Of a stretch of 64,000 nt of DNA, positions 1 to 64,000 are shown one piece after another. Each line of letters starts with the position of its first letter. Positions within the stretch are counted from its first letter, which is position 1. A program made the position numbers and the translations under genes. Origin of the DNA: Psammoneis japonica (lineage: Eukaryota). The stretch covers positions 124,001-188,000 of the forward strand of contig QPGO01000003.1 of NCBI GenBank assembly GCA_008632985.1, in the 5' to 3' direction. Under the pieces are notes generated by a model. It saw nothing but the letters and a program-made list of their open reading frames with translations, ran no database searches and was not told where the DNA came from.

Positions 1-655
1 TGAGCAGCACTTTTTCACAGCAAAAGTGTGCCCATCCACCATGCCATGAAATGACGCCACTCCTCCCCCCTTCTTTCTGACAAAGTGGCTGAGAGTTTGC
101 AGTGTGTGAGCTCTGCTGCTCTGTCAACTGCAGCAGTGTGGCTGCAGCTGCTCTGTTTTTGCACATCCTCTGCCAATTGTTTGTGTTGACATTTGCAACA
201 ATTCAGTGCATCCTCCTTTGCACTCACTCAGATGCCCCTGTTGGCAGCACACCAGCAACCCATCTGGCACTCCTGCTGCCCTGTGTTGAGCGAGATGGTT
301 TGTTGACCGCTGCACAACATGACCCTGCCAACAGCACTGCTCCAAAACAGCAACAGCATGCCATGTGAAATTCTTGACTCTGCAGGCAGGCTGCTCTGTT
401 GCTGGCATCAGCCCACAGCATGTGTCACGGAGCCTCCTGCTGGCTGGCAGCATCCACCCCCACCAGTCATCTTTTGCAAAAAGAAACATCCCAAATTGTC
501 CATGACCGACACACGCAGTGTCCTCACAAGGGGAAAAATTCTGAAGTGTTGCCCACAAAGTTTGAGCTGCAGACGTTGCTGTGGCAATGTCAATGCACTT
601 GTGTGGATGGATGAACCTGGGTGCATGGAGAGGGGATCCCACCCCTGATCCCGAT
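1..655. repeat. TpA/CpG-depleted degenerate repeat block (family unidentified)
   Basis: Essentially no TA dinucleotide over ~650 bp, TG/CA-rich, with Cys/His/Gln-rich spurious ORFs in all frames. Same composition as identifiable TE remnants elsewhere in the window. Confidence 0.55.
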
Positions 656-1396
656 GGCTCTAGCAGAGAAAGAGCTCGTCTCCTGGTCGGTCAGATGTGT
701 GACAGACTCGGGCGATGGCGCAGGCCGCCGCGTACGCGGGCGGGCGAGACTATTCACGGATCGCGATCAGGATCATGGGCTTGAGACTGCTATCACGCAA
801 CAAAGAACAACGCAACATTGAACTCTGATAATACACTTTATGATGCTGTCTGGACTGCTTTTGAGTGCGTCAATGAAATGAACAAAACTGCTGCTACGGC
901 AGTCACCACAGCGGTGTTGGCAACAGAGAGTCAGAGAGTTCCGCAGAGGCTCTCAAAAGGAGACGTGCAGCACCGGAGATGTGCGATGTGCATGGCCACG
1001 AGGGATGTTAACGCATCGTGTGAGAGGTTCGGTCATGCTTTGCGCCGGCAAGGTATGTCACAACGTTGCGACTCAACTTTTGCGCTGACACATTCCTCGT
1101 AGCACGCACCGCAAGTGACGGAATGAAGCAAGAGTGTTATTGTTGTCGGTTTAACGTAAAAGATATTGTAGCAGTGCGCATGTTGAGAATGAAATCTCGA
1201 TTGCGCCTCGACTGATGCTCCATGCTCCGAAACAGGCAGCCATAATTATTATGGGTGGCAGGGCCATTGGCAACTCTCGACTTTGGCAAGTTGTTTCACA
1301 AGTATGACACGTGATCGTTCTAAATTCTGAAAAGTTTCTCTGTAACTTGTCCAACACAGGCTATTCGTAGCGAGTTCCGATGTCGCCAGGAGGGTT

Positions 1397-4300
1397 TCAG
1401 GGAATATTGTTCACCGAGCATGTGCATAAATTTGTGTGCAAACGTTCACTACACCAGCTACCCCCATCGCCGACACAGGTGTCTCCGCGATTGTCTTCTG
1501 CAAAACTGCACACTCCTCCTCGCGCTCCGCAATAATCATCGCAACTTTGATTACCCAACACGACAAAGAAAGTGCATTCAGAAGCGTCCTCCCGACAAAC
1601 AATAATATCATCACCGTATTGGTCGGTACATGGCGTGGGATCTGGCTTTGGTGGAGGCGGTGGCCCTTCTCCAAGAGAGCACGTGCAGATTAACGGAGGC
1701 ATAGGGTCATGACAAGATCGAACTTTATTGCCCACGACGCACGTCTCCCCTTGCCTATTTTGAGCAGCCGCCAAACAAATGCCGCCATTGCTCTCGCAAA
1801 GGTCGCTGCAGGTGATCCCACGTTGATCGATAAAAATGCTACACTCTGACTCGTTCTCATGGCAAAAAACAAGGTCGTCACCGTATTGATCTGTACACGT
1901 GCCACGGCTGGCTGGTCCCTGCGCGGGTCGAGAAGATGGAGAAGCAGCAAGTATGTTTGTTGGGAACTCCTTGGGCTCTTGAGTAGGGGGTGCGATCGGT
2001 GAATGAGTCGGAACAGATTGCGTGGATTCTTGCTGCGGATACCCTGGGCTTTCTTCAAGAGAGCACGTGCATAAATTGGTTTGCAAGCGTTGACCGCAGA
2101 AGCTACCACCATCGCCGGCACAGGTGTCGCCAAGATTATCTTCCGCAAAAATGCACTCTCCTCCTCGCGTCTGGCAATATTCATCGCAACTTTTATTTTC
2201 CAAGATAGCAAGAAAAGTGCATTCGGAAGCGTCCTCGCGACAAACAAGGATATCATCACCGTATTGATCGGTACATGGCGTAGGATCTGGCTTTGGTGGA
2301 GGCGGTGGCCCTTCTCCACGGGAGCACGCGCAGATTAACGGAGGCATGGCATCATGACAAGATCGAACTTTAGCGCCTACCACACAAGTCTTGCCTGCAC
2401 GATTTTGGACAGCCGCCAAACAAACGCCACCGCTGCGCTCGCAAAAGTCGCTGCAGGTGATCCCACCTTGATCCATAAACACGTTACATTCGGACTCGCT
2501 CTCTTGGCACAAATCAATGTCGTCACCGTATTGATCTGTGCATGAGGCAAGGCGAGCGGGCCTCTGTGTTTGCCGAGCAGAAGCAGTTACTGGGCTTGTT
2601 GGGGGCTCCGTAGGTTCTTGAGTATGGGGGGGATTAGTTGGCGTCTCCGTCGAGAAGACAGTAGGTAAACCTGTTGGTTGATGTGTCTGGGTTTGAGTAA
2701 TTTCATCGAATGACAGAAGGTTTCCACCACCACATCCACAACAAGCCACATTGGCGACGGTACCAAAGTTTTCGAATAAGTCTCCATATTGTTGGCAGTT
2801 TTCGTCCTTTGCGTACCAATCGCAGTTGTACTGTTCACCATCCGCATCATGCCAACCTTGTGGGTCGTCGACACAAACCGTTGGTTTTTCGGTTGAAGAG
2901 AACGTCGGCGATGCAGTAGGCTGCGGTGGAGTCGGAAGAGAGGTTGGTGGCATCGTATGCAAAGTCGTTGGCCTGGACGTCGGAAATGATGTTGGTGCTT
3001 TGGATGGAGGTAATGTTGGCCTCTGAGTGGGTAATCTTGAAGGAAATGGTGTTAGATGAGAGGTTGATGGAGGTGCCGTCGGTGAATGCGTTGGTCGAGC
3101 CGATGGAGAGGGGGTCACAAAGGAAGGTGGCAAGGTTGGCATCTTGGTGGGCAGTTTGGTAGGTCGCGACGAAGGAGATGCCGTCGGTGAAAGCGTTGGA
3201 GCCGAGGTTGGCGGCCTTGTGGGCTCTGTTGTCTGTACTTGCAAAGGAGACAATGTCGGTGGCATTTGTATTTGTGTGGGAGGGAAAGACAAGGAACGAA
3301 CACCTTCTTGATGACTACCTTCTCGACAACTACCGCAGGTCATTGGGCAAGCAGCAAGGCCTGTCACTGGAACTCCAAATCTGTTGGTGCCTATCAGTTT
3401 GCAACGAGACATTGTCTTTGTTTGCAAGTATCTACAAGGCTTCTTGACGCCTTTCTTCGTTGTAAATACCCAAGATTCATCGTCAATACATGGCTCGTTC
3501 GGAGTTCTTTTTGCTGATTCCGTGGATATATTGGATGTTGGAAAGCTTGTGAACACGGTAGGCGACGAAGTCGGTTGGGATGATGTGCCTACCACGGACG
3601 GGGACAGAGCTGGTACAATCTGCTTGCTGCCAAATGCCACTTGCTTTGACCCTGCAAATTCTCCTCCGGCTTCTTGCAATACTCCGTCAAAGTAAACCGA
3701 GTAGCCCCCTTGGCCATAGTTGCAACAAATTCCATCATTCTCGCTGTCTCGAATGGTAAAGACGTAGCTATCGAGTGGCAAACAGAGCCTCGTTATGTAG
3801 TTTCTTGAACTGCGATAGTTTCCACCGGATTCAACAATCTTCTTTTTTGAATCGACGATGTCCCACGATGTTTCTGCTCCCCACTCATCCGTGGTCAAGT
3901 TCAGCATAAAGAATTTTTCATCACAAAGGAACTCTGTCGGTGAAGGTGTTGGAGGTTCGGTGTAAAGAGGGTCTTGCTTGCAACCACCAATTGCACCATC
4001 TGAAAGTTTCGTTTTTGTATCTCTTTCAGCGAGACACCCTTCCCGCAACAAAAAGTTGTATGCGTCTTTCGCTTGCACAATCCCGTATCCAAGCTCATGG
4101 TCGCAACCCAAATCACCTTTATCCAGGGCTGTTCGTACAATAGCGTTGCGAATTTCAGTGTTGGTGCATTCTGGAAAGTACGACCACACCAGTGCAGCAA
4201 TGCCTGCTACAAAGGGCGTCGCCATTGATGTTCCTGGCAATAAATCGTGTTCGGAAGAAATTAGACAAAGATGATGGAGGAGAAGATTTTGAAACTCACA

Positions 4301-5456
4301 AACACTCACCACTTAATACATCATACCCATCTTTTCCATATGCATTCTCGGGGACAGTAGATATGATGCCGATTCCAGGAGCTGAAATCTCTACTTGATT
4401 GTTGTACTGGGAAAACTTTGCAACTTCTTCATTCCGTCCGACTGCCGCAACCGACATGACCGTAGTGAAAGATGCAGGATAGGCGTAGTCTGCGTTTCCT
4501 GAGTTTCCTGATGCAGCGACAAGCAATGCGCCTTGGTCATATGCCTTTTTGAATGATTTTTTAGATGCTTCGCTGAATCCTGATCCTCCTACGCTCATGC
4601 TAATGACTTTCGCTCCTGCAGAAAGACAACTTTCGAGACCTTTCAGCAACAGGTATTCAGACCCATCTCCTCTTCGATCCAATACTCGGGCAATATGAAG
4701 GTTGAATTTCGTTGTGTTTTGCAAAATTCCTTTCACACCAATATTGTTGTTGCCAATAGCAGCGATTGTTCCCACACAGTGCGTTCCGTGGCCATACGGG
4801 TCGTTCGTCCAATTACCAATCCCTGTGTTTGTACCCGTCACGCCTTCAGTGGGAAGATCCGGATGTCCCAGAGCCATGCCACTATCAATGATACATACAG
4901 TCATCTTGTCAACCTGCTCAAGGTCTCGAGAAAGTTCCCACATTTGGTCAACTTGAACCATTTTGATTCCGTATTCAATCTGTTCCTGAAGATCACGACT
5001 GTATTCGCTTCGCTTCAGCTGATCCTTGTACTTGGAACTCGTCAGCGGTAACACCGGTAGCGCATGAACCTTATGATTTGCTTCCACAAAATCAATGTTG
5101 GGATCGTCAAGAAGAGCTTTTAATGTATCTTTGTCAGTTCCATCGATAGATACTACACGTTGCCGTGGTAGCTTCTTGTATTTGCGCGACAATTTCTTCA
5201 CGACAGAGATGCCGCGGCGATTCTTGCATTTCACGAACAGCGACAGATCATCAGGTACATCTGCCTTTTCATCCACCACGATCCTAAGAATTTCTTCACT
5301 TCCAACATGGTTTTGTACCCATGCTTTCTGGTGGCTGTTTTTAAGGAGAGATTTAAGGGACGCTTTTCCTCCAGTTGCACCTTGACAGAAGGTGAGTTGA
5401 GATAGCAAGAGAGGCACCAGCGCCATCCATGTCCGCATTGAAAAAGCAGAATTCAT
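1397..5456 (-). CDS. Secreted subtilisin-like serine protease (S8) with Pro/Thr-rich stalk and C-terminal Cys-rich repeats; 2 exons (5456-4310, 4233-1397)
   Basis: Signal peptide; catalytic motifs IIDSG, HGTH and oxyanion GNSG. SGTSMATP is restored by splicing a 76-nt GTGAGT...CAG intron (4309-4234). Start Met uncertain among nearby ATGs. Confidence 0.92.
1405..2545 (-). repeat. Intragenic duplication: two A-B units of Cys-rich CTDQYGDD modules
   Basis: ~1410-1900 and ~2060-2545 align at DNA level. Four modules start CTDQYGDD, and both units contain GEGPPPPPKPDPTP. Confidence 0.9.
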
Positions 5457-5764
5457 GGTGACGCTTGTTTTGGGTAACAAATAAGGTAACGAAAGCAGCT
5501 GAAACGATGTGTGAAACGCTTGATGACCCGTGCAAAGTTAAACCACATGATGTTGTGAGAATCCAAACGGACGTTTACGCCCCTCGACGCATGAGGGTCA
5601 CACTGAACTAGACTAATGTGACAACCAAAGGACATGTGACGTTTTGATAGAAGGACGAACGCAAGGGGCATACAAAATTAGTCATTGATGAAACAGAATG
5701 TCTCGAGGAAGGGCTATGATATTCTCGTAGCAAAAACTGAGTAAAAAGCAAGATGATTTTTATT

Positions 5765-6920
5765 GCCGGCACTTCCTGTGACAAGCATGTGGAGCACCGG
5801 TGGAGCACGAGCATGAAGAAGTCTCATCGTACAGCAGACGCAGCGATGACATGTGCATGTGTCTTCCAGTCGCACTCACAGAAATTTTTTTTGGCAAGTC
5901 ATTCGATTTGCTTGAAGTGTCGCTCCCACCCCAAAGAACCAAGTGCGCGCACAGTCATTTTCTCTTCTGCTGGCAAATTGTGCACGAACAAAATCGGCTC
6001 CTCTTTTGCAAGCAGAAACTCTGGGTGCACCAAACAGCAGATGATTTGTGTCGAACCAAAGTTTGCAGGGCATTTGAGTGTGACAAGGCAGCACTGGCCT
6101 TGGCTGTTGAACAAAAAAATGATGATGCCCAAACGCTTGTGCTGGCGCCGAAACAAAAACAAAAACACCACAGCCTGCCAGAGGAGATTGAGGCAAAACC
6201 ATGACAGCCACTTTGCCAGCTGTGCCCCAAAAGCACGGTTTTCTTTTTGCCCACAAACTTTTCAATGCAAGCTCAATCTTTTGTGTGAAGAGCACACCAA
6301 AACAAGTGAAAGGCTGGCTCGGGCAAAAAATGTTGTTTTGCAGCTTGTTTTTGGCCAGCCATTTTTTCTGCAAAAAGCCAAAAAGCCGCTGCCAGTCAAA
6401 TCCAGCATTGGCTGCTGAATGGTGCCAGCAGCATTGGCGCACCCTGCTGCTGCAACATCTTGAAAAAAATTGACAAAACAAAAAGACAACCCTCCCTCTG
6501 CTGCTGCCCAACAGCAAACTTGTGCTGCCGGCACACACTGTGGTGGCTCCAAGTTGCAAGAGATTTTGGCTGCAGCAAGTGCGCCCTTTGGCCAGTGGCG
6601 CAACTCATTGCTGGTCAATGAGGCACATCTGACAGCAACCTTGCATTGCCAGGGAAAGGCCTGTTCCAGCTCCAGGTGCTCCGAGTGGGTTCGATTCCCG
6701 TCATTTGCCCATTTTTGGGTTTGGCGCAATTGACTTTTTCAAAATCCGTTTTTTGCCAAATCGAAGGGTGAGTGTGCACTTTACATGCATTTTTGGGTGT
6801 GCACTTGCCTTTCGATTTTCGAAATGATCAAAAATGAAGGACTTCAATTGCGCAGAAAATCGGCCTCTCGCGCGATGAAAAGCAGATCACCTGGAGCTGG
6901 CAGAACAGGCCGCAAGCTCA
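5765..6920. repeat. TpA-depleted degenerate repeat (unidentified)
   Basis: Almost no TA, no credible protein homology recognised. Confidence 0.5.
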
Positions 6921-6921
6921 A

Positions 6922-7330
6922 ATGTGCTGACGGGCTGTTTGGCAAGGAAGCCAAAGCAGTGCTACACAGAATCTCTGCAAAACTGGCTCAATGCGAGAAT
7001 GAGCATCACTTTGGCACGGGCAACTCGCCATTGTCTCAGGGGATCACGTGTCCCTTCGTCCGCCCAGATCAGCTTCAGATGTCCTCAATGGGAGGGCGGT
7101 GCTGGTCCATCCCTCTGCAAGCATCAAGTGACCCCACTTGGGCCAGACCACTCATGCGAAACGATTGCCAGCCTGCCACTCACAGAGACAACCGATGCCA
7201 CGCCGAGAAGACAACAAAAACCCAGCAACACACCGATTACGGCGCCAGAATCGACTCGGATCTCACGCGCACCGCCCGCGAAAACTGCGCGCGACAACCA
7301 CCCCTTATTCGCATGACTGCACTGCCGGCA
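6922..7330 (+). mobile_element. 3' fragment of a CRE-like non-LTR retrotransposon (end of restriction-like endonuclease region)
   Basis: Peptides ADGLFGKEAKAVLHRISAKLA and NARMSITLARATRHCLRGSRVP...PQWEGGAG resemble the C-terminus of RLE-type non-LTR elements. Frameshifted with an internal deletion. Confidence 0.65.
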
Positions 7331-7524
7331 CAATGTCCACTTTTTCCTCTGTCATAAGGTTTCATACCGGTACTCTCTGAGGGGGGCTTATTTCATCAGT
7401 CATAATGGGCTTATTGTTTTATCGTTTTTCAACGCAGAACCGTGCCCCGAAGAGTCACATGACAATGTCGTTCTTCACGACCTCGCAACTAGCTTCACAT
7501 TTACACCCAGCAATTGCCGAAACC

Positions 7525-9030
7525 ATGGTGACGGTTTCTCGTACTTTACCCATACTGTTTGCTCTGCTTACAGTAGTATCCAGCAACTGGACTGAGTTGC
7601 AGTCCGACACTAGCAACCAAGTCGACGCCAACCTCAAAAACCAGTTTGGTGAATTCAGCAAGTTTTTCACTGATTCTCGACGACTTAGCGGCAGTGGAAG
7701 CGGCAGCGGCAGTGGGAGCGGCAGTGGCAGTGGGGGCGGCAGTTGGAGCAGTAGCAGTAGCAATGTAATGCCCCAGCAGTTGAATGCTCCATCCAACCAG
7801 TATGATGCGGACTCTGTGGTCGCAAGCCAAAGTGTGAACGAAAAGGACGGGTCGAAATACGCCGGAGGGGGGCTAACGGCACAGGGAGCAACTGCACAGT
7901 ACGCAGTTTCGCCAGAATTGGAAGACAATGTTTCAACCTGCGGTGGAAGCAAAACCTTCTATGCGAATGTCTTAGTTGAGCATTTCCTCCAGAATTCAGA
8001 GGACCTTCCAAGAAGCCTGCTTGAGCAGATGGAGGATATTTTTCGTGACACATATAACTCTCTGAATACTCCGAGAACGAATCATGCTGTGTGTGACAAA
8101 GCCAAGATGCGCTACATTGCAGATGTGAAGGTTTATGCCAAGGATAACATCTACAAGCAGATTGACGGGCAAAAGATTGCTCGTCGCAATTTCTTTTATC
8201 GCGTGACCGGAAAGTGCATCGATTGCGATGAGGATGAGACAACTATCTTTGATTTGGCGCCGCATCGAGCGGAGCATACGATTATTGCGTTGATGAATGA
8301 TTCAGAATCTGCAACGTGCAGTTGTGGGGCCCAAAGTGAGAATAGAAGAGCTCCCACCGAAGTCGAATTTAGAGATGCCTTTCGCAAAAACATCAAGGGC
8401 CTTGTAGCTGAGGGGTCCCAGACCAATCTTCGATCCGCAGATAAAGTTGTCGAATACGATATCGTTGACTGCCAGGGGGGCGCCGACAATTTTGAAACGG
8501 AGGTGTGCGTTGACCTTTCCGAAGAACCAGTGGATGAAAGCATTGCGCAGCTTGAGGATGGATTTCTCAATTCTTATAACACGCTTGCTGTTTCATTCTG
8601 TGATCCAGCGCATCGTTTCATTGAGAAAGTGGAAATTGAAGACAGCTCAAGATTCTTGGAGGTGGTGACAAAGAAAAAGAGACGGAGAAAGTTGTTCAGG
8701 GTCAAGGGCTTTTGCAGGGGGTGCAAGAGAAGCTCAAGTTTATTTAATGATGCCAGCGACAATGAGTCGACACGAAATCTTCGTGGCAATGACGAAGGCG
8801 GCCGCCGCCTAGCCGACATGACGGACTTTTGGTACAAGCTTTTCGACCTTTACCACAAGAAAGAAGATGGCCGGGATGAATGCTTTTGCGCAACACGTCC
8901 ACTAGCACGCCGAGCCCCCAATGAGATCGAGGTTCGAGATTCATTCAACGCTGTTCTTACTCATGGAAGTAAGAAGGGCTATGTGAAGCAATCTATAATT
9001 GCAGAGCAAGTAAAATCCGTCGGCAATTGA
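7525..9030 (+). CDS. Secreted hypothetical protein with GS linker and two copies of a Cys-containing domain
   Basis: Clean ORF with normal composition and signal peptide MVTVSRTLPILFALLTVVSS. Repeated motifs F..sYN.L..CD..R.I..V / RV.G.C..C / C.C....RRAP.E.E.RD.F. The frame is open from 7405. Confidence 0.8.
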   Translation: MVTVSRTLPILFALLTVVSSNWTELQSDTSNQVDANLKNQFGEFSKFFTDSRRLSGSGSGSGSGSGSGSGGGSWSSSSSNVMPQQLNAPSNQYDADSVVASQSVNEKDGSKYAGGGLTAQGATAQYAVSPELEDNVSTCGGSKTFYANVLVEHFLQNSEDLPRSLLEQMEDIFRDTYNSLNTPRTNHAVCDKAKMRYIADVKVYAKDNIYKQIDGQKIARRNFFYRVTGKCIDCDEDETTIFDLAPHRAEHTIIALMNDSESATCSCGAQSENRRAPTEVEFRDAFRKNIKGLVAEGSQTNLRSADKVVEYDIVDCQGGADNFETEVCVDLSEEPVDESIAQLEDGFLNSYNTLAVSFCDPAHRFIEKVEIEDSSRFLEVVTKKKRRRKLFRVKGFCRGCKRSSSLFNDASDNESTRNLRGNDEGGRRLADMTDFWYKLFDLYHKKEDGRDECFCATRPLARRAPNEIEVRDSFNAVLTHGSKKGYVKQSIIAEQVKSVGN

Positions 9031-9247
9031 TTGAAACGGAGAACCGGATTTAAAACGCACTTACACAGTAACCTTTACATGTAACTTCAACATCTCACGC
9101 TATCTTACGTGATAAGAAATAGACAGCACGTGGATGAGTGCTCTTGCATCGTTTGTGATGCTATTTGTGCCTGCGTGCATGGCGGGGTTCTCTTTTTTTC
9201 ACTCCCGATTGCAACAATGTTGGTAGCAGGTCATAAACAAAAAAGAC

Positions 9248-9420
9248 CATATACGCATCGAAAAAGCAGAATCCATGGTGACACTTGTTTTGGAAGGGTA
9301 ACAAATAAGGTAACGAAATCATCTGGAAACGATGCGGAAAGGCTTGATGACCCGTGCAAAGTGAAACCACATAATGTTGTGAGCATCAAAACGGGCGTGT
9401 ATCGTGTGCCTCGACTTATG
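9248..9420 (-). repeat. Diverged copy of the subtilisin start codon and upstream region (5427-5595)
   Basis: gaaaaagcagaat(c/t)catggtgac, ggtaacaaataaggtaacgaaa and cttgatgacccgtgcaaagt(g/t)aaaccacat are shared in the same order. Confidence 0.85.
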
Positions 9421-9443
9421 AAGCAGGGGCGCAACTAATTAGT

Positions 9444-9498
9444 CTCTACTCTAGAGGAGCTAGCTAGCTAGAGGTAGCTAGAGCTAGCTAGAGAGAGA
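9444..9498. repeat. Short (TAGC)n/(AG)n low-complexity tract
   Basis: ctagaggagctagctagctagaggtagctagagctagctagagagaga. Confidence 0.7.
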
Positions 9499-9659
9499 TG
9501 GATGAACGGTGAAACAGCATGCATGTGACTCGCGGAAGGGCTCATGTAACTATGTACAAGCAGCGACTTTGTGTCGTGTGTGTCGTGTTGTATGCAAGTC
9601 TTGTCAGTGTTGCAAAACATCAACATTTGGACAAGCCTGTGCTTTTGGCAGCAAAAGCA

Positions 9660-10420
9660 TGATTGTTGGCTGCCTTGGAGGCACTGATCATTTCAAAATG
9701 GAGGTGTGCATTGATCTTTCCAAAGAGCCAACAAATGAAAGCATTGCTCAGCTTGAGGATAGATTTCTTGGTTCTTGCGGCATGCTTGCTGTTCCATTCT
9801 GTGATCCAGCACATCATTTCACAGCAAAAGTGAAAATTGAAGACTGTCAAGATTCTTGGTGGTGGTCACACAAAGAAAGAGAGATGGAGAAAGCTGTTCA
9901 GGGTCAAGGGCAGGTGCAGGGGTTGCAAGAGGAGCTTGAAGCTCTTTGGTGGTGCCAGCAACAATCAGGGGACACAAAATCTTGGTGGCATTGATGAAAA
10001 GGTGCCCGCTGCAGAACTGACACAATGGACTTTTGGTGCAACCTTTTCAACCTTTTTGTCACAAGAAAAAGAAGATGGGTGGGATGACTGCTTTTGTGCA
10101 ACATGTCCACTGGCACACACCAAGCGCCCCAAATGTGATCCAAGCTCAAGATTTGTTCAATGCTGTTCTCATTCATGGAAGCAAGAAGGGTTGTGCAAAG
10201 CAACCCATGATTGCTGAGGAAGCAAAATCTGTTGGCAATTGACTGAAATGAGGAATCTGGTTCAACACACACTCAGCAAAGTGCACGTGACTTCAACATC
10301 TTGCACTGTCAGCACTTGGATGAGTGCTCTTGCATTGTTTGTGATGCTCTTGTGCCTGCATGCACAGCAGGTTTCTCTTTTCCCTTTTCCACTCCCTGCC
10401 ACAGCAATGTTTGTGTGGCA
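9660..10420 (+). pseudogene. Hypermutated, frameshifted duplicate of the 3' part and 3' UTR of the 7525-9030 gene
   Basis: Aligns with ~8460-9230 (EVCIDLSKEP vs EVCVDLSEEP; KLFRVKG; KSVGN*). Many TA->TG/CA and CG->TG/CA changes plus indels. Confidence 0.9.
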
Positions 10421-10649
10421 AGGGCCCAGCCTCTGACAAACAGCACACTTTGCCTGCCAAGAAAGCAGCACCCTTGGGGGTCGTGGAAAGGAGGGAGATG
10501 TGCATCCTCACAGTGATGATTTTGGAGCTACGTTGTCGGATGTCCGTGCACATTTGTGCTCTTTTGTGCTTGCTGTTCCTCTTTGCTTGCACTCACTGCA
10601 TGTCATTCATTTGTTTCCAGATTAAAGAAATTGTTTCCGATGAATGTCA

Positions 10650-13400
10650 CAAACTGGTCAGAACTTTCCCAGCCAACGTTGAGCAAATCAACTTCATTGC
10701 TCTCACTCCATGAAGAAGCAACCGCATTGCTGCCGCTTGTGAGGTTGCCAACTCATTGATGGCAGGTGATGGTGTCAACAGCATGGTTTGCACACGATGT
10801 TCCTTTGAACATCTAGAAAGCTGTGCCATCTGTCCTCCCATGTGCTGTCAAATGCTGCTGCAAAAGGCTTGGACTGCCAAGTCTCTTGTGGACAGTGACC
10901 ACAAGCTTGACGCAGTGTCAGAGGCCACAGATGCAAACTGCAGTCACCTGGGCAGAAGGAGGAAGTGCAAGACAACGGAAACCAGCATGGCAGACATTCT
11001 CAAGGAAAAAAATTTGATCCTTGGGTGAAAAAAGTGCCAACCGCCAGACACCCCAATTGGGCAAAACAACAAGCACTGGGGAGCAACTTCCTTCTTCCCA
11101 ATGGATGAGAACAAGTCACAACAGTTGCCCACTGATTTCAATCTCACCAATTGGAAAAGATCAAGAATTTGTGGGAAAGGCAGTTGTTCTTCATTGAGAA
11201 AAAATGGGGCTGCCAGATTCAAGTGCAGTCCTGTCTGCATGTGAACTGGCATGCAGTGATGGGGGAACAGATTCTGCAAAGAATGAGCTTGCCTTGGAGC
11301 CAGGTGGTGACATTTGTGTGTTGCCCAATTTGCGCAATCATCCATGTTCCTCATTGCATCCAAGGGATCTGACCATCATTGACGAGTGCAATGTTGCTGG
11401 AATCGATGCTCCTGCTGATGGCAAACAACTTTTTCAAATGCTTCAATTGCCATGAGAGATTGCCAGACAAGACCTTTTGTCTCAAGCTGCCAGCATGATT
11501 GCAGATGAATGCAGAAAGTTTTGCTCCATGGACAGCGGGATCAATGCAACAGGTGGGAAATGGAGCAGAAGCTGTGGCGTGGAAGCAGCAATGCCGGGAT
11601 GCCCACCCAGAGTGCCCAACCAAGCTTCTTCAAGGTTGTGGTGGCGGTGGACACTGCAGCTGTCTGCGATGGAACACAATGATCACAACAGGGTGCAACA
11701 AGTGCCACGAGACAAAAGGTTGCCAAAAACCATCAAAGATGGCCAAACTGCCCCCTGACGAACTGTGGGAGGTTCTGAGAGAGTTCCACGCACACACATC
11801 CTCAATTGGAGCAGTGACTTGGCATTTGGATGCAAGCAATGGGAAGAAAAATGATCACAATCACATTGCTTTGGCCTCACATTTTGTCAAAAACTGGTCC
11901 GTGTTTCTGTCCCAAAAGAATGTCAACAAGCTCATGGAGCGAGCATTTTGTGCCTGCAACAAACAGCTGCTTCACACACTTGTCATGCACTTGGTTGATC
12001 ATTGACAGACAGTTGGACAAGCTGGAGTTAAACACAAATTGTCCACATGCGGAGTCCTTGATGTCAGTCTTGCAAGAACACTTGGATGCCATTGACCTTT
12101 GCACACTCAGCAGCCAGGAAGAAATTTCTAAGGCACAAGAAAAGACACCATCCATGGCGGAAACACACGTGATGTCCAGTTGCAGCAATGGAAGGTGCGT
12201 CAAGATGAAGGAGGGTGAGACTCAAACAACAATGCTTGGGTGCATTGCATGGCTGTGGATTTTGTTTTGCGATTGCTGCAATGGAGCCGTTCATCTCAGG
12301 CACATTGCAGAGTGCAAGGGGTTGGTTTGCAGGGAGTGCAACGGAACTCCACTGCCAGCTTGGTCTGTTTTAACTGCAATCTCTTGGCCATCTTGGGAAA
12401 GAGTCCTTTTGGCTCTGTCTCAACCAAGAGGCAAGCTGTTCAAGTGCATTGTGCAATTGGTGAAAGAGGCAAAATGTGGTGGTGACCTTAGCAAGGTTTG
12501 CTCTTCATTCCACCCAAGGTGGCAGAACACAAACAAAAGCCTGTGTGGCCGCGACGGCAATCCTGAAACCAAGGATTGTCCATCTCAGTTCATTCATTTT
12601 TTGGAGGAGCAAGACAGAGTGCTGTGCAATCCAAACTCGACAGAACAAGAAAACAACACAGCTCGTCAGTTGTCAACAGATGGAAAGAAACACAAGGAAA
12701 CAGGCGCACCAGAAAAAAAGTGGGAAGCAGTGCAGCTGGGAAGTGCAAGAGGCACTTTGTGCATCCAATCTGGTGCCTGCATTGGGGATTGTCCTTCTGA
12801 GAATGCCTTGCATGCTGCTTTAAATGATGATGATAAAAACGGATTCCATTGGCACCTGGTTGACACCATGGCAGACAGCCATCCCTTTGAATGTTCTGGT
12901 GGAATCAAGCCAGAGGAGGCTTGGAAGACATGTGAAGCTGCACGGAGACCAGTGCGCAACAACAAAATGCCAGCAACCATGGCATGCCTGGGCTGGCTCT
13001 CTTGCCACCTGCACTGTCTAAAGAAGCATGGTTTGAAAGAGGACTTTATTTTCCTGCATGATGATGGCACAGTGTTTCATTGCCCATGCAATGCAAGGAG
13101 TTGAGTGCTGCTGCCATGAAGACACATGGATTCAAACACCAGTTTGAGTTCTTTGCAGATGACAAATGGAGTGGACTGGAGAAATTTGTTGCCAAATGCA
13201 ACCACACAACTGACCCGGAGAGTGTGTGGTTGCATTCCAACCTTGCAGCCTGCCACCAAAAAATGTTGACGGAATTCGGGAAATTCATGTGAGGCAAAAA
13301 ACTTTGTTTTGATGATTTGTCATGCTTCACACACACTCCTGCCTCCAGAGCACATGTTGCCATTTAAAAAGATGTCCGGCAACTCATCCTTCATGTTGAC
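10650..13400 (+). pseudogene. Decayed long coding region inside repeat block, possibly a second ORF of the adjacent transposon
   Basis: Overlapping protein-like + strand fragments (11499-12005, 11830-13104, 13080-13292) lacking Tyr. Family not recognised. Confidence 0.35.
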
Positions 13401-13899
13401 AACAAACAACATCTTTTTGTCCAAGAGCTCTTGATTGGACATGGTGCCGGACAGAGACGGGTTGGTTGCCTTGGTGCCATCCTCTAATTTTTTTCAATGC
13501 TTGTTTTTTGTTTTGTGCCTTTCTTTCATTTTTTCCCTCTGCCAACAAGCATGTTTTTCTGACAATGCTGAAAGGTGCGTGTTGGTGACATGCCCTCCAT
13601 TCATCAATGCTGAAACAAACTGTTCTCACTCATTTCCCTTTCATCATCGCTTTGCTTCTTGCACATTCTCCCAAAAACAACAACCTCTTTTTCATTGTCA
13701 CTTGGAACAAACCCATGCAATTGCATTGGAAATGAGCTGTTGGTTCCATCATTGTTTCTGCATGCAACGCGAGCAAAGTCATGCCATTGCCCAGCCTTGC
13801 ATCAGTTTGGGTGGGCGCTAAATCTCAGCTCATGTTCCGACTGTAGATTCAACTCAGAACACTCCACAGTGTGCCTCTGTTTTTTTTCCCGCTGGTTTC

Positions 13900-16800
13900 A
13901 ACGGAACAAAAAATCTGCTGCATCCTCCTCCAAATGAGCGCTTTGTTCCCTTTTCATCTTCAAGGTTCCGGTGCACTTGCAACATGTTTTTTCGAATTGG
14001 TCAACAGTGCGTGACCCAAGTTGAGGGGCAATGTTGTGTTGGGTGGCAAATCATCATTGGCAAGGGGATGGACAATCAAATCACTCACTCTCTCCAACAG
14101 ACTCTGCTTGCACAGTCAGCCAGCAAGCTGATGGGTGAACTCTTCTTTGCCTTGCAAGGCTTGGCATGTCTGGCTGGGAACCAGACTCACCTGCCGCGGC
14201 ATCCCATCCGGAGAATGTGCCCAATCAATGAAGAGCAGTGATGAAGTGAAGAAGATCATGGAACTTTGACGTTTTCCATCCATGTGTGCCTTTGCCATGA
14301 CTGATCATGCTGCACAGCTCAAACATCAGAAGAACAAGGTGACATTCAATGTCAACATGATTGGTGCGTGAGTGCAGGTGACAACCACAGCTGTAAAAGG
14401 AGTGGAACAACAACAGTTTGTTGAGCAAGAGCAACAGGTGATCCACATCGTCACAGTCCTCTGAATGGCCAGCCGGCTCAAGGTTGAGGCTCTTTGGCCT
14501 GTTGCGGAATGGAACAGGCAACTCCTTTTCAATTTCAGAACAGACCATTGGTTGGTCATGGACAGTCGCCTGTGTGTTTGGTGCCTGGCGGCAGTCTGCA
14601 CAGCATCTAAAACTGTCAGAGACGGAGGAATCGTCATTGTTGGGGATGCAGAATTGTTGATCTGGGTTGACATTTCTTGTTTGCATCCACACAATGTTGC
14701 AGCAGAGATGGGCTTGAGTTTTTGTCAGCTGCAAAATGTGAGGACATGTGTGCAAGAGCCTGTGATGGCCACATTGATTCTCCAGAAATTCGTTGTGGAC
14801 CGGGTTGTCATGGTCGCATTCTTTGTCAGCATGGGGCTTGTCAACCGGGGATGTGGATGGAGGCATCCATTGGATGGTCCTCCGGAGATGCTTCCTCTGT
14901 GTCACTCTCTTTGTTGTCATCTTGTGGATTTGGCTGGTGTTCATCGGAATCAAATGCTGACTCATCATCTTTGTCAAGCAAATTGTTGGGATTGTTGGCA
15001 ATGTCTTTGCCTTCTTTGTGCACATGACCATCATTGTCTTCTTCTTCACAATCATGGATCTCTTCTGGAGGCGGCTGGCCATCAAAATTGGAGGCAAGTT
15101 TTTCTTTGTCTTGTCAAAATCTGGATGGCAATGAAGATGGAGCATGCTCCATTCCTCCACAGTCTGACCCATGAGTGCTGTTGCAAACAGCTTCCCCATC
15201 TTTTGGTCACAGGTCAAACCAGACAAGGTGCAGAAGCCGTTTCACAGGACGACCAGTGGAAACTTTGATCTCTGACCTGGTCTGCACCACTGAGATCCAA
15301 ACGTGCAGTTTCCCAAATTGTTTGGTCAACCTTTGGTGGAGTCAGGCAAATCGTCAACAATGATGGAAAGCATCTGAGGGACTGTGCCACTTTGGAACAT
15401 GTGCATTGGATTGGGTGCCACAAAACCGAACACAACCTGACAATTCTCTCTCATCCGAATGGGAAAGAATGAGTTGTCAACCGTGTGTTGGCCAAATGCC
15501 TTGTGAAGTGTGGTGGAACAAATGTTCATGCACTGGACAACTGCACTGCATGCCTTGGAACGGATTGATTTGGCTTTCAACTTGGACATCACTGTGTTTG
15601 TTTGTGATTCAACAAACAGATGCCATGGACTGTCTGTGGAGCCGGGTGATGGTCCAAGAGCTGCAGCAGTTGAACGCTCCATCACTTCCTGAGAAAAACA
15701 CCTGCAGCAATGCAGTGGTTTGTTGCTGCACATCCAGGAAGTGTGACAGGCATGACCAATGCAGCAGGTGTTTTTGCGTCCAGAAACACGGCCAGTCACT
15801 TGTGCGGTGTTAACAGCATCACCCAACAATGTCACACTGTGAACAACAATGCACTTAAAACAACACTGATTGCCAAGTTGGACTTGGCAGACAGGAGGCA
15901 TTTCTTGCACTTGAATTGCAGATGCAAGAAGGACAGACAAAATGTGGTGACAATTTCTGACATTCAACCCAAAAACGGGGTTCTTCGTTTTGCAACCTCT
16001 GCATTTCAGAGTGAATCCAAGAGGACGCCATGCTTCAAAATGTTGGTGGGCACATGCCTTGATGAGAGTCACAGAGAAAACAAGTGGCTCCATCGAATGA
16101 GGTGCAACCTGTCCTTTCCCAGTTTTGTTGATGCAGTGCACCACAAACACATGAAAAGAACCAGGGATGGCGGGGACGTTGCAACCACGCAATCAGCTCT
16201 CCTGTGGGTTTCACCGTCCTTCATTTCAGCATCGTCACAAAGTTTCCAGCCACCATTCTTGTCCAGCATGGGTTCACTGGAGAGCACCTGAGACCAACGT
16301 GAATCAGCAGGAATGTTGACATTTGAAAGATTGGTGAAAAGGGGATCATCGAACAAGTCCTGCAGTTGCAGGGAAAATTCATGCCCAGGGATGCCAGGAG
16401 AAAGCTCCTGCTGCAGGTCATTCTTGAATTGGTTGACGATGGACACAGACTCAAGGGGGGGCACACTTCAGCACCAGAGCAACAATGCTGGGCAACATTG
16501 ACTTGAGCTTGGACATGAAAGTTCAAGAAGAGGGAATTTGTTGGGTGACAGACAACCCACCACTGGGGGGGAATTCCTCCTGCACAGTTCTCAGCAATTC
16601 ATCTGTCACACTGATTGGGACACCCTCAGAGTGACACAAATTCATTGTGTGGACCATGGATGTGGTTTTGCTGTTGATGACTTTGGGCGCCATGAGGTCC
16701 TTGTCAGCAAGAGGTGTTCAACTTGATCAAGTGCAGCAAAAGCACCAGATTTGGCAACCGCAGTGGTGGAACCCTTGGTGTCGGAAACAAGTTCTTCATG

Positions 16801-17230
16801 GTCAGGAAACTGGCATTCTGAAACATCATTGGCAAGGGGCAGAATGGCATTGTTGTGGGACACATGCATCTCTGGCGCAGATGAAAATGCACGATTGGGT
16901 TGCAACGGCCGGGGACTGAGTCACAAGCAACCTTGTGGAGTTGGCCTGGCGTTGGAGTCGGGCCCTGCAGTGACAAATTCAACGGGAGGAATGCCAAGGG
17001 CAGAAGAGGCAGCAACATCCACTTGTTCATCCGATTCCCCCCCTTTGGTGCTGTTTGCCATGAGCAGTGTTGGACTGATGAGAAGAAATGACACAAAGGC
17101 TTTGACAAAAGGACAGTTTGCAGGGAAGACAAGTTCTCAGGTGGTGTTGAAGACCAGTTGGGAGAAAACATTTGCCACAAACATGGGACAATCATTTCCA
17201 ATGGTGAAGGGGACACCATTGTTCATGTTG
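13900..17230 (-). mobile_element. Decayed Plavaka/EnSpm(CMC)-like transposase
   Basis: Fragments VHCINKTG..MEPLVFSVTLIK..AWRPLGF, RNCHHILSVLL, LLGD and GWKTSKFHDLLH resemble Plavaka-type transposases with Tyr->Cys/His. Many frameshifts; ends not found. Confidence 0.55.
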
Positions 17231-18444
17231 TGCCAACAAGTGAGGTGCCAATGAGTGGGATGAACCACGTGGTGAAAACGACATGTGGCAGGCAACAAAA
17301 TTGTGTTGCACAAGTAAACTCACATGCAAGCATGTGAGGTTGCAGCTTGGTTTGATGCACAACATCAGTTGTCTGCATGCCGGCATGCAGCACTTGCATC
17401 AAGCAATCAACAACGGAAAGACAAATCCAACTTTCCACAGCAACAGAAATTTTGTCATGCTGGCGTGCATCTCAGATTGTTGCTCCACCAGGTGTTGTGC
17501 CGCCAGAGATCATCACAACATTGTCTTGTCCCCTGCTCTGCAATGTTGACAGCAACAGCACTGGGTGGCTGGGTGGCTTGCTGCCAAGTCAACAGCTCCA
17601 TGCAAGCATCACAAAAGCACCAAGCTCAGTGCTGGAACAAGGTTTCCTGCACTCATTGGCGTGCAATCTTTTGATGTTTCTTTTTGTGCCATCAGTTTGA
17701 CTGACAACTCAGCAAAATCTTTGAGCAAAGCACCATCAAGCTGAGCAACACCAAACTTGGCTCAAACAGTGTGCACAGAGTTCTCCAACAAGAGCCTCTT
17801 CAAAGTTGACAAAGCAGCTCTCATGCAATTTTCACACTCACCTGCCAACTTTGTAGAAACCAGTTTGCAACTCTCTTTTTTGCAGCCACAAATTCAGGGC
17901 AGCCCTGCCATGTTGGAGATGGGGATGATGGGGACAAGCCACACCACTCCCTGACTGCAGCTGCAGTTTAAAATCAAGTTGAAAATTGATGACTTGGTGA
18001 AAACTTGTGATTAGAAAAAATTGTGGGAGGGTTCAGATGAGGTGCCTGCTGCCTTGGGATGTCAGCAAGGCCCTCTGACAGCTGTCTCATGTGTCCAGAT
18101 GAGAGTGCTGGGCTCAGTTGCAGAAGAGAACTTGCACAATCATGCAAATGCAACATCGCCAATGGACAAAATCACACAGTGCAAATCATTGCAGCTGATG
18201 GATTGCAGTCTCCATGCCACACCCCATGTTGCAAAAATGAAGCAGCAAGTGATGCTGCACCCAAGCTGTTGCAAAACAAAAAATGCACAAAAATTTTGGG
18301 GAGAGCTGCAGAGTGACTCAGCACCATGCAGGCATGTTTCTCAAACTGCGTGCAAGCCTCATGTGGGAAGTTCAAAACTGCACGTGAAACTGTTGATTGC
18401 TGTCAACAAAGTTGCGCTGATTTCTCTTTCATGGAAAAGCCACC

Positions 18445-18570
18445 CATTGTTCAAAGTTGCCAAGTTTGAGCAAACGGGACTCAAAGTTTGAGCATTTGTT
18501 CAAACTTGTGCAAGTTTGAGCAAGTCGCTCAAACTTTTGCTCAAACATGACATGTGTTTGAGCAATTGCG
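18445..18570. repeat. Array of TTTGAGCA/TGCTCAAA motifs (related array at 20500-20577)
   Basis: Several copies in both orientations. Perfect palindrome TGCTCAAACTTG-C-CAAGTTTGAGCA at 20514-20538. Confidence 0.7.
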
Positions 18571-18655
18571 CAACCTTGGCCCCAAAAGCTCACAATCTTC
18601 ATGATCACAGTCATGTGAGTCACAAGCATCCTGCAAAGACAAATGGTCAATTTAA

Positions 18656-19590
18656 CCCTTTGACACATGAAATTGCTCATTTGGGGCCAGGCCCCAAACA
18701 AGAATTTAACGGTCAGACATTTTGTCTGACAAATCTTGACAACCACGATTTGAGCACAATGCCTGCTCTTGTGAACGGGAACCACGACAACTTGACAATG
18801 GCAGTTTCAGGACGCGAGACCCCATTTGCTCTCTGTTGACAGGTCTTCACAGCATGAACTCCATGCATTTGTGTGTGTCCATTTAGCCAACACTTTAGCC
18901 ACACAATTGTTTTCCATCCGAATCAATGGTGTGTCAATCACAGACAAGCAAACACAGCAAATCAGGGGGAAATTGACAATGTCAGGTTCGCGACACGGCA
19001 ACCACCTTGTCATTGTCTGAGACAAATGAAAACAACACGATCAAAACAACCATGCTCAATTTAATCTAAATCGTGACTTTCATGTTGATTGTTGATCATT
19101 TTGGTGCCGCAAGATTTGACTTTGCGCCAACAAGTAAAAACAAGAATCGAACTTGTGGTGGTTTGATTTTTGTTGCCATGCAGCACTTTCAACCACTCCT
19201 TTTCATTTTTTGTTTCCACCAACAAATGATTCTGAAATCTGAGATTCCTGCATGACAGTTGCAGCTTTCCCGCCATTTTCTCTGGCCGCCGAAATGGCAG
19301 TCGAGTCACCATCTTTGGACACTGTTGCGGAAGCAAAAAATCTTGTTTTCTCGTCTGAGTTTTCGCATGTGATTGCTCAACAGACCAGTGCAACAATTGA
19401 CGTAAACAGCCATGAAAATCTTTCAATGCCTCGAGCACATTCGTCACTCGAATCTCATTTGGGGCCAGGCCCCAAGTGATTTGGCCGTTGTTTTCCCGCC
19501 AAAATTTGCTTGTGGATTCATTCATTTGGACCAATCAGGATGGCGCACTGTTTGGGGCCAGGCCCCAAACAGTGGCCATGTGTCAAAGGG
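18656..19590. mobile_element. piggyBac-like non-autonomous element (935 bp)
   Basis: 14-bp TIR CCCTTTGACACATG / CATGTGTCAAAGGG, flanked by TTAA (18652-18655) and TTGA (19591-19594). An empty-site copy lies at 19780-19825. Three subterminal TTGGGGCCAGGCCCCAA palindromes. Confidence 0.85.
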
Positions 19591-19594
19591 TTGA

Positions 19595-19970
19595 GACATG
19601 TGCACAAATCATTCCCTTGATTTGATCAATCAGTGCACATGCACAAATGCGTGAACTTGAACGATTTTTGTTCAAGTTGCCATGGCAGTCTGATGCTGTT
19701 TTTGACAACTTGTTTCAACTTTGCAATTGTGAAAGTGGCACCAATCAATGATGAACACAGTCATGTGAGTTGCAAGCATCCTGCAAAGACAAGTGGGCAA
19801 TTCAAGACATGTGCACAAATCACAAATCATTCCCTTGATTTAATCAGTCAGTGCACATGCACAAATGCGCGAACTCAAACGGCTTTTGTTCCAGTTGCCA
19901 TGATGGTCTGATGCTGTTTTTGACAACTTGTTTCAACTTTGCAATTGTGAAAGTGGTGCCAATCAACGAC
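19595..19970. repeat. ~210-bp tandem repeat; first unit (starting ~18600) interrupted by the piggyBac-like element
   Basis: 19595-19750 aligns with 19806-19970, and 18600-18655 aligns with 19750-19805. Confidence 0.85.
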
Positions 19971-21354
19971 AATGCAAAGCAGATGTGAAGTGTGTGTCAA
20001 AGGAAATGTCGAGTTGTGCCACATTTCATGCTGAAATTGTTGACTCGCTGTTTTCAAAGGGCTTCAATGGCCTCGATGCACCACCCAAAAACGGATGCAC
20101 AAAGGCCCCCAAAACAGTTCTGCAAGACACAGAAATGACCACACAGATGGATTTTGACATGTGAGGTTTAACATCACCATTTTCAAATTGATTGATTTTA
20201 GAGCAGGGGGTCAAAATGTCCCAGGATGAGGGCTCAAGAACTTTCCAGTTGAAAGTCAATGAAGTTCTTGGCCCACAAGTCCACATTTGTTTCACAGACA
20301 AACAAGAAATGGCACCTCTGTGCCAACTAAAATGTGGCAGTTCTGATGGCGCACTTTTGTTGTCATGCAGCAGAACTTTGATGCAGTTGTGGTCAGCCAT
20401 GCGGCGCTGTCAAGGACATTTTTTCATGCTCTTGGGATGTGGCATGGGAACAGCAACTTGTGTGATCTTCCATCATTTGTGTTGAAAACAATTTAGATTT
20501 TGCTCAAACAAGCTGCTCAAACTTGCCAAGTTTGAGCAAATTAGAGTGCAAGTTTGAGCAGCTGTTGCTCAAACTTTCTGTGGGAAAACCCAAGACTCTG
20601 GAAATCTCAGCATGACCACCAAATTTTGCTGTGTGCACCACCATCACTTTGCACGTGTCCATTGGGATTTCATGCACACACACATTTGCACAGTTTGCCC
20701 ATGCTGTGCTGAAAGAGAGCACATGAGAGAGAGCCAGCTTCTCTTTTCCACCAAACGAGAATGCGTGCACTTCTTCTCAGGGACACACAGGAGTGCCCCA
20801 TGTGGTGATCACGACGTGTCACTCCTTCCATGAGTGATTCCAACATTCTTCATGGAAAAAGTGTTGTGCATGGGCTGGGAGGTGTGCATGCCCGTTGGCT
20901 GCTGTTCCATCAATCTGAGGCACCGGTGCGATCATTTGACCATCAGGATTTTCATACAAGAGAAGATTTTAGAAAATTTGAACAGGCCAGGGCACACACT
21001 GTTATTAATGTTAATCGCTGTATACTGTTCTTATAAAATGCTGAAAAAGCAGCACAAAAACATAATATTCAACGCATGTATCTAAATACTTGCATCTACA
21101 TATATTCATTATCCTTTTTACGCGGGAAAACCCCAATGAAACTACTTTATTCATGATAGTCAATATTTCGACGGAGTCACCCGTTTTCTACACCGCCAGG
21201 AACACAAAGCAGAGCAGCCGACACATGGTTTCAGGTTCAACGACGTACAAGGGCTACTGCAACACCATTTTTTCAACCGACCCAACACAGCAAAGGGTCA
21301 ACACACTCTCTACCAGAGTTAGAGTCAATCAACAACTGCAATCATTACATCATC

Positions 21355-22679
21355 ATGTCGTTTGATTCTTTTCTTGATGTCTTTATTGAAGTCGCTGGAA
21401 ATGTGTTGCTCTTCATGCTCGTGTTTGGCATGTCGGCCACGGTCGATATCCGTCAGTTGCAAAAACAAGTTCGCAACAAGAAGGCAATCTTGACGGGAAT
21501 ATTTTTGCAGTTTTTTGTACTGCCCATGCTGGGATTTCTCGTGGTGAATATATTTGATTTGGACCATGCGACGGGAATTACTCTACTGGTACTCACGAGC
21601 AGTCCCGGTGGATCGTATTCCAATTGGTGAGTTGTTGTGATTGTTGTGGGCGCTGTATTGGAAAATGATACGTTTCTTATCACTCTCATAACTCCTTCAA
21701 TCTTTCTTAAGGTGGTGTTCCATGTTCAATGCCGATTTGGCGTTATCGGTCACCATGACTGCCATTTCGACTCTGCTATCAGTCATTATGCTGCCGCTGA
21801 ACTTACTCATTTACGCCAAGTACAGTTATGAAGATGATGTGATTGCGAGTTTGGATTGGGTTTCATTGTTTGTAGCTCTAGTCATTGTCATTTCCGCCAT
21901 TGCATTTGGGCTATTCTTGTCGGCAAGAAATAAATCCAAGCGATTTAATTTGTTTTGCAACAAGGTAAACGATTGTTGGAATTGTTACTGTAGTTGAATT
22001 AGCTTATAATCCATCTCACCCCTCTCTCTCTCTCATCTTTTTCTCTTTTCAAGCTTGGTAACTTTGCAGGAATTGCCTTGGTGATTTTTTCGGCGACCAT
22101 GACCAATACGGGCGGGGAAGATACCCGCATTTGGGAACGCGATTGGGTCTTTTACGTGGGCGTGGCGTTGCCCTGTGTCTTGGGTTTGGCCATTGCCAAT
22201 GTCATTACGTCCTTTCTACAATTGGAAAAACCGGAACGGGTGTGAGTATATTATGAATTGCATTGTGTAGTGGGATTCTTTTGTCTATATTTGTTTCTCA
22301 CTCGCTAGTAACACTCCTTGCGGTTTTCTCTAGTACGGTCTCGATTGAATGTTGTTATCAAAATGTTGGCATTGCCACTTCGGTCGCGCTTACCATGTTT
22401 GAAGACGATGAGTTGAATCTAGCCATTGGTGTCCCGTTTTATTATGGTGTTGTTGAGGCGGTAATTCTTGGAGTGTATTGTATTGGAGCGTGGAAATGCA
22501 ATTGGACCAAGGCAAAATCGTCGGAAAACTTTTGCACCGTAATAACAACCTCCTATGAAGTGGTTCTGGATGAAGATGAAAAGCTAAATGACACGGCTCG
22601 AACTGAAGTTGAGATGCCATATGTTGAAATGCAAGATGTCGATAAGGAGCAAGATGGCAAAACGCTATCGTCGATATGA
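21355..22679 (+). CDS. Bile acid:sodium symporter (SBF/BASS/SLC10) family transporter; 4 exons (21355-21626, 21712-21964, 22054-22241, 22334-22679)
   Basis: Motifs LVFGMSATV, QFFVLP, SPGGSYSNWWCSMFNADLALSVTMT and TVSIECCYQNVGIA. Three GT-AG introns restore one frame. Confidence 0.93.
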
Positions 22680-23216
22680 GAAGTTGTGGAGGCGAGTTGA
22701 CGAGTTGGGGATATAGAAAAGAGTACGACGAAATAATTGTACTCAAAGGTGTTTATATATAATGTTGTGCACTGTCTATATTGACGAGTGAATCCATCAC
22801 TTTGCAAACGTGCCGTGTCATTAGAAATCAAACTACTGCACTTCTTTGTTTTCAGTGCCCTCTGTGTTGAGATTTCTAACTGAAAGCGGTCCCGAGAACT
22901 GGATTCCGTTTTTTTCTGAAGCCGGGTCATGTGACAACAATGTCTTCATAACCTTTCCCTGGTGCTACTCTCTAGGTGCTGTTCATGCGGAATGAGTAAA
23001 ATGTTGTGTCTATGGCATAATCCATCCTAGGATGATGCTACCAGAAGGGCTTACCGCTTGTGCATCTTAAGTAGTTGCGCTTTTCGATGTGCCCTAGAGT
23101 ACCTACAAGGACGAGTTTAATTCAATCGCGTATCGTTGCTAACTCCCTTGTTTAACGTAGGTACGAATGCACTGCCTGGTTAAACTATTCTCAAGATATT
23201 ACATAAATCAGTTTGC

Positions 23217-23882
23217 CTAACTCTCCTCATTCGTTTCACTGCTTTTCTTGCCATGATTCTCGTCATATTTCTTGACAGCCTCATGCAACTTGGAGACAAA
23301 CTCATCTTCCGCAGGGAGCTTCACTTTGCCATCTAGGATTTTGTGACATTCGGGTGTGCCGTAAAACGACTGCATCACATCCGTTGCCAGCGTAATGTGC
23401 GAGCCTTGGATTTCCCCACTCACAAAAGCACCTTTGGAATGAGCATAGACGGACGACGCGGCCAAGGCTTTTCCACCCCCGGCAAGCCCCGTGGCAGTGT
23501 CAGCACCAAACGTTCCAACAGCAAATCCGAGTGAGAAATCCACATTCACACCACCCGCACGACCTTCAAAGAGTTCATCGGCGTGCTTGCTTCCGAGTAA
23601 AACCAAAACATTCTTTTCGGAAACTCCCAACGACAGTCCAAAGCCCGAGCCCTCAATCAAGACGGGGACAGGATTGGACCACTCGTTTTCGCCTGTACGC
23701 CTCATGGCAACGCCAGCACCCTTGTGGTCGGTAACAAAAAAAGCCATTTCACGTGAGGAAATCAGAATGATCCCAGCGCACTTCTCAAACAAAATTTTGG
23801 GGACACCCTTGACGGTTTCGAGGACATGCAGGCCATTGCCAACAAAGCCTGACATGTGTTTGGGGTTCAAGGGGTCCGACAT
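23217..23882 (-). CDS. SYLF / Ysc84 actin-binding (DUF500) domain protein
   Basis: P..LFEKCAGIILI, GAGVAM, WSNP, GSGFGLSLG, YAHSKGAFVSG.IQG and FYG match the SYLF pattern. Normal composition. Confidence 0.85.
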   Translation of the reverse strand: MSDPLNPKHMSGFVGNGLHVLETVKGVPKILFEKCAGIILISSREMAFFVTDHKGAGVAMRRTGENEWSNPVPVLIEGSGFGLSLGVSEKNVLVLLGSKHADELFEGRAGGVNVDFSLGFAVGTFGADTATGLAGGGKALAASSVYAHSKGAFVSGEIQGSHITLATDVMQSFYGTPECHKILDGKVKLPAEDEFVSKLHEAVKKYDENHGKKSSETNEES

Positions 23883-24652
23883 GGTTGGAAGGTGGTGTTT
23901 AATGCAAAGTCAACAAGAGTAAATGATAAGCTCGCCGGTCGCTAGACTATCGCCGGGCGACTTTTACTGAAACACCGATTTTATTTGACAGCTGTTCTGC
24001 GAAGATAGCAAGAGAGTCGCCTTGTCAGTGGCTCTGGGTGTGTTCGCGAAGTTGGCGTTCATTTGCAGATTGGGGTGCCAGTCTCCATCCGCGGCAGGTG
24101 TTTTTCAACTGGGGGCGGAGTATTTGAAAACGAGAAAGAAGGATGGGACTTTCTAAGAGAATTGCGCGCATTTGCCTTTGCAGGGACAGAGAGACCATCG
24201 GCCGCGCATGACTGCCAGACCATTTTCAAATACGTTTTTATTTTGAACGCAATACATCCGGGTTTAGGGCTGTTTCAGCACCACGTGGAAGCAACAGAGG
24301 GGAGGCGAACTGAAACTCGAGTCGTCGATTTCAACTCGCTGGTGAGCGAAGTGCAGACGTCCATCAATCGGACGTTTAAATTGCAATGCTGTGTGGGGCT
24401 CCTAAATATGTCTTAAAAGACATTCTCCATTAATCGACAAAGGTTTTGGCAATGAAATAAATTTCACCCTGATCTAAAAGGTTGGATGTCGAAATGCTTT
24501 GAAACGGCAAATCTTCTGCGAGAAACACAGTGTTGTCCTGCGCTGGCATGCAGACGGGGTTTTGGAACATGAGGGATGATGGTTCGATCGACAAACAACA
24601 GCAGAGCATCAACCATCAATCGACATCAACAGTGCTCCAGTCCAGAACTCAG

Positions 24653-27600
24653 ATGGGTCGTCCAAAGAAAAGCAAGAACAAGCCTGGGCATCGTGCTGGT
24701 GGAGACAGGCGATCTAAGAGCCGTGCAGAATCAAAGAAGAAGAAAACGGGAGCTTCGCATCCTGTTTTTGAGGCAGCAAAGCAGAACACTCAATGACGTG
24801 CTGATGAGGAGCTCTCACCTGACGAAAAACATCACAAGCATTGAGAGGCATTGCAGCGAGCTGTTCCAGCCCTTCAAGCTGCTTTTGAACATCCAGGCAA
24901 TCGACACTCTGTTCCTGGTTTGGTGGCAGCACCGTGTTCACCGGACGATCAAGATGAGATCAATGCCATTCTTGATGGAGATGTTGCTGTGCACGAGACG
25001 CAGCAGTCTGCGGTGCACCACCGCGATTCCTGCATGCCCCCCGAGGACACTCCCGTCCACAATCATTTGACTAAGATCAAAGCAAAAGTGCAAAAGAAAG
25101 ATGGCGAAACAATGACAAAAATCAAATCGGGCGCGAAATGGATGCCACCACCTTGCGATCCGCTCAGTGCTGGCTTGGGTTCATCACCAAAGCCTGACAA
25201 GTGGCACCTTGGAAGTTGCTGGGCACATCTTTGGTTTCCACCAACAGCCTGTCCCAATCACTCACCAGACAAGTGTGTGTGTGCTTTTTGTGGTGAAACC
25301 AACACCGAGTCAAAGGGACCAGTGTTCAGACCGATGGTTGAGTGGATGAAAACTGCACGGATGCTTCATCATTGCGCCCTTTGTCTCTCCCAAGGTTGCT
25401 GTGGCAGGTTGGATGATGATGGGAAAATTGCTAAATCATTTGCTGCCATTGACCCTCTGCATTTGTCAAAGCTTCCTCTGGAGGTGGCAGAGAGATTTGA
25501 TTTCGTCACAAGTCGCCGAGGGCCTGGAATGCACGAGAGCATGTGCTGTGCTTGTCGCGTTTGGCCAATCACTCTGTTTTTTCTGGTGCATTTTCATCAA
25601 TGGTTGATGAGACCTGAGCATTTGATTGTTCTCGGCAGCAATGCAGCTGCTGCAAGTGTCTTCTGGGTGGGATCCAGTTGAAGCTGTTGGCCACCGTGGG
25701 CAGGACATTGTTCCATGCTCGGCTTTTGCGGAGCCAGGAGCACACAATGGGGCACAACTGTCAGCTGCCAGGGTTGCAAACAGCTTTAATGTGTTCATGG
25801 AGGATGTGCTGGAGGAGCACATGCAGGGTTCGTTTGAGCACAATCAAGACGCACAGATTGCTGTTGATGAGACGTTCAAGTGCTGGAGTGAGGTCCAAGC
25901 ATGCCTTTCCAACGTTGGCCAGGTGAAACCGTTCCTTGCATCTTGCAATCTCATGTCAGGATCTGGGAAAGTGAGTGCAAGTTCACCTGTGTTTGGGAAA
26001 GGACAAGACGAAGTTGAGCCCATGCTCCGTCGCGTTCAGGTGGCAAGGAAGGCGCAAGGGGCACCCAAGCTCGGCCGATTCGACGCAGACAATGTAAAGG
26101 GCGGTTTGAACATGGCGAATCGTTCTTTTGAAGGTGCTGCTCACCATTCACATCTTTGAAAGTGTGTGGTGTGTGCTTCATTTTTCTGACCTTGAGTCTT
26201 CTTTCTTCCACACTGTCTTGCGCAGAGCTGAAGGATGGTGTCAGCCCGCACATCCCTAAATCTAACATGCCGGTCTTGCGATTGCCACGTGAAAGTTTTC
26301 GACGCGTTCCAGACACAGGTGGGAATCCGTGTGACATTGGGCCCGTAGACTTCTACGTGCGAGCTCCACAGTAAAATTATGCGGTAATTAAAATGTCAAT
26401 GATCGCCAACAGAAAATGAGGCAATTTTGCGAACGCACAAACTCGCCCATGATTGAAGTGCATCATTTTTTACTTGGCCAGTTGCATTCTTCAGACATTG
26501 AAGAATGTAACTGGCGCATCATTGTTTCTATAAATTCGTCACATTATAAAACGTCTGGGGCTTCGCAAAACAGAGAGTCTGGACAAATTTTTTTAAACAT
26601 CATACGTAGAAAGCTGCGTGCGAAACATGCGACGGATGACAAAAATTATTTGTGTCACACGTCAGCACTACGAGCTCCCACCTGGGGCTGGAACGCGTCT
26701 TTCATTGTTTTCGTGATGCAGCCAATGCAAATCAGTTTTTCCAGCAGAATCATGAGAACATCATCAATCTCCATGCCAGTTGTTCCGGAAAGCACTGTGG
26801 GCTCGACGCGGAGTGGAACCGAGGCCGCACTGTTGAAGCGGGCGTGTGTTGGCTGCAGGTGTCTTTCGAGGGCTTGCCTGTTGTTGTGAATGACATGCAT
26901 GCTGTGAAAGCATTCCCACATTGGTTGAAGAAAATGTTGGAAGATGGACGGCTCATTCCATGCGGCAGGCAAATTGGAGGCGACGTGAACAGACTGCTCA
27001 GGGGTCATGGAATCAAAGTCAAGGATCGTTTGGAGATTGGAGAGATGGCAAAGACGTGTGATGATGGTGGATCCACAGGTGTCACGGTGCTGTGTGAGCG
27101 TTGTCTGAATGTCACATTGTTGGACAAAGAGACTGGACAAAACACCGACTGTGAGAGCGAGTCATTGTCGCGCAACCCCGACGAGGAGACACTGACGCAC
27201 GCAGCTGCTGACGCAATTGCACACAGACTGCTCACAGTGCGTTTGCTTCAACTTGTTTTTGCAAAGCTCGGAGGTTTGTGTCAGCTGCCAGAGGCAAATC
27301 CAGTGAAGCCTGGCAGCATGGTGGACGTAATTGGTGGGGGGCGTGTCGCAGCCAGAGGTGCCGTGGTTCGAATCGGCAACTGCAGAGGCATGGGAGTGTT
27401 GACAAAGCATGGCGGTGAGCTTGTGGGCCAAGGAAAAGCACTGGCACAAATTGATGAAGTGCTGGCACCATCATGGAAATTGCCGCATGGATTTGCGGAT
27501 GACAATGCTGACGAGCCTAACTGCAGCAAAGGTGCACCTGTCGGAGACGTTTGCAGAAGGGGACACTCTGACGCGGTGGTTCTCCAGACAAGCCATCTTC

Positions 27601-30312
27601 GAATGCCACCACCGGAAGCATCTGACACAGATTTGCCTGTTGAGCATTTAGAAAACGATGTGGCAGGAAGGAGGGAGACCACTCGTTTAGCACTCAATGC
27701 CCCGCACCCCGAGTCCGATTCTACATCCGACCCCACCGAAACACACGCTGCTGAGACGTCTGGCAACCACGATAAATCAACACCAGATGAAATCTTGGAC
27801 ATGCTTCTTGAGGCTTCAAACCTTGATGATGACGCAAAGAACGAGCTTTGAAGCCGTGATGGATGCTCTTCCCGTGCGTCGAGATTGCCCGGTTGGTCCC
27901 CACCTGTGTGAACTCACCCGAGAGGCGTCCTTCATTGGGAATGATGAAGACTGCAATCCAATGTGTGAGGTGTTGAAATCCAAAGGCTTTTCTCCAGAAG
28001 ACATTGAAGAGTGTGAGTGCCACAACAAGGAGCATGTCAGAACTCGCGTCCGCATGCCGTGTCCCATTGCAGATGTGCACGCGTCAAATCTCCGAGTTGC
28101 ACACAAATTTGTTCGAGAGAGTGATGCATTCAAGCCATGTCTTACTCCAGAACTTGATGAATGGTTTGTCAACATGGCAATGAAAGCAGAGAAAGGTTGG
28201 TTTGAGCCTGTTCCCGATGTTTCAGTTTGCAGAGAGAAGGGCACAGATTCTGATGGGCTCCGACTTTGGTGGCGTGGCAGCGGAACCAACAGGTTAGAAA
28301 ATTTCCATCAGAAACTTTGGGCACTTTTGGTGGGTCAAGCGATCAGTGTTGAAACTGCTCACTGTCTGTTGGTGCTCCGAACGTTCCGTTGCAACGTCCA
28401 AACTGGCATTTTGTGCTGTGGCGAGCCCAACATTGGCCACCCATGTCTTCACACACTGGATGAGTTGCAGAACATCATGCAAAAACTCTTCAACGTGCTT
28501 GTGCTTCCCAGCCATGCAAATCTGTCGAACATGAAGCCAACCCGAACTGATTGGGTTGGAGTTGGAAAGGCAACGCTGGATGCGCAATTTGTGGAGCATG
28601 CTGATGAGCCGGATCCAGTGTTGACTCCGTCTTTAAAATTCATGGCAAAGCATCTTGGATTGCGGCACCCCCCCCCTTCCGCACAAAACAAAGGAAGACC
28701 ACATCCCACAAAAACAATGGTCGTCGAGCTCAACAGGAGCACCCGACCGATCTGATTTGGAGCGACTGATGATTTTACACAAGCAACAAGCAAATGGAAT
28801 CAACATTTTTCCCAAAACCATTTCTGTGGTCCGATCCAAGCATGAAAAGGACAAAGGAAGAGAAGCCATCAAGCACGCAAAATTGACAATGAAGGACGAG
28901 TGCAACAAAATCATTCAGAGTCTCCGTCTGCAGAGGGCTCCACCTCCTTCAGCAGTGTCACGGAAATCCATTCCCAACTTCTTGACACCGGCAGAGGATG
29001 GCGACAAAGCCTCAACATGCGTTCCTCCTGTTCAGGCCCCTTTTCAAAAAATTGAAGTTAAGTCAATGCAGCAAAGCAGAGCCTGTGCTTGTCGGGATTT
29101 AGGTTGCAAGCATGTGGCGTGGCAGTGCAATGGCTGGACATGACGAACTTGCAAGCACTGTGGCAAAGATGCTCCAAGCACGAAAAAGCAAAAAACTAGA
29201 AAGGAAGAATTGTCGGATCCATGCAGGCAATTCGCCTGGATTGGTCTTTGCAATGCTCGGGCCAGCATTTGCGGTGGCTACAACAAGTCTTCGTGCAAGT
29301 TTTATGGCAGAAATGGAATCCTAAAACAGCCCACGCAACATGCAAGACAGGAGAAGGAGCTGAAAAGAAAACGAAGTAACAAACTAAAGAACGTGGGGAA
29401 ACGACGAAAACTGGCAGAGGTTGCAGTGAAGTCGGCAACATCCACGCCAGATCATGCGCTCATAAATGGAGATCAGCAATGGGAGGTTTTGCCAGACAAG
29501 AGCAAAACGCAAGTGCTGGCAGACAACAACAACCACACCCATGTAATTGGAGAAACCGACGTGCTGAGGCTGCCTCATGACGTTCCTGTCAATGCACCGA
29601 ATGTGTGGGACCTGCTTCGGAGCGGGACTCTAATTGACGACAACGTCGTTCAGGGGCATTGCAACTTGCTCCGACAACAATTTTCTCGACTTGGCATTCG
29701 GGTTGTTAACACCAATTTTTACAACCAGCTACGATGATGCAGCTGGGCTGATGTCAACAGATGGGTGAAAGCAGTTGCCGATGACGAGTCTGGAGGCTGG
29801 GAGACATCGAAAGTCATTCTCACACCCATTTTTTCTGGATCGAACACGGCCGGACACTGGTCGATTTTTTTCATTGATCGTTCTTTTGAAGGAACAACTG
29901 CCAGCAGTGACACGAGGGAGCTTCTAGTCCATGCGGATAGCCTCCAGCCCCATGCAATCTGCAACAGCTGCACCAACAGCTTGTTGGTGCGCCACTCTGT
30001 CCTGAAAGACCCGGCGTCGAGTGCCTTGTTCCTCCACCTGCGGGACAAGGGCCAAATGATTGTGCTGTTCACACGTGTGTGAAAGCAGCAGCACACTTAA
30101 AAGCGATGGAAAATGGGTCTCTGTGTGCTTGCCACCATGACATCCAAAAGCCTGCGGTGGCATTTTCATTCTCTGGTGAGTCGACCTTGGAAGATTGGGG
30201 TGGCTTGGGACGTCAACACATCTTGCAAAGCTTGTGCCGAGGAAAAATTGATCTCGATGACCCAGTTGTTACGGAAATTTCGGTGTCTGTTTGCCTCCCA
30301 GGGAATCCGTAA
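24653..30312 (+). mobile_element. Decayed Mutator-like DDE transposase polyprotein with embedded DEDDy 3'-5' exonuclease and C-terminal Ulp1/C48 protease
   Basis: Putative catalytic motifs VDETFK, DADNV and GTNRLENFHQKL. WRN-like exonuclease GLDAEW..LQVS..GGDVNRL..HAAADA (~26790-27240). Ulp1-like GHWSIFFID..DSL..DC (~29600-30310). Frameshifts present. Possible 15-bp TIR at 24116-24130 / 38404-38418; no TSD found. Confidence 0.65.
26301..26699. mobile_element. MITE (399 bp) with 24-bp TIR and 4-bp TSD TTTC, inserted in the Mutator-like ORF
   Basis: GACGCGTTCCAGacacAGGTGGGA ... TCCCACCTggggCTGGAACGCGTC; TTTC at 26297-26300 and 26700-26703. Confidence 0.92.
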
Positions 30313-30946
30313 GTCGTCGCACTTGTAACACCGGCAGAGGCTGCCGACAGACCCAGAGAAGGGCTGTAAGTCCAAACCAAGAGTTGTGAGCGAAATGCAT
30401 GTCATGTTTAAAATTAACTCACATCAAGATCTGTGCTTGCCATGCTGAACAACACACAAAAGAAAGCACATTGTTTCAGCCTTTCTTGGCGTCAATCCTG
30501 GAATTTTGCTGTCAGCGAGCCATCTGGAGCGGCCACGAGAGACCGAGCCTACGGTGGCATTTTCATTCTCTGGTGAGTCGACCTTGGAAGATTGGGGTGG
30601 CTTGGGACGTCGACACATCTTGCAAAGCTTGTGCCGAGGAAAAATTGATCTCAATGACCCAGTTGTTGCGGAAATTTCGGTGTCTGTTTGCCTCCCAGGG
30701 AATCCGTAAGTCGTCGCACTTGTAACACCGGCAGAGGCCACCGAGAGACCCAGAGAAGGGCTGTAAGTCCAAACCAAGAGTTGTGAGCGAAATGCATGTT
30801 GTGTTTAAAATTAATTCACATCAAGATCTGTGCTTGCCATGCTGAACAACACACAAAAGAAAGCACATTGTTTCAGCCTTTCTTGGCGTCAATCCTGGAA
30901 TTTTGCTGTCAGCGAGCTATCTGGAGCGGCCACCGAGAGACCGAGC
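30149..30946. repeat. 397-bp tandem duplication covering the end of the Ulp1 region
   Basis: 30149-30545 is nearly identical to 30546-30946. Confidence 0.95.
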
Positions 30947-31327
30947 AAGGCGGGAAAAGCAGAGTGAGAAAAATGCACACCAGCAGTTTGGCAAACTCCA
31001 ATGTCACACTGGAGCAATCAACACTCACAGAAAAACGCCCGAAATGAAACACATTGTTTCAGCCGCTACGGATGCACCGAGAGACGGCGAGAAAAGCCGA
31101 GTGAGAATAAAACGTCCAGCGAGAACAGCCAAGTGAGAACAAAACGCAGATTGATGTAATGCCGTGTGACATCACATGGCATTGTCCACACTCACAGATG
31201 AAAACCAAAAGAAAAAAATGTTCTTTCGGTGGATCCTTGTCTCCTGTGGCACAAGCCTGCAATCCTGCTGCTCGCACCCCATCTGTTGAGAGGTCCATCT
31301 CTGGCGGCTGCACCGACAGACAGAGAG

Positions 31328-31572
31328 TGTTGCAATTTATCCTTCTGGTGACTATTTCAGAGCCACCTCAGTCCTCTAAGGTCTGATCCTGAGGCTAAAA
31401 TGGACAAGCTTGTCATCACAATGCTTTCTAAGAGTTGAAAGAGAACAATGACTGCTTCCATCTTCCATCGGCTGTTTCGTTGCTTCACGTGGAACACACA
31501 AGCGCTGACGTGTGCGTCTTCTTCACGCTGTCTAATTTTGGTGTTTGAACTTTTAACTCACCATTTCCAACA
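31328..31572 (-). repeat. 3' LTR of Copia element 1
   Basis: Direct repeat of 37480-37724 with six substitutions. Confidence 0.95.
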
Positions 31573-32100
31573 CACTCCTGCTGACCAATGACAAGATTCT
31601 TGCTGTCTCCAAATTTGACCATCTTGGGCACTTGGATGTTCATGATGGCTTGACGATCAGCAATGAACTTTTTGCCAACCACTGGTTTGGTCATGCAATC
31701 TGCCATCATCTTGTCTGTTGGGCAGAACCCAATCTCAAGTTCTCCTCGCTTGATGAGGTCAGTGATGCAAAAACACTTGATGTTGAAATGCCTCGTGCAT
31801 TTGCCCGAGCTGGCCTTTCCATTTTGTTCTAGTTTCGTGCAACTTTGATTGTCTCGATGCATGATGTTACGCTCGACTTCAAAACCTTGAGCTTCAACAA
31901 AACGCTTGGTCCAAAGGACCTTTGCCAAAACATCGTCTCCTGCGACGATCTCTGCTTCCGTAGAACTCCTGGTGTTGATCTTCTGCTTCGTGCTGACTGA
32001 TGTAATGACACCTTTTCCAAGGGTCATGGTAGAACCTGTGTGACTTTTACAGTCCGGATGGACTGCAAATGCGGCATCCGTGTGCCACTCGATGATGACT

Positions 32101-32490
32101 GACGCGTTCCAGCCCCAGGTGGGACTCCGTGTGACATTGGGCCCGTAGAATTCTACGTGCGAGCTCCGCAGTACGAGAATTTAATTAATGGATATATTTG
32201 TCTTCAACATCAAACAAACGGCCAAGTTTGTGGTGCAATTATGCCTCTTACCACTCGACGTTTTTGCAAATGCACCTGCCCTACGCGATTCTTAAGACAT
32301 TATAGAATCGCGCTGTAACAAAAAATGTCAAAAGTTGTTGGACGGATCGCTCAATAAGTGTACCGTAAAATGACACAAAATATCAAAAAAATCACGTAGA
32401 AATCTACGTGCGCGACATACGACGTGATTCAAAAAACTATCGATGTCACAGTTCAGTGGCACGAGGTCCCACCTAGACCTGGAACGCGTC
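32101..32490. mobile_element. MITE (390 bp), same family as 26301-26699, 4-bp TSD GACT, inserted in the Copia RT/RNase H junction
   Basis: Same TIRs; GACT at 32097-32100 and 32491-32494. Removal restores MSAGDKVIIEWHTDAAFAVHPD. Confidence 0.93.
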
Positions 32491-34839
32491 GACTTTGTCT
32501 CCAGCCGACATGACTGCGACATCAAGCTGGGTTGTCTTGAGGAAATTCATGAGCCTCACCAGCTTTGGCCAATCCGATTCATTCGGATCCTTGACCCTGG
32601 TGGAGAGAAAAGCAGTGCCAGGCTGAATGTCCTGTCTGGCTCTCTTGCACACAAACATGCCCTTCATCACAAAAGTGCAAAATGCTTGGGCATGCTTGAG
32701 ATCTAATTTCTTAGCTGTCTCACCCACCTTGTTGAGCTTCTCGCTCCACGGGCAATCCACGTCACCCGACAATTCTTCTGGGAATTTCTTGAAGAATTCC
32801 TTGACCATTTCTTGCACACAAAGCACCATGTCAACTTGCAATGCTCCTGGAATGGAGCAATCTAGAGTCATGGCTGGACAGTCATGCCTCTTTCCACGCG
32901 TGACTTTGACCTTTCCGATCTCATCCGCATGAGTTTTGTCCAACCAAATCTTGAATTCATCGTTGACCTTGCTGTCAACGTGGCTAGACTTCAAATCGTC
33001 CACATGCCATGTCACCGTATGTTGTTTTCCATTCACGATGCGGTTGGCGGCACATGGATCACAAGGATTGATCTCAAATCCGATTCCTTCGATGTCTCTG
33101 CGGAACTTCTTGCAATGAAGAATGGAAGACACCAGCATTCCGTAGAGTGCCTTCAACATTTCAACGCAGAGAACCTTGTGTTTGCCTTCGTGCACGACGC
33201 AGTCCTGGCAAGTGTCTGGATCCAATTCCAGCAACATGTCCACCATCCTTCCACGGATCTTCATGATGATCTTTTCATCCTTGACCTCGATGTCCGTTTG
33301 CACAAATGCGTTTGGAATGTCTGCCGTCACAACGTCTCTGCCTTGCTTGGCATCAATCACTCCTGCAATGAGAACAGATTCTGTTGATGCTGTCGGACTG
33401 GCAGTTTCATCTCGGTCCATGCACTCTCGTTGCGTGCTTCCGTTTGCACACAACCTTGACTTGATTCGTCCATCTCTCTTCTCTGTGAGAAACATGAGGC
33501 TCTCCATGGCTCTCTTCCTCTCCAGTGGAGTCATGTCCTTGATGTGGATGGGTTTGAAAACCACTCTGTCATGGATTTGCTTCAGCTCTGACACTGCCGA
33601 CTTGTGGCCTTCTTCTCCAAACTTCTGGAGTCCTCGTGCCAAGCTGCAAGTCTGAACAAATTGGTGTGCTTCTTCATCAGTGGAAATCATGCTGACCTTT
33701 TCGTTCCACTGGCACATTGTCATGGCCATGATTCTGGCCATCTCCAAGCTGCGCGCTTCTTCTTGTGAATGGGCTTGAGTCTGCAGATGGCATTGGCAGT
33801 CTCCCAATCTAACTGGAGGTTTGAGAGTCCTTCCTGCCCTGGATGTAGCAACAGGCTCTTCTTGGACACTTTCTTCAGTTTCGCTCTGCTCCTCTCCAGA
33901 TTCGTCATCAGATTCCAGGTCTTTCATTTCGTCGATGATCTCTTGCACTTCCGGAGAGTGTTCCTTCTCTTGTTCCAGCCTCTGTTGTTCATCAATGTGG
34001 TCAATCATGTCATCGATTTCTTGTGAGATTCCGCTGCCGTCTGATGGTTGAGAACCAACTTCATCATTGTCTCCGAGATGCTCATCATTGGAGGTTTCTT
34101 CTTGAGTCTCGTCTTGTTGTTCACTGATGCAGCTGGCTTCTTCATCCAATTCTTGTTCCCGAATTGTGTCTTGCAGCTCTTCTTGACTAACTCTGTCACA
34201 GTCTCCCCAGTCTAGCTCTTCTTCCTCATTGTCTTCAGTTTCAATGTCTTCTTCTAGATCACAATCTTCGTCTTCAAATTGATCTTCATCACAATCCACT
34301 CCTGCAAGCCAAGCACTGTCGTACAAAACAGCTCCAGTGCGGTTCTGAATCTTGAGACTGTTGGGCATCTTGTTCATTTCAGCCAAACGATGAACCTGCT
34401 TTATGATGGCGGGAGTGATGGGCACAGGGGTGACCTTGCGACGAGTGATCTTCTTGCCGGTTTGCAAGTGCAGCAACTCATGTCCAATCTGGTTGCTGTC
34501 GGTGGGGCGCAAATGAATGCAATCCAAGGTCCGTGACTCTTGGGTGTTCTTGGGGTCTGGGTCATTGTGAGCTTGCACACAAGTGCCGAACGTGATCTTG
34601 CAGCTCTTGCCACAGTCTAGATTCTTTTGATGGAGAACCATTCTTGGACTGCAATGTTTGGAAACACCGTGCTTGGCTGGAAAATGGTTGAGCTTCTTAG
34701 CAGCTTCAGTGACCATGACTTCGACCATGAGTTTTGGCAGATGCTTGAATGGCAGCTGATGATGGACTGCCCTGGCACGTTCTTGAACAACTCGGTTGTT
34801 TCTTTCGGCTTCTGGGACATGCTCCTGAGCATTTGCATT

Positions 34840-35240
34840 TCCGCTTCGGACAACACATCACTCTGGACTTCCCCGCCGACAATGTACAACAGCTTGCTGT
34901 CTCTGTTCTTTTTGAGCCTGTGATTCATGGGTGAACGATGTAGAAGACGATTGGGAGGCAACTGATGACTCAGACGAGGACCAACTGCTTTGCGTCCTGA
35001 CGATGCAGGAGCACACTGCTGATTCATGTCGGAGTGATTCCGTCTTTGTGGGAGTGCACCAAATGGTCAACACGTGAATCGTCAGCAGATTTGTCGTTTC
35101 TGTGTTTGTTCTTTCTATGCAATGGTGGCATGAAGCAGCAAAAAGTGGTGGCAGCTCACATTCTCAGGGCCAAACGCCGGCAGGTCGCGATGAAAATGCT
35201 CTCTTGACAAGTTTAAGACTCATCACTCTCGGTCTCAACA
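34840..35240 (-). mobile_element. Foreign ~400-bp insert in Copia integrase, possibly the 5' LTR and leader of another LTR element
   Basis: Integrase breaks after DNEF and resumes at ANAQEHVPE. On the minus strand the insert begins TGTTGAG and has ...CA TTTGGTG (PBS-like) near 35064. Confidence 0.5.
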
Positions 35241-37479
35241 TAAATTCGTTGTCGCAATGAATGCGTGTGACCTTCAAATCGGCCTTGTTGTAGACTCGCA
35301 GCACATCTTCCAGAGCTTCTTGATGAGTTGGTTGGGTCAAGTCCTTGAGCGGTTGTGCCGTGCGATAAAAAATGTTTCGTGACACTGTGGTGAGGAATGG
35401 CAATCCATTCACCTTGAGGCCATCCAGGCAAAGAGTGACCTTGTGCTGCGCTGCAATGAGCTCCTTCGGGATCTCCACGCAGTCTTCTGCAACTGGGTCT
35501 GGCTTCTGCCTTGTGACCTTGCCTTTTAGACTTCCAATGTCTGGTCCAAAAATCTTCTCGGCCAAATCTACATCCTCCGTTGTGACGGGATTGTTCTTGA
35601 TGCTGTTCATGCGAATGATGGCCTTCAGATCGTTCACGGTTGGGTTTCCCAACGCATGCAACAATTCCCTGGCCCTCTTGGCTTTCTCGAACTGTCGTGG
35701 AGTGTAGAACTTCTTGTTCTCTTCCACACTCTGCACAAATTGGAGCTGAGCTCCAGTGTCATTGATCTTGGGCTTGCAAACGTGCAGCCCTTTTCCGTCC
35801 TCCTCGAACCCAACCTTCTTGTTGGGGAGATGAACGGTGAATGCGTTGTCTTGCTTAGAATCACTTGTGATTCTGTGCTTCTTCTTCATGTCAGAGCAAG
35901 CAAAAATGTTGGTGATTGCATCTGGGTTAAACCAAGTCTCGCCAAACCCTGGCACCGTGGCCTTGTGTGTCGTGACCAGGACTCCGCCATTGGTGTGCAA
36001 ACGCATGGCTTCATCCGACGGACGGATGTCTGTAACGAGCTTCTCATTGCAGAAGATTGTGGTTGTGGGCTGGTTGTCCAATAAAATCCAGTCTCTCATG
36101 CTGCCAGATTGATCCTGGCAGAGAGATGCATCGATGTGCGTGCCAGCCCATCCTGAAACAGCAGATTTTGTTCCAGTGGATTCTTTGGCAGAAGAGTTGG
36201 CTGTGCTGGCATCGTCACTTGCTTGAGCGTTGCTTGCTTCTTCCTTAGCTTTGGCCTTGTTGATGGCCCATTCTGCTTGAGGTTTTCCTTTCCTTTCCCA
36301 GCAATTTTTGGAATTGTGTCCAGCCTTGCCACGGCAGCAACACCTCCCTTCTAACTGAGCGAAGGACAGCGTGATTTCTTGGTTTTCTTCTTGTTTCTTG
36401 GAGTCAGAGTTGTTGTTTCGATTGTCCCTGTTACGGTGGTTGTCAGGCTGACCAACGCAGTCAAAAGTGTGGTTGCTCAACACCGTGTTGGCTTCCGCAA
36501 TGGACTTGGGACATTGGTCGTTCTTGAGGGACTGCTGAGTGTTCAATCCTGTTAGAATTGATCCGCGCTTGCGCTGGTCTGCGTTCTCCAAGTGCATGTG
36601 ACCCATCAATTGGCTGAGTGCCTTTTCTTGACACTTCTTGACAGAATCTGCATTGTGCTCGTCGCATTCTGACATGCCTTGCACTGCCTTGGTGAGGACA
36701 ATTGGTCCTCCAATGTGAGACTTCATGATGTCCCTTGCAACCCTGAATCTCTTGGTGCAATCTTGGAGACTCTCCTTCTCCTTCTGCTTGGTTTCCAGCA
36801 CCGCTCTCATTGAATCTGAGATTGTGGCCATGTCATGCCTGTGCTCTTGGTGGTTCAATGCATGCTCCTTAATGGCCTTGAGCAATTCAATGGGATCATT
36901 TTCAATTGTGGTCTGGAAGTCGGTTCTTGCTTGAATCTTGTTCTTCATGGCCTTGGAGCATCTCTCCCAGAGCAAAGCACAAGCCTTGATGAGGTTGTTC
37001 TCACAAGTTTGAGTCCTCTTAATGTGAGCATCAAATTCTGTCTTGAACTCAATTTCACACTGTTTGTTCAATGGCACGTCCACTTTGTCATTTCCAGTCG
37101 AGCTGACCTGCAAAGTCGGCTTCCCAGAACTCATGTCACATGGAGTGAAAGTGTTGAGTGCAGTTGCAATGTCATTTCCAAACTCACAAGTCTTCTCAAT
37201 GTAGTTGATGATGAACTCAGCAGCAATCTGAAAATCAGATGCTTGCTTGGCACTTCCAACACAATGGACACAATCATTGATGCCCTTGTTGCTTTGCTTG
37301 CCACTCTTGTTGCCCCTTCCTGAGGGTCCTCTTCCTTGGCTTCCATCGGCAGTTCTGCCTTTGCCTCTTCCACTCATGATAAAAAGGCAAAGCAGCAAAA
37401 TGTCTCACACACCATGAGAATGACTCTTTTCTTTCTTGCTTTCTTTTCACTGCTCTCAGCTGGATCATTCTCTTTTAAC

Positions 37480-37724
37480 TGTTGCAATTTGTCCTTCTGG
37501 TGACTGTTTCAGAGCCACCTCAGTCCTCTAAGGTCTGATCCTGAGGCTAAAATGGACAAGCTTGTTGTCACAATGCTTTCTAAGAGTTGAAAGAGAACAA
37601 TGACTGCTTCCATCTTCCATCGGCTGTTTCGTTGCTTCACGTGGAACACACAAGCGCTGACGCGTGCGTCTTCTTCACGCTGTCTAATTTTGGTGTTTGA
37701 ACTTTTAATTCACCATTTCCAACA
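37480..37724 (-). repeat. 5' LTR of Copia element 1
   Basis: Direct repeat of 31328-31572, upstream of gag. Confidence 0.95.
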
Positions 37725-38465
37725 GAGAGACAGTGAGATGACAATGTGAGCAACACGTTTGTTTTGGCAAAACTCGTGTGATGGCATGATCTCTACTTGC
37801 AGAACTAAACCGAAAGAAAGCAAATTACTTCGTACCACATTTCCCTGCACACAGCGAAATGTTGTTGTGAAATTTACAGCCACTCCAGCGCATTGCGCGA
37901 TGGAGTGCAAGCAAGAGAAATGCAAGAGAAAGACACGACATGGTGAGCAAGTCGAGTGGGGCTAGCTTGCAATCAACACGAAATCAACAAAAAATGCCAC
38001 AATCTTTTGGATTGAATCATGATCCGTCGTTTCAATCCATGCAAAATCAGAACCATGCAGTGCGCTGTCAAGCACCAAATGCGGCAATGGTCATTCGTCG
38101 CAGAGTCCAGCAAAACGGCCCTTACGGTCAATTTTCTTGTTTCGCTGGCGTCCACAGCTTGCAGTGCGATGAGATAAAATTCATGCAAAAATTGAGATTG
38201 CCGCTCCTGTGAATGCAAAGAGCTCAGTGTTTGAGTTTGAGAAATGGAGAGAAGAACACACAGACTGCAGCGGCTTGCCTTGAATGCATCTTCTGCCTTC
38301 CCCTCGCTCCCACACATCATCTCAGAACTCACATTGCAACAAACAAACAGCGCGAAGAAAACGCGCAGCATTTGAAATGGGAGGGACGCCATTTCAAACA
38401 CTCTTTTCAAATGCTCCGTTTTTCTCATCGTGGTGAAGTGCGGAGAGTCTTTCAACTCACCTCCT

Positions 38466-40665
38466 GGGAGTTGCATGAAATGTCAAAATTTTCGTTTTTC
38501 CCTGCAAAAATGCACAGAATGTCAGAGAGACCTGCCTGCACGCGAGTGCCGCCACAGTCTGCACGATGCTGCGAAAGTTTGTGCACTTGCCACCAAAACG
38601 CTGCTCGCACTTTTTGCCAGGGGACATGCCACAGACACACAATGTTGCATTTGGCTGCAGGACAAATCCTGTGTTTTTGGGGCTCTGTTTGATTTGACAA
38701 AATGTCGAAATTCCATGGAAGGTTTCTCAACAATTGCCTTTTTTCCCAACTGGTGCTGAGACAAAATGCCCCCAGAAATGCAGGTGGTTGTGTCTTCACC
38801 AGACCCCACCAAAATTTCTCGTTGAGAAGACAACCCACTGGATGGAATGAGAATGTTTAAATGATGTTGCACAGTGCGTGAAAAATGACAACCTGCACTC
38901 ACTCAATTGGGTTGGCATGGTGACATCAAGCACTGAAATGAACGACAAAACGGTGCAACAATCGATGATGACGACACCTTCTATCGGTGCCTGCCTGTGC
39001 GCTCATTTTCTACTGTGTTCAAATTTGTATGTCCATGTGTACATCATAAGCAGTTGCTGCAGCATGAGCACATCACGTTGTCATGGCGTTTCTGCACGCA
39101 TGATGATGCGCATGGCACCGCACGACTGCAAGAGACGCCCTTCTCGATCCCGAACTCCGATTTGAACCAGTCACGACTGTCTCAACCTCATCGCTTCGTG
39201 CGACAGTACAGATTTCAAATTCAAACCCGCCAATGGCTCCAACCGCCAAAACCAAAAAAGGCCTCTTGGGGGGGACTGGGGCTAGAGACTATTTTGGATT
39301 ATTGTCGTTCAAGATTCCCTTGCACACCGTTCCAAAAGCGTTCCAAAAGCGTTCCAAAAGCGTTCCGAGAACGTTCTCATATGCACTAATTCGCGCAGAA
39401 ATCAAACTTTGGAGCCGGTCAATTCGCCAATGAGACATGTGATGCATTGCAATTAGTGCACTATTGTTAGAACTATTTGAGTATGGCACAATAGTGTAAA
39501 AGTTTAACAGATTATATGGATTTATTGCAAAAAGGTACACCCGTCAAAACAGGTTTCTATTTTCTCTAAGAAAAAGAACGGCTGGTAGAAGTCTCAATAA
39601 TTTTGAGTTACAGTGGCTATAAGTTGAACTGTGAGGGTGCATTGTAACTGCCAGCATTGTTTGACAATAAACCATATCTATGACAACCGCCAATAGCTCC
39701 AACACGGAAATACCATTCGACGAAATAGGCATTTCGTCATTCCCGTGTTTCCACCGTTCCGGGACCGTGCCAAAAGCGTTCCGAAACCGCACCAAAAGCG
39801 TTCCCGAAGGGAATCTCTCTAAAAGGCCTAACATCAAAACATTGTTTTTAGACGTTGGAAACGAATGAGAACCCTGCCCGATAATACATGGAACCATCAA
39901 TCCACCTGCGGCAACAAAAACACTGCTGTATGGCAATGGCGCGGCATCAATCATTTTAGCATAGTGTAAAATGTCAAATGCGCAACACACGACTGCACTA
40001 CTCACCATGCAAATGCGCCTGCCCAGAGCCACAGTAGATTGTCTTGCAAGGACAGTCATTCAGAGGCAGACAAGATCGGAATGGATTTGGAACCAACAGG
40101 TTCGCGTCACACTTGAGCACTTTGCAGGACATGCAGCAGTGTGCGAGTTGTGGGGCCTTCTTCAAGATGAAGGCAACCTTTCTCATGGGTTCCTGCCCAC
40201 TCACTTGTTGTGTGCCCTTGTTTTCTGAATCTGCATTGTTCTGAAACCATTTTGCCGGGAATCTGTGGTGGAGCACACGAAGACACGATAAGAAAATGGT
40301 TTTGTGTCGGAATAGAGTTAATTGTAAATCTGGACTTGTTGCGTACCATCATTCCAATCTCTTTTTGAAAATCAACGCACTGGCATTAGCTTCACCATCT
40401 TATCATCTTAGATTGACTGGTAACACAGGTTTATGGATGATAATGGCATGCACGGTGACGGTGGACGGCACTGACTTTCGCTTCGCATCAACGAACCATC
40501 GCCGCGTTCGCCGTTCGACCCCATCTTCTATCTGGTGTCTGGTGTTCGCATAGCCCAAAATGCAACGTTTTAGGGGATGTGTAAAATGAATTATCGTCAC
40601 GAAAAAACACGAAAAACCACGAAAAACAGGGAAAAACGAAAATTTCGACATTTCATGCAACTCCC
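38466..40665. mobile_element. TIR-bounded DNA element (~2.2 kb) containing a Harbinger/IS5-like transposase remnant
   Basis: ~39-bp inverted repeats GGGAGTTGCATGAAATGTC(A/G)AAATTTTCGTTTTTCCCTG at 38466-38504 and 40627-40665. A 3-bp TSD CTG is possible if the ends are shifted inward by one base. Internal GCGTTCCAAAA repeats at 39327-39370 and 39755-39805. Confidence 0.65.
39971..40500 (+). pseudogene. PIF/Harbinger(ISL2EU)-like transposase fragment
   Basis: VCELW..PTHLLCALVF..EDTIRKW and CTVTVDGTDF (first catalytic Asp motif). Frameshifted and truncated. Confidence 0.65.
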
Positions 40666-40964
40666 TGGTTCTTATCGAGTCTTTTTCGACTCGCCTCACG
40701 ACCCACGTAGGAGCTACACAAGCCTCTGGTACAGGCGAACTGAAAATTTGCCCCCAGTTGAAAGACACCTGTCCCATCCGCGCTTCTTTCGAGTCGTGAA
40801 ACGAGGGTGAAACGAGGGTGATTCGAGTGATAACGTGGTGTTCAAGCGTTCTCATTTTTTGCTAAACAAGCACTGCAGCAGCAATTGAATTGAAGTCTAT
40901 CCGCCCTGCCTTAACGTTTCTAACTTTGACTTAGTCTAATAAATAGAACTCTGAGCAGCTTACA

Positions 40965-43226
40965 ATGGTGAATCTATTGCACCTCTGGACGTCCATCGTG
41001 GGTGTGAGGAGAGTAAGGCGTGAGTTCCTTGATAGGACCTTACCCCCGCACTTTCCTTCAGTTTCGAATGTTGTCAGCAAGGATGTGAATTGGACTCAGT
41101 TAGAAAGACGTGAGTTCAAAGTTTCGGAATTGAGGGCTAGTCTGAAGCACAAGAACGATTCGTTCATTGAAGACATTACGTCACTCGGTTCGGGCAGGAT
41201 CGAACTTGTTTCTCATCTGAACCAAAAGTTTCGAGTCGCGTACCAGTTTGCAACTACTGCTACGCAAGTCTATGGCGGTCGGACCATCGGAATAACAGAA
41301 AAGGAATGCGACATTACGGAAAACTGCGAAAACATTGTTGTCTCCGTTGATGATTCGGACTTGGGTCGGATGCGCCTTCCAATCATGGTGCTGTATGAGA
41401 AAGAAGGGAAATTGGAGAATCCCGGTGTTGAGGCATTTGTTGGAGACTTTGTCAAAAACATGGCAATCATTGAGACAAACGCACCGACTATCACACCATC
41501 GTCCGACGAAACCCGTCCACCGGCGACTTCTTCCAGCCGACCCAGCAGTGAACAGTCCGCTCGTCCATCGTCGACGCCAGGAAATCCAACTTCATCGCCA
41601 TCTTTCACACTGCCATCACCTGATCCAACAGCAATGCCAACGGATCCGCCAACAACCCAGCCGTCGCCGTCACTCACGTTTGATCCATCGACACGAAGGC
41701 CAACGTTTACACCCGGAAGTCCAACTTCCCCTACGTTTGATCCAGCTACAATACCAACGGATACACCTACACCTCGGCCATCCTCCTTGCCCACAAGAAT
41801 GCCTGCTGAGCAACCAGGCGATCCTCCCGAGCTGCCACCACCAGGGTACCATGACATTTGCGCAATTGCGCCAAAACTTTGCGGTGGTAAACTACCTGGA
41901 GACATTTTTGTTGGGTGCCCCGGATGTCCCATTATTCCAACAGATCCAGTCTTGGAAACAATCCCTCTGGATCCTGTTTTTCAGAAGGATCTGAATTCTC
42001 AGTTCACTCGGAATCCTGTTGTTCAGCCCGGCTTTGGCCGCACCAATATCCCAGGTGGACGATGGCTGTCGCGTTGTGCTGGTAGTGTCCCTTCCTCCAA
42101 TTTTTCAGATGGTTACTATCAACCAGTCATCGACGGCACTTGTTTGGAGAACCTTGTGCGTAACTACATCATCACTGGGATGCTGTGTAGCACCCTCCTA
42201 GAGTACGATGGGAAGAAGAACGACGCATTCAATAGACGAGGGTGTTACGTAGGCAGTTCTTTGGCCAACATCACGGGCTTGGCTCTACCTTTCACATATG
42301 GACTGCCAGACATCGAGGATGCTGACAACACAACGTTGGACAAGGTTGGATCGCTGCTGATACATGGTAGCCTCATGACCAATGTTCTTGTTGGTCAGCT
42401 TGAAAGAGACTTGCTGTCTCTCATAAAAGATTCAGGAGTGAGTCAAGAAGATTTTGGGACAGAAGAGCCCCCTGAGCCGCTTCCCCTGGTTGATCTCTTC
42501 ATTGTCACGATTACCTGGCTTGTTGCTGGGGCATTGCTGACAATGAATAACTATGGGTCCTATAGAGGATCCACAGGTGACGCCGGGACACCAAGTGGGT
42601 TGCGGTGGAGATGCGTAGGTCTCGCCGTTTGTCTCGCCATACCATCCATTCCGGTTATCGTGGCGTTGGTAAACGAGATAGAGGTCGATAGGTACCAGGG
42701 ACAGTCGTCCATGCTGGCAGCAATGTCAAGGTATTTTTGTGCAAATCAAGACCCATCTTGGTCGAAGATGGTCGCAGTTGGATGCGTGAGAGTGACGGCC
42801 ATGGGTTATGTGGAAATGCACCGACGTATATCAAACAGCCGTTGGCAGGGCTATCTTGCGATCTTGATCCTCGGATATGTACTTAGTGGTGTATCATGTT
42901 TCGAATATTGGCGAGGTGATTTCGGACGACGAAAACGCCAGTTTCTACGTGATCTGGATGATCTTTGTATTGAATTGAGGAGACGTCGTGAACTTCGGGA
43001 CCAAGTGCCGGAAAGTGGGGATGTTTCAGAGTCAGCTAAACCACAACAACCGGAAGAGAATACTCGCGAGGTAAGGCTCACGGGTATTCATATTGTTGGT
43101 GAGAACGGAAATAGTGACGCCGACGAAGAGCCAGGTGATGAGAATGGAAATAATGATCCAAATGAGGAGGCAGGTGATATCAACGCCACTTCAGGTATCG
43201 AACCTAGTGAGTTAAAGGAACGGTGA
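40965..43226 (+). CDS. Hypothetical membrane protein with Pro/Ser/Thr-rich region, about 3 C-terminal TM segments and acidic tail
   Basis: 753-aa uninterrupted ORF with normal composition. Hydrophobic segments LFIVTITWLVAGALL, VGLAVCLAIPSIPVIVALV and YLAILILGYVLSGV. No family recognised. Confidence 0.75.
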   Translation: MVNLLHLWTSIVGVRRVRREFLDRTLPPHFPSVSNVVSKDVNWTQLERREFKVSELRASLKHKNDSFIEDITSLGSGRIELVSHLNQKFRVAYQFATTATQVYGGRTIGITEKECDITENCENIVVSVDDSDLGRMRLPIMVLYEKEGKLENPGVEAFVGDFVKNMAIIETNAPTITPSSDETRPPATSSSRPSSEQSARPSSTPGNPTSSPSFTLPSPDPTAMPTDPPTTQPSPSLTFDPSTRRPTFTPGSPTSPTFDPATIPTDTPTPRPSSLPTRMPAEQPGDPPELPPPGYHDICAIAPKLCGGKLPGDIFVGCPGCPIIPTDPVLETIPLDPVFQKDLNSQFTRNPVVQPGFGRTNIPGGRWLSRCAGSVPSSNFSDGYYQPVIDGTCLENLVRNYIITGMLCSTLLEYDGKKNDAFNRRGCYVGSSLANITGLALPFTYGLPDIEDADNTTLDKVGSLLIHGSLMTNVLVGQLERDLLSLIKDSGVSQEDFGTEEPPEPLPLVDLFIVTITWLVAGALLTMNNYGSYRGSTGDAGTPSGLRWRCVGLAVCLAIPSIPVIVALVNEIEVDRYQGQSSMLAAMSRYFCANQDPSWSKMVAVGCVRVTAMGYVEMHRRISNSRWQGYLAILILGYVLSGVSCFEYWRGDFGRRKRQFLRDLDDLCIELRRRRELRDQVPESGDVSESAKPQQPEENTREVRLTGIHIVGENGNSDADEEPGDENGNNDPNEEAGDINATSGIEPSELKER

Positions 43227-43661
43227 GGAAAGAAGAAGAATAACAAGGAGAAGAAAAGATGATTGACCCTCACTCATACAGCACAGGACACCAACGTGAC
43301 ACATCGTTGTACACAGATTTGTATCTTTGTCCACAAATTCATTCATTCCCTGGCTTGGGTCGTTAATGCACGTAAGTCCCCAGCATAGTAACCTTACCTA
43401 TTAACATTGTCGCCCATGAAGGCCCACGTTACTCAATTGCTATCATGTAGAAGTTATGTGCCTGTGTCCGTATTCCTCGTAAACACGGCCACTTTTCTTT
43501 TTCGGTTTTGATGATGACATACGCCGGCGTGACAATGCCCACCAACAGCGCTTTGGTAGTTGATGCAGGGCAGTCGAGCATGCAGCTAGAACAGCGGGCT
43601 CGAAAACATCCATCCGCATATAAACGCGGTGGGCTTATTTTCGTCAAGTTAGGGACCAACA

Positions 43662-45402
43662 TCAGCCATCCTCTGTTGGCACTCTTTGGAATTCCTCTCT
43701 TGTATAGCTAGCTCCTTCACGACGACGTAGTCCAAGAGCCCCCAATGGCCTTCCTGCTGTTTCGGGTAGATACCAGGTACACACTATATTCACAATGCTG
43801 ACAAGCGTCATGAATATTCCAATTTGCATCATGGGTGTTTTGGTGTTTACCAAATAGGGAGCTGAAAAGGCTCCAATCCGAGCCACAGCATTTGCGACAC
43901 TGTGACATGTGCTTCGGATTTCGGTTGGTAAAAGTTCTGCCGTGGTAATCCAAACGACACTGCTTCCACTGTAAACAAACATGCGAGCCAAAAAGGCAAG
44001 CGTCACCAAGAGGCTTCTTTGTATTGCACCACTATTGTTGTTGTTTCCATCATTGTCGTCGTCATGGTTTGTCGTGTTGGTAGCGTTTAGCCAGCAAAGA
44101 ACCAACAACACAATACCTCCAATGCCAAAGAATGTCACTTGACAGGCAATCCTTCCAAATCGATCCACCGTCAAGAGCACAAGGACAACTCCTACTATTT
44201 CCGCACTCGAAGATATAATCATTGCTGGATAGTCAAAGTGATAACCCGTCGAGTCGTCCAATTGTTTGTCGCTATTGTTGCTGTTGAAAAACACCAGTGT
44301 CACCGCAAGAATGGTACCGTAATACAAGAGTGCATAGCTCCCCCACACGGCCCACAAGAGTAGTAGCGTAACTCGATAATTGTAAAATTCGGGTGATTGT
44401 AAAGAATCGGACAATGTGCATGTTTCGGATTCGCTTGGCAAAACAAATGTCGTTGTTCCGGGTGGAAACAATTCATCCGAGTCGTTTCCATTGGTGGTGG
44501 CCGCGCTTCGTAGAATGGCAAGTGCCAAATGGGGGTCCTTTTTCTTTGCCACCACCCATCGTGGTGATTCTGGGACTGTGTAGACTGTAACGAGCGCCGA
44601 AAGCAAGCACGGAAGAGCACACAAAACGACAAAAAGTCTCCATTGTTGTCCACCATCATTTTGTTGTTGGCGTCGTCCCAATGTCAAGTACGCAAAGACG
44701 GGTACCATCATGGTGGCAAAGGTCCAGAAAAACGAAGTATACACGATCCGTTCCCCCCGTCGGTTGGTCGGCATGAATTCTGCCAGCGTATCAAACACAA
44801 CCCCAATGCCTCCTACACCAATTCCAACCATGAATCGACACAGAATGAGTTGTTTGTAGGTTTGTACTACTGCGGTTCCCATTCCAAACACGGACACCAG
44901 AGTCGCGGTGAGTAAACAAACGGGTTTCCGACCCCACACATCACCCAATCGTCCCAACAACAAGGTCCCCAGAAACGATCCAGCAAAGACACTGGCGGTA
45001 ATAAAGCTCGTTTGCTTATCACTCAAGTTCCATTCACTTTGGAGCACCAACGACAGAAACGATAAGAGCATGATTTCCATGGCATCGGCAGCAAAACAGA
45101 GACCGGCAGCCACCATGATGCCATACTGAAAACGTCCCATGCCGATGCGGTCTATGAAACAGTGAAGTGATTTCAATTTGAGAAATCATTTTATAGTAAA
45201 ATATAACGTCCACCTTCACACACGTACCAATAGCTTCATCCATGGAGCATTCTTCTTCCTGTGATGAAAATCGGTTTTCCACAGTAGTGTCGAGACTCAT
45301 GGGATTGCGGTTTGTCATGGAGGATGCATGATGGTGTTCTTGATGATGATGTGATTGTTCTTGTGGAACAACAACGCCCGTTTGCTCATGAGGAGATGAC
45401 AT
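43662..45402 (-). CDS. MFS transporter, SV2-related (SVOP-like); 2 exons (45402-45228, 45151-43662)
   Basis: GMGRFQ, ADAMEIMLLS, LGDVWGRK, PESPRW, DRFGR, ELLPTEIRST and LPETAG. A 76-nt GTACGT...TAG intron gives EAIDRIG. Confidence 0.93.
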
Positions 45403-46128
45403 TTTTTTCAAGAGACGGGGGCTGTATCATGAACGATATGGTCAGCCAAGCAGTCCAGAGGGGGGAAAGCAATGAATGACACCTTTCAAACTCTTAGAGG
45501 GCGAAATGAATGGGATATGTGTATCTTTTTTCACAAAAGTGAGAAATGAGGAAATGACGAGGGCGGGGGATTATTCCACGCGTGCATCGTGCACGATGAG
45601 AGATGTACCATGTACACCCCCTCGTGCTTTTCCCCCTGCATGGTTGGGAGTTTTTGCACCTTGTTTTCATGCACTTTCCAAGTGGTGGTCAAAGGGGCAA
45701 CATCATTGGGGGGCAAAGTCATTGGAAAACGAGCTGAGCCACCAGCAAAGCCCCAGAAAAACAGCACAAAGCATGCCAAACACAGCAGAGGACAAGGGGG
45801 TGTTGGCATTTGTCAACTGGGGCTCTTGAGGAGACAAGTCAAGTGGCAAAGTTGTGCCCAAAAAGCAGCACTTGCACTTTGCCAGGGAAGTCTGCAAACA
45901 GGGCCCACTTGGTTTGCAAACCCTTTGCAAAAGGAGGCTGCAAACACAGGTGTTTGCCAGATGTCAGAGCCCCCAGTTGGTTGCTGACCAGCTCGCAACG
46001 TGCTTGCAAACAAAAGAGCTCAAACAGCTTGTGCTTCAGCTGTGCACAAACCATGCATCAGACTTGTTTCTCACCATCATCTGGCACTGTGCTGCTGCCG
46101 CACCATGCAACAGTCAGCACACTGTGTG

Positions 46129-49100
46129 TGTTGAACCAACGTGTCAATGGCAGCAAAAGGGAATCTTGCAAAGCTTCCTCCGCTCTTGATGTGCACGTCC
46201 TGGCTGCTTGTGTGGCTGTGGATTGCCCAGAAGATTGTTCAACACAACTTTGCACACCAAATGGATTTGGTTTTGACAGATGCTTCCCAGCACCGGTGAC
46301 AACAATTGGCGCGCCAGATGACTCACTCTAAAGAGTGAGAACACACTTCATTTCAGGGACGACAGTGCATGACAAAGAATGCATCTTCATCAGATGGGCC
46401 ACATCAGGAGACAAATGTCCATGGACTTCAGCTCTTTCTTGGTTCTCTGGCACTCCACCTTGGGAACATGGTCTTTTGCATTGACAGCAATGAGTTCAAT
46501 GCTCACACTGTCTGTGACCTTGGGTGGCATCTCCTTGAACTTGGGATCACACTCAATGAAGTCTCACTTGAGCGCCTTGTTGTGTTGTTGCAGCATCATG
46601 TCCAGTGCATTGTAAACATCAACGTGCTTCTTGGACTTCAGTTTCACACTTGTTTGGCACTTGACAGTCTTGTCGATGGAGTGCAGGAGCTTGACTCCGC
46701 AAACCTCCACAATGTCGATGCACAGAGTCATTCCATTGCTCTGCCTTTCACAAAGTTCAGGTGGCAAAGTGATGGCGTTGTTCCTCTCATGGGAATGGTG
46801 AGCATGCTTGGTCTTCCCTTCAATCGTGCCCTCTGGTGGACCCCAAATGGCCACCATCTGATCAGTCATCTGGCAAGATGGTCAAGTTCTTCACCTGATT
46901 TGAGCACAAAAAACGTCTGCAATCCCGCACTCTTGGGATGCCGGCTTCACAACAGAATCGTGGTGCCTCTTTTGCTTGCAACGTCTTGCATTTTTTGTGG
47001 CCCTTGGCATTTTCTTTGGTTGAGGGGAACATGGCCCCTGATGCACTGTGCCGGATTTTGGCATCATTGTCATGTTCAGACTTGTGTGTTGCTCTTTGTC
47101 TTGCAGCCATTGGACGTTTTCAAAGAACTCCTTGTTTGGCTTGAATGTGTGTGGCCCTGTGTTGTTGACCTCAAACACTGTGACTTGCTTGTTTGTTGCT
47201 CTGTCCAGCAGTTGGAACTCATCCGCTGCTCTGTTGTCGTGTGTGACATGACACTTCTGTTTCACATCCCGCAAACTGAGGATGTTGGCAATTGCGTTCT
47301 TGGATCCCAGTTTCACATCACCCCATCATGGCACAGTGCAGTCTTCATCCAGTGTTTCCACTCCTGTGCCAGTGGACAGATCAATCTTGATCCTTGCCAG
47401 TTGCATGTTGTGTGCTGACCTCCAGCTTGCTGCCATGCCAAGGGCAGAACCATCATCAAGGACAATCTCTTCTGGTTTGATGTTCATGTTGCTCTGACCC
47501 AAGCTCATTCCTTGGCTGTCGTTTCCAAGTTGCAGTCCAAACTTGACACTTGTGTTGTTTTCACTTGAACTGCTCTCTCCAGTTCTTGACTGGGCATGAC
47601 TTTGCCCTGGCAGCTGTGGCTTCTTTCCAGTTTTCTTCCACCATTGATTGAATGGAGTCTTGTTTCTTAATTTGCACTCACTGGACTTGTGATCATCCAC
47701 TGCACCACAGCAGTGGCATGCAATGGACTTGCCTTGTGTTTGCGCGTGACTTTGGTCCTTTTCACTCTTGTTCTTGTCATCATTGTCGTTGCATCTGTGA
47801 TCATGGTTCTTTGTGCTTCTCTTGCACGGATCATCCAGAGGTGCACAAATCGTCTGTTGTCGTTCGCACATGCGCATTTGCACACTCAGTGCACACACGA
47901 ACGACAAAACGATGAGGTGGATCATGCCGGTGCTTCACGCTGTCACGATGTGCTGTGCCTGAGAGAAATTTTGTGGGGCAAAAAACGGCTCACTCGCCAA
48001 AAACACACACAACAACACGACACATCAACAGCACTTCAGACAGCTCTCTTTGGAAAGCAGAGCAGTGACACCTTGACTCAATGCTTCCTTTTTCACTCAC
48101 ATTGTCTCCTTCATTTGTGATGGCAAGCAAAGTTCAGCAGCATTGTGGGCAATGGAGAAAATGTGCAATTTAGACTTGCAGCCTCAGTGTTTTTTTCTTT
48201 GCATTTGCCGTCAGGTGTTTTGGCATTGGCATCTCTCCAAATGCAATTTCCTCTGCAATTGTGCGTTCTCAGCATCAGACGTGTCCTGCATGACAACACA
48301 TCAAAAGGGTCCGGCAGTGTCGCAACTGTGAGTTGATCACTCCGAATGGGTTTGGTTGCATGTCTAATTTTGGTGACACAAAACGGTGCGCAATTTTCAC
48401 GAGCTTGCATTTTTCCTGTTTTTACAGTTTGTGGTTGGGACACATGTCAAAGCAATGCTGTCATGCAATCTGTCATCTGTTTGTTGTGCTGTCACCACAG
48501 GAAGCATCTGTTGGTTGACAGCATCTGAATTGGGTTGGCTGCGAGCATTGTTTTGGCGAAGCAAGACAATGGTGCGCAGTTTTCATGCGCTCGCATTCTC
48601 TGCCACATGGTTCATGGCTTGGATTGCCACATGTTGAACATGTGCTCTCACGGACTCTGTTGTCTGTGTCTTGTGCCAATGTCACAGGAGATGCAAATCA
48701 ATTCGCATCCAATCTGAATTGATTTGCTTGCACCTGTTGTTTGGAGAATCAAAGCGGCACGCATTTCTTGTGAACACGCATTCTCCACATTGTTCAGTTT
48801 GTGGTTTGGATGGCTGCATGTCCAACAAACACTCTCATGGACTCTTTTGTCTGTTTCTTGTGCCGGTGCCACAGGAATTGTCAATGGACTTAGTTGACGC
48901 TTCACAGGCTGTCTTCCATGCATGTGTGACAGAGCACATGGGAGTCCACAGTTTTGTGCAGTCATTGCGGATGAGCTGGGCATGAACAGAAAGGGGCAAG
49001 ATTCAACTGTGCATCATTGTCCATTGATCTCCTTTGCTGACATCCTCTTCCCCCCCCCNCCCCCCCCCTTTTTTACCACCACCTTGAGTCCCTCCCGCAA

Positions 49101-52100
49101 TGCAGTGTCCACCACTTTTGATGCATGTCTGCTTGTGTGTTCGAAATGAGTCAACCACTTGGGATGCTCAAGCAACAAACGTTTTTTGAACAATGCAAAC
49201 AAACAAGTCCTGGACGACATCACCATCGCTTGCACCATCACATGCAGTCTCAGGAACAGACTCTTTGAAGTCATTCCACAGCAGTTCCACGGCTTCGTCT
49301 GCGAGTTTTTCCCATCATGCAGTTGCACTGTCCTCCCCCAGCTTCTTTGTTGTTGTTTCATTGAAGCAACCCCAAATTGCAGCAAGCAATTGCAAACCAA
49401 AACCGAAAAACTCAGGAGACACCAAGGTGTGGTCCTCTTTTCCGACGCGGCCGCGAGCCTCGTCTTTGAGCCTGAGAATCTCGGGACACACCATTTCTCG
49501 AACAGATGGTGCCACTGTTCTCAATTCCATTTTGTCAACGACCATCTCATCAAGCATTGCTGTTGCTTTCTTTCCATTTTCAGAGCCTGCTTCAAAATGG
49601 TTGCATGCATTGGCTGTTGCCCAGCCCAGGAACCACGTCACCTCCTTGTTTGCGTCCTCCTGAGAAATGGAGTTTGCGGACGAGGCAATGGCTTCCCATT
49701 TCTTGTTGTCTTTTGCCAAGGCCTTCTCAACTGCTTCATCAACGCTGCTGGGTTCTTGGCAAATTCCGTCAGACATTGCGTCATCAAGAGTTCGTGTGAA
49801 TTCTTCTGCAAACCAAGCAGCTGCAAAGTCGACAATCAGCGCGTGGAATGCCAACAGCTTTTCCAGCTTGCCATCTTCTGTCATTTCTGCCTGCAGAGTC
49901 TTCAGGAGCATTGAATGGCAAGTTCCCATCCTTTCCATGTCTGTTTGCAATTTGCACACTTGAACCATGAAGGAACGCTCAACACCACGCCTGCCAAACT
50001 TTTCGCGTCCCTTTTCCATCTCGCCCCACAGGCACTGGCAGGCCGTGTAGAAGGCTTTTTGTCCTTGCTTGTTCAGTTGACAAAGGGATTGAAAGCAGTG
50101 TTCTTCGTTGGTGCCAACTGACAACTTTGCATGCTCTACAAAGTCAACATCACTCAACATCATGTTGTTGCACCGTGTCCTTGTTTCCGTGTTCATTCGG
50201 TCCAGCACCAACTTTGCGCCTTGACCACCTTTTGACTTGTTTGTTTCGATTTGTTGGCCAATGGACAAGTCAAGTGCATGAGTCGAGTTCCTGGATTTCC
50301 TGTCCCGCAACCATTCGTCCACCGTGGCATCTCTTTGTTTGTCCGCACGGTTGGTCAGGACATTGCCTGTCTTTGTTGGCGACTCTGCTCTGGTGACATC
50401 TTCGCTGTCATACATGGGGTTGCTGTCTAAGGCTGCAAATGCCTTTTGCAAGTCCACGATTCCTGTTGTGCTTGGGTGATTCAATGGTGTGTCACCTTTG
50501 TGCTGCCGTACAAGGGAAAACAAGGCTTCCAGAATGCTTGTGTTGGAGTGCAAGAATGGGATAAAAACCTTGTCTCCTGCCAGTTTCCACACAGTTTCTG
50601 CACAGACCATGAAACCGCAAATGCTCGCCCGCAGTGCGTGACAAGTTTGACTTGATGGGAACCATTTTTGCTGCTCTGTGGACTTGATCCTTTCAACTTT
50701 AGCTCCTCTTTCCCTTCTGGTTGCTCGGCGTGCCAATCACGAAGGTGCTCAAGCGTCACTGTGACCTTCTCCTTCCACTTTTTAATGTTGGTGGGAGTGA
50801 TTCGAGCCCATCTGTTCATGAACGTCTCTGTGTAGATGTTGGTCATGTGGGTGAGAAACTCTAGAGTCATCACGTCTGACATTGCAGTGTCAAATTCAGC
50901 CCTTTGAGAGCTGGCCAGATTGGATGCATTGATCTTCAAAAACTGGTCTTTCAACTCAGTGACAGTCTGAACCATGGTCTTGTCTGCACCAGTGACCAAC
51001 TCAGCTGTTGGGGCAAGCTTTTGAAGCTCCCCAAACAGGTGGTTGGTGAGCTCATTGATGGTGTCTGAGTGGAAAACTTGCTTGACCAAGTTGACGTTCA
51101 TTTTGTTCCACCTGTCTGGCTGCTCAGACTCGCGTTTAAGAGGAGTGTCTTGGATGCTCTTTTTCTTGTCTCTTTTGTAAAGTCGATTGATCGTTGGCCA
51201 GCCAAAGTAGAAGCCATGTCGCTTGAAACTTCTTGGCAAGGAAGAGTTGTTGGGCACCTCGCTGGAGCTCAAGAGAGAATTCCTCCCTCCTTTTGCATTG
51301 TGAACTGTGCAAAAGAAGACGCCCACTCTTCAAGTTGGGTCAGCGGGATTGACAAAGGAGCACACACAGCTGTCAAGCCAAGTGTCCAAGTCCTCGGGGA
51401 CCTTGCCAAGACAGAACATTTTTGCACACCTTGGGTTGCTTCCTCTGGCATCCAGCCCAAAGCCCGCCACAGCAAGCCCAGCAAGCTCGCACCCAAGGAT
51501 GGACTGCTTTGTCTGGCGCATGAGCTCATCTCCCGTCATCGCACCATTGCTGAAGAAGAACTCAAGTGGGTGGGTCTTGTTTGTCTCAGCACACCTGAAA
51601 AAGAACTGGTTGACGCACAGGGAGATGCTGAAGCTGTCCTCTTTGGCACTCTTCTCCTCTCCATTGTCCTTGGCCCCATCTTGCTCAACCAAGCTGTCGG
51701 CAGGCTCATCGTCAGTGACCTCCTTGTCAGTTTTCTTCACCAAAGCCAGAACCTCATCAGCCAGCTGGATCCTGTCTTGGTCATGAGCAACGACAATCCC
51801 AGTGCAGACAGAAGTCATTGGGTTAAAGCAGAAGTCAGATCTCAGCTTCATCTGATCACAAAGAATTTGGCCAACCACCAACTTGGAAGAGTCGCCCCTG
51901 AATGCCTCTGCAGCCCACCCACAGATCCTTGGGAATGTCCCCTCCTTGGGTGCCAGAGCTTTCTTGATTTGCTTCAAATGTGACAAAGACAGCATTGGAA
52001 TGATTCCAGACTCACTCCAGTGTTTGAAGCCTTTGTGACTTTCTGCACACAAGGCCAAGGCCATCCGTGTGAGCCGGGGGGAGAAGCTGCACTGCTTTGG

Positions 52101-55100
52101 TTTTCCTGCAGCTCTCTTGGCAAAGTTGCAAATGGCGTCCACCAACTCGTCCACCAGCTGCAATGACTCAGCTTCCACCTCCTTTGATGATGATGATGAT
52201 GCACCCTCCATTTCTGCAATGTGTTGGACCACGCACCCCAAGATCCTTTTGTGGGTGTGGGTCTTGTTGTCTTTGCAGCATTTGGCAGACTCAAACAGCA
52301 AATCACGCAGATGATCGTCATCGGAACCAATGTGCAGCTGGCTCTTGTCAGAATGCATGAATTTCCTAAAGGATTTTAATCGCGCTCCAGCTTGCCTCAG
52401 GTTTGTTGCCAAACTTGATGCCTTGGCCTCCAGCTGTTCCCGAGACATGCAGGTGTTCCTGGTGGTGGGCTTCACGTCTTCCGCCTTCTTGGACTCAAAA
52501 GTCTTGCAACGCTTTGCGGATTTGCAGCAGGTGCCACAAGGGTCACAGTCACCAGTGTCTGTTCTCCTCTTTTGCACAAGGGAAAACATGGTGCAATTTG
52601 TCATGTGCTCACTGTGACAATGCGACAGACACGGTCGCAAGCACACTTGCACATTTTGACTGTCACGGCCCAGCGGTGCCAAGTCGATCTGGTCACAGCA
52701 CTTGCAGCACAGTTTGACAATGGCCACAGCATCTGGATGGCACATGAGTTCCTCATCCTTCTTTTTGTCAGTGGCCTCACCGCTGCTGCCAATCGTCTCC
52801 ATGTGCAAGGCACTCAGTTTGCGTGTGAGTTGCACAACGGAAGGCACCAATGGGCCAGTCCAACTGCCAGCTGCTGCTGCTGCGACCTCTTCCTCTGTTT
52901 TTTCTTCACCACAGTCACCTTCAATGGAATCCCTGATGATGGCACGGGCCACTCGTTCCAAGGAAAATGAGTTTGTGACAGCAAGTGCATCCTGTCTGGA
53001 GGCCAGCGGCGCTTGGATGCATCCATGCTTGTTGGCGGCATCTGAGTTGGCCTCCAATGACACACGCTCAGAATCATGTGCAATGCCCACACTGTGAGCA
53101 GTGTCCAAATCCATGGGAGTGGTCAATTGGTGAAATGCTCCTCCAACACCAGGCAAAGGATCCAACTCAACAAACTCGCCATGCTCGGCAGCAAGACGAC
53201 GGAATTCTTGACTCCATTCCTCTCCATCAACTTGGGGCAAAAATGGTGTCTTGCAACAACCATTTCACCTTTTCCTTCAAAGCCTTGTCCAAGCAATCGA
53301 GTGAATGATGCTCTCAAAGCAACAGCAGATGCCTTGGTCCCTTCTCGAACTCGGCAATGACCCAACAATGGATGCGCGGTCCTGGTGGCAATGCAGCACT
53401 GTGCGATTTCCTTGCAGAAGGATTCGCAGTCACTCCAATTGCATTGGCACTGGTTGTGTGCCAGCAACTGTGACCTTGACATGTTGTGTTGAGTGTGTGA
53501 TGTCAGCACAAGTGACTGTGTTGTCGGTTGTGGCAGAATGTGAGCGCAAACTTGTCGGTTGTTGTGCGTTGCATCGCGGTGAAATTGTAAATTTTTCTGA
53601 TTTCGCCCCACAAAAATTCTCTCAGGTGCAGCACATCGTGACACAGCTTTCGTGGACGATCTGCGCGCGTGAGCCACCTCATCGTTTTGTCGTTCGTGCA
53701 TTGCACGCGGGCGACAACAGACGATTTGTGCACCTCTGGGATCATCATCCTTTGGATGGTTGAGTGGCACACTCATGGCTGCCTCCAGCATCTTGAGATG
53801 CACATCCTTTCCCATGCTGCAGTCTCTGACAAGACCCTTCTTGATGCTTTTGCAATGGCAATCATCGCTGTTTGTGACAAACAGGAGTGCAGTCCATGTC
53901 TCACACGTGGACTGCTTCATTTCCTTTTTCTCTGCTGTTCCTGCTGCGGCACACTCCTTTTGGTTTTCAGTGAAACCGTCAAGCAGTTTGTTGCCCAATC
54001 TTTTGCTTGTTGTGTCACGTTGATTCTTAAATCGTGATGGGCAGTTGTTGATCAGCTCTTGTTCTTGTTGCTTCACCTCCAATGGGTTCTTGGGTGCTTT
54101 GGCAAGTGTGTGGAATGGGTGTCAACCCATCATGGAGTCATGTGTCAGGGTTTGGATCAGCTTCAGCAGCTCAACAGGATTGTCCCTGATTGTGTCGCAG
54201 GTTGGATCCACTTGCACTCTCTGCCTCATTGGTCTTGTGCAGCAGTCATCAAGAATCATGGCAAATGCCTTGTTCTTGTTCTCCTCAAACTGTTTTGTCT
54301 TGCTTTGACAATCTCTGAGTTCAGCCTTGCACTTGCACTCAAACTGTCTGTTCTCTTGTTCTGCTTCTGGTGAATCCTTTGCTTCATTGGACACCTTCAA
54401 GGACAGTGTTTCACCCGAGAAGTCTTGGTGCTTCATGTCTTCCAGTGATCATGCCAAGTGCTTTCCTTGTTTGCACTCTTTCTGCATGTTGCGCACAATC
54501 TTGGTCTTCACATCTTCAAATGTCATGTTTCAAGAGTTGCTGTTCATTGTTGACGGAGGGAATTTCATTTCAGGGTTAAAGCTCCTGTTGCTGTGCGTCT
54601 TCTTCTTTGATCTGGAAGACTTGGGATTCTTGTTCCCACTGCCTTGACCACACTTTTGGTCTTGGCCTTTCTTGTGTGGATTGCCAGCTCCTCTGCCACT
54701 CATCTTGCAGGCTGCTTGTTTCTTTGACAGAGAATGCAGACTTGATTTGGTGAGCTGTTTCACTCACATGCTTGCAACTCTTTAGAGTGAATGTTGAACC
54801 AACGTGCCAATGGCAGCAAAAGGGAATCTTGCAAAGCTTCCCCTGCTCTCAATGTGCACATCTTGGCTGCTTGTGCAGCCATGGATTGCCCAGAAGATTG
54901 CTCAATGCAACTTTGCACACCAAATGGATTTGGCTTCAACAGACACTTCTCAGCACCAATGACAATGGCTGATGTGCCAGATGACTCACTCCAAAGAGTG
55001 AGAACACTTCATTTTGGGGGTGACAGTGCAATGACAAAGAATGCATTGTCATCAGATGGGCCACATCAGGAGACAAGTGTCCACAGACTTCAACTCTTTC

Positions 55101-55114
55101 TGGGCTCTCTAACA
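46129..55114 (-). mobile_element. Older Ty1/copia element lacking RT/RNase H, with a P element nested in gag
   Basis: ~323-bp LTR copies at 46129-46452 and 54792-55114. gag starts at 54703 (MSGRGAG), Zn knuckle CHCCG..HKSSEC, protease IVLDDGS, integrase start (LCIDI; KDHVPKVE). No matching TSD. Confidence 0.8.
47836..53738 (-). mobile_element. Complete P-element-superfamily DNA transposon (5.9 kb), inactivated
   Basis: 27-bp TIR CAGAGGTGCACAAATCGTCTGTTGTCG and 8-bp TSD GGATCATC (47828-47835, 53739-53746). Transposase motifs CDQMKL, HNAKGGRN, NKMNV..KQVF and NTSILEALFSLVR; THAP-like C..C...RHHF N-terminus. Confidence 0.9.
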
Positions 55115-58100
55115 CCCTCGTCTAACTTGCTCCGACAGTGTGTGGGTGCATGTGCTGGCACGACTTGAGAACTAAGAATCAAGCCCTCAATCTCAGCCAC
55201 ACCAGTCTTTTTTTCAGCGAAGCACTTCCTTCACTGTGTTTCATGCAAGAACATTCAGAACAAAATGTGGTCTCATTGTGGCCAAGATGATGGCAGAGTG
55301 GGGCTGTTTTGTGCCCTTCATTCAAAAACTTTCTTGTTGGCCTGTTCCAGCCAATTTTCTGTGCAGTTTGGGGCATTGAACTCCTTCAAATTTGATCGTT
55401 TCAAAAGTCAAAAGGTGAGACACAAAAAAACATGAGTTTTGTGTGCAATCACCCTTTGATTTGGGAAAAACCTGTTTTCACTCTCCTTTTGACTCTTGAC
55501 TCAGGTTGTTGCAAAGTGCAGCGCACTTGATGTTGACTGAAAAACAAGTCAGTGACAGCTGTTGGGGCTCCAGTTGCAGCCCCTGATGATCCAGATGCTC
55601 AACTCAGTGCCTGGTGAACCAAAAGAGGCGCAGATTGTGCTTCTGGGTTCACCCCAATTTCTGCCAGGTTCCTTTTTTGTTGTGGCTGTCATTTTTGGTT
55701 GTTTTGCCATGGCAAAGCATGACAGCAATGATGGTTGAAGTGCACTGCAAAATGCAAGTGGGGTCATCAAGTGTCGGCCATTGAAATTTTGTCAAGCTGG
55801 TGCTGCAGCAAATGCCCCAGGTGTTGTCACTCAACACCCCCGGTTGGGTCATGATGAAATTGCTGATGGCGTTCTTTCATGGCTGAACTTTGTTTTGCCA
55901 TGCCAGGAAACAACAACCATCAACCATGATTCTGAGTTTTTCATGATTCTGAGTTTTTCTTGTTGCTTCATGGACAAGCGAGTTGTGGGTGCTTCCTTGT
56001 TGGTGATCAGGAAGCCACAAAATCCTGGCCAGACAACAGCTTGCACCACAGTCATGAGGGTGCTGCAACAACTGTCAGCTGTCTTTGTCAGAACTTGGCT
56101 GAACTCTTCAGAAAACTGTGTGCTTCTCACTCTCAGTGGCCTCCACTGGCAGCCAACTTGTGTCTGACAATGTGATTTCTGCCATGCACTGACACAACGG
56201 CAGCTTTTTTTCACTTGCCTCTTTGAAATGAATCACGACAAATTTCATTGGGCTGTCTTTGCTCAGAATGAACCAGCAACACCTGAGACTTGCTCTCATG
56301 CACAGCTGCAGACCGGGGCCAACAGCCAACACATTTTCAGGTGACAAATTTGCACAAGAGCGCAAAGCCATGAGATTTCTTTTCAGCACTTTGTTGCTTC
56401 AAGAGCACCCAGCACCTGCTGTCAAGCTGGCATTTGCTGTCCTTCCATCACCAACAGTGTTGAGGTTGGTCTGGACCTGCTCATGACAAGAAGCTTGTTG
56501 CCCTTTTGGCAAAGGGCGCAGAGTTGACTCAAGTGGCGCTGTGGACTCTGGCAGTTGGACAAAATCGGTGTCTGCATTGTGGCATCAAGTTGACTTGTCA
56601 CTCAATCAAGCAAGCCTGCCGAGATGTCATCTGCCACCAGCAACGGCGTTTTTGTGAGAATTGCAAAAGGCTTTCAAAGTCTCTGGCTCACACCAACACA
56701 CATTTTGTCACAAAGGACATTGAGCTCTTCACAAAGTGCGCACATGACAAAAGATGCAATTGCTTGACTGGGCCCAACAGGACAACAGATGCCACCCAGG
56801 TCGTTCAAAAGCACAAGGGCACAAAGCTCAGCAGCAAGAAGAACAAAAAGAAAGAAAAATGCAGTGCAGAGACAATGTGTGGTTGTTTGAGATGGAGGAT
56901 GCATTGTCTCACCCACTGGTTGAATGTCTGAGCCTGTGGATTCCAGGGTGTCCAGATGCGAGAGGCAGGGATGCCAAGGATCATGAGACAGAAAGCCCAC
57001 TCTGCAGAAGAAGACAAAACAGAAAGACATTCAGACACACATGCAGACAGCAAACCGACCAATCTGCAGCCAGCACAGTGCACGACGTCAGCACCTTGAA
57101 CCTTGAACCACGGTTCATCCACAACATTTGCATCTGCAGAGCGACATTTTTAGTGCCAGCGTAGAAACAGCACCAAGATCTTGTGCAGACTTGTGACGGC
57201 AAGACTGCAGCAGAAAGTTGCACATGTGCACTTGCTTTTCTCAACCCGAGACCTTCACCATGATGCTGGGAAGTGTTCCAACGGCCCTCGCAAGTGCAGC
57301 ATGTGCTGACAATCAGCTTGTTGCATCACCAACCTTCGAAGGAACACCCCACAATGCTTGTTTGTTTGAAGCTGTGTGGAAATTAAAGAAACTCAGTTGC
57401 CAACAATGAGGAATGAAATGTTGAAGCATTCTGAGGGTGCCGACAAGCAGCAACAAGGCGGGATTTCGTGTCTGTTCATCTTGTTGAACCGAGAGCTGGA
57501 AGATTGTCTCTTTCAAATGTTCAAGGTGAGTCAAATGTAAACACTGCAATTCAAAACAATGCCAAAATGTCGAAATGTGCTTTTCAATTTTCTCACTTTC
57601 AATTTCTTCTCTCTTGTGCACTCTTGAGAAGAAGCAAGAGTGCTCGATTGATTTTCGCTTCTGTTGCAGTGTCAAGGTCTGACATTGTCACATGAACATG
57701 CAAGAATGCGAGTGTGGTGGATCATGTGCCACATTTGCATCCGTTGTTTTTTTTTTTTTGCTCCATTCGACACCAGTTGTTGCACCTGTTGATTCCACCC
57801 GCTGCACCGAGGAAAGAAAGTGAGAAGGCCTTTTGGTTTTCGTTTCATTGTGGCACAAAGCTCTTGCATTGTCGTCAGTGTGTGTGAGAATGCGAGTGTG
57901 TGGTTTGAAGTGTTTGCCATTGACCAAATCTTGCTTTGTCTTTTGTTGCATGTTCTCACTTTCAACATCTTCTCTCTGTGGACTCCGAAGAAAAAGAAGC
58001 GAGCAGTTGTTTGATGCTCGCTTTCATTGCAGTGGCAAGCTCTCACATTGTCAAGTGGATGTTCACGAATGAGGGTGTGGGGGGTGCATCATGCACCACC

Positions 58101-58540
58101 ATGTTCATCCGCTCGTTTGTTGCTTCCCACACTCGACACAAGACGTTGCTCTGATCCACTCCACCCGGTGCCGAGGAAAACAGTGAGAAGGCTCAACAGA
58201 TTTTGGTTTCATGCGGTGCAAAGCTCTCATGTTGCAGTTTGGACATGTTGGAATGCAAGTGTGGCTTGTGCTCTTTGCTGCTGACCAAGTCGTTGCCAAA
58301 ACAGTCAACAAAGAAAGCGCACTGGCCAGCAGACGAAGATGGCAAAACAGGATTCCAAAAAAGTGTCGGCGATGTTCGCAACATTCTCGCCTCAAACCCT
58401 CGGTGCAGGCTTCCCACACATGCTCGGCAGGTGTCAAGGTTGGCACACAGACCCATCAAACCGAGGGTCTTAATGCCTTTACCCGACATTTCGCAACGGC
58501 TTTCGCTCATCGTCGGAGAAAAAAAAAATGTGTTTTGCTG
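55115..58540. repeat. TpA-depleted degenerate repeat block with decayed coding sequence (unidentified)
   Basis: Near absence of TA. Degenerate internal repeat 57790-57875 vs 58150-58235. Confidence 0.5.
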
Positions 58541-58904
58541 CGATCTATGTTTCTGGTGCAGCACTCGTAGAATCTACGTACTCAGTGAGACATGTGCTTT
58601 TTCTGAGAATTCCGAATTCCTACAAAATCGTCTGTAAGTGACACGAAATATTTTTAGTCATATGATTCGACGCTAATACCACCGCACGTAGAAGTTGAAC
58701 CGTGGTGATATATTATATGAACAGCCGTTGTCGTCCACACTGTCCGTACTGCCAATGTGCGTGCGTACTCTACGTCATTTCAATGAACACGTCAGCGCAT
58801 TCAAGTTCCGATGCAGTTCTTTGAGTTGCGTCACACAACTTTTTTCATCCAGCCATTGTCGACAGTTTCTATTTGCCCACAATTTCGTCTCACAAACAAC
58901 GACA

Positions 58905-60317
58905 ATGAAATTCAAGCTTAAATTTCTTCGCTCCAAGAGCAGGAGGCCGTCTTCCCCTTCTTTGGCCGCTGCAGTCTTCAGCGAAGCTAGATTCTCGCGC
59001 ACTACTGTCATTACGAGTGAAAATGAGATTCGCCACCCTGGAACCTGCCTGGGCTGCGGGGTCCGAACTCACAAGATCAAAATGTTTAGAACAAAGCCCA
59101 TCACCACTGCTTACGCCTACAAAGGAGTTTGCATCGCATGCCACTCCGAGGATGTTCCTCGAAGCATAGTCAATGTGTTTCAGCTAGCACATGATAGTAA
59201 CAAGCAAAGGAAGAAGAAGAAAGTCGTCATCACAACTTATGCGACCAATCTAATTGAGGGTGACATGACGGCTGATAACCCCAGTGTTGCCTCCTCTGCT
59301 GACTCCTCGACGGACTTGAACACTTCAGAGGAAGAACCGGCCGAGGAAGAAAGGAGCGTTGAAGGCCCGGTCGAGGAAAATAGCAGCATTGCCGAGGCCA
59401 GCGTGGAGGATGTCCAAGACTTGTCCTATACCGCCCCGAAGGAAAACGCGGCCGAATTCAACGATGTGTCGGCGCTGAATGCAGCCAGTGAAAAAATGAC
59501 CCAAGCCTTGTCATCTAGGAAAGCCCTCTCGATTCATGATGCAGTCGAGATGCTTACAGAGACCGCAGAGAACGCTGCGTTTGTCAAAAAGTTCTTTCCT
59601 GGGGCGATTGGGAGTTCGCAAGTCCTAAGCCAAGTCGCACCCATTATCGAACGCATGGGATTTACGCCCGAAAACACGCTTTTTGCTCAAAGCATCTGCC
59701 CCGATGAGATTAATCACGAGCCCAATGACTTGCCGAATTTATTTGCCGACCACCTCGGCGAGGTCTTTCACATGGGTGGTTTGGCCGGAGTCCCCTTTAC
59801 TGGAAAGACGGGCTTTCAGGCTTTTAGTCATCACGTTCCTGAGTCAGGACATTTGTTTATTCTCATGGCACCGCATGTTGGTGTATCAAACGACTTGAAA
59901 CTTGGTCAGTACAGTCGTATCGGACAGACTCATAGTGGATCTGCTTGTGGAGCCGCATGTGGAGCACTGGCTCACTGCTGTGCCAACAAGCCTCTTCCGG
60001 ACCTATCCAGCGCCGAACACGACTATCAAATGGCATACCTAATGCATCAGATCCACAAGCGTAGGGATCTGATCTTGTCCAACAAGGACGAAAATGCGAT
60101 CCAAGCTGCTCTAGCACAACAGACATATGAGATTGCCCAGGAGATGCTGAACGGGATTGTCTCGTTGGATTTTGGCGGCAGGAACAGCTCCTTGGTTCTG
60201 CTCACGGGGATTCAAATCAACATGCCTGACCCATTCGAAGACTACTTCCAGCCCTTGTCTTTTGAAATGTTCACAAAGGATGGGGTAAAACACGATTTGT
60301 TTGCCGATGCATTTTGA
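58905..60317 (+). CDS. LCIB: LCIB/LCIC-family (theta-type) carbonic anhydrase with N-terminal Cys/His module and acidic linker
   Basis: SICPDEINH, FHMGGLAGVPFTGKTGFQAFSHHVP, PHVG, ACGA and GIQIN are the conserved LCIB/theta-CA motifs with Cys-His-Cys Zn ligands. ATG chosen at 58905. Confidence 0.9.
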   Translation: MKFKLKFLRSKSRRPSSPSLAAAVFSEARFSRTTVITSENEIRHPGTCLGCGVRTHKIKMFRTKPITTAYAYKGVCIACHSEDVPRSIVNVFQLAHDSNKQRKKKKVVITTYATNLIEGDMTADNPSVASSADSSTDLNTSEEEPAEEERSVEGPVEENSSIAEASVEDVQDLSYTAPKENAAEFNDVSALNAASEKMTQALSSRKALSIHDAVEMLTETAENAAFVKKFFPGAIGSSQVLSQVAPIIERMGFTPENTLFAQSICPDEINHEPNDLPNLFADHLGEVFHMGGLAGVPFTGKTGFQAFSHHVPESGHLFILMAPHVGVSNDLKLGQYSRIGQTHSGSACGAACGALAHCCANKPLPDLSSAEHDYQMAYLMHQIHKRRDLILSNKDENAIQAALAQQTYEIAQEMLNGIVSLDFGGRNSSLVLLTGIQINMPDPFEDYFQPLSFEMFTKDGVKHDLFADAF

Positions 60318-60505
60318 GTCCAGCTCTTATAGGACTCTATTGCTACTTTTTTTAAGATTACGTTGAGGCACGCGCCTCTTTTGCTATTGTCAACTAGAGA
60401 AATGGTTTGACTTTTTCAACACAAGCTGTAATATCGAATGAATTCTTGTCCCGACTGGGAAAGTAAGAATCGACTGATCCAGCTACATAATACCATATTG
60501 TTGGC

Positions 60506-62668
60506 TTACAGTGGTCTCAACTCCGTGACCGATTCGTAGTCCTTGCTCGGTCCTTTCACGCGATAGGTCATGACAATTTCTTCTGCGCCAATCCCATCAA
60601 ACTTGATCTTGAATGTGGCCTTGTACAGGTCCTTGATACAGAGATGGTCATTGGTCGCCACCCAGTATCCATTTTCTTGTTTTGAAAATTTCAGACTCAA
60701 AAATAAATGGGCTCGCTTTCCCAATTCGACAAAGTAAATCTCGAGAATGCCGTCGTCCTTGTACTCGTATTCGTATTGTCGAAAGACATCCAGGTCTCTT
60801 CCCCCGGGCATGTGAAAGATTCCTTGTTCGTCATAGAGGACTGTGTTCCATTCTTGAACATTGGGTGGTGGTTGCATGAAGGAAAACTTGATCTGGCCCG
60901 TCACGCGTTGAGGTGGATCTGTCGATAAAAAGTGGGTAATGGAACGTTCAAACCGCCATTGTCCAACCAAAGCATTCAATGCAATTTTTGCAACATTGGC
61001 AGACCCGGCCTCGTCGTCACTTTCACCCCACTCGACTTGTATTTCCTTCTTGCACTGTTGAGAAATCTCGTCGGAAGTTTGGTAAAAGGCCGGCGATACC
61101 ATCATCCCCTTGGCTCCGAATTCTTTGCTTGGAACAAGGTCAACTAGCTCTGCCAAGGAATCCATCATTCCAACGTAATCAAAGCGGGGGAACTGCGCCC
61201 GATTCGACTTGTCGCGAATGATGCGAGAATCCTCTAGTGCTTGGTCAATGACATGCTCGGATGGCGTGACTTGTCCACTCATCATTCCGGCTAGTAGTCT
61301 TGCTTGCAGTTCCATAATGCCAAAGTACGGGCCCTTGTACATGCCGACAAAGCCCAGATTGGGCAATTTGGGGTGAAAGGCATCGTAGCAGAGTGAAAGC
61401 GGCGCGTATCCATCCGTTTCATCATATTCCAGCGTTTCCAGTATCGTTGGCTCTAGAAAACTCAATTGACTCCGATAGCCCGTACAAGCAATGATGCGGT
61501 CCATACCAGTCAAGCACTGTCCATCCTCGAGTTCTACCGTCATTTTGTTGTTGTCGTCGTCGTCGTTCTTGTCCTCGTCAACAATGGCTCGCGCCACTCG
61601 ACCCTTGATTACCTCAATATTGCCATCAATGACGAGATTTAAATAGTCATCACTAATGGCTACCATGGGCGGACTCGACGTGTCTGTGGGTATCCCCAGA
61701 GGAGATTGCGTTTGTTTTCGAGACCCCGAAAGAGATTGAAGAAAGGCATGTTTTGCTTGACAGGACGCTTCATCCATGGTCAAGACGGCCGGTGTTTGAG
61801 GTGCGTCTCGACTGCGTCGATACAAAACTGTATCCAGAGGAGCAAAGCATTCCTTACGACCCGTCTTGTCAGAATCTTGTTGTTTTGTTGGTACTGGAAC
61901 ATAACGCGGCATGACCCACGGAATACGTGGTACAATACTTATCACTTTGCTGGCTTGTTTTCGAACATCTGCCGCGATTTCCAAGGCACTAAAGGAAGCT
62001 CCACAAACGGCGACGGTTTGATTGCAAAAAACGCTCGGCGACTTGTACTCGGAGGAATGAATAATCTTCTCTTGATTGGGCGTAATCTCGGCTTTTGATG
62101 TTGTGTCAGTAGTATCATTGGTATTCATGAGTGGCAGTCGTAGTAATCCTTCTGGCATGACTGGGGTGGAAAAGAATCCCGTAGCTACAATGACTCCATC
62201 AAATTCCTCCGATTTCGTTACACCGTCTGGCTCTGCCCATTCCACTTGATATCGTCGTTGCTGAAACAATCCATCCTTATTCTCATTCTCCTTCGTATTG
62301 CTACTACTTTTTTGTTTTATATTTGTCACTGTACATCCATATCGAAACCATGTTGGATCTAGAAACGCACTTGCATAGGATTCCAAATACCGGTGCATGT
62401 CGTTGCGTGACACAAACGCCGCCGTCGGACTACTACTCTCTTGATGAGACCATGGTAATTCGGAAAAACAACACGTATATTTGGAAAGGTTGGGTGTCAA
62501 ATTGTCCCACATTTTTCCTGACGAAACATTCCAAGCTCCACCCAAACCACTTTGTAGTTTATTAGCATGACATTCAAACACACAGGGTTGGAGACCACAT
62601 TTTGCCAAGTGCCGACTTGCAACGAGACCCGCCGCTCCTGCTCCAATCACTGCCACTACAACTGTCAT
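60506..62668 (-). CDS. Flavin-containing monooxygenase (FMO-like) with additional C-terminal domain (DUF6314-like)
   Basis: GAGAAG FAD motif, GGAW, ATGFF, HSSEYK fingerprint, GASFSA NADPH motif, CTGY and MELQAR. C-terminal HLCIKDLY domain. Alternative start at 62695. Confidence 0.9.
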   Translation of the reverse strand: MTVVVAVIGAGAAGLVASRHLAKCGLQPCVFECHANKLQSGLGGAWNVSSGKMWDNLTPNLSKYTCCFSELPWSHQESSSPTAAFVSRNDMHRYLESYASAFLDPTWFRYGCTVTNIKQKSSSNTKENENKDGLFQQRRYQVEWAEPDGVTKSEEFDGVIVATGFFSTPVMPEGLLRLPLMNTNDTTDTTSKAEITPNQEKIIHSSEYKSPSVFCNQTVAVCGASFSALEIAADVRKQASKVISIVPRIPWVMPRYVPVPTKQQDSDKTGRKECFAPLDTVLYRRSRDAPQTPAVLTMDEASCQAKHAFLQSLSGSRKQTQSPLGIPTDTSSPPMVAISDDYLNLVIDGNIEVIKGRVARAIVDEDKNDDDDNNKMTVELEDGQCLTGMDRIIACTGYRSQLSFLEPTILETLEYDETDGYAPLSLCYDAFHPKLPNLGFVGMYKGPYFGIMELQARLLAGMMSGQVTPSEHVIDQALEDSRIIRDKSNRAQFPRFDYVGMMDSLAELVDLVPSKEFGAKGMMVSPAFYQTSDEISQQCKKEIQVEWGESDDEAGSANVAKIALNALVGQWRFERSITHFLSTDPPQRVTGQIKFSFMQPPPNVQEWNTVLYDEQGIFHMPGGRDLDVFRQYEYEYKDDGILEIYFVELGKRAHLFLSLKFSKQENGYWVATNDHLCIKDLYKATFKIKFDGIGAEEIVMTYRVKGPSKDYESVTELRPL

Positions 62669-62769
62669 TATAGTATTTTTGCAATGGATATACAATGTCT
62701 CAACAAGGAGCTCAACGAAGATTCAAAGATGAGTTTGTTAGATCTCAGATACGATCTGACAATAGTTTG

Positions 62770-64000
62770 GAAGATGTCCAGACTGCGGGACTCATTCAGT
62801 CACGTGTGGGCATTGTTCCTCAAAACACCACACACCACGAGAATCAGAGTGGCTTTTCAGACTGTTGCCAATGCCTTCAACAAAACCAATGCTGTTGTCA
62901 TTTGGAATGAACATGCATTGCTTGTTTGATGGTTGGCAATCGGCGAATCGTTGCAGGAGCGCACTGCTTCGTCATGTGTCAAGAAGGAGCAGCCTTGCAT
63001 CTCAAGCAGGGCTTGCTGTTGCAATTGCACCATCTCAAGTGCTGTTGTGCTGAGGCACCTCACACACCTGGCTTGTTGGCCCAGACTCTCTCCTTTCAGC
63101 ACACCTTGTGATGTCACTTTGCGTTGTCATCATGTCTGAGCTCCTCTGCCATGCCGCACATTCTTGCGACCCCAAAAAAGGCACCTGCCATGTGCTTCTT
63201 GCACTCTGGCTGTTGCACATGTGCACCTGGTGGCCAACCTGAGGCAAGCATCCTCTGCACTGTTTTTTTCTTCACAATTGCTGCTGCTGCAAAATCTGAT
63301 GCTGTGGTCCAAAATGAGCATCTGTGCTTTTCTTCATGAACTGCTGGCTGCTGCTGCAGAATCTGATGCTGTGCAACAAGTCAGCCATCAATGAAAATGA
63401 CCACTGCAGCAGCTCTGCAGCTTCCACCTTCTCTGCTTGCCTTGCAAGCTGCAAATCCATCACTTGAATGCAGACTTAAAATGCAATGCCACCAGCATGC
63501 TGCAATTTTTGTTTCTTCCTTTGGTGCCCCTCTCTTCCTCCAATGCCTCATTGGTGCTGGTGCTGTCCACAGGCTTCCTGGAACAAGCACTTGATTGCAC
63601 AGGGTTCTTGCACTCCCATTTGGTGTAAGGCATGCTGTCAGATGCCTGTTTGCCCCAAAAACAAAGTGCTTGCAGAGCTCTTGGCAAGTTGCTTGTGTGT
63701 TTGCTGACCACCTCTGCTCATTTTTCCACCACCTTTTCCAAGTGCTCCATTGCTGTTTTTTTTTGTTGATGTTTCCCTCAGGCTTCCACATGTGTTTGCC
63801 CATCTCCAAAAGAATTCGGAACACTGTGTTAGAACTCTTGTCACTGGCTGTGTCTTTTGCAAGAGATGCTGATCTTTGTGGAGGTCTTCCCACAGGTTTG
63901 CAGATGTGTTGTTGCACCTGGGTGTTGCCTCCACCTCACTTGCATCTTGTTTGTCTGTGCTGGCCTTGTTGCTCTGTCTGCCCCACTGTTTGTGTCTTGG
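62770..64000. repeat. TpA/CpG-depleted degenerate repeat block (unidentified)
   Basis: About one TA in 1.2 kb; TG/CA-rich. Confidence 0.55.

Follow-up and report, generated by a model that had tools for sequence, protein, structure and literature searches.

Probable hypermutation of TpA to TpG and CpA in the inserted elements of Psammoneis japonica, a process resembling that described in Bigelowiella natans

In our literature search, hypermutation that erases TpA was found to have been reported just once, in the unrelated alga Bigelowiella natans, a chlorarachniophyte (Rhizaria). As far as the available text of that bioRxiv preprint goes (Mettrop et al. 2026; 10.64898/2026.01.13.699255), integrated NCLDV and virophage DNA is hypermutated at TpA, and in mutation-accumulation lines A>G/T>C changes, always at TpA, account for 230 of the 231 mutations recorded in two viral regions (A>G/T>C makes up 210 of 211 in the NCLDV region). 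The rate in the viral regions is ~1000x background, with activity in some lines only, and the possible targets include a region of single copy number. The same text describes clusters, across the whole B. natans genome, of 1-kb windows that are depleted in TpA and enriched in CpA + TpG, as well as coding sequences enriched in reverse-transcriptase and DDE domains. A preliminary description of the DNA analyzed here stated that no equivalent was known, and this preprint overturns that statement.

Several better-known systems share some of these properties. RIP, found in Neurospora and other fungi, is likewise a transition hypermutation that acts in place on inserted or duplicated DNA, has sharp borders and disables transposons. 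It changes C>T mainly at CpA, creates TpA as well as stop codons and mutates both copies of a duplicate, while elements of ~400 bp escape it. Relatives of RID belonging to DNMT4 are present in many diatoms, according to the text available (PMC9998398). ADAR and APOBEC3 also produce deaminase-type transition clusters against selfish nucleic acids, ADAR acting on dsRNA with a preference for a 5' U and APOBEC3 on C in single-stranded cDNA, in both cases prior to integration. TadA and ADAT2 convert A to inosine beside a 5' U, as at U33-A34 in tRNA. TadA natively acts at UAC, and the early TadA-derived base editors prefer YAC. In the accessible portion of the relevant report, amphioxus ADAT2 deaminates DNA and is the one ADAT2 shown to do so, preferring 5'-GAA-3' for adenine and TCG for cytosine (PMC10354150). 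Lastly, 5mC deamination at transposon CpG yields TG and CA as its end products.

The DNA analyzed here is a 64-kb window of one genome, to which all of our counts refer, and both its host genes and its Copia elements point to a diatom. Six TA-poor blocks (~42 kb in all), their features and a host-gene segment outside them are listed below, with the strand given where one applies.

1..750: TA-poor block, truncated where the window begins; 2 TA in 750 bp, TA o/e of the first 1 kb 0.15
5762..7305: TA-poor block with a very high-copy repeat; 5 TA in 5751-7250, border TAs at 5761 and 7306
8461..9224, + strand: unmutated, TA-normal copy of a duplicated segment (blastn), which comprises the 3' portion of host gene 7381-9030 and some DNA downstream of it
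9592..20954: large TA-poor block of assorted repeats, most of them unrecognizable; 37 TA in 9751-21000 besides one 3-TA bin, sharp borders at 9591 and 20955
9662..10414, + strand: hypermutated copy of the host-gene segment, with TA and CG loss relative to the host copy
24476..39000: patchy TA-poor block; TA o/e 0.16, CG o/e 0.65
26301..26699: MITE copy 1, TA-normal, within the exonuclease-domain gene; 24-nt terminal inverted repeats
26700..27848, + strand: hypermutated DNA_pol_A_exo1-domain gene (Pfam E 3e-8); 0 Tyr in 403 aa
30149..30946, + strand: tandem duplicate, ~400 bp, 97% identical, with TA/CG-class differences between the copies
31328..37724, - strand: full-length Copia (Ty1) LTR retrotransposon, young and hypermutated
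32101..32490: MITE copy 2, TA-normal, within Copia pol; 31-nt terminal inverted repeats, ~26 TA in 32000-32599
45614..58470: TA-poor block, bounded by TAs at 45613 and 58471, that includes old direct repeats, a fragment of a Copia and a transposase relic
46453-47811, - strand: Copia fragment with an N-terminal match (tblastn)
51333..53264, - strand: probable relic of a P-element-like (TNP-like RNase H) transposase; 644 aa, 0 Tyr
62764..64000: TA-poor block, truncated where the window stops; 4 TA in 62751-64000, TA o/e 0.05, CG o/e 0.07

The strong blocks together hold 88 TA in 27,500 bp (3.2/kb), where base composition predicts 1,840 (o/e 0.05), and the patchy block 156 in 14,500 bp (10.8/kb), as compared to 840 in 21,660 bp (38.8/kb) for the pooled host stretches. 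TA is mildly under-represented everywhere, as its host o/e is 0.56. Among 1-kb windows, TA o/e lies at 0.39-0.71 in host genes, whereas most block windows show 0.00-0.16 together with TG at 1.45-2.04 and CA at 1.51-2.31. From host to strong blocks, TG+CA rises from 154.4 to 218.8/kb and CG falls from 52.4 to 20.7/kb. The combined loss of TA (-35.6/kb) and CG (-31.7/kb), 67/kb, thus approximately equals the gain of TG+CA (+64.4/kb). The depletion has sharp edges, with the last TA outside a block and the next one within it at 9591 and 9760, 24475 and 24715, and 45613 and 46329. In 250-bp bins, TA-poor runs occupy 1-750, 5751-7250, 9751-21000, 24501-39000 (patchy), 45751-58500 and 62751-64000, close to the block coordinates proposed in the preliminary description. 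Its proposed check of TpA and CpG o/e in successive windows, run over this stretch, gave low TpA values in the blocks, which have lost CpG as well. Its view that every repeat block is nearly TA-free while host genes are normal agrees with these densities, except that the two MITE islands (26301-26699 and 32101-32490) are TA-normal. The scarcity of tyrosine it had noticed in the Copia reading frames is borne out, with 7 Tyr in the 1,771 aa of three Copia pieces vs 27 in an FMO reading frame of 739 aa, and the motifs it read as having Cys or His in place of Tyr (NPCDPC, IKCFCITD and HPDCKSHTG) were each located.

Block content is varied. Summed word depth reaches 6769 at 6334-7000, vs ~60-120 in unique parts, and ranges from 1 to ~20x the single-copy level across 9592..20954, the open reading frames of which have no Pfam match. 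The patchy block combines an unknown element with the exonuclease-domain gene, the tandem duplicate, the young Copia and older TA-poor DNA. The transposase relic matches PF21787 at E 7e-4, short of the cut-off, and has an Atlas feature score of 0.93 with 212 shared features and a recognition value of 2172, under the tool's 2300 mark. In line with the preliminary description, which named LTR elements, DNA transposons and a host-gene duplicate, the mutated targets include LTR elements, a host-gene copy and the probable P-element-like transposase relic.

The direction of change is evident from the duplicated host-gene segment, the two copies of which are 75% identical. The host copy was spared and retains all 19 of its TA and all 41 of its CG dinucleotides. 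In the other copy none of the 19 TA is kept, 15 having become TG (9) or CA (6), and only 1 of the 41 CG is kept, with 32 converted to TG/CA, while TG and CA themselves are preserved at 47/58 and 40/53 sites. A>G changes affect 17 of 38 adenines that follow T (0.45), vs 12/130 after A (0.09), 12/111 after C and 9/99 after G. The process is therefore specific to TpA rather than WA, and the excess of TA to TG/CA over other contexts that the preliminary description had named as a check is present.

The same direction is seen in the element at 31328..37724, which is a Ty1/Copia retrotransposon by its LTRs (31328-31572 and 37480-37724, 97.5% identical, with TG..CA ends), the 5-bp target site duplication GAGAG on both sides, an RVT_2 domain (Pfam E 8.8e-9) and the gag-PR-INT-RT-RNase H order shown by its co-linear tblastn match to full-length relatives. 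Its tblastn matches to diatom Copia proteins extend over three pieces. When compared with 21 relatives, only 3 of 28 conserved Tyr are kept, 15 having become Cys and 7 His, vs 463/540 retained at other conserved columns (Fisher p 3e-17). Together with the 9 TG and 6 CA of the gene copy, these replacements bear out the earlier reading that mutation, on either strand, turned TA into TG or CA. Among related metagenome Copia loci, TA o/e falls below 0.44 in 0/80, and 0/120 related proteins are Tyr-poor (minimum 2.08%, median 3.75% Tyr, vs 0.3-0.5% here), so the Copia family is not TA-poor by nature, the possibility that would have undone the original proposal. The sole relative of the exonuclease-domain gene, P0241 (69% identity), has 14 Tyr positions, at which the gene has 0 Tyr but 7 His, 6 Cys and 1 Phe.

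The TA removal acted on DNA after insertion. The LTR pair of the young Copia differs at 5 sites (2 TA|TG, 1 TG|CA, 1 CG|TG and 1 other), and 7 of the 9 differing sites in the tandem duplicate are TA|TG, TA|CA, CG|CA or TG|CA. Since both pairs differ mostly in these classes, the changes must have arisen in DNA, post-integration. The old direct repeats at 46129-46448 and 54792-55110 (86% identical) contain 9 TG|CA discordant sites, for which the ancestor could be either TA or CG. By comparison, an internal repeat of a host gene that served as a control differs at 102 sites, of which 22 belong to the TA/CG/TG/CA classes and 49 are transversions. A rough hint as to rate comes from the young Copia, in which ~89% of the Tyr TAs are gone and the LTRs carry 1 other substitution in 245 bp.

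Repetition itself, or the repeat chromatin of the earlier proposal, need not be the cue. Mutation also reaches stretches with the depth of single-copy DNA (9669-10335 and 17673-18339), whereas the host copy of the duplicate is spared and a repeated MITE (two copies, 390-400 bp) is untouched inside mutated elements. The ends of the MITE at 26301-26699, where TA is at or above baseline, are 93% and 76% identical to the copy at 32101-32490, which splits the Copia tblastn match between 32497 and 32102.

A flank preference was also detected. Relative to a baseline of 80 related metagenome Copia loci, TA survival in the young Copia is 0.58 for YTAR, 0.136 for mixed and 0.030 for RTAY sites, and a model of independent strands predicts 0.133 for the mixed class. 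The corresponding figures for the strong blocks are 0.22, 0.039 and 0.011, with 0.049 given by the model for mixed sites. In a separate check, Tyr became Cys after a pyrimidine at 21/24 positions and His after a purine at 10/17 (Fisher p 0.0026). It appears, then, that 5'-TAY-3' is favored on each strand, equivalent to 5'-RTA-3' if T is the base attacked. The fit is imperfect, as RTAY Tyr sites gave 10 His vs 3 Cys where this rule expects 1:1, CTAG is scarcer in old blocks than the rule predicts, and the old saturated duplicate shows no sign of it (YTAY to 4 TG, 3 CA and 2 other).

The blocks are depleted in CpG as well, with an o/e of 0.36 in the strong blocks, and both this depletion and the CpG conversion in the gene copy are as expected of 5mC deamination. 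Because C-to-T processes cannot remove TpA, they do not explain the TA loss, which is an A:T to G:C change, just as the preliminary description had reasoned. The CpG decay looks like a separate, slower second component in the same blocks. At 26001-28000, CG o/e is still 0.96 and 0.72 while TA o/e is 0.30 and 0.11, CG is largely intact in young elements from which most TA has gone, and related metagenome loci (e.g. L060; CG 0.21, TA 0.60) show CpG loss without TA loss.

Given these features, we consider it likely that the inserted elements underwent DNA-level TpA to TpG/CpA hypermutation, probably of the Bigelowiella kind and with an element-specific aim, and possibly through an adenine deaminase. 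Several other explanations compete with all or part of this reading. An A>G change on one strand is a T>C change on the other, so all of the counts fit equally well with an attack on thymine, in which a TET/JBP-type oxidase would produce 5-hydroxymethyl- or 5-formyluracil at 5'-RTA-3' that mispairs with G, for an identical DNA outcome. Indeed, 5-formyluracil is mutagenic, and T is a 5-methyl pyrimidine in a YpR step, much like 5mC in CpG, with both steps decaying in the same blocks. We nevertheless regard this as unlikely, as neither an oxidase nor a modified base was seen in the 64-kb window, the CpG and TpA losses are separable at 26001-28000, and adenine deamination is the only published proposal for the B. 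natans phenomenon in the preprint text available. Error-prone resynthesis of the Pol-eta type (WA>WG) during repair of silent chromatin, as suggested in the preliminary description, has the attraction that TA is a hotspot of Pol eta and would yield A>G at TpA on both strands. We judge it highly improbable, since A>G after A is at background, level with C or G, the hierarchy ATAT>...>TTAA is unlike the WA pattern, and reaching 0/19 TA would require every site to be resynthesized repeatedly.

A sequencing or assembly artefact, in which silent DNA still has its TA but a base modification there causes G/C to be called at TpA, seems equally improbable. Separately assembled contigs of run X1 (word depth ~60-70) agree with TA-poor stretches at 0 differences (e.g. 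9169-10764 and 17454-18681), although X1 is probably the sample behind the assembly, has no library type on record and was compared as contigs, not raw reads. Furthermore, a systematic miscall would not make LTR and tandem copies differ at individual sites, the occurrence of both TG and CA at a site would demand miscalls that are strand-specific and settled in a different way in each copy, and B. natans Illumina data contain real de novo mutations of this type, according to the available preprint text. Even less credible is ADAR-like A-to-I editing of element RNA before reverse transcription, followed by integration of the edited copies. The best-characterized target here is a retrotransposon, and a 5'-U preference is typical of ADAR, as the same preprint notes in its available text (10.64898/2026.01.13.699255). 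However, the LTRs of one insertion are copies of a single template and yet show TA|TG and TG|CA differences rather than shared edits, the favored 3' neighbor is a pyrimidine, and the tandem duplicate, the host-gene copy and the probable DNA-transposase relic were mutated too. We give equally little credence to a TA scarcity that is native to the elements or that reflects selection on RNA against UpA; TA is mildly low even in the host, but the signature is missing from all 80 related loci and all 120 related proteins, conserved Tyr became Cys or His rather than following neutral codon choice, and the host-gene copy has the signature while its original does not.

Returning to DNA-level hypermutation, the process acts within individual inserted elements after integration, ends within tens of bases of the element border and changes either A of the palindromic TpA from A:T to G:C, with 5'-TAY-3' as the apparent per-strand target (5'-RTA-3' if T is attacked). 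It would be fast relative to the ordinary decay of methylated CpG, a separate process in the same blocks. TA to TG/CA changes never make stop codons and destroy TAA and TAG, so elements would be disabled by missense (Tyr to Cys/His), leaving long false ORFs. Per 1000 trinucleotides, TAA+TAG indeed number 4.1 instead of 16.7, the reverse of the TpA enrichment and new stops expected of RIP, which would also have mutated the host copy of the duplicate. The sparing of the MITEs does parallel the escape of short elements from RIP. Targeting would seem to single out elements and not whole regions, guided by small RNA, by homology or by a silencing mark. As to the chemistry, a tentative proposal with somewhat less than an even chance of being right is that a deaminase of the CDA fold (TadA/ADAT2-like) converts adenine to hypoxanthine, although no such enzyme was seen in the 64-kb window; 5'-TAY-3' resembles the native UAC site of TadA and the YAC of early base editors, but not the GAA preferred by amphioxus ADAT2.

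To judge from the preprint text available, this locus shares with B. natans the TpA-restricted A>G/T>C changes, both TpG and CpA outcomes and confinement to inserted DNA within an otherwise normal genome, here with block borders within tens of bases, and by this analogy the two processes may be of the same kind. In contrast, the main targets described in that text are viral insertions in which TA remains plentiful (TpA 3.3% and 9.2% of dinucleotides), with a rate measured in lines, whereas transposons and a gene copy are near saturation here, with CpG decay alongside. The spectrum there is almost purely A>G/T>C; the fixed signature here also includes C>T at CpG, probably from the slower process, two components that mutation-accumulation lines can tell apart. 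The available text states no flank preference to set beside 5'-TAY-3'. The present case would thus add a diatom-like host, transposons and near saturation to the Bigelowiella-type process. It is conceivable, though we hold this with less confidence than the chemistry itself, that diatoms, or at least this lineage, possess a natural deaminase of DNA adenine that is directed against individual inserted elements, reads 5'-TAY-3' and shares its origin with the Bigelowiella system. If so, it would be a true A-to-G counterpart of RIP, relying on missense changes for all of its silencing. It would also represent genome defence of long standing in the SAR supergroup, and nature would have supplied an adenine editor for DNA that is ready to use.

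The 1,087 TA dinucleotides of the window are very unevenly distributed, and both windowed observed/expected (o/e) ratios and pooled counts bear out the TA-poor blocks claimed in the preliminary description. In most 1-kb windows of these blocks TA o/e is 0.00-0.16, TG 1.45-2.04 and CA 1.51-2.31, whereas host-gene stretches have TA o/e of 0.39-0.71 and CG of about 0.8-1.07. When pooled, the host stretches contain 840 TA in 21,660 bp (38.8/kb), the five strongly depleted blocks 88 in 27,500 bp (3.2/kb, where base composition predicts 1,840) and the patchy block at 24501-39000 156 in 14,500 bp (10.8/kb). From host stretches to blocks, CG falls from 52.4 to 20.7/kb and TG+CA rises from 154.4 to 218.8/kb; the loss of TA and CG (67/kb) is therefore balanced by the gain of TG and CA (64/kb), and G+C content is unchanged across the classes (0.47-0.49). 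TG-minus-CA skew, followed along the window, showed no clear bias by strand or by transcription. Block borders are sharp, with TA at 9591, 45613 and 24475 followed by the next TA at 9760, 46329 and 24715, respectively, and they lie no more than tens of bases from the ends of elements. The claim of low Tyr content was equally accurate (7 Tyr in 1,771 aa of Copia frames versus 27 in the 739-aa frame of the flavin monooxygenase-like gene), and the three protein motifs quoted with it are all present.

Principal genes and elements of the window
1397-5537, minus strand: subtilase (Peptidase_S8) gene lying in two frames (4296-5537, 1397-4312)
26301-26699 and 32101-32490: MITE family, two copies of 390-400 bp, whose terminal inverted repeats (24-31 nt) start with GACGCGTTCCAG
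31328-37724, minus strand: full-length Copia element with 245-bp LTRs, TG..CA ends, a GAGAG target duplication and RVT_2, co-linear with full-length relatives
51333-53264: probable P-element-like transposase relic (Pfam E 7e-4, below cut-off; Atlas 0.93, recognition value below the tool's mark)
58692-60317, plus strand: LCIB/C-type beta carbonic anhydrase gene (domain E 5.6e-55, last 220 residues of a 541-aa frame)
60506-62722, minus strand: flavin monooxygenase-like domain fused to DUF6314, one 738-aa open frame

Three independent outgroup comparisons, using a host segment, the Copia element and an exonuclease-domain gene, indicate that TA was lost from the blocks by mutation. A 0.75-kb, TA-normal stretch (8461-9224), which spans part of host gene 7381-9030 and the DNA downstream of it, has a copy at 9662-10414, inside a block. 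The copy retains 0 of 19 TA, 15 of which have changed to TG (9) or CA (6), and 1 of 41 CG, with 32 of the 41 now TG or CA, while TG was kept at 47/58 sites and CA at 40/53. Per adenine, A>G occurred at 17/38 positions after T, 12/130 after A, 12/111 after C and 9/99 after G; it is high only after T, and the process is therefore TpA-specific rather than WA-specific. C>T reached 32/80 before G and 0.09-0.11 in other contexts, and a CpG process operates beside the TpA process in this copy. Copia relatives contain 2.8-4.7% Tyr. When the Copia element was compared with 21 of them, just 3 of 28 conserved-Tyr columns were kept (15 Cys, 7 His and 3 other) versus 463/540 other conserved columns (Fisher p 3e-17). 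Likewise, the exonuclease-domain frame 26640-27848 has a sole relative (69% identity), whose 14 aligned Tyr correspond to 7 His, 6 Cys and 1 Phe, with 0/14 kept. A search of viral contigs for relatives of this gene returned 8 pattern matches and 0 confirmed, and thus speaks neither for nor against the 24.5-31.3 kb element having come from a virus. Together with discordances between sister repeats, these three comparisons make the core proposal of the preliminary description, a TpA to TpG/CpA mutator acting on both strands, a sound one.

A Copia family that is TA-poor by nature is contradicted by 80 related metagenome loci, none with TA o/e <0.44 (range 0.44-0.78, several being CpG-poor), and by 120 related proteins, none of which is Tyr-poor (minimum 2.08%), with the qualification that both sets were chosen by similarity and may under-sample heavily mutated copies. 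A sequencing or assembly artefact is contradicted by contig matches and by sister-repeat differences. Independently built contigs from sequencing run X1 (word depth about 60-70) are identical to TA-poor 5701-6578, 9169-10764 and 10869-11537, and with zero differences to 14707-15128, 17454-18681 and 19927-21739. X1 is probably the sample behind the assembly, and the comparison used its contigs instead of reads, so the agreement does not count as independent, but an error confined to the assembly of the window is ruled out by it. The differences of sister repeats at individual sites likewise speak against systematic miscalling. Further repeat copies in X1 differ from the window mostly by transitions, with A>G at 35 places, T>C at 35, C>T at 32 and G>A at 38, and each transversion at 2-10; among 40 differences listed (149 more exist), many are CG versus TG/CA and a few TA versus TG/CA. 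As for RNA editing before reverse transcription, it is excluded by site differences between sister repeats in place. Both LTRs of one insertion come from a single template, so differences between them arose after integration. The LTRs of the full-length Copia (97.5% identical) differ at 5 sites, comprising 2 TA/TG, 1 TG/CA, 1 CG/TG and 1 other transition, and a tandem duplicate at 30149-30946 (97% identical) differs at 9, of which 7 belong to TA/TG, TG/CA and CG/TG-type classes. Older direct repeats at 46129-46448 and 54792-55110 (86% identical) carry 9 TG/CA discordant dinucleotides, the outcome when an ancestral palindrome is hit independently on one strand or the other. In the control, an internal repeat of the subtilase gene, 22 of 102 differing sites fall in these classes and 49 are transversions. 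The change was therefore made in DNA, in place, and the non-retroelement targets (the gene copy, the tandem duplicate and the probable transposase relic) agree.

The process is also fast. In the young Copia about 89% of conserved Tyr TAs are gone, while 245 bp of LTR hold 1 substitution outside the YpR classes and 90% of conserved Arg columns are kept; in the 26-28 kb stretch TA o/e is 0.30 and 0.11, yet CG o/e is 0.96 and 0.72. Thus, TpA is lost much more quickly than CpG decays or the background changes. The numbers here are too small for a figure but are compatible with the excess of about a thousand-fold measured in Bigelowiella natans.

In the strong blocks, surviving TA are non-random with respect to their flanking bases. 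Survival relative to the 80-locus baseline is 0 for ATAT, 0.01 for ATAC/GTAT and ATAG/CTAT, 0.02 for ATAA/TTAT, 0.03 for GTAC, 0.06 for CTAC/GTAG, 0.07 for CTAG, 0.08 for GTAA/TTAC, 0.25 for CTAA/TTAG and 0.26 for TTAA. We adopt 5'-TAY-3' (5'-RTA-3' if thymine is the base attacked) as a working rule for this preference, and group sites by the number of strands with adenine in that context (YTAR 0, mixed 1, RTAY 2). The young Copia shows survival of 0.58, 0.136 and 0.030 in these classes, with 0.133 predicted for the mixed class by an independent-strand model (geometric mean); in the strong blocks it is 0.22, 0.039 (0.049 predicted) and 0.011, and a host baseline yields the same order. The rule also bears upon Tyr codons, in which the coding-strand adenine always lies in TAY and the other-strand adenine only after a purine: of 24 Tyr>Cys changes 21 follow a pyrimidine, and of 17 Tyr>His changes 10 follow a purine (Fisher p 0.0026). 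Two misfits are the split of post-purine Tyr, 10 His to 3 Cys instead of even, and the depletion of CTAG in old blocks, which exceeds the prediction. In the old, saturated gene copy the rule is not visible, YTAY sites having become 4 TG, 3 CA and 2 other. The available text of the B. natans preprint gives no flank data (bioRxiv 10.64898/2026.01.13.699255).

Repeats as the targeting cue, as the preliminary description had it, are not supported. The TA-normal islands of the patchy block are the two MITE copies, 32101-32490 within Copia pol and 26301-26699 within the exonuclease-domain gene, and in both of them TA reaches or exceeds baseline and CG is normal, though hypermutated elements host them. 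Their target duplications are apparently 4 bp (TTTC, AGTC), and their ends are 93% and 76% alike, with unrelated inner parts. The host copy of the duplicated segment (8461-9224) is also unmutated, and segments at single-copy depth (9669-10335 and 17673-18339, depth summing contigs >=90% alike) are mutated. Given these observations and the sharp borders, copy number by itself is not the cue, nor is a state that spreads through a region. The cue either belongs to the element, as small RNAs, a homology requirement with a minimum length or a mark laid at insertion would, or bursts of mutation predated the arrival of the MITEs. In the B. natans data, as far as the preprint's accessible text describes them, the process is on in some lines and off in others, and one target is single-copy (bioRxiv 10.64898/2026.01.13.699255).

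A change of TA to TG or CA never creates a new in-frame stop (TAA>TGA replaces one stop by another), and it removes TAA and TAG. From host stretches to blocks, TAA+TAG on both strands drop from 16.7 to 4.1 per 1000 trinucleotides, and TGA goes from 19.3 to 23.6. Because of this loss, the blocks at 9600-21000, 24500-39000 and 45600-58540 hold 126 open frames >=110 aa on both strands, often overlapping, and the hypermutated elements are disabled by missense changes alone. Pfam was usable for only 3 of the 126 (RVT_2, DNA_pol_A_exo1 and a weak TNP-like match), with 2 further chance-looking matches; an Atlas search with ORF 11818-13101 gave no usable match. With long false frames on both strands and Pfam recognising almost no real genes, annotation pipelines will misread the blocks, and gene callers would over-predict genes in them. 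One TA-poor repeat, 6334-7000, has a summed X1 word depth of 6769 versus about 60-120 in unique DNA, or roughly a hundred genomic copies, with several alternative internal joints among contigs. A single N lies within a TA-poor block at 49059.

The host genes have long open frames and few, short introns, and the host is a eukaryote. We take the host to be a diatom on protein similarity, there being no near-identical database protein: named best relatives of the carbonic anhydrase are from Chaetoceros, Seminavis, Thalassiosira and Amphora (about 50-57% identity), and the Copia polyprotein has named relatives in Nitzschia, Fragilaria and Epithemia. The long N-terminal part of the carbonic anhydrase frame is without family match, most relatives being about 300-380 aa. 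Within the window, contigs of run X2 align to host genes only and those of run X3 to nothing, and both runs nearly lack the sampled words; X2 looks like RNA, though not recorded so. An X2 contig covering the host gene at 21713-22733 omits 21961-22049 and 22242-22333, probably two introns of ~90 bases. The internal repeat of the subtilase gene is 575 bp (1416-1990 and 2061-2629, 81% identity), in a Cys-rich frame (6.4%) with normal TA. A 151-bp segment, also TA-normal, is repeated beside two host genes (5427-5577 and 9247-9401, 86.5% identity), and one X1 contig links 5427 to 9260.

For a process demonstrably directional, TpA-specific, active on both strands, post-integration, sharply bordered and fast relative to CpG decay, the chemistry we infer is enzymatic adenine deamination. 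The enzyme would deaminate adenine in TpA to hypoxanthine, which pairs with C. tRNA adenosine deaminases target A34, whose 5' neighbour U33 is universal, and TadA natively acts on UAC. These contexts suggest adenine deamination, as do the proposal of it, with an ADAT2-like candidate, in the accessible text of the B. natans preprint, the only precedent (bioRxiv 10.64898/2026.01.13.699255), and the editing of DNA by amphioxus ADAT2, although the GAA preference reported there for adenine counts against it (PMC10354150). The main rival is the mirror of adenine attack, in which thymine in RTA would be oxidised to a base mispairing with G, and the sequence data fit it as well as adenine deamination. 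The earlier suggestion of a Pol-eta-type process fails, as its WA pattern is contradicted by A>G at 12/130 after A versus 17/38 after T.

To our knowledge, targeted hypermutation as genome defence was previously cytosine-only (RIP, APOBEC and 5mC decay). RIP is alike in purpose and in sharp borders, but the present process lacks the features that define RIP, its direction of change and its mutation of both copies. A literature search, with subscription journals outside its scope, turned up neither TpA loss nor A>G hypermutation for diatoms, and the accessible text of a paper on diatom DNA methyltransferases describes a RID-related DNMT4 in many diatoms and nothing on TpA (PMC9998398). The earlier statement that no equivalent had been described is outdated, since the 2026 preprint, the first report of an adenine- or TpA-directed version, describes how giant-virus and virophage DNA integrated in B. 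natans is hypermutated at TpA, the closest known case; the text available also mentions TpA-depleted clusters and coding sequences, rich in CpA and TpG, in which reverse-transcriptase and DDE domains are over-represented (bioRxiv 10.64898/2026.01.13.699255). As far as that text goes, the two cases share TpA restriction, both outcomes (TpG and CpA) and confinement to inserted DNA. CpG decay blurs the purity of the spectrum here, and a de novo rate was measured in B. natans. That case concerns a chlorarachniophyte and viral inserts, this one ordinary transposons and a gene copy, near saturation. We file the present process as the same kind as the very recently described one in B. natans, extended to a second, distant algal lineage, with new targets (ordinary transposons and a gene copy), near saturation, evidence of post-integration timing and a candidate flank rule. 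The apparent 5'-TAY-3' rule is one that every candidate enzyme has to reproduce. A 2018 review gave a DNA adenine deaminase as unknown in nature; if adenine deamination is true, a natural one would exist. Such a process may have an old origin and a wide distribution, and a simple map of TA versus TG+CA suffices to screen genomes for it.

Follow-up and report, generated by a model that had tools for sequence, protein, structure and literature searches.

Repeat-induced point mutation (RIP), described in Neurospora and other fungi, mutates repeats and leaks into neighbouring single-copy genes. Its changes are C:G to T:A, chiefly at CpA, so that TpA rises and GC content falls, and it mutates both copies of a duplicate; it has a length threshold, and short repeats escape. 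It depends on an enzyme of the RID/DNMT4 type and on a sexual phase. Vertebrates, plants and basidiomycetes are known to lose CpG from their silenced transposons through methylation-driven decay, and APOBEC enzymes change C to T or G to A in retroelement cDNA, in a TC or CC context and on one strand. Repeat-directed mutagenesis is so far known as cytosine chemistry, in RIP, 5-methylcytosine decay and APOBEC restriction. Adenosine deaminases are also known from hyperedited retroelements; they act on RNA, and on single-stranded DNA only when engineered. A T (or U) directly 5' of the target A is the habit of TadA/ADAT-type deaminases, the substrate context of TadA being UAC, and ADAR favours the triplet UAG. 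With regard to diatoms, PMC9998398 describes transposons as CG-methylated via DNMT5 in the model species, and many diatoms as carrying DNMT4 enzymes, related to the RIP factor RID, of unknown function.

The window, that is the whole 64-kb stretch analysed here, comes from a diatom, as its best named matches among proteins indicate. It contains an intact host gene (gene A) and, downstream of it, a broken copy of its 3' end (copy B) which lies inside a block strongly depleted of TA and CG. The features referred to below are collected in Table 1.

Table 1. Positions of the features discussed, in coordinates of the window
Feature	Coordinates	Strand	Remarks
Host gene A, intact	7525..9030	+	Open frame 7381-9030; encodes a Cys-containing protein with two repeats, from a family lacking annotation
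Source segment A	8461..9230	+	Last ~190 codons and ~200 nt of 3' UTR; TA and CG retained
Second small duplicate	9247..9401	+	Copy of 5427-5577; outside the depleted block; internal control
Depleted block holding B, 11.4 kb	9592..21000		Sharp edges; mostly multi-copy by contig depth
Multi-copy repeat piece, 52 nt	9597..9648		Contigs with loose ends: 6 at 9597, 9 at 9648
Copy B	9662..10420	+	Frameshifted partial duplicate of A; single-copy depth 62.6
TA-poor, CG-keeping block	24601..29000		TpA o/e 0.13, CpG o/e 0.69; Tyr-free ORFs
Copia-type LTR retrotransposon	31328..37724	-	LTRs 31328-31572 and 37480-37724; Tyr codons erased
MITE-like insertion	32103..32490		Inside the copia pol region; terminal inverted repeats, 4-nt target duplication
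Second strongly depleted block	45601..57800		Weak P-element/TNP-like transposase remnants, 50484-53264, minus strand

A gene fragment and its source across a block edge

Gene A is of normal composition (CpG o/e about 1.0, TpA about 0.45). Its start codon is uncertain, ATG 7525 lying upstream of a signal-peptide-like stretch. The protein gave no Pfam match, and while a word-based homologue search found no relative, a full HMMER scan of 1.84e9 representatives recovered the family, with 216 relatives at E<=1e-3, of which 76 reach E<=1e-10; an informative Pfam domain was missing in nine of the ten best of these.

Local alignment of A (8461-9298) with B (9662-10491) gave 78.2% identity, with 629 matches, 175 mismatches and 60 gap columns, and a blastn self-comparison paired 8461-9224 with 9662-10414 at E=8e-148. 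In the local alignment the reading frame of B is broken by several indels of 1, 2 and 4 nt, and B lies 430 nt from its intact parent, the two segments being offset by 1.2 kb. Homology past ~9230/10420 scored 100.5, within the range of shuffled controls (maximum 121.5), and on this ground the idea of a perfect tandem duplication of 1.2 kb (8461-9661 and 9662-10862) was rejected.

The alignment was trimmed to 778 columns for counting the fate of dinucleotides. A single one of the 41 CG sites of A survives in B, 18 having become TG and 14 CA, and the 18 TA sites are lost altogether, with 9 converted to TG and 6 to CA; B as a whole holds merely 4 CG and 1 TA in these columns. The remaining dinucleotides of A were retained in 460 of 662 cases, and Fisher tests against them gave p = 9e-19 for CG and p = 9e-10 for TA. 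The loss of TA shows no gradient, 18/18 being gone over the full 760 nt. The trimmed alignment holds 149 substitutions (108 transitions and 41 transversions), and divergence is 49% (62/126) inside CG and TA as against 14.3% (87/607; 57 transitions, 30 transversions) outside them, where the spectrum is symmetric between the two copies. The 14.3% divergence indicates that B is old and that the loss of CG and TA is superimposed on ordinary divergence.

The 3' untranslated stretch of A (9031-9230) contains 10 TA and 10 CG, and its counterpart in B (10242-10420) no TA and 1 CG. Since TA and CG are kept even in its UTR, the integrity of A is not merely a matter of selection on the protein. All four Tyr codons of the duplicated segment read Cys in B. 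A sequence-only reading of this DNA had claimed that a duplicated host-gene fragment was hypermutated next to an untouched source, with gene and 3' UTR keeping TA and CG, and the aligned counts bear this out: loss of TA and CG in B far exceeds that of other dinucleotides, UTR included, and every A-to-B change that it had quoted was found (8833, 8903, 8970, 8994/8996, 9011, 9018 and 9021).

The gene family gives the polarity of the change. At 50 family-conserved columns the consensus residue is present 39 times in A and 30 times in B, and at the 15 columns where A and B disagree it is that of A in 10 and that of B in 1; B has Cys in place of a Tyr conserved in 91% of the relatives, and His in place of an Arg shared by 93% of them. 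Judged by this consensus, B is thus the derived copy and A the unmutated source.

The losses in B were set beside duplicates elsewhere in the window. A subtilase internal repeat, 81.7% identical and in DNA of normal composition, retained 22/36 CG, 12/19 TA and 68% of other dinucleotides. The second small duplicate, which sits 190 nt outside the depleted block, is 90% identical to 5427-5577 and retained 6/8 CG and 4/5 TA, at a background divergence (10%) comparable to that of B. Segments A and B form a natural experiment on targeting, with one copy inside the block and one outside, and with 9247-9401 as the control.

Copy number was taken from the depth of contigs of one public read set, possibly the assembly's own source. 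The genes and B are at single-copy depth (about 60-115), and one contig of 1596 nt covers 9169-10764 with 0 differences from the window; "single copy" here means that no other contig matched at >=80% likeness, a level below which hypermutated sister copies could fall. Over 10337-17673 and 18341-19674 the contig depths add up to 340-1470, and over 6335-7001 to 7924. The 52-nt repeat piece begins at the composition switch (~9592) and ends 14 nt upstream of B, and to the right of B repeats begin past ~10764. B is single-copy DNA enclosed by repeat-derived DNA. Depletion extends likewise to ~70 nt upstream and ~340 nt downstream of B that are unrelated to A, and stretches that are single-copy at the >=80% level (17454-18681 and 19927-21000) are as depleted as multi-copy ones. 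The mutation thus acts on DNA other than transposons, and since B and its non-homologous flanks are both mutated, transposon sequence is not required, which supports the earlier claim that the process is not specific to it. The same reading had placed B against an 11-kb transposon block. The repetitive nature of the 9.6-21 kb block is supported by contig depth (340-1470), although the 22 ORFs of 9592-21000 gave no Pfam domain even at E = 0.05.

Composition of the blocks and the motif that is lost

About 40% of the window is in the depleted state. The blocks concerned have sharp boundaries and lie at 1-600, 5801-7000, 9592-21000, 45601-57800 and 63001-64000, while 24601-38900 is in an intermediate state of depletion. 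On the left of the block that holds B the final TA is at 9591 and the final CG at 9584, with 1 TA and 1 CG in the next 400 nt, and on its right dense TA is back at 21003; block edges are sharp on a scale of 10-200 nt. The P-element/TNP-like matches in the second strongly depleted block had E = 7e-4 and 0.03, both under the Pfam cut-offs, and the block with these weak remnants is as depleted as retroelement DNA. The 64-kb window contained no tRNA gene and no Rfam family.

Composition was compared between 26.4 kb of pooled depleted blocks and 21.9 kb of genic DNA. The ratio of observed to expected TpA was 0.05 in the blocks and 0.55 in genic DNA, and that of CpG 0.33 and 0.94, while CA stood at 1.81 against 1.26 and TG at 1.72 against 1.22, with GC content at 0.48 and 0.47 respectively. 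AA, AT and TT were not depleted in the blocks, nor were TC (o/e 0.99) and CC (0.84), the latter pair excluding dipyrimidine damage by UV as a source.

The hierarchy of targets was derived from the ratio of trinucleotide frequencies between depleted and normal DNA. This ratio was 0.01 for ATA/TAT, 0.05 for GTA/TAC, 0.10 for CTA/TAG and 0.20 for TAA/TTA, giving the order TAT > TAC > TAG > TAA, and 0.30-0.46 for trinucleotides that contain CG. No trinucleotide free of TA and CG differed by more than 1.74-fold between the two kinds of DNA, as against the 100-fold fall of ATA/TAT. Of the trinucleotides that contain A, depletion was limited to those that contain TA (AAT 0.88, GAT 0.82, CAT 1.19). 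Eukaryotic 6mA is associated with ApT, but ApT as the true target was rejected, ApT not preceded by T being undepleted. A signature like that of polymerase eta, which is WA, was likewise rejected, AA being unaffected and AAA/TTT standing at 1.14 and AAT at 0.88. The TA sites that survive in blocks are TTAA, CTAA or TTAG in 50 of 83 cases. All long ORFs in the blocks contain 0-0.5% Tyr, as against 1.3-3.7% in host genes.

Several stretches (24601-29000, 5830-7238, 57538-58471 and 62763-63000) are nearly free of TA and have kept most of their CG, and the Tyr-free ORFs of the first include one that is 3'-5' exonuclease-like. TA is lost ahead of CG in the blocks. As TA is gone where CG stays, its loss is no side effect of the loss of CpG, and a by-product of the repair of CpG deamination was rejected for the same reason.

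The copia element keeps long open frames, and its LTRs are identical at 239/245 positions (97.6%). Its RT region was aligned with the best 60 of 441 homologues, the named members of which are from diatoms. One of 12 conserved Tyr residues is retained, 9 having become Cys and 2 His, while other conserved residues are retained at 208/228, including 14/14 Arg, 6 of them still encoded by CGN; the catalytic YVDD now reads HVDD. Tyr makes up 0.2% of this copy and 2.8-5.6% of the best 60 of the 441 homologues. Four related copia loci, from metagenomes and other organisms, have normal TpA (o/e 0.58-0.75), and loss of Tyr and TA is thus not a trait of the copia family. In the copia element and B together, changes of Tyr to Cys outnumber those to His by 13 to 2 (p = 0.007), an excess that fits a target A with T on its 5' side and a pyrimidine on its 3' side. 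This context rule gives the right outcome for 7 of the 11 TA sites of B that could be scored, and both copia changes of Tyr to His, where a pyrimidine precedes the T, break it; the TAY context is a preference and not a law. With 11/12 Tyr gone at 97.6% LTR identity, change at TAY would run at hundreds of times the background rate, unless part of the loss was inherited from a decayed parent copy or came as a burst.

Change after integration could be followed in pairs identical at birth, namely the copia LTRs and a 401-nt tandem pair (30149-30946). These now differ at 5/30 TA, 3/54 CG and 9/561 other sites (TA against other, p = 3.5e-4). Six of the nine "other" differences form three adjacent CA/TG doubles, which are expected when one ancestral TA or CG decays independently in two copies. 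Of the TA sites of the LTRs, two have changed, each of them TAT, and five are intact in both LTRs, all CTAA or TTAA; the tandem pair differs at 3 TA sites. Pairwise change amounts to ~0.33 per TA and 0.005-0.016 per other site, so that the rates differ by a factor of at least about 20, even though resistant contexts are already over-represented among the TA sites measured. Comparison of the window with diverged copies elsewhere in the genome (2291 contigs) gave 1415 transitions and 670 transversions, again with adjacent CA/TG doubles, at 10776/7 and 16335/6. Since the LTR and tandem copies differ mainly at TA and CG, the change happens in place, on DNA and after integration.

The MITE-like insertion in the copia element has a second copy at 26301-26710. 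Both copies, ~400 nt long and inside depleted blocks, show normal TA and CG. A continuous and purely positional process accommodates them only if each was inserted very recently; otherwise short elements would escape, which would point to a recognition that depends on length or copy number.

Proposed mutation by location and the alternatives to it

We favour, at a probability of about 0.62, a joint reading in which two transition processes act in place within the repeat blocks, B having been mutated by its location and A spared. DNA in the blocks would undergo C:G to T:A change at CpG and A:T to G:C change at TpA, the latter faster and favouring the A of 5'-TAY-3', and as both would converge on TG and CA, GC content would stay unchanged. 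B would have arisen when the 3' end of gene A was duplicated locally; it came to lie inside the block and was mutated there by location and not by pairing with A, while A, 430 nt outside the block, was spared. The CpG half would represent deamination of 5-methylcytosine in methylated repeats, and the blocks themselves would correspond to silenced chromatin. The loss of TpA is too motif-bound and too fast for repair or conversion bias, and we infer an enzymatic origin for it. A TadA/ADAT-like deamination of adenine to hypoxanthine in DNA could be envisaged as the first choice, because of the habit of this enzyme family of acting 3' to T (U), with a mutagenic thymine modification that mispairs with G, such as 5hmU or base-J chemistry, as the alternative. 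Somewhat short of even odds, and thus tentatively, we propose that the diatom possesses an activity linked to genome defence or heterochromatin which converts A:T to G:C at chromosomal 5'-TAY-3', beside the deamination of CpG in repeat blocks. Such an activity, whether it deaminates adenine in DNA or modifies TpA mutagenically, would mirror RIP by erasing Tyr codons and the stops TAA and TAG with GC content untouched; it would kill transposon proteins within ~1% of background divergence, and it would mutate any DNA that lies in a block.

The sequence-only reading had ascribed the targeting to chromatin domain rather than to pairing of homologues. Its positional half is supported: as A is clean, the mutation was not steered by any pairing of A with B; it is restricted to the blocks, and position inside a block is the sole predictor visible in the 64-kb window. 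Its chromatin half would follow if the blocks are silenced. Spreading or leakage from recognised repeats may, however, give the same picture around B. This could be envisaged as a RIP-like, perhaps premeiotic recognition of long multi-copy elements, with ~1 kb of leakage that hits B as a bystander and leaves A out of reach. B does lie between the 52-nt multi-copy piece and multi-copy DNA from ~10764, and the composition switch at ~9592 coincides with the start of that piece. The sparing of the ~400-nt MITEs recalls the evasion of RIP by short repeats, the near-total loss of Tyr in an otherwise well-kept copia element resembles a burst, and diatoms have the RID-related DNMT4 enzymes mentioned above (PMC9998398). 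In contrast, A and B form a linked duplication of ~760 nt, and yet A is unmutated even in its UTR; the single-copy stretches 17454-18681 and 19927-21000 are equally depleted; and B shows no gradient in the loss of its TA. The young duplicates go on gaining differences at TA and CG, which fits continuing decay as well as bursts. Taking both sides together, we regard leakage as unlikely, though it deserves serious attention.

Far less probable is editing of RNA or cDNA during retrotransposition, which would make B an edited, 5'-truncated retrocopy of the mRNA of gene A. B does consist of a 3' coding end and 3' UTR, as a truncated retrocopy would, the sense-strand change of A to G (Tyr to Cys) dominates by 13 to 2, and T before the target A is the preference of known adenosine deaminases. 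However, a retrocopy is very unlikely to land 430 nt from its parent, the sequence of B shows neither a poly(A) tract nor a target duplication, and the depletion includes the flanks of B that do not derive from A. Of the 15 changes of TA to TG or CA in B, 6 are T to C on the sense strand, and the loss of CG would be left unexplained. As the block that is probably a DNA transposon is equally depleted, and the LTR and tandem copies diverged at TA after integration, RNA or cDNA editing is not the main route. Modified bases (5-methylcytosine at CG, a modified A or T at TA) mis-called as TG or CA in a long-read assembly could give a strictly motif-bound signature such as this one, and systematic mis-calls at methylated motifs are known in nanopore consensus sequence. 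We give such an artefact very little credence, since contigs over 9169-10764, 17454-18681, 19927-21739 and 21713-24151 (k-mer depth 58-64, from a run that is possibly the source of the assembly) show 0 differences, B has frame-breaking indels and 14.3% divergence at other sites as well, and the diverged genomic copies contain CA/TG doubles. The decay of a neutral pseudogene with CpG decay, in which the loss of TA came by chance or by a bias of AT to GC such as biased gene conversion, draws on the age of B (14.3% divergence at other sites) and on CpG decay being commonplace in repeats. This can be practically dismissed: 0/18 TA against 460/662 other dinucleotides were kept (p = 9e-10), ATA/TAT is down 100-fold when trinucleotides with neither TA nor CG change at most 1.74-fold, and the spectrum between A and B is symmetric outside CG and TA. 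AA, AT and TT are not depleted, and there is thus no general drive from AT to GC; GC-biased gene conversion was rejected on this count and because the change of CG to TG runs in the opposite direction.

Comparison with known systems

A full-text search of openly accessible articles (main texts) yielded no paper, on diatoms or on other organisms, that describes repeats mutated from TpA to TpG/CpA, a term look-up in PMC2806351 and PMC12994199 found no mention of it, and the TpA component of this mutational state appears undescribed. If the joint reading is true, it would mean adenine editing of eukaryotic DNA as a defence, or an unrecognised modification of TpA in diatom heterochromatin. The blocks are invisible by GC content and would therefore escape both RIP indices and isochore scans; the output of gene callers will include long Tyr-free frames from within them, and transposon ages calculated from divergence will be inflated.

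As in the decay of methylated CpG, CG in B has turned into TG and CA almost equally (18 and 14), at a rate well above the 14.3% background, and the loss is limited to repeat blocks and absent from genes. In contrast to that decay, which leaves TpA untouched, TpA is here lost faster and more fully than CpG. Thus, while CpG decay is present, it does not account for the whole signature, the loss of TA being stronger than that of CG and present where CG is kept.

The change of A to G with T (U) directly 5' of the target is shared with A-to-I editing by ADAR, ADAT and TadA, and the preference for TAC and TAT resembles the UAC substrate context of TadA. Unlike the RNA adenosine deaminases, however, the present process involves both strands of chromosomal DNA, probable DNA-transposon sequence and a gene fragment, and unlike ADAR it finds in TAG a comparatively poor target (ratio 0.10, against 0.01 for TAT). 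Hypermutation of retroelements as a host restriction is common to APOBEC, but the TC (o/e 0.99) and CC (0.84) contexts are undepleted here.

As in RIP, repeats are filled with context-specific transitions that destroy their coding capacity, mutated compartments are sharply bounded beside intact genes, and DNA that is not repeated is hit within or beside repeats. Unlike in RIP, TpA is erased (o/e 0.05), A:T changes to G:C, the cytosine target is CpG, and GC content is unchanged; and where RIP mutates both copies of a duplicate, the parent copy A here keeps 41 CG and 18 aligned TA, as against 1 CG and no TA in B, as the sequence-only reading had rightly set out in separating this process from RIP. 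The mutational state of these blocks is therefore closest in logic to RIP and its leakage, but departs from RIP in defining features, namely the fall of TpA, the mutation of A:T pairs and the sparing of one copy.

Gene A and the DNA around it

The intact host gene, gene A, encodes a protein in which a Cys-containing domain, some 110-150 residues in length, is present as two internal repeats, while its relatives, 200-2300 residues long, carry up to 8. No Pfam model was found for this domain. A direct repeat of 150 nt lies on either side of the gene, its two copies being 90% identical, and one read-derived contig (depth 48) joins position 5427 to 9260 with 18 other letters in between; this contig may represent a haplotype or locus without the 3.8 kb in which gene A lies. 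Within the gene, contigs of depth about 88-90 depart from it at 10 clustered positions (8081-8115 and 8789-8875), transitions for the most part, a sign that the reads contain either another allele of gene A or a closely related paralogue. An imperfect (CTAG/AGCTAG)n microsatellite lies immediately outside the depleted block, the repeat DNA in which TA and CG have largely become TG/CA. The internal repeat of a subtilase-like gene served as a control for normal-domain DNA.

Features of the window, with strand where assigned
Feature	Position	Strand	Basis or context
Internal repeat, 575 nt	1416-1990; 2061-2629		81.7% identical; C-terminal extension of subtilase-like gene
Direct repeat, 150 nt	5427-5577; 9247-9401		Flanks gene A
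Nearly TA-free, CG-normal stretches	5830-7238; 57538-58471; 62763-63000		Each ~0.2-1.4 kb
Very high-copy repeat	6335-7001		Directly upstream of gene A; summed contig depth 7924 vs ~60-115 for single-copy DNA
Gene A	7381-9030	+	Intact open frame
Microsatellite	9455-9500
MITE-like element, ~400 nt, two copies	26301-26710; 32103-32490		Conserved terminal inverted repeats; 4-nt target duplications
ORF, 403 residues	26640-27848	+	DNA_pol_A_exo1 3'-5' exonuclease domain, E = 3e-8
Two consecutive Tyr-free ORFs	50484-53264	-	Weak matches to TNP-like (P-element/THAP9-type) domains

TA loss with normal CG

The three nearly TA-free stretches are placed between gene 5' ends and strongly depleted repeat DNA, and their CG density is normal, at about 8 per 200 nt. 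By their composition they look like unmethylated CpG-island-type DNA which the TA process would still reach. The high-copy repeat upstream of gene A is likewise without TA, and CG is not scarce in it.

Elements within the depleted DNA

Both MITE-like copies, with target duplications TTTC and GACT, have normal TA and CG density despite the TA-depleted DNA surrounding them, and one sits within the pol region of the copia LTR retrotransposon. The exonuclease-domain ORF, with zero Tyr, lies in the block that has lost TA and kept most CG (24601-29000); it is a gene carried by a transposon or else a defunct one of host origin. The two consecutive ORFs, matching a TNP-like RNase H-like domain (E = 7e-4) and a GTP-binding insertion domain (E = 0.03), both weakly, are probably a decayed DNA transposon.

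Base composition

Over the whole window, depleted blocks (0.48) and genic DNA (0.47) do not differ in GC content, because the losses of TA and CG offset each other. Such blocks would thus stay invisible to RIP-index or GC-based scans.
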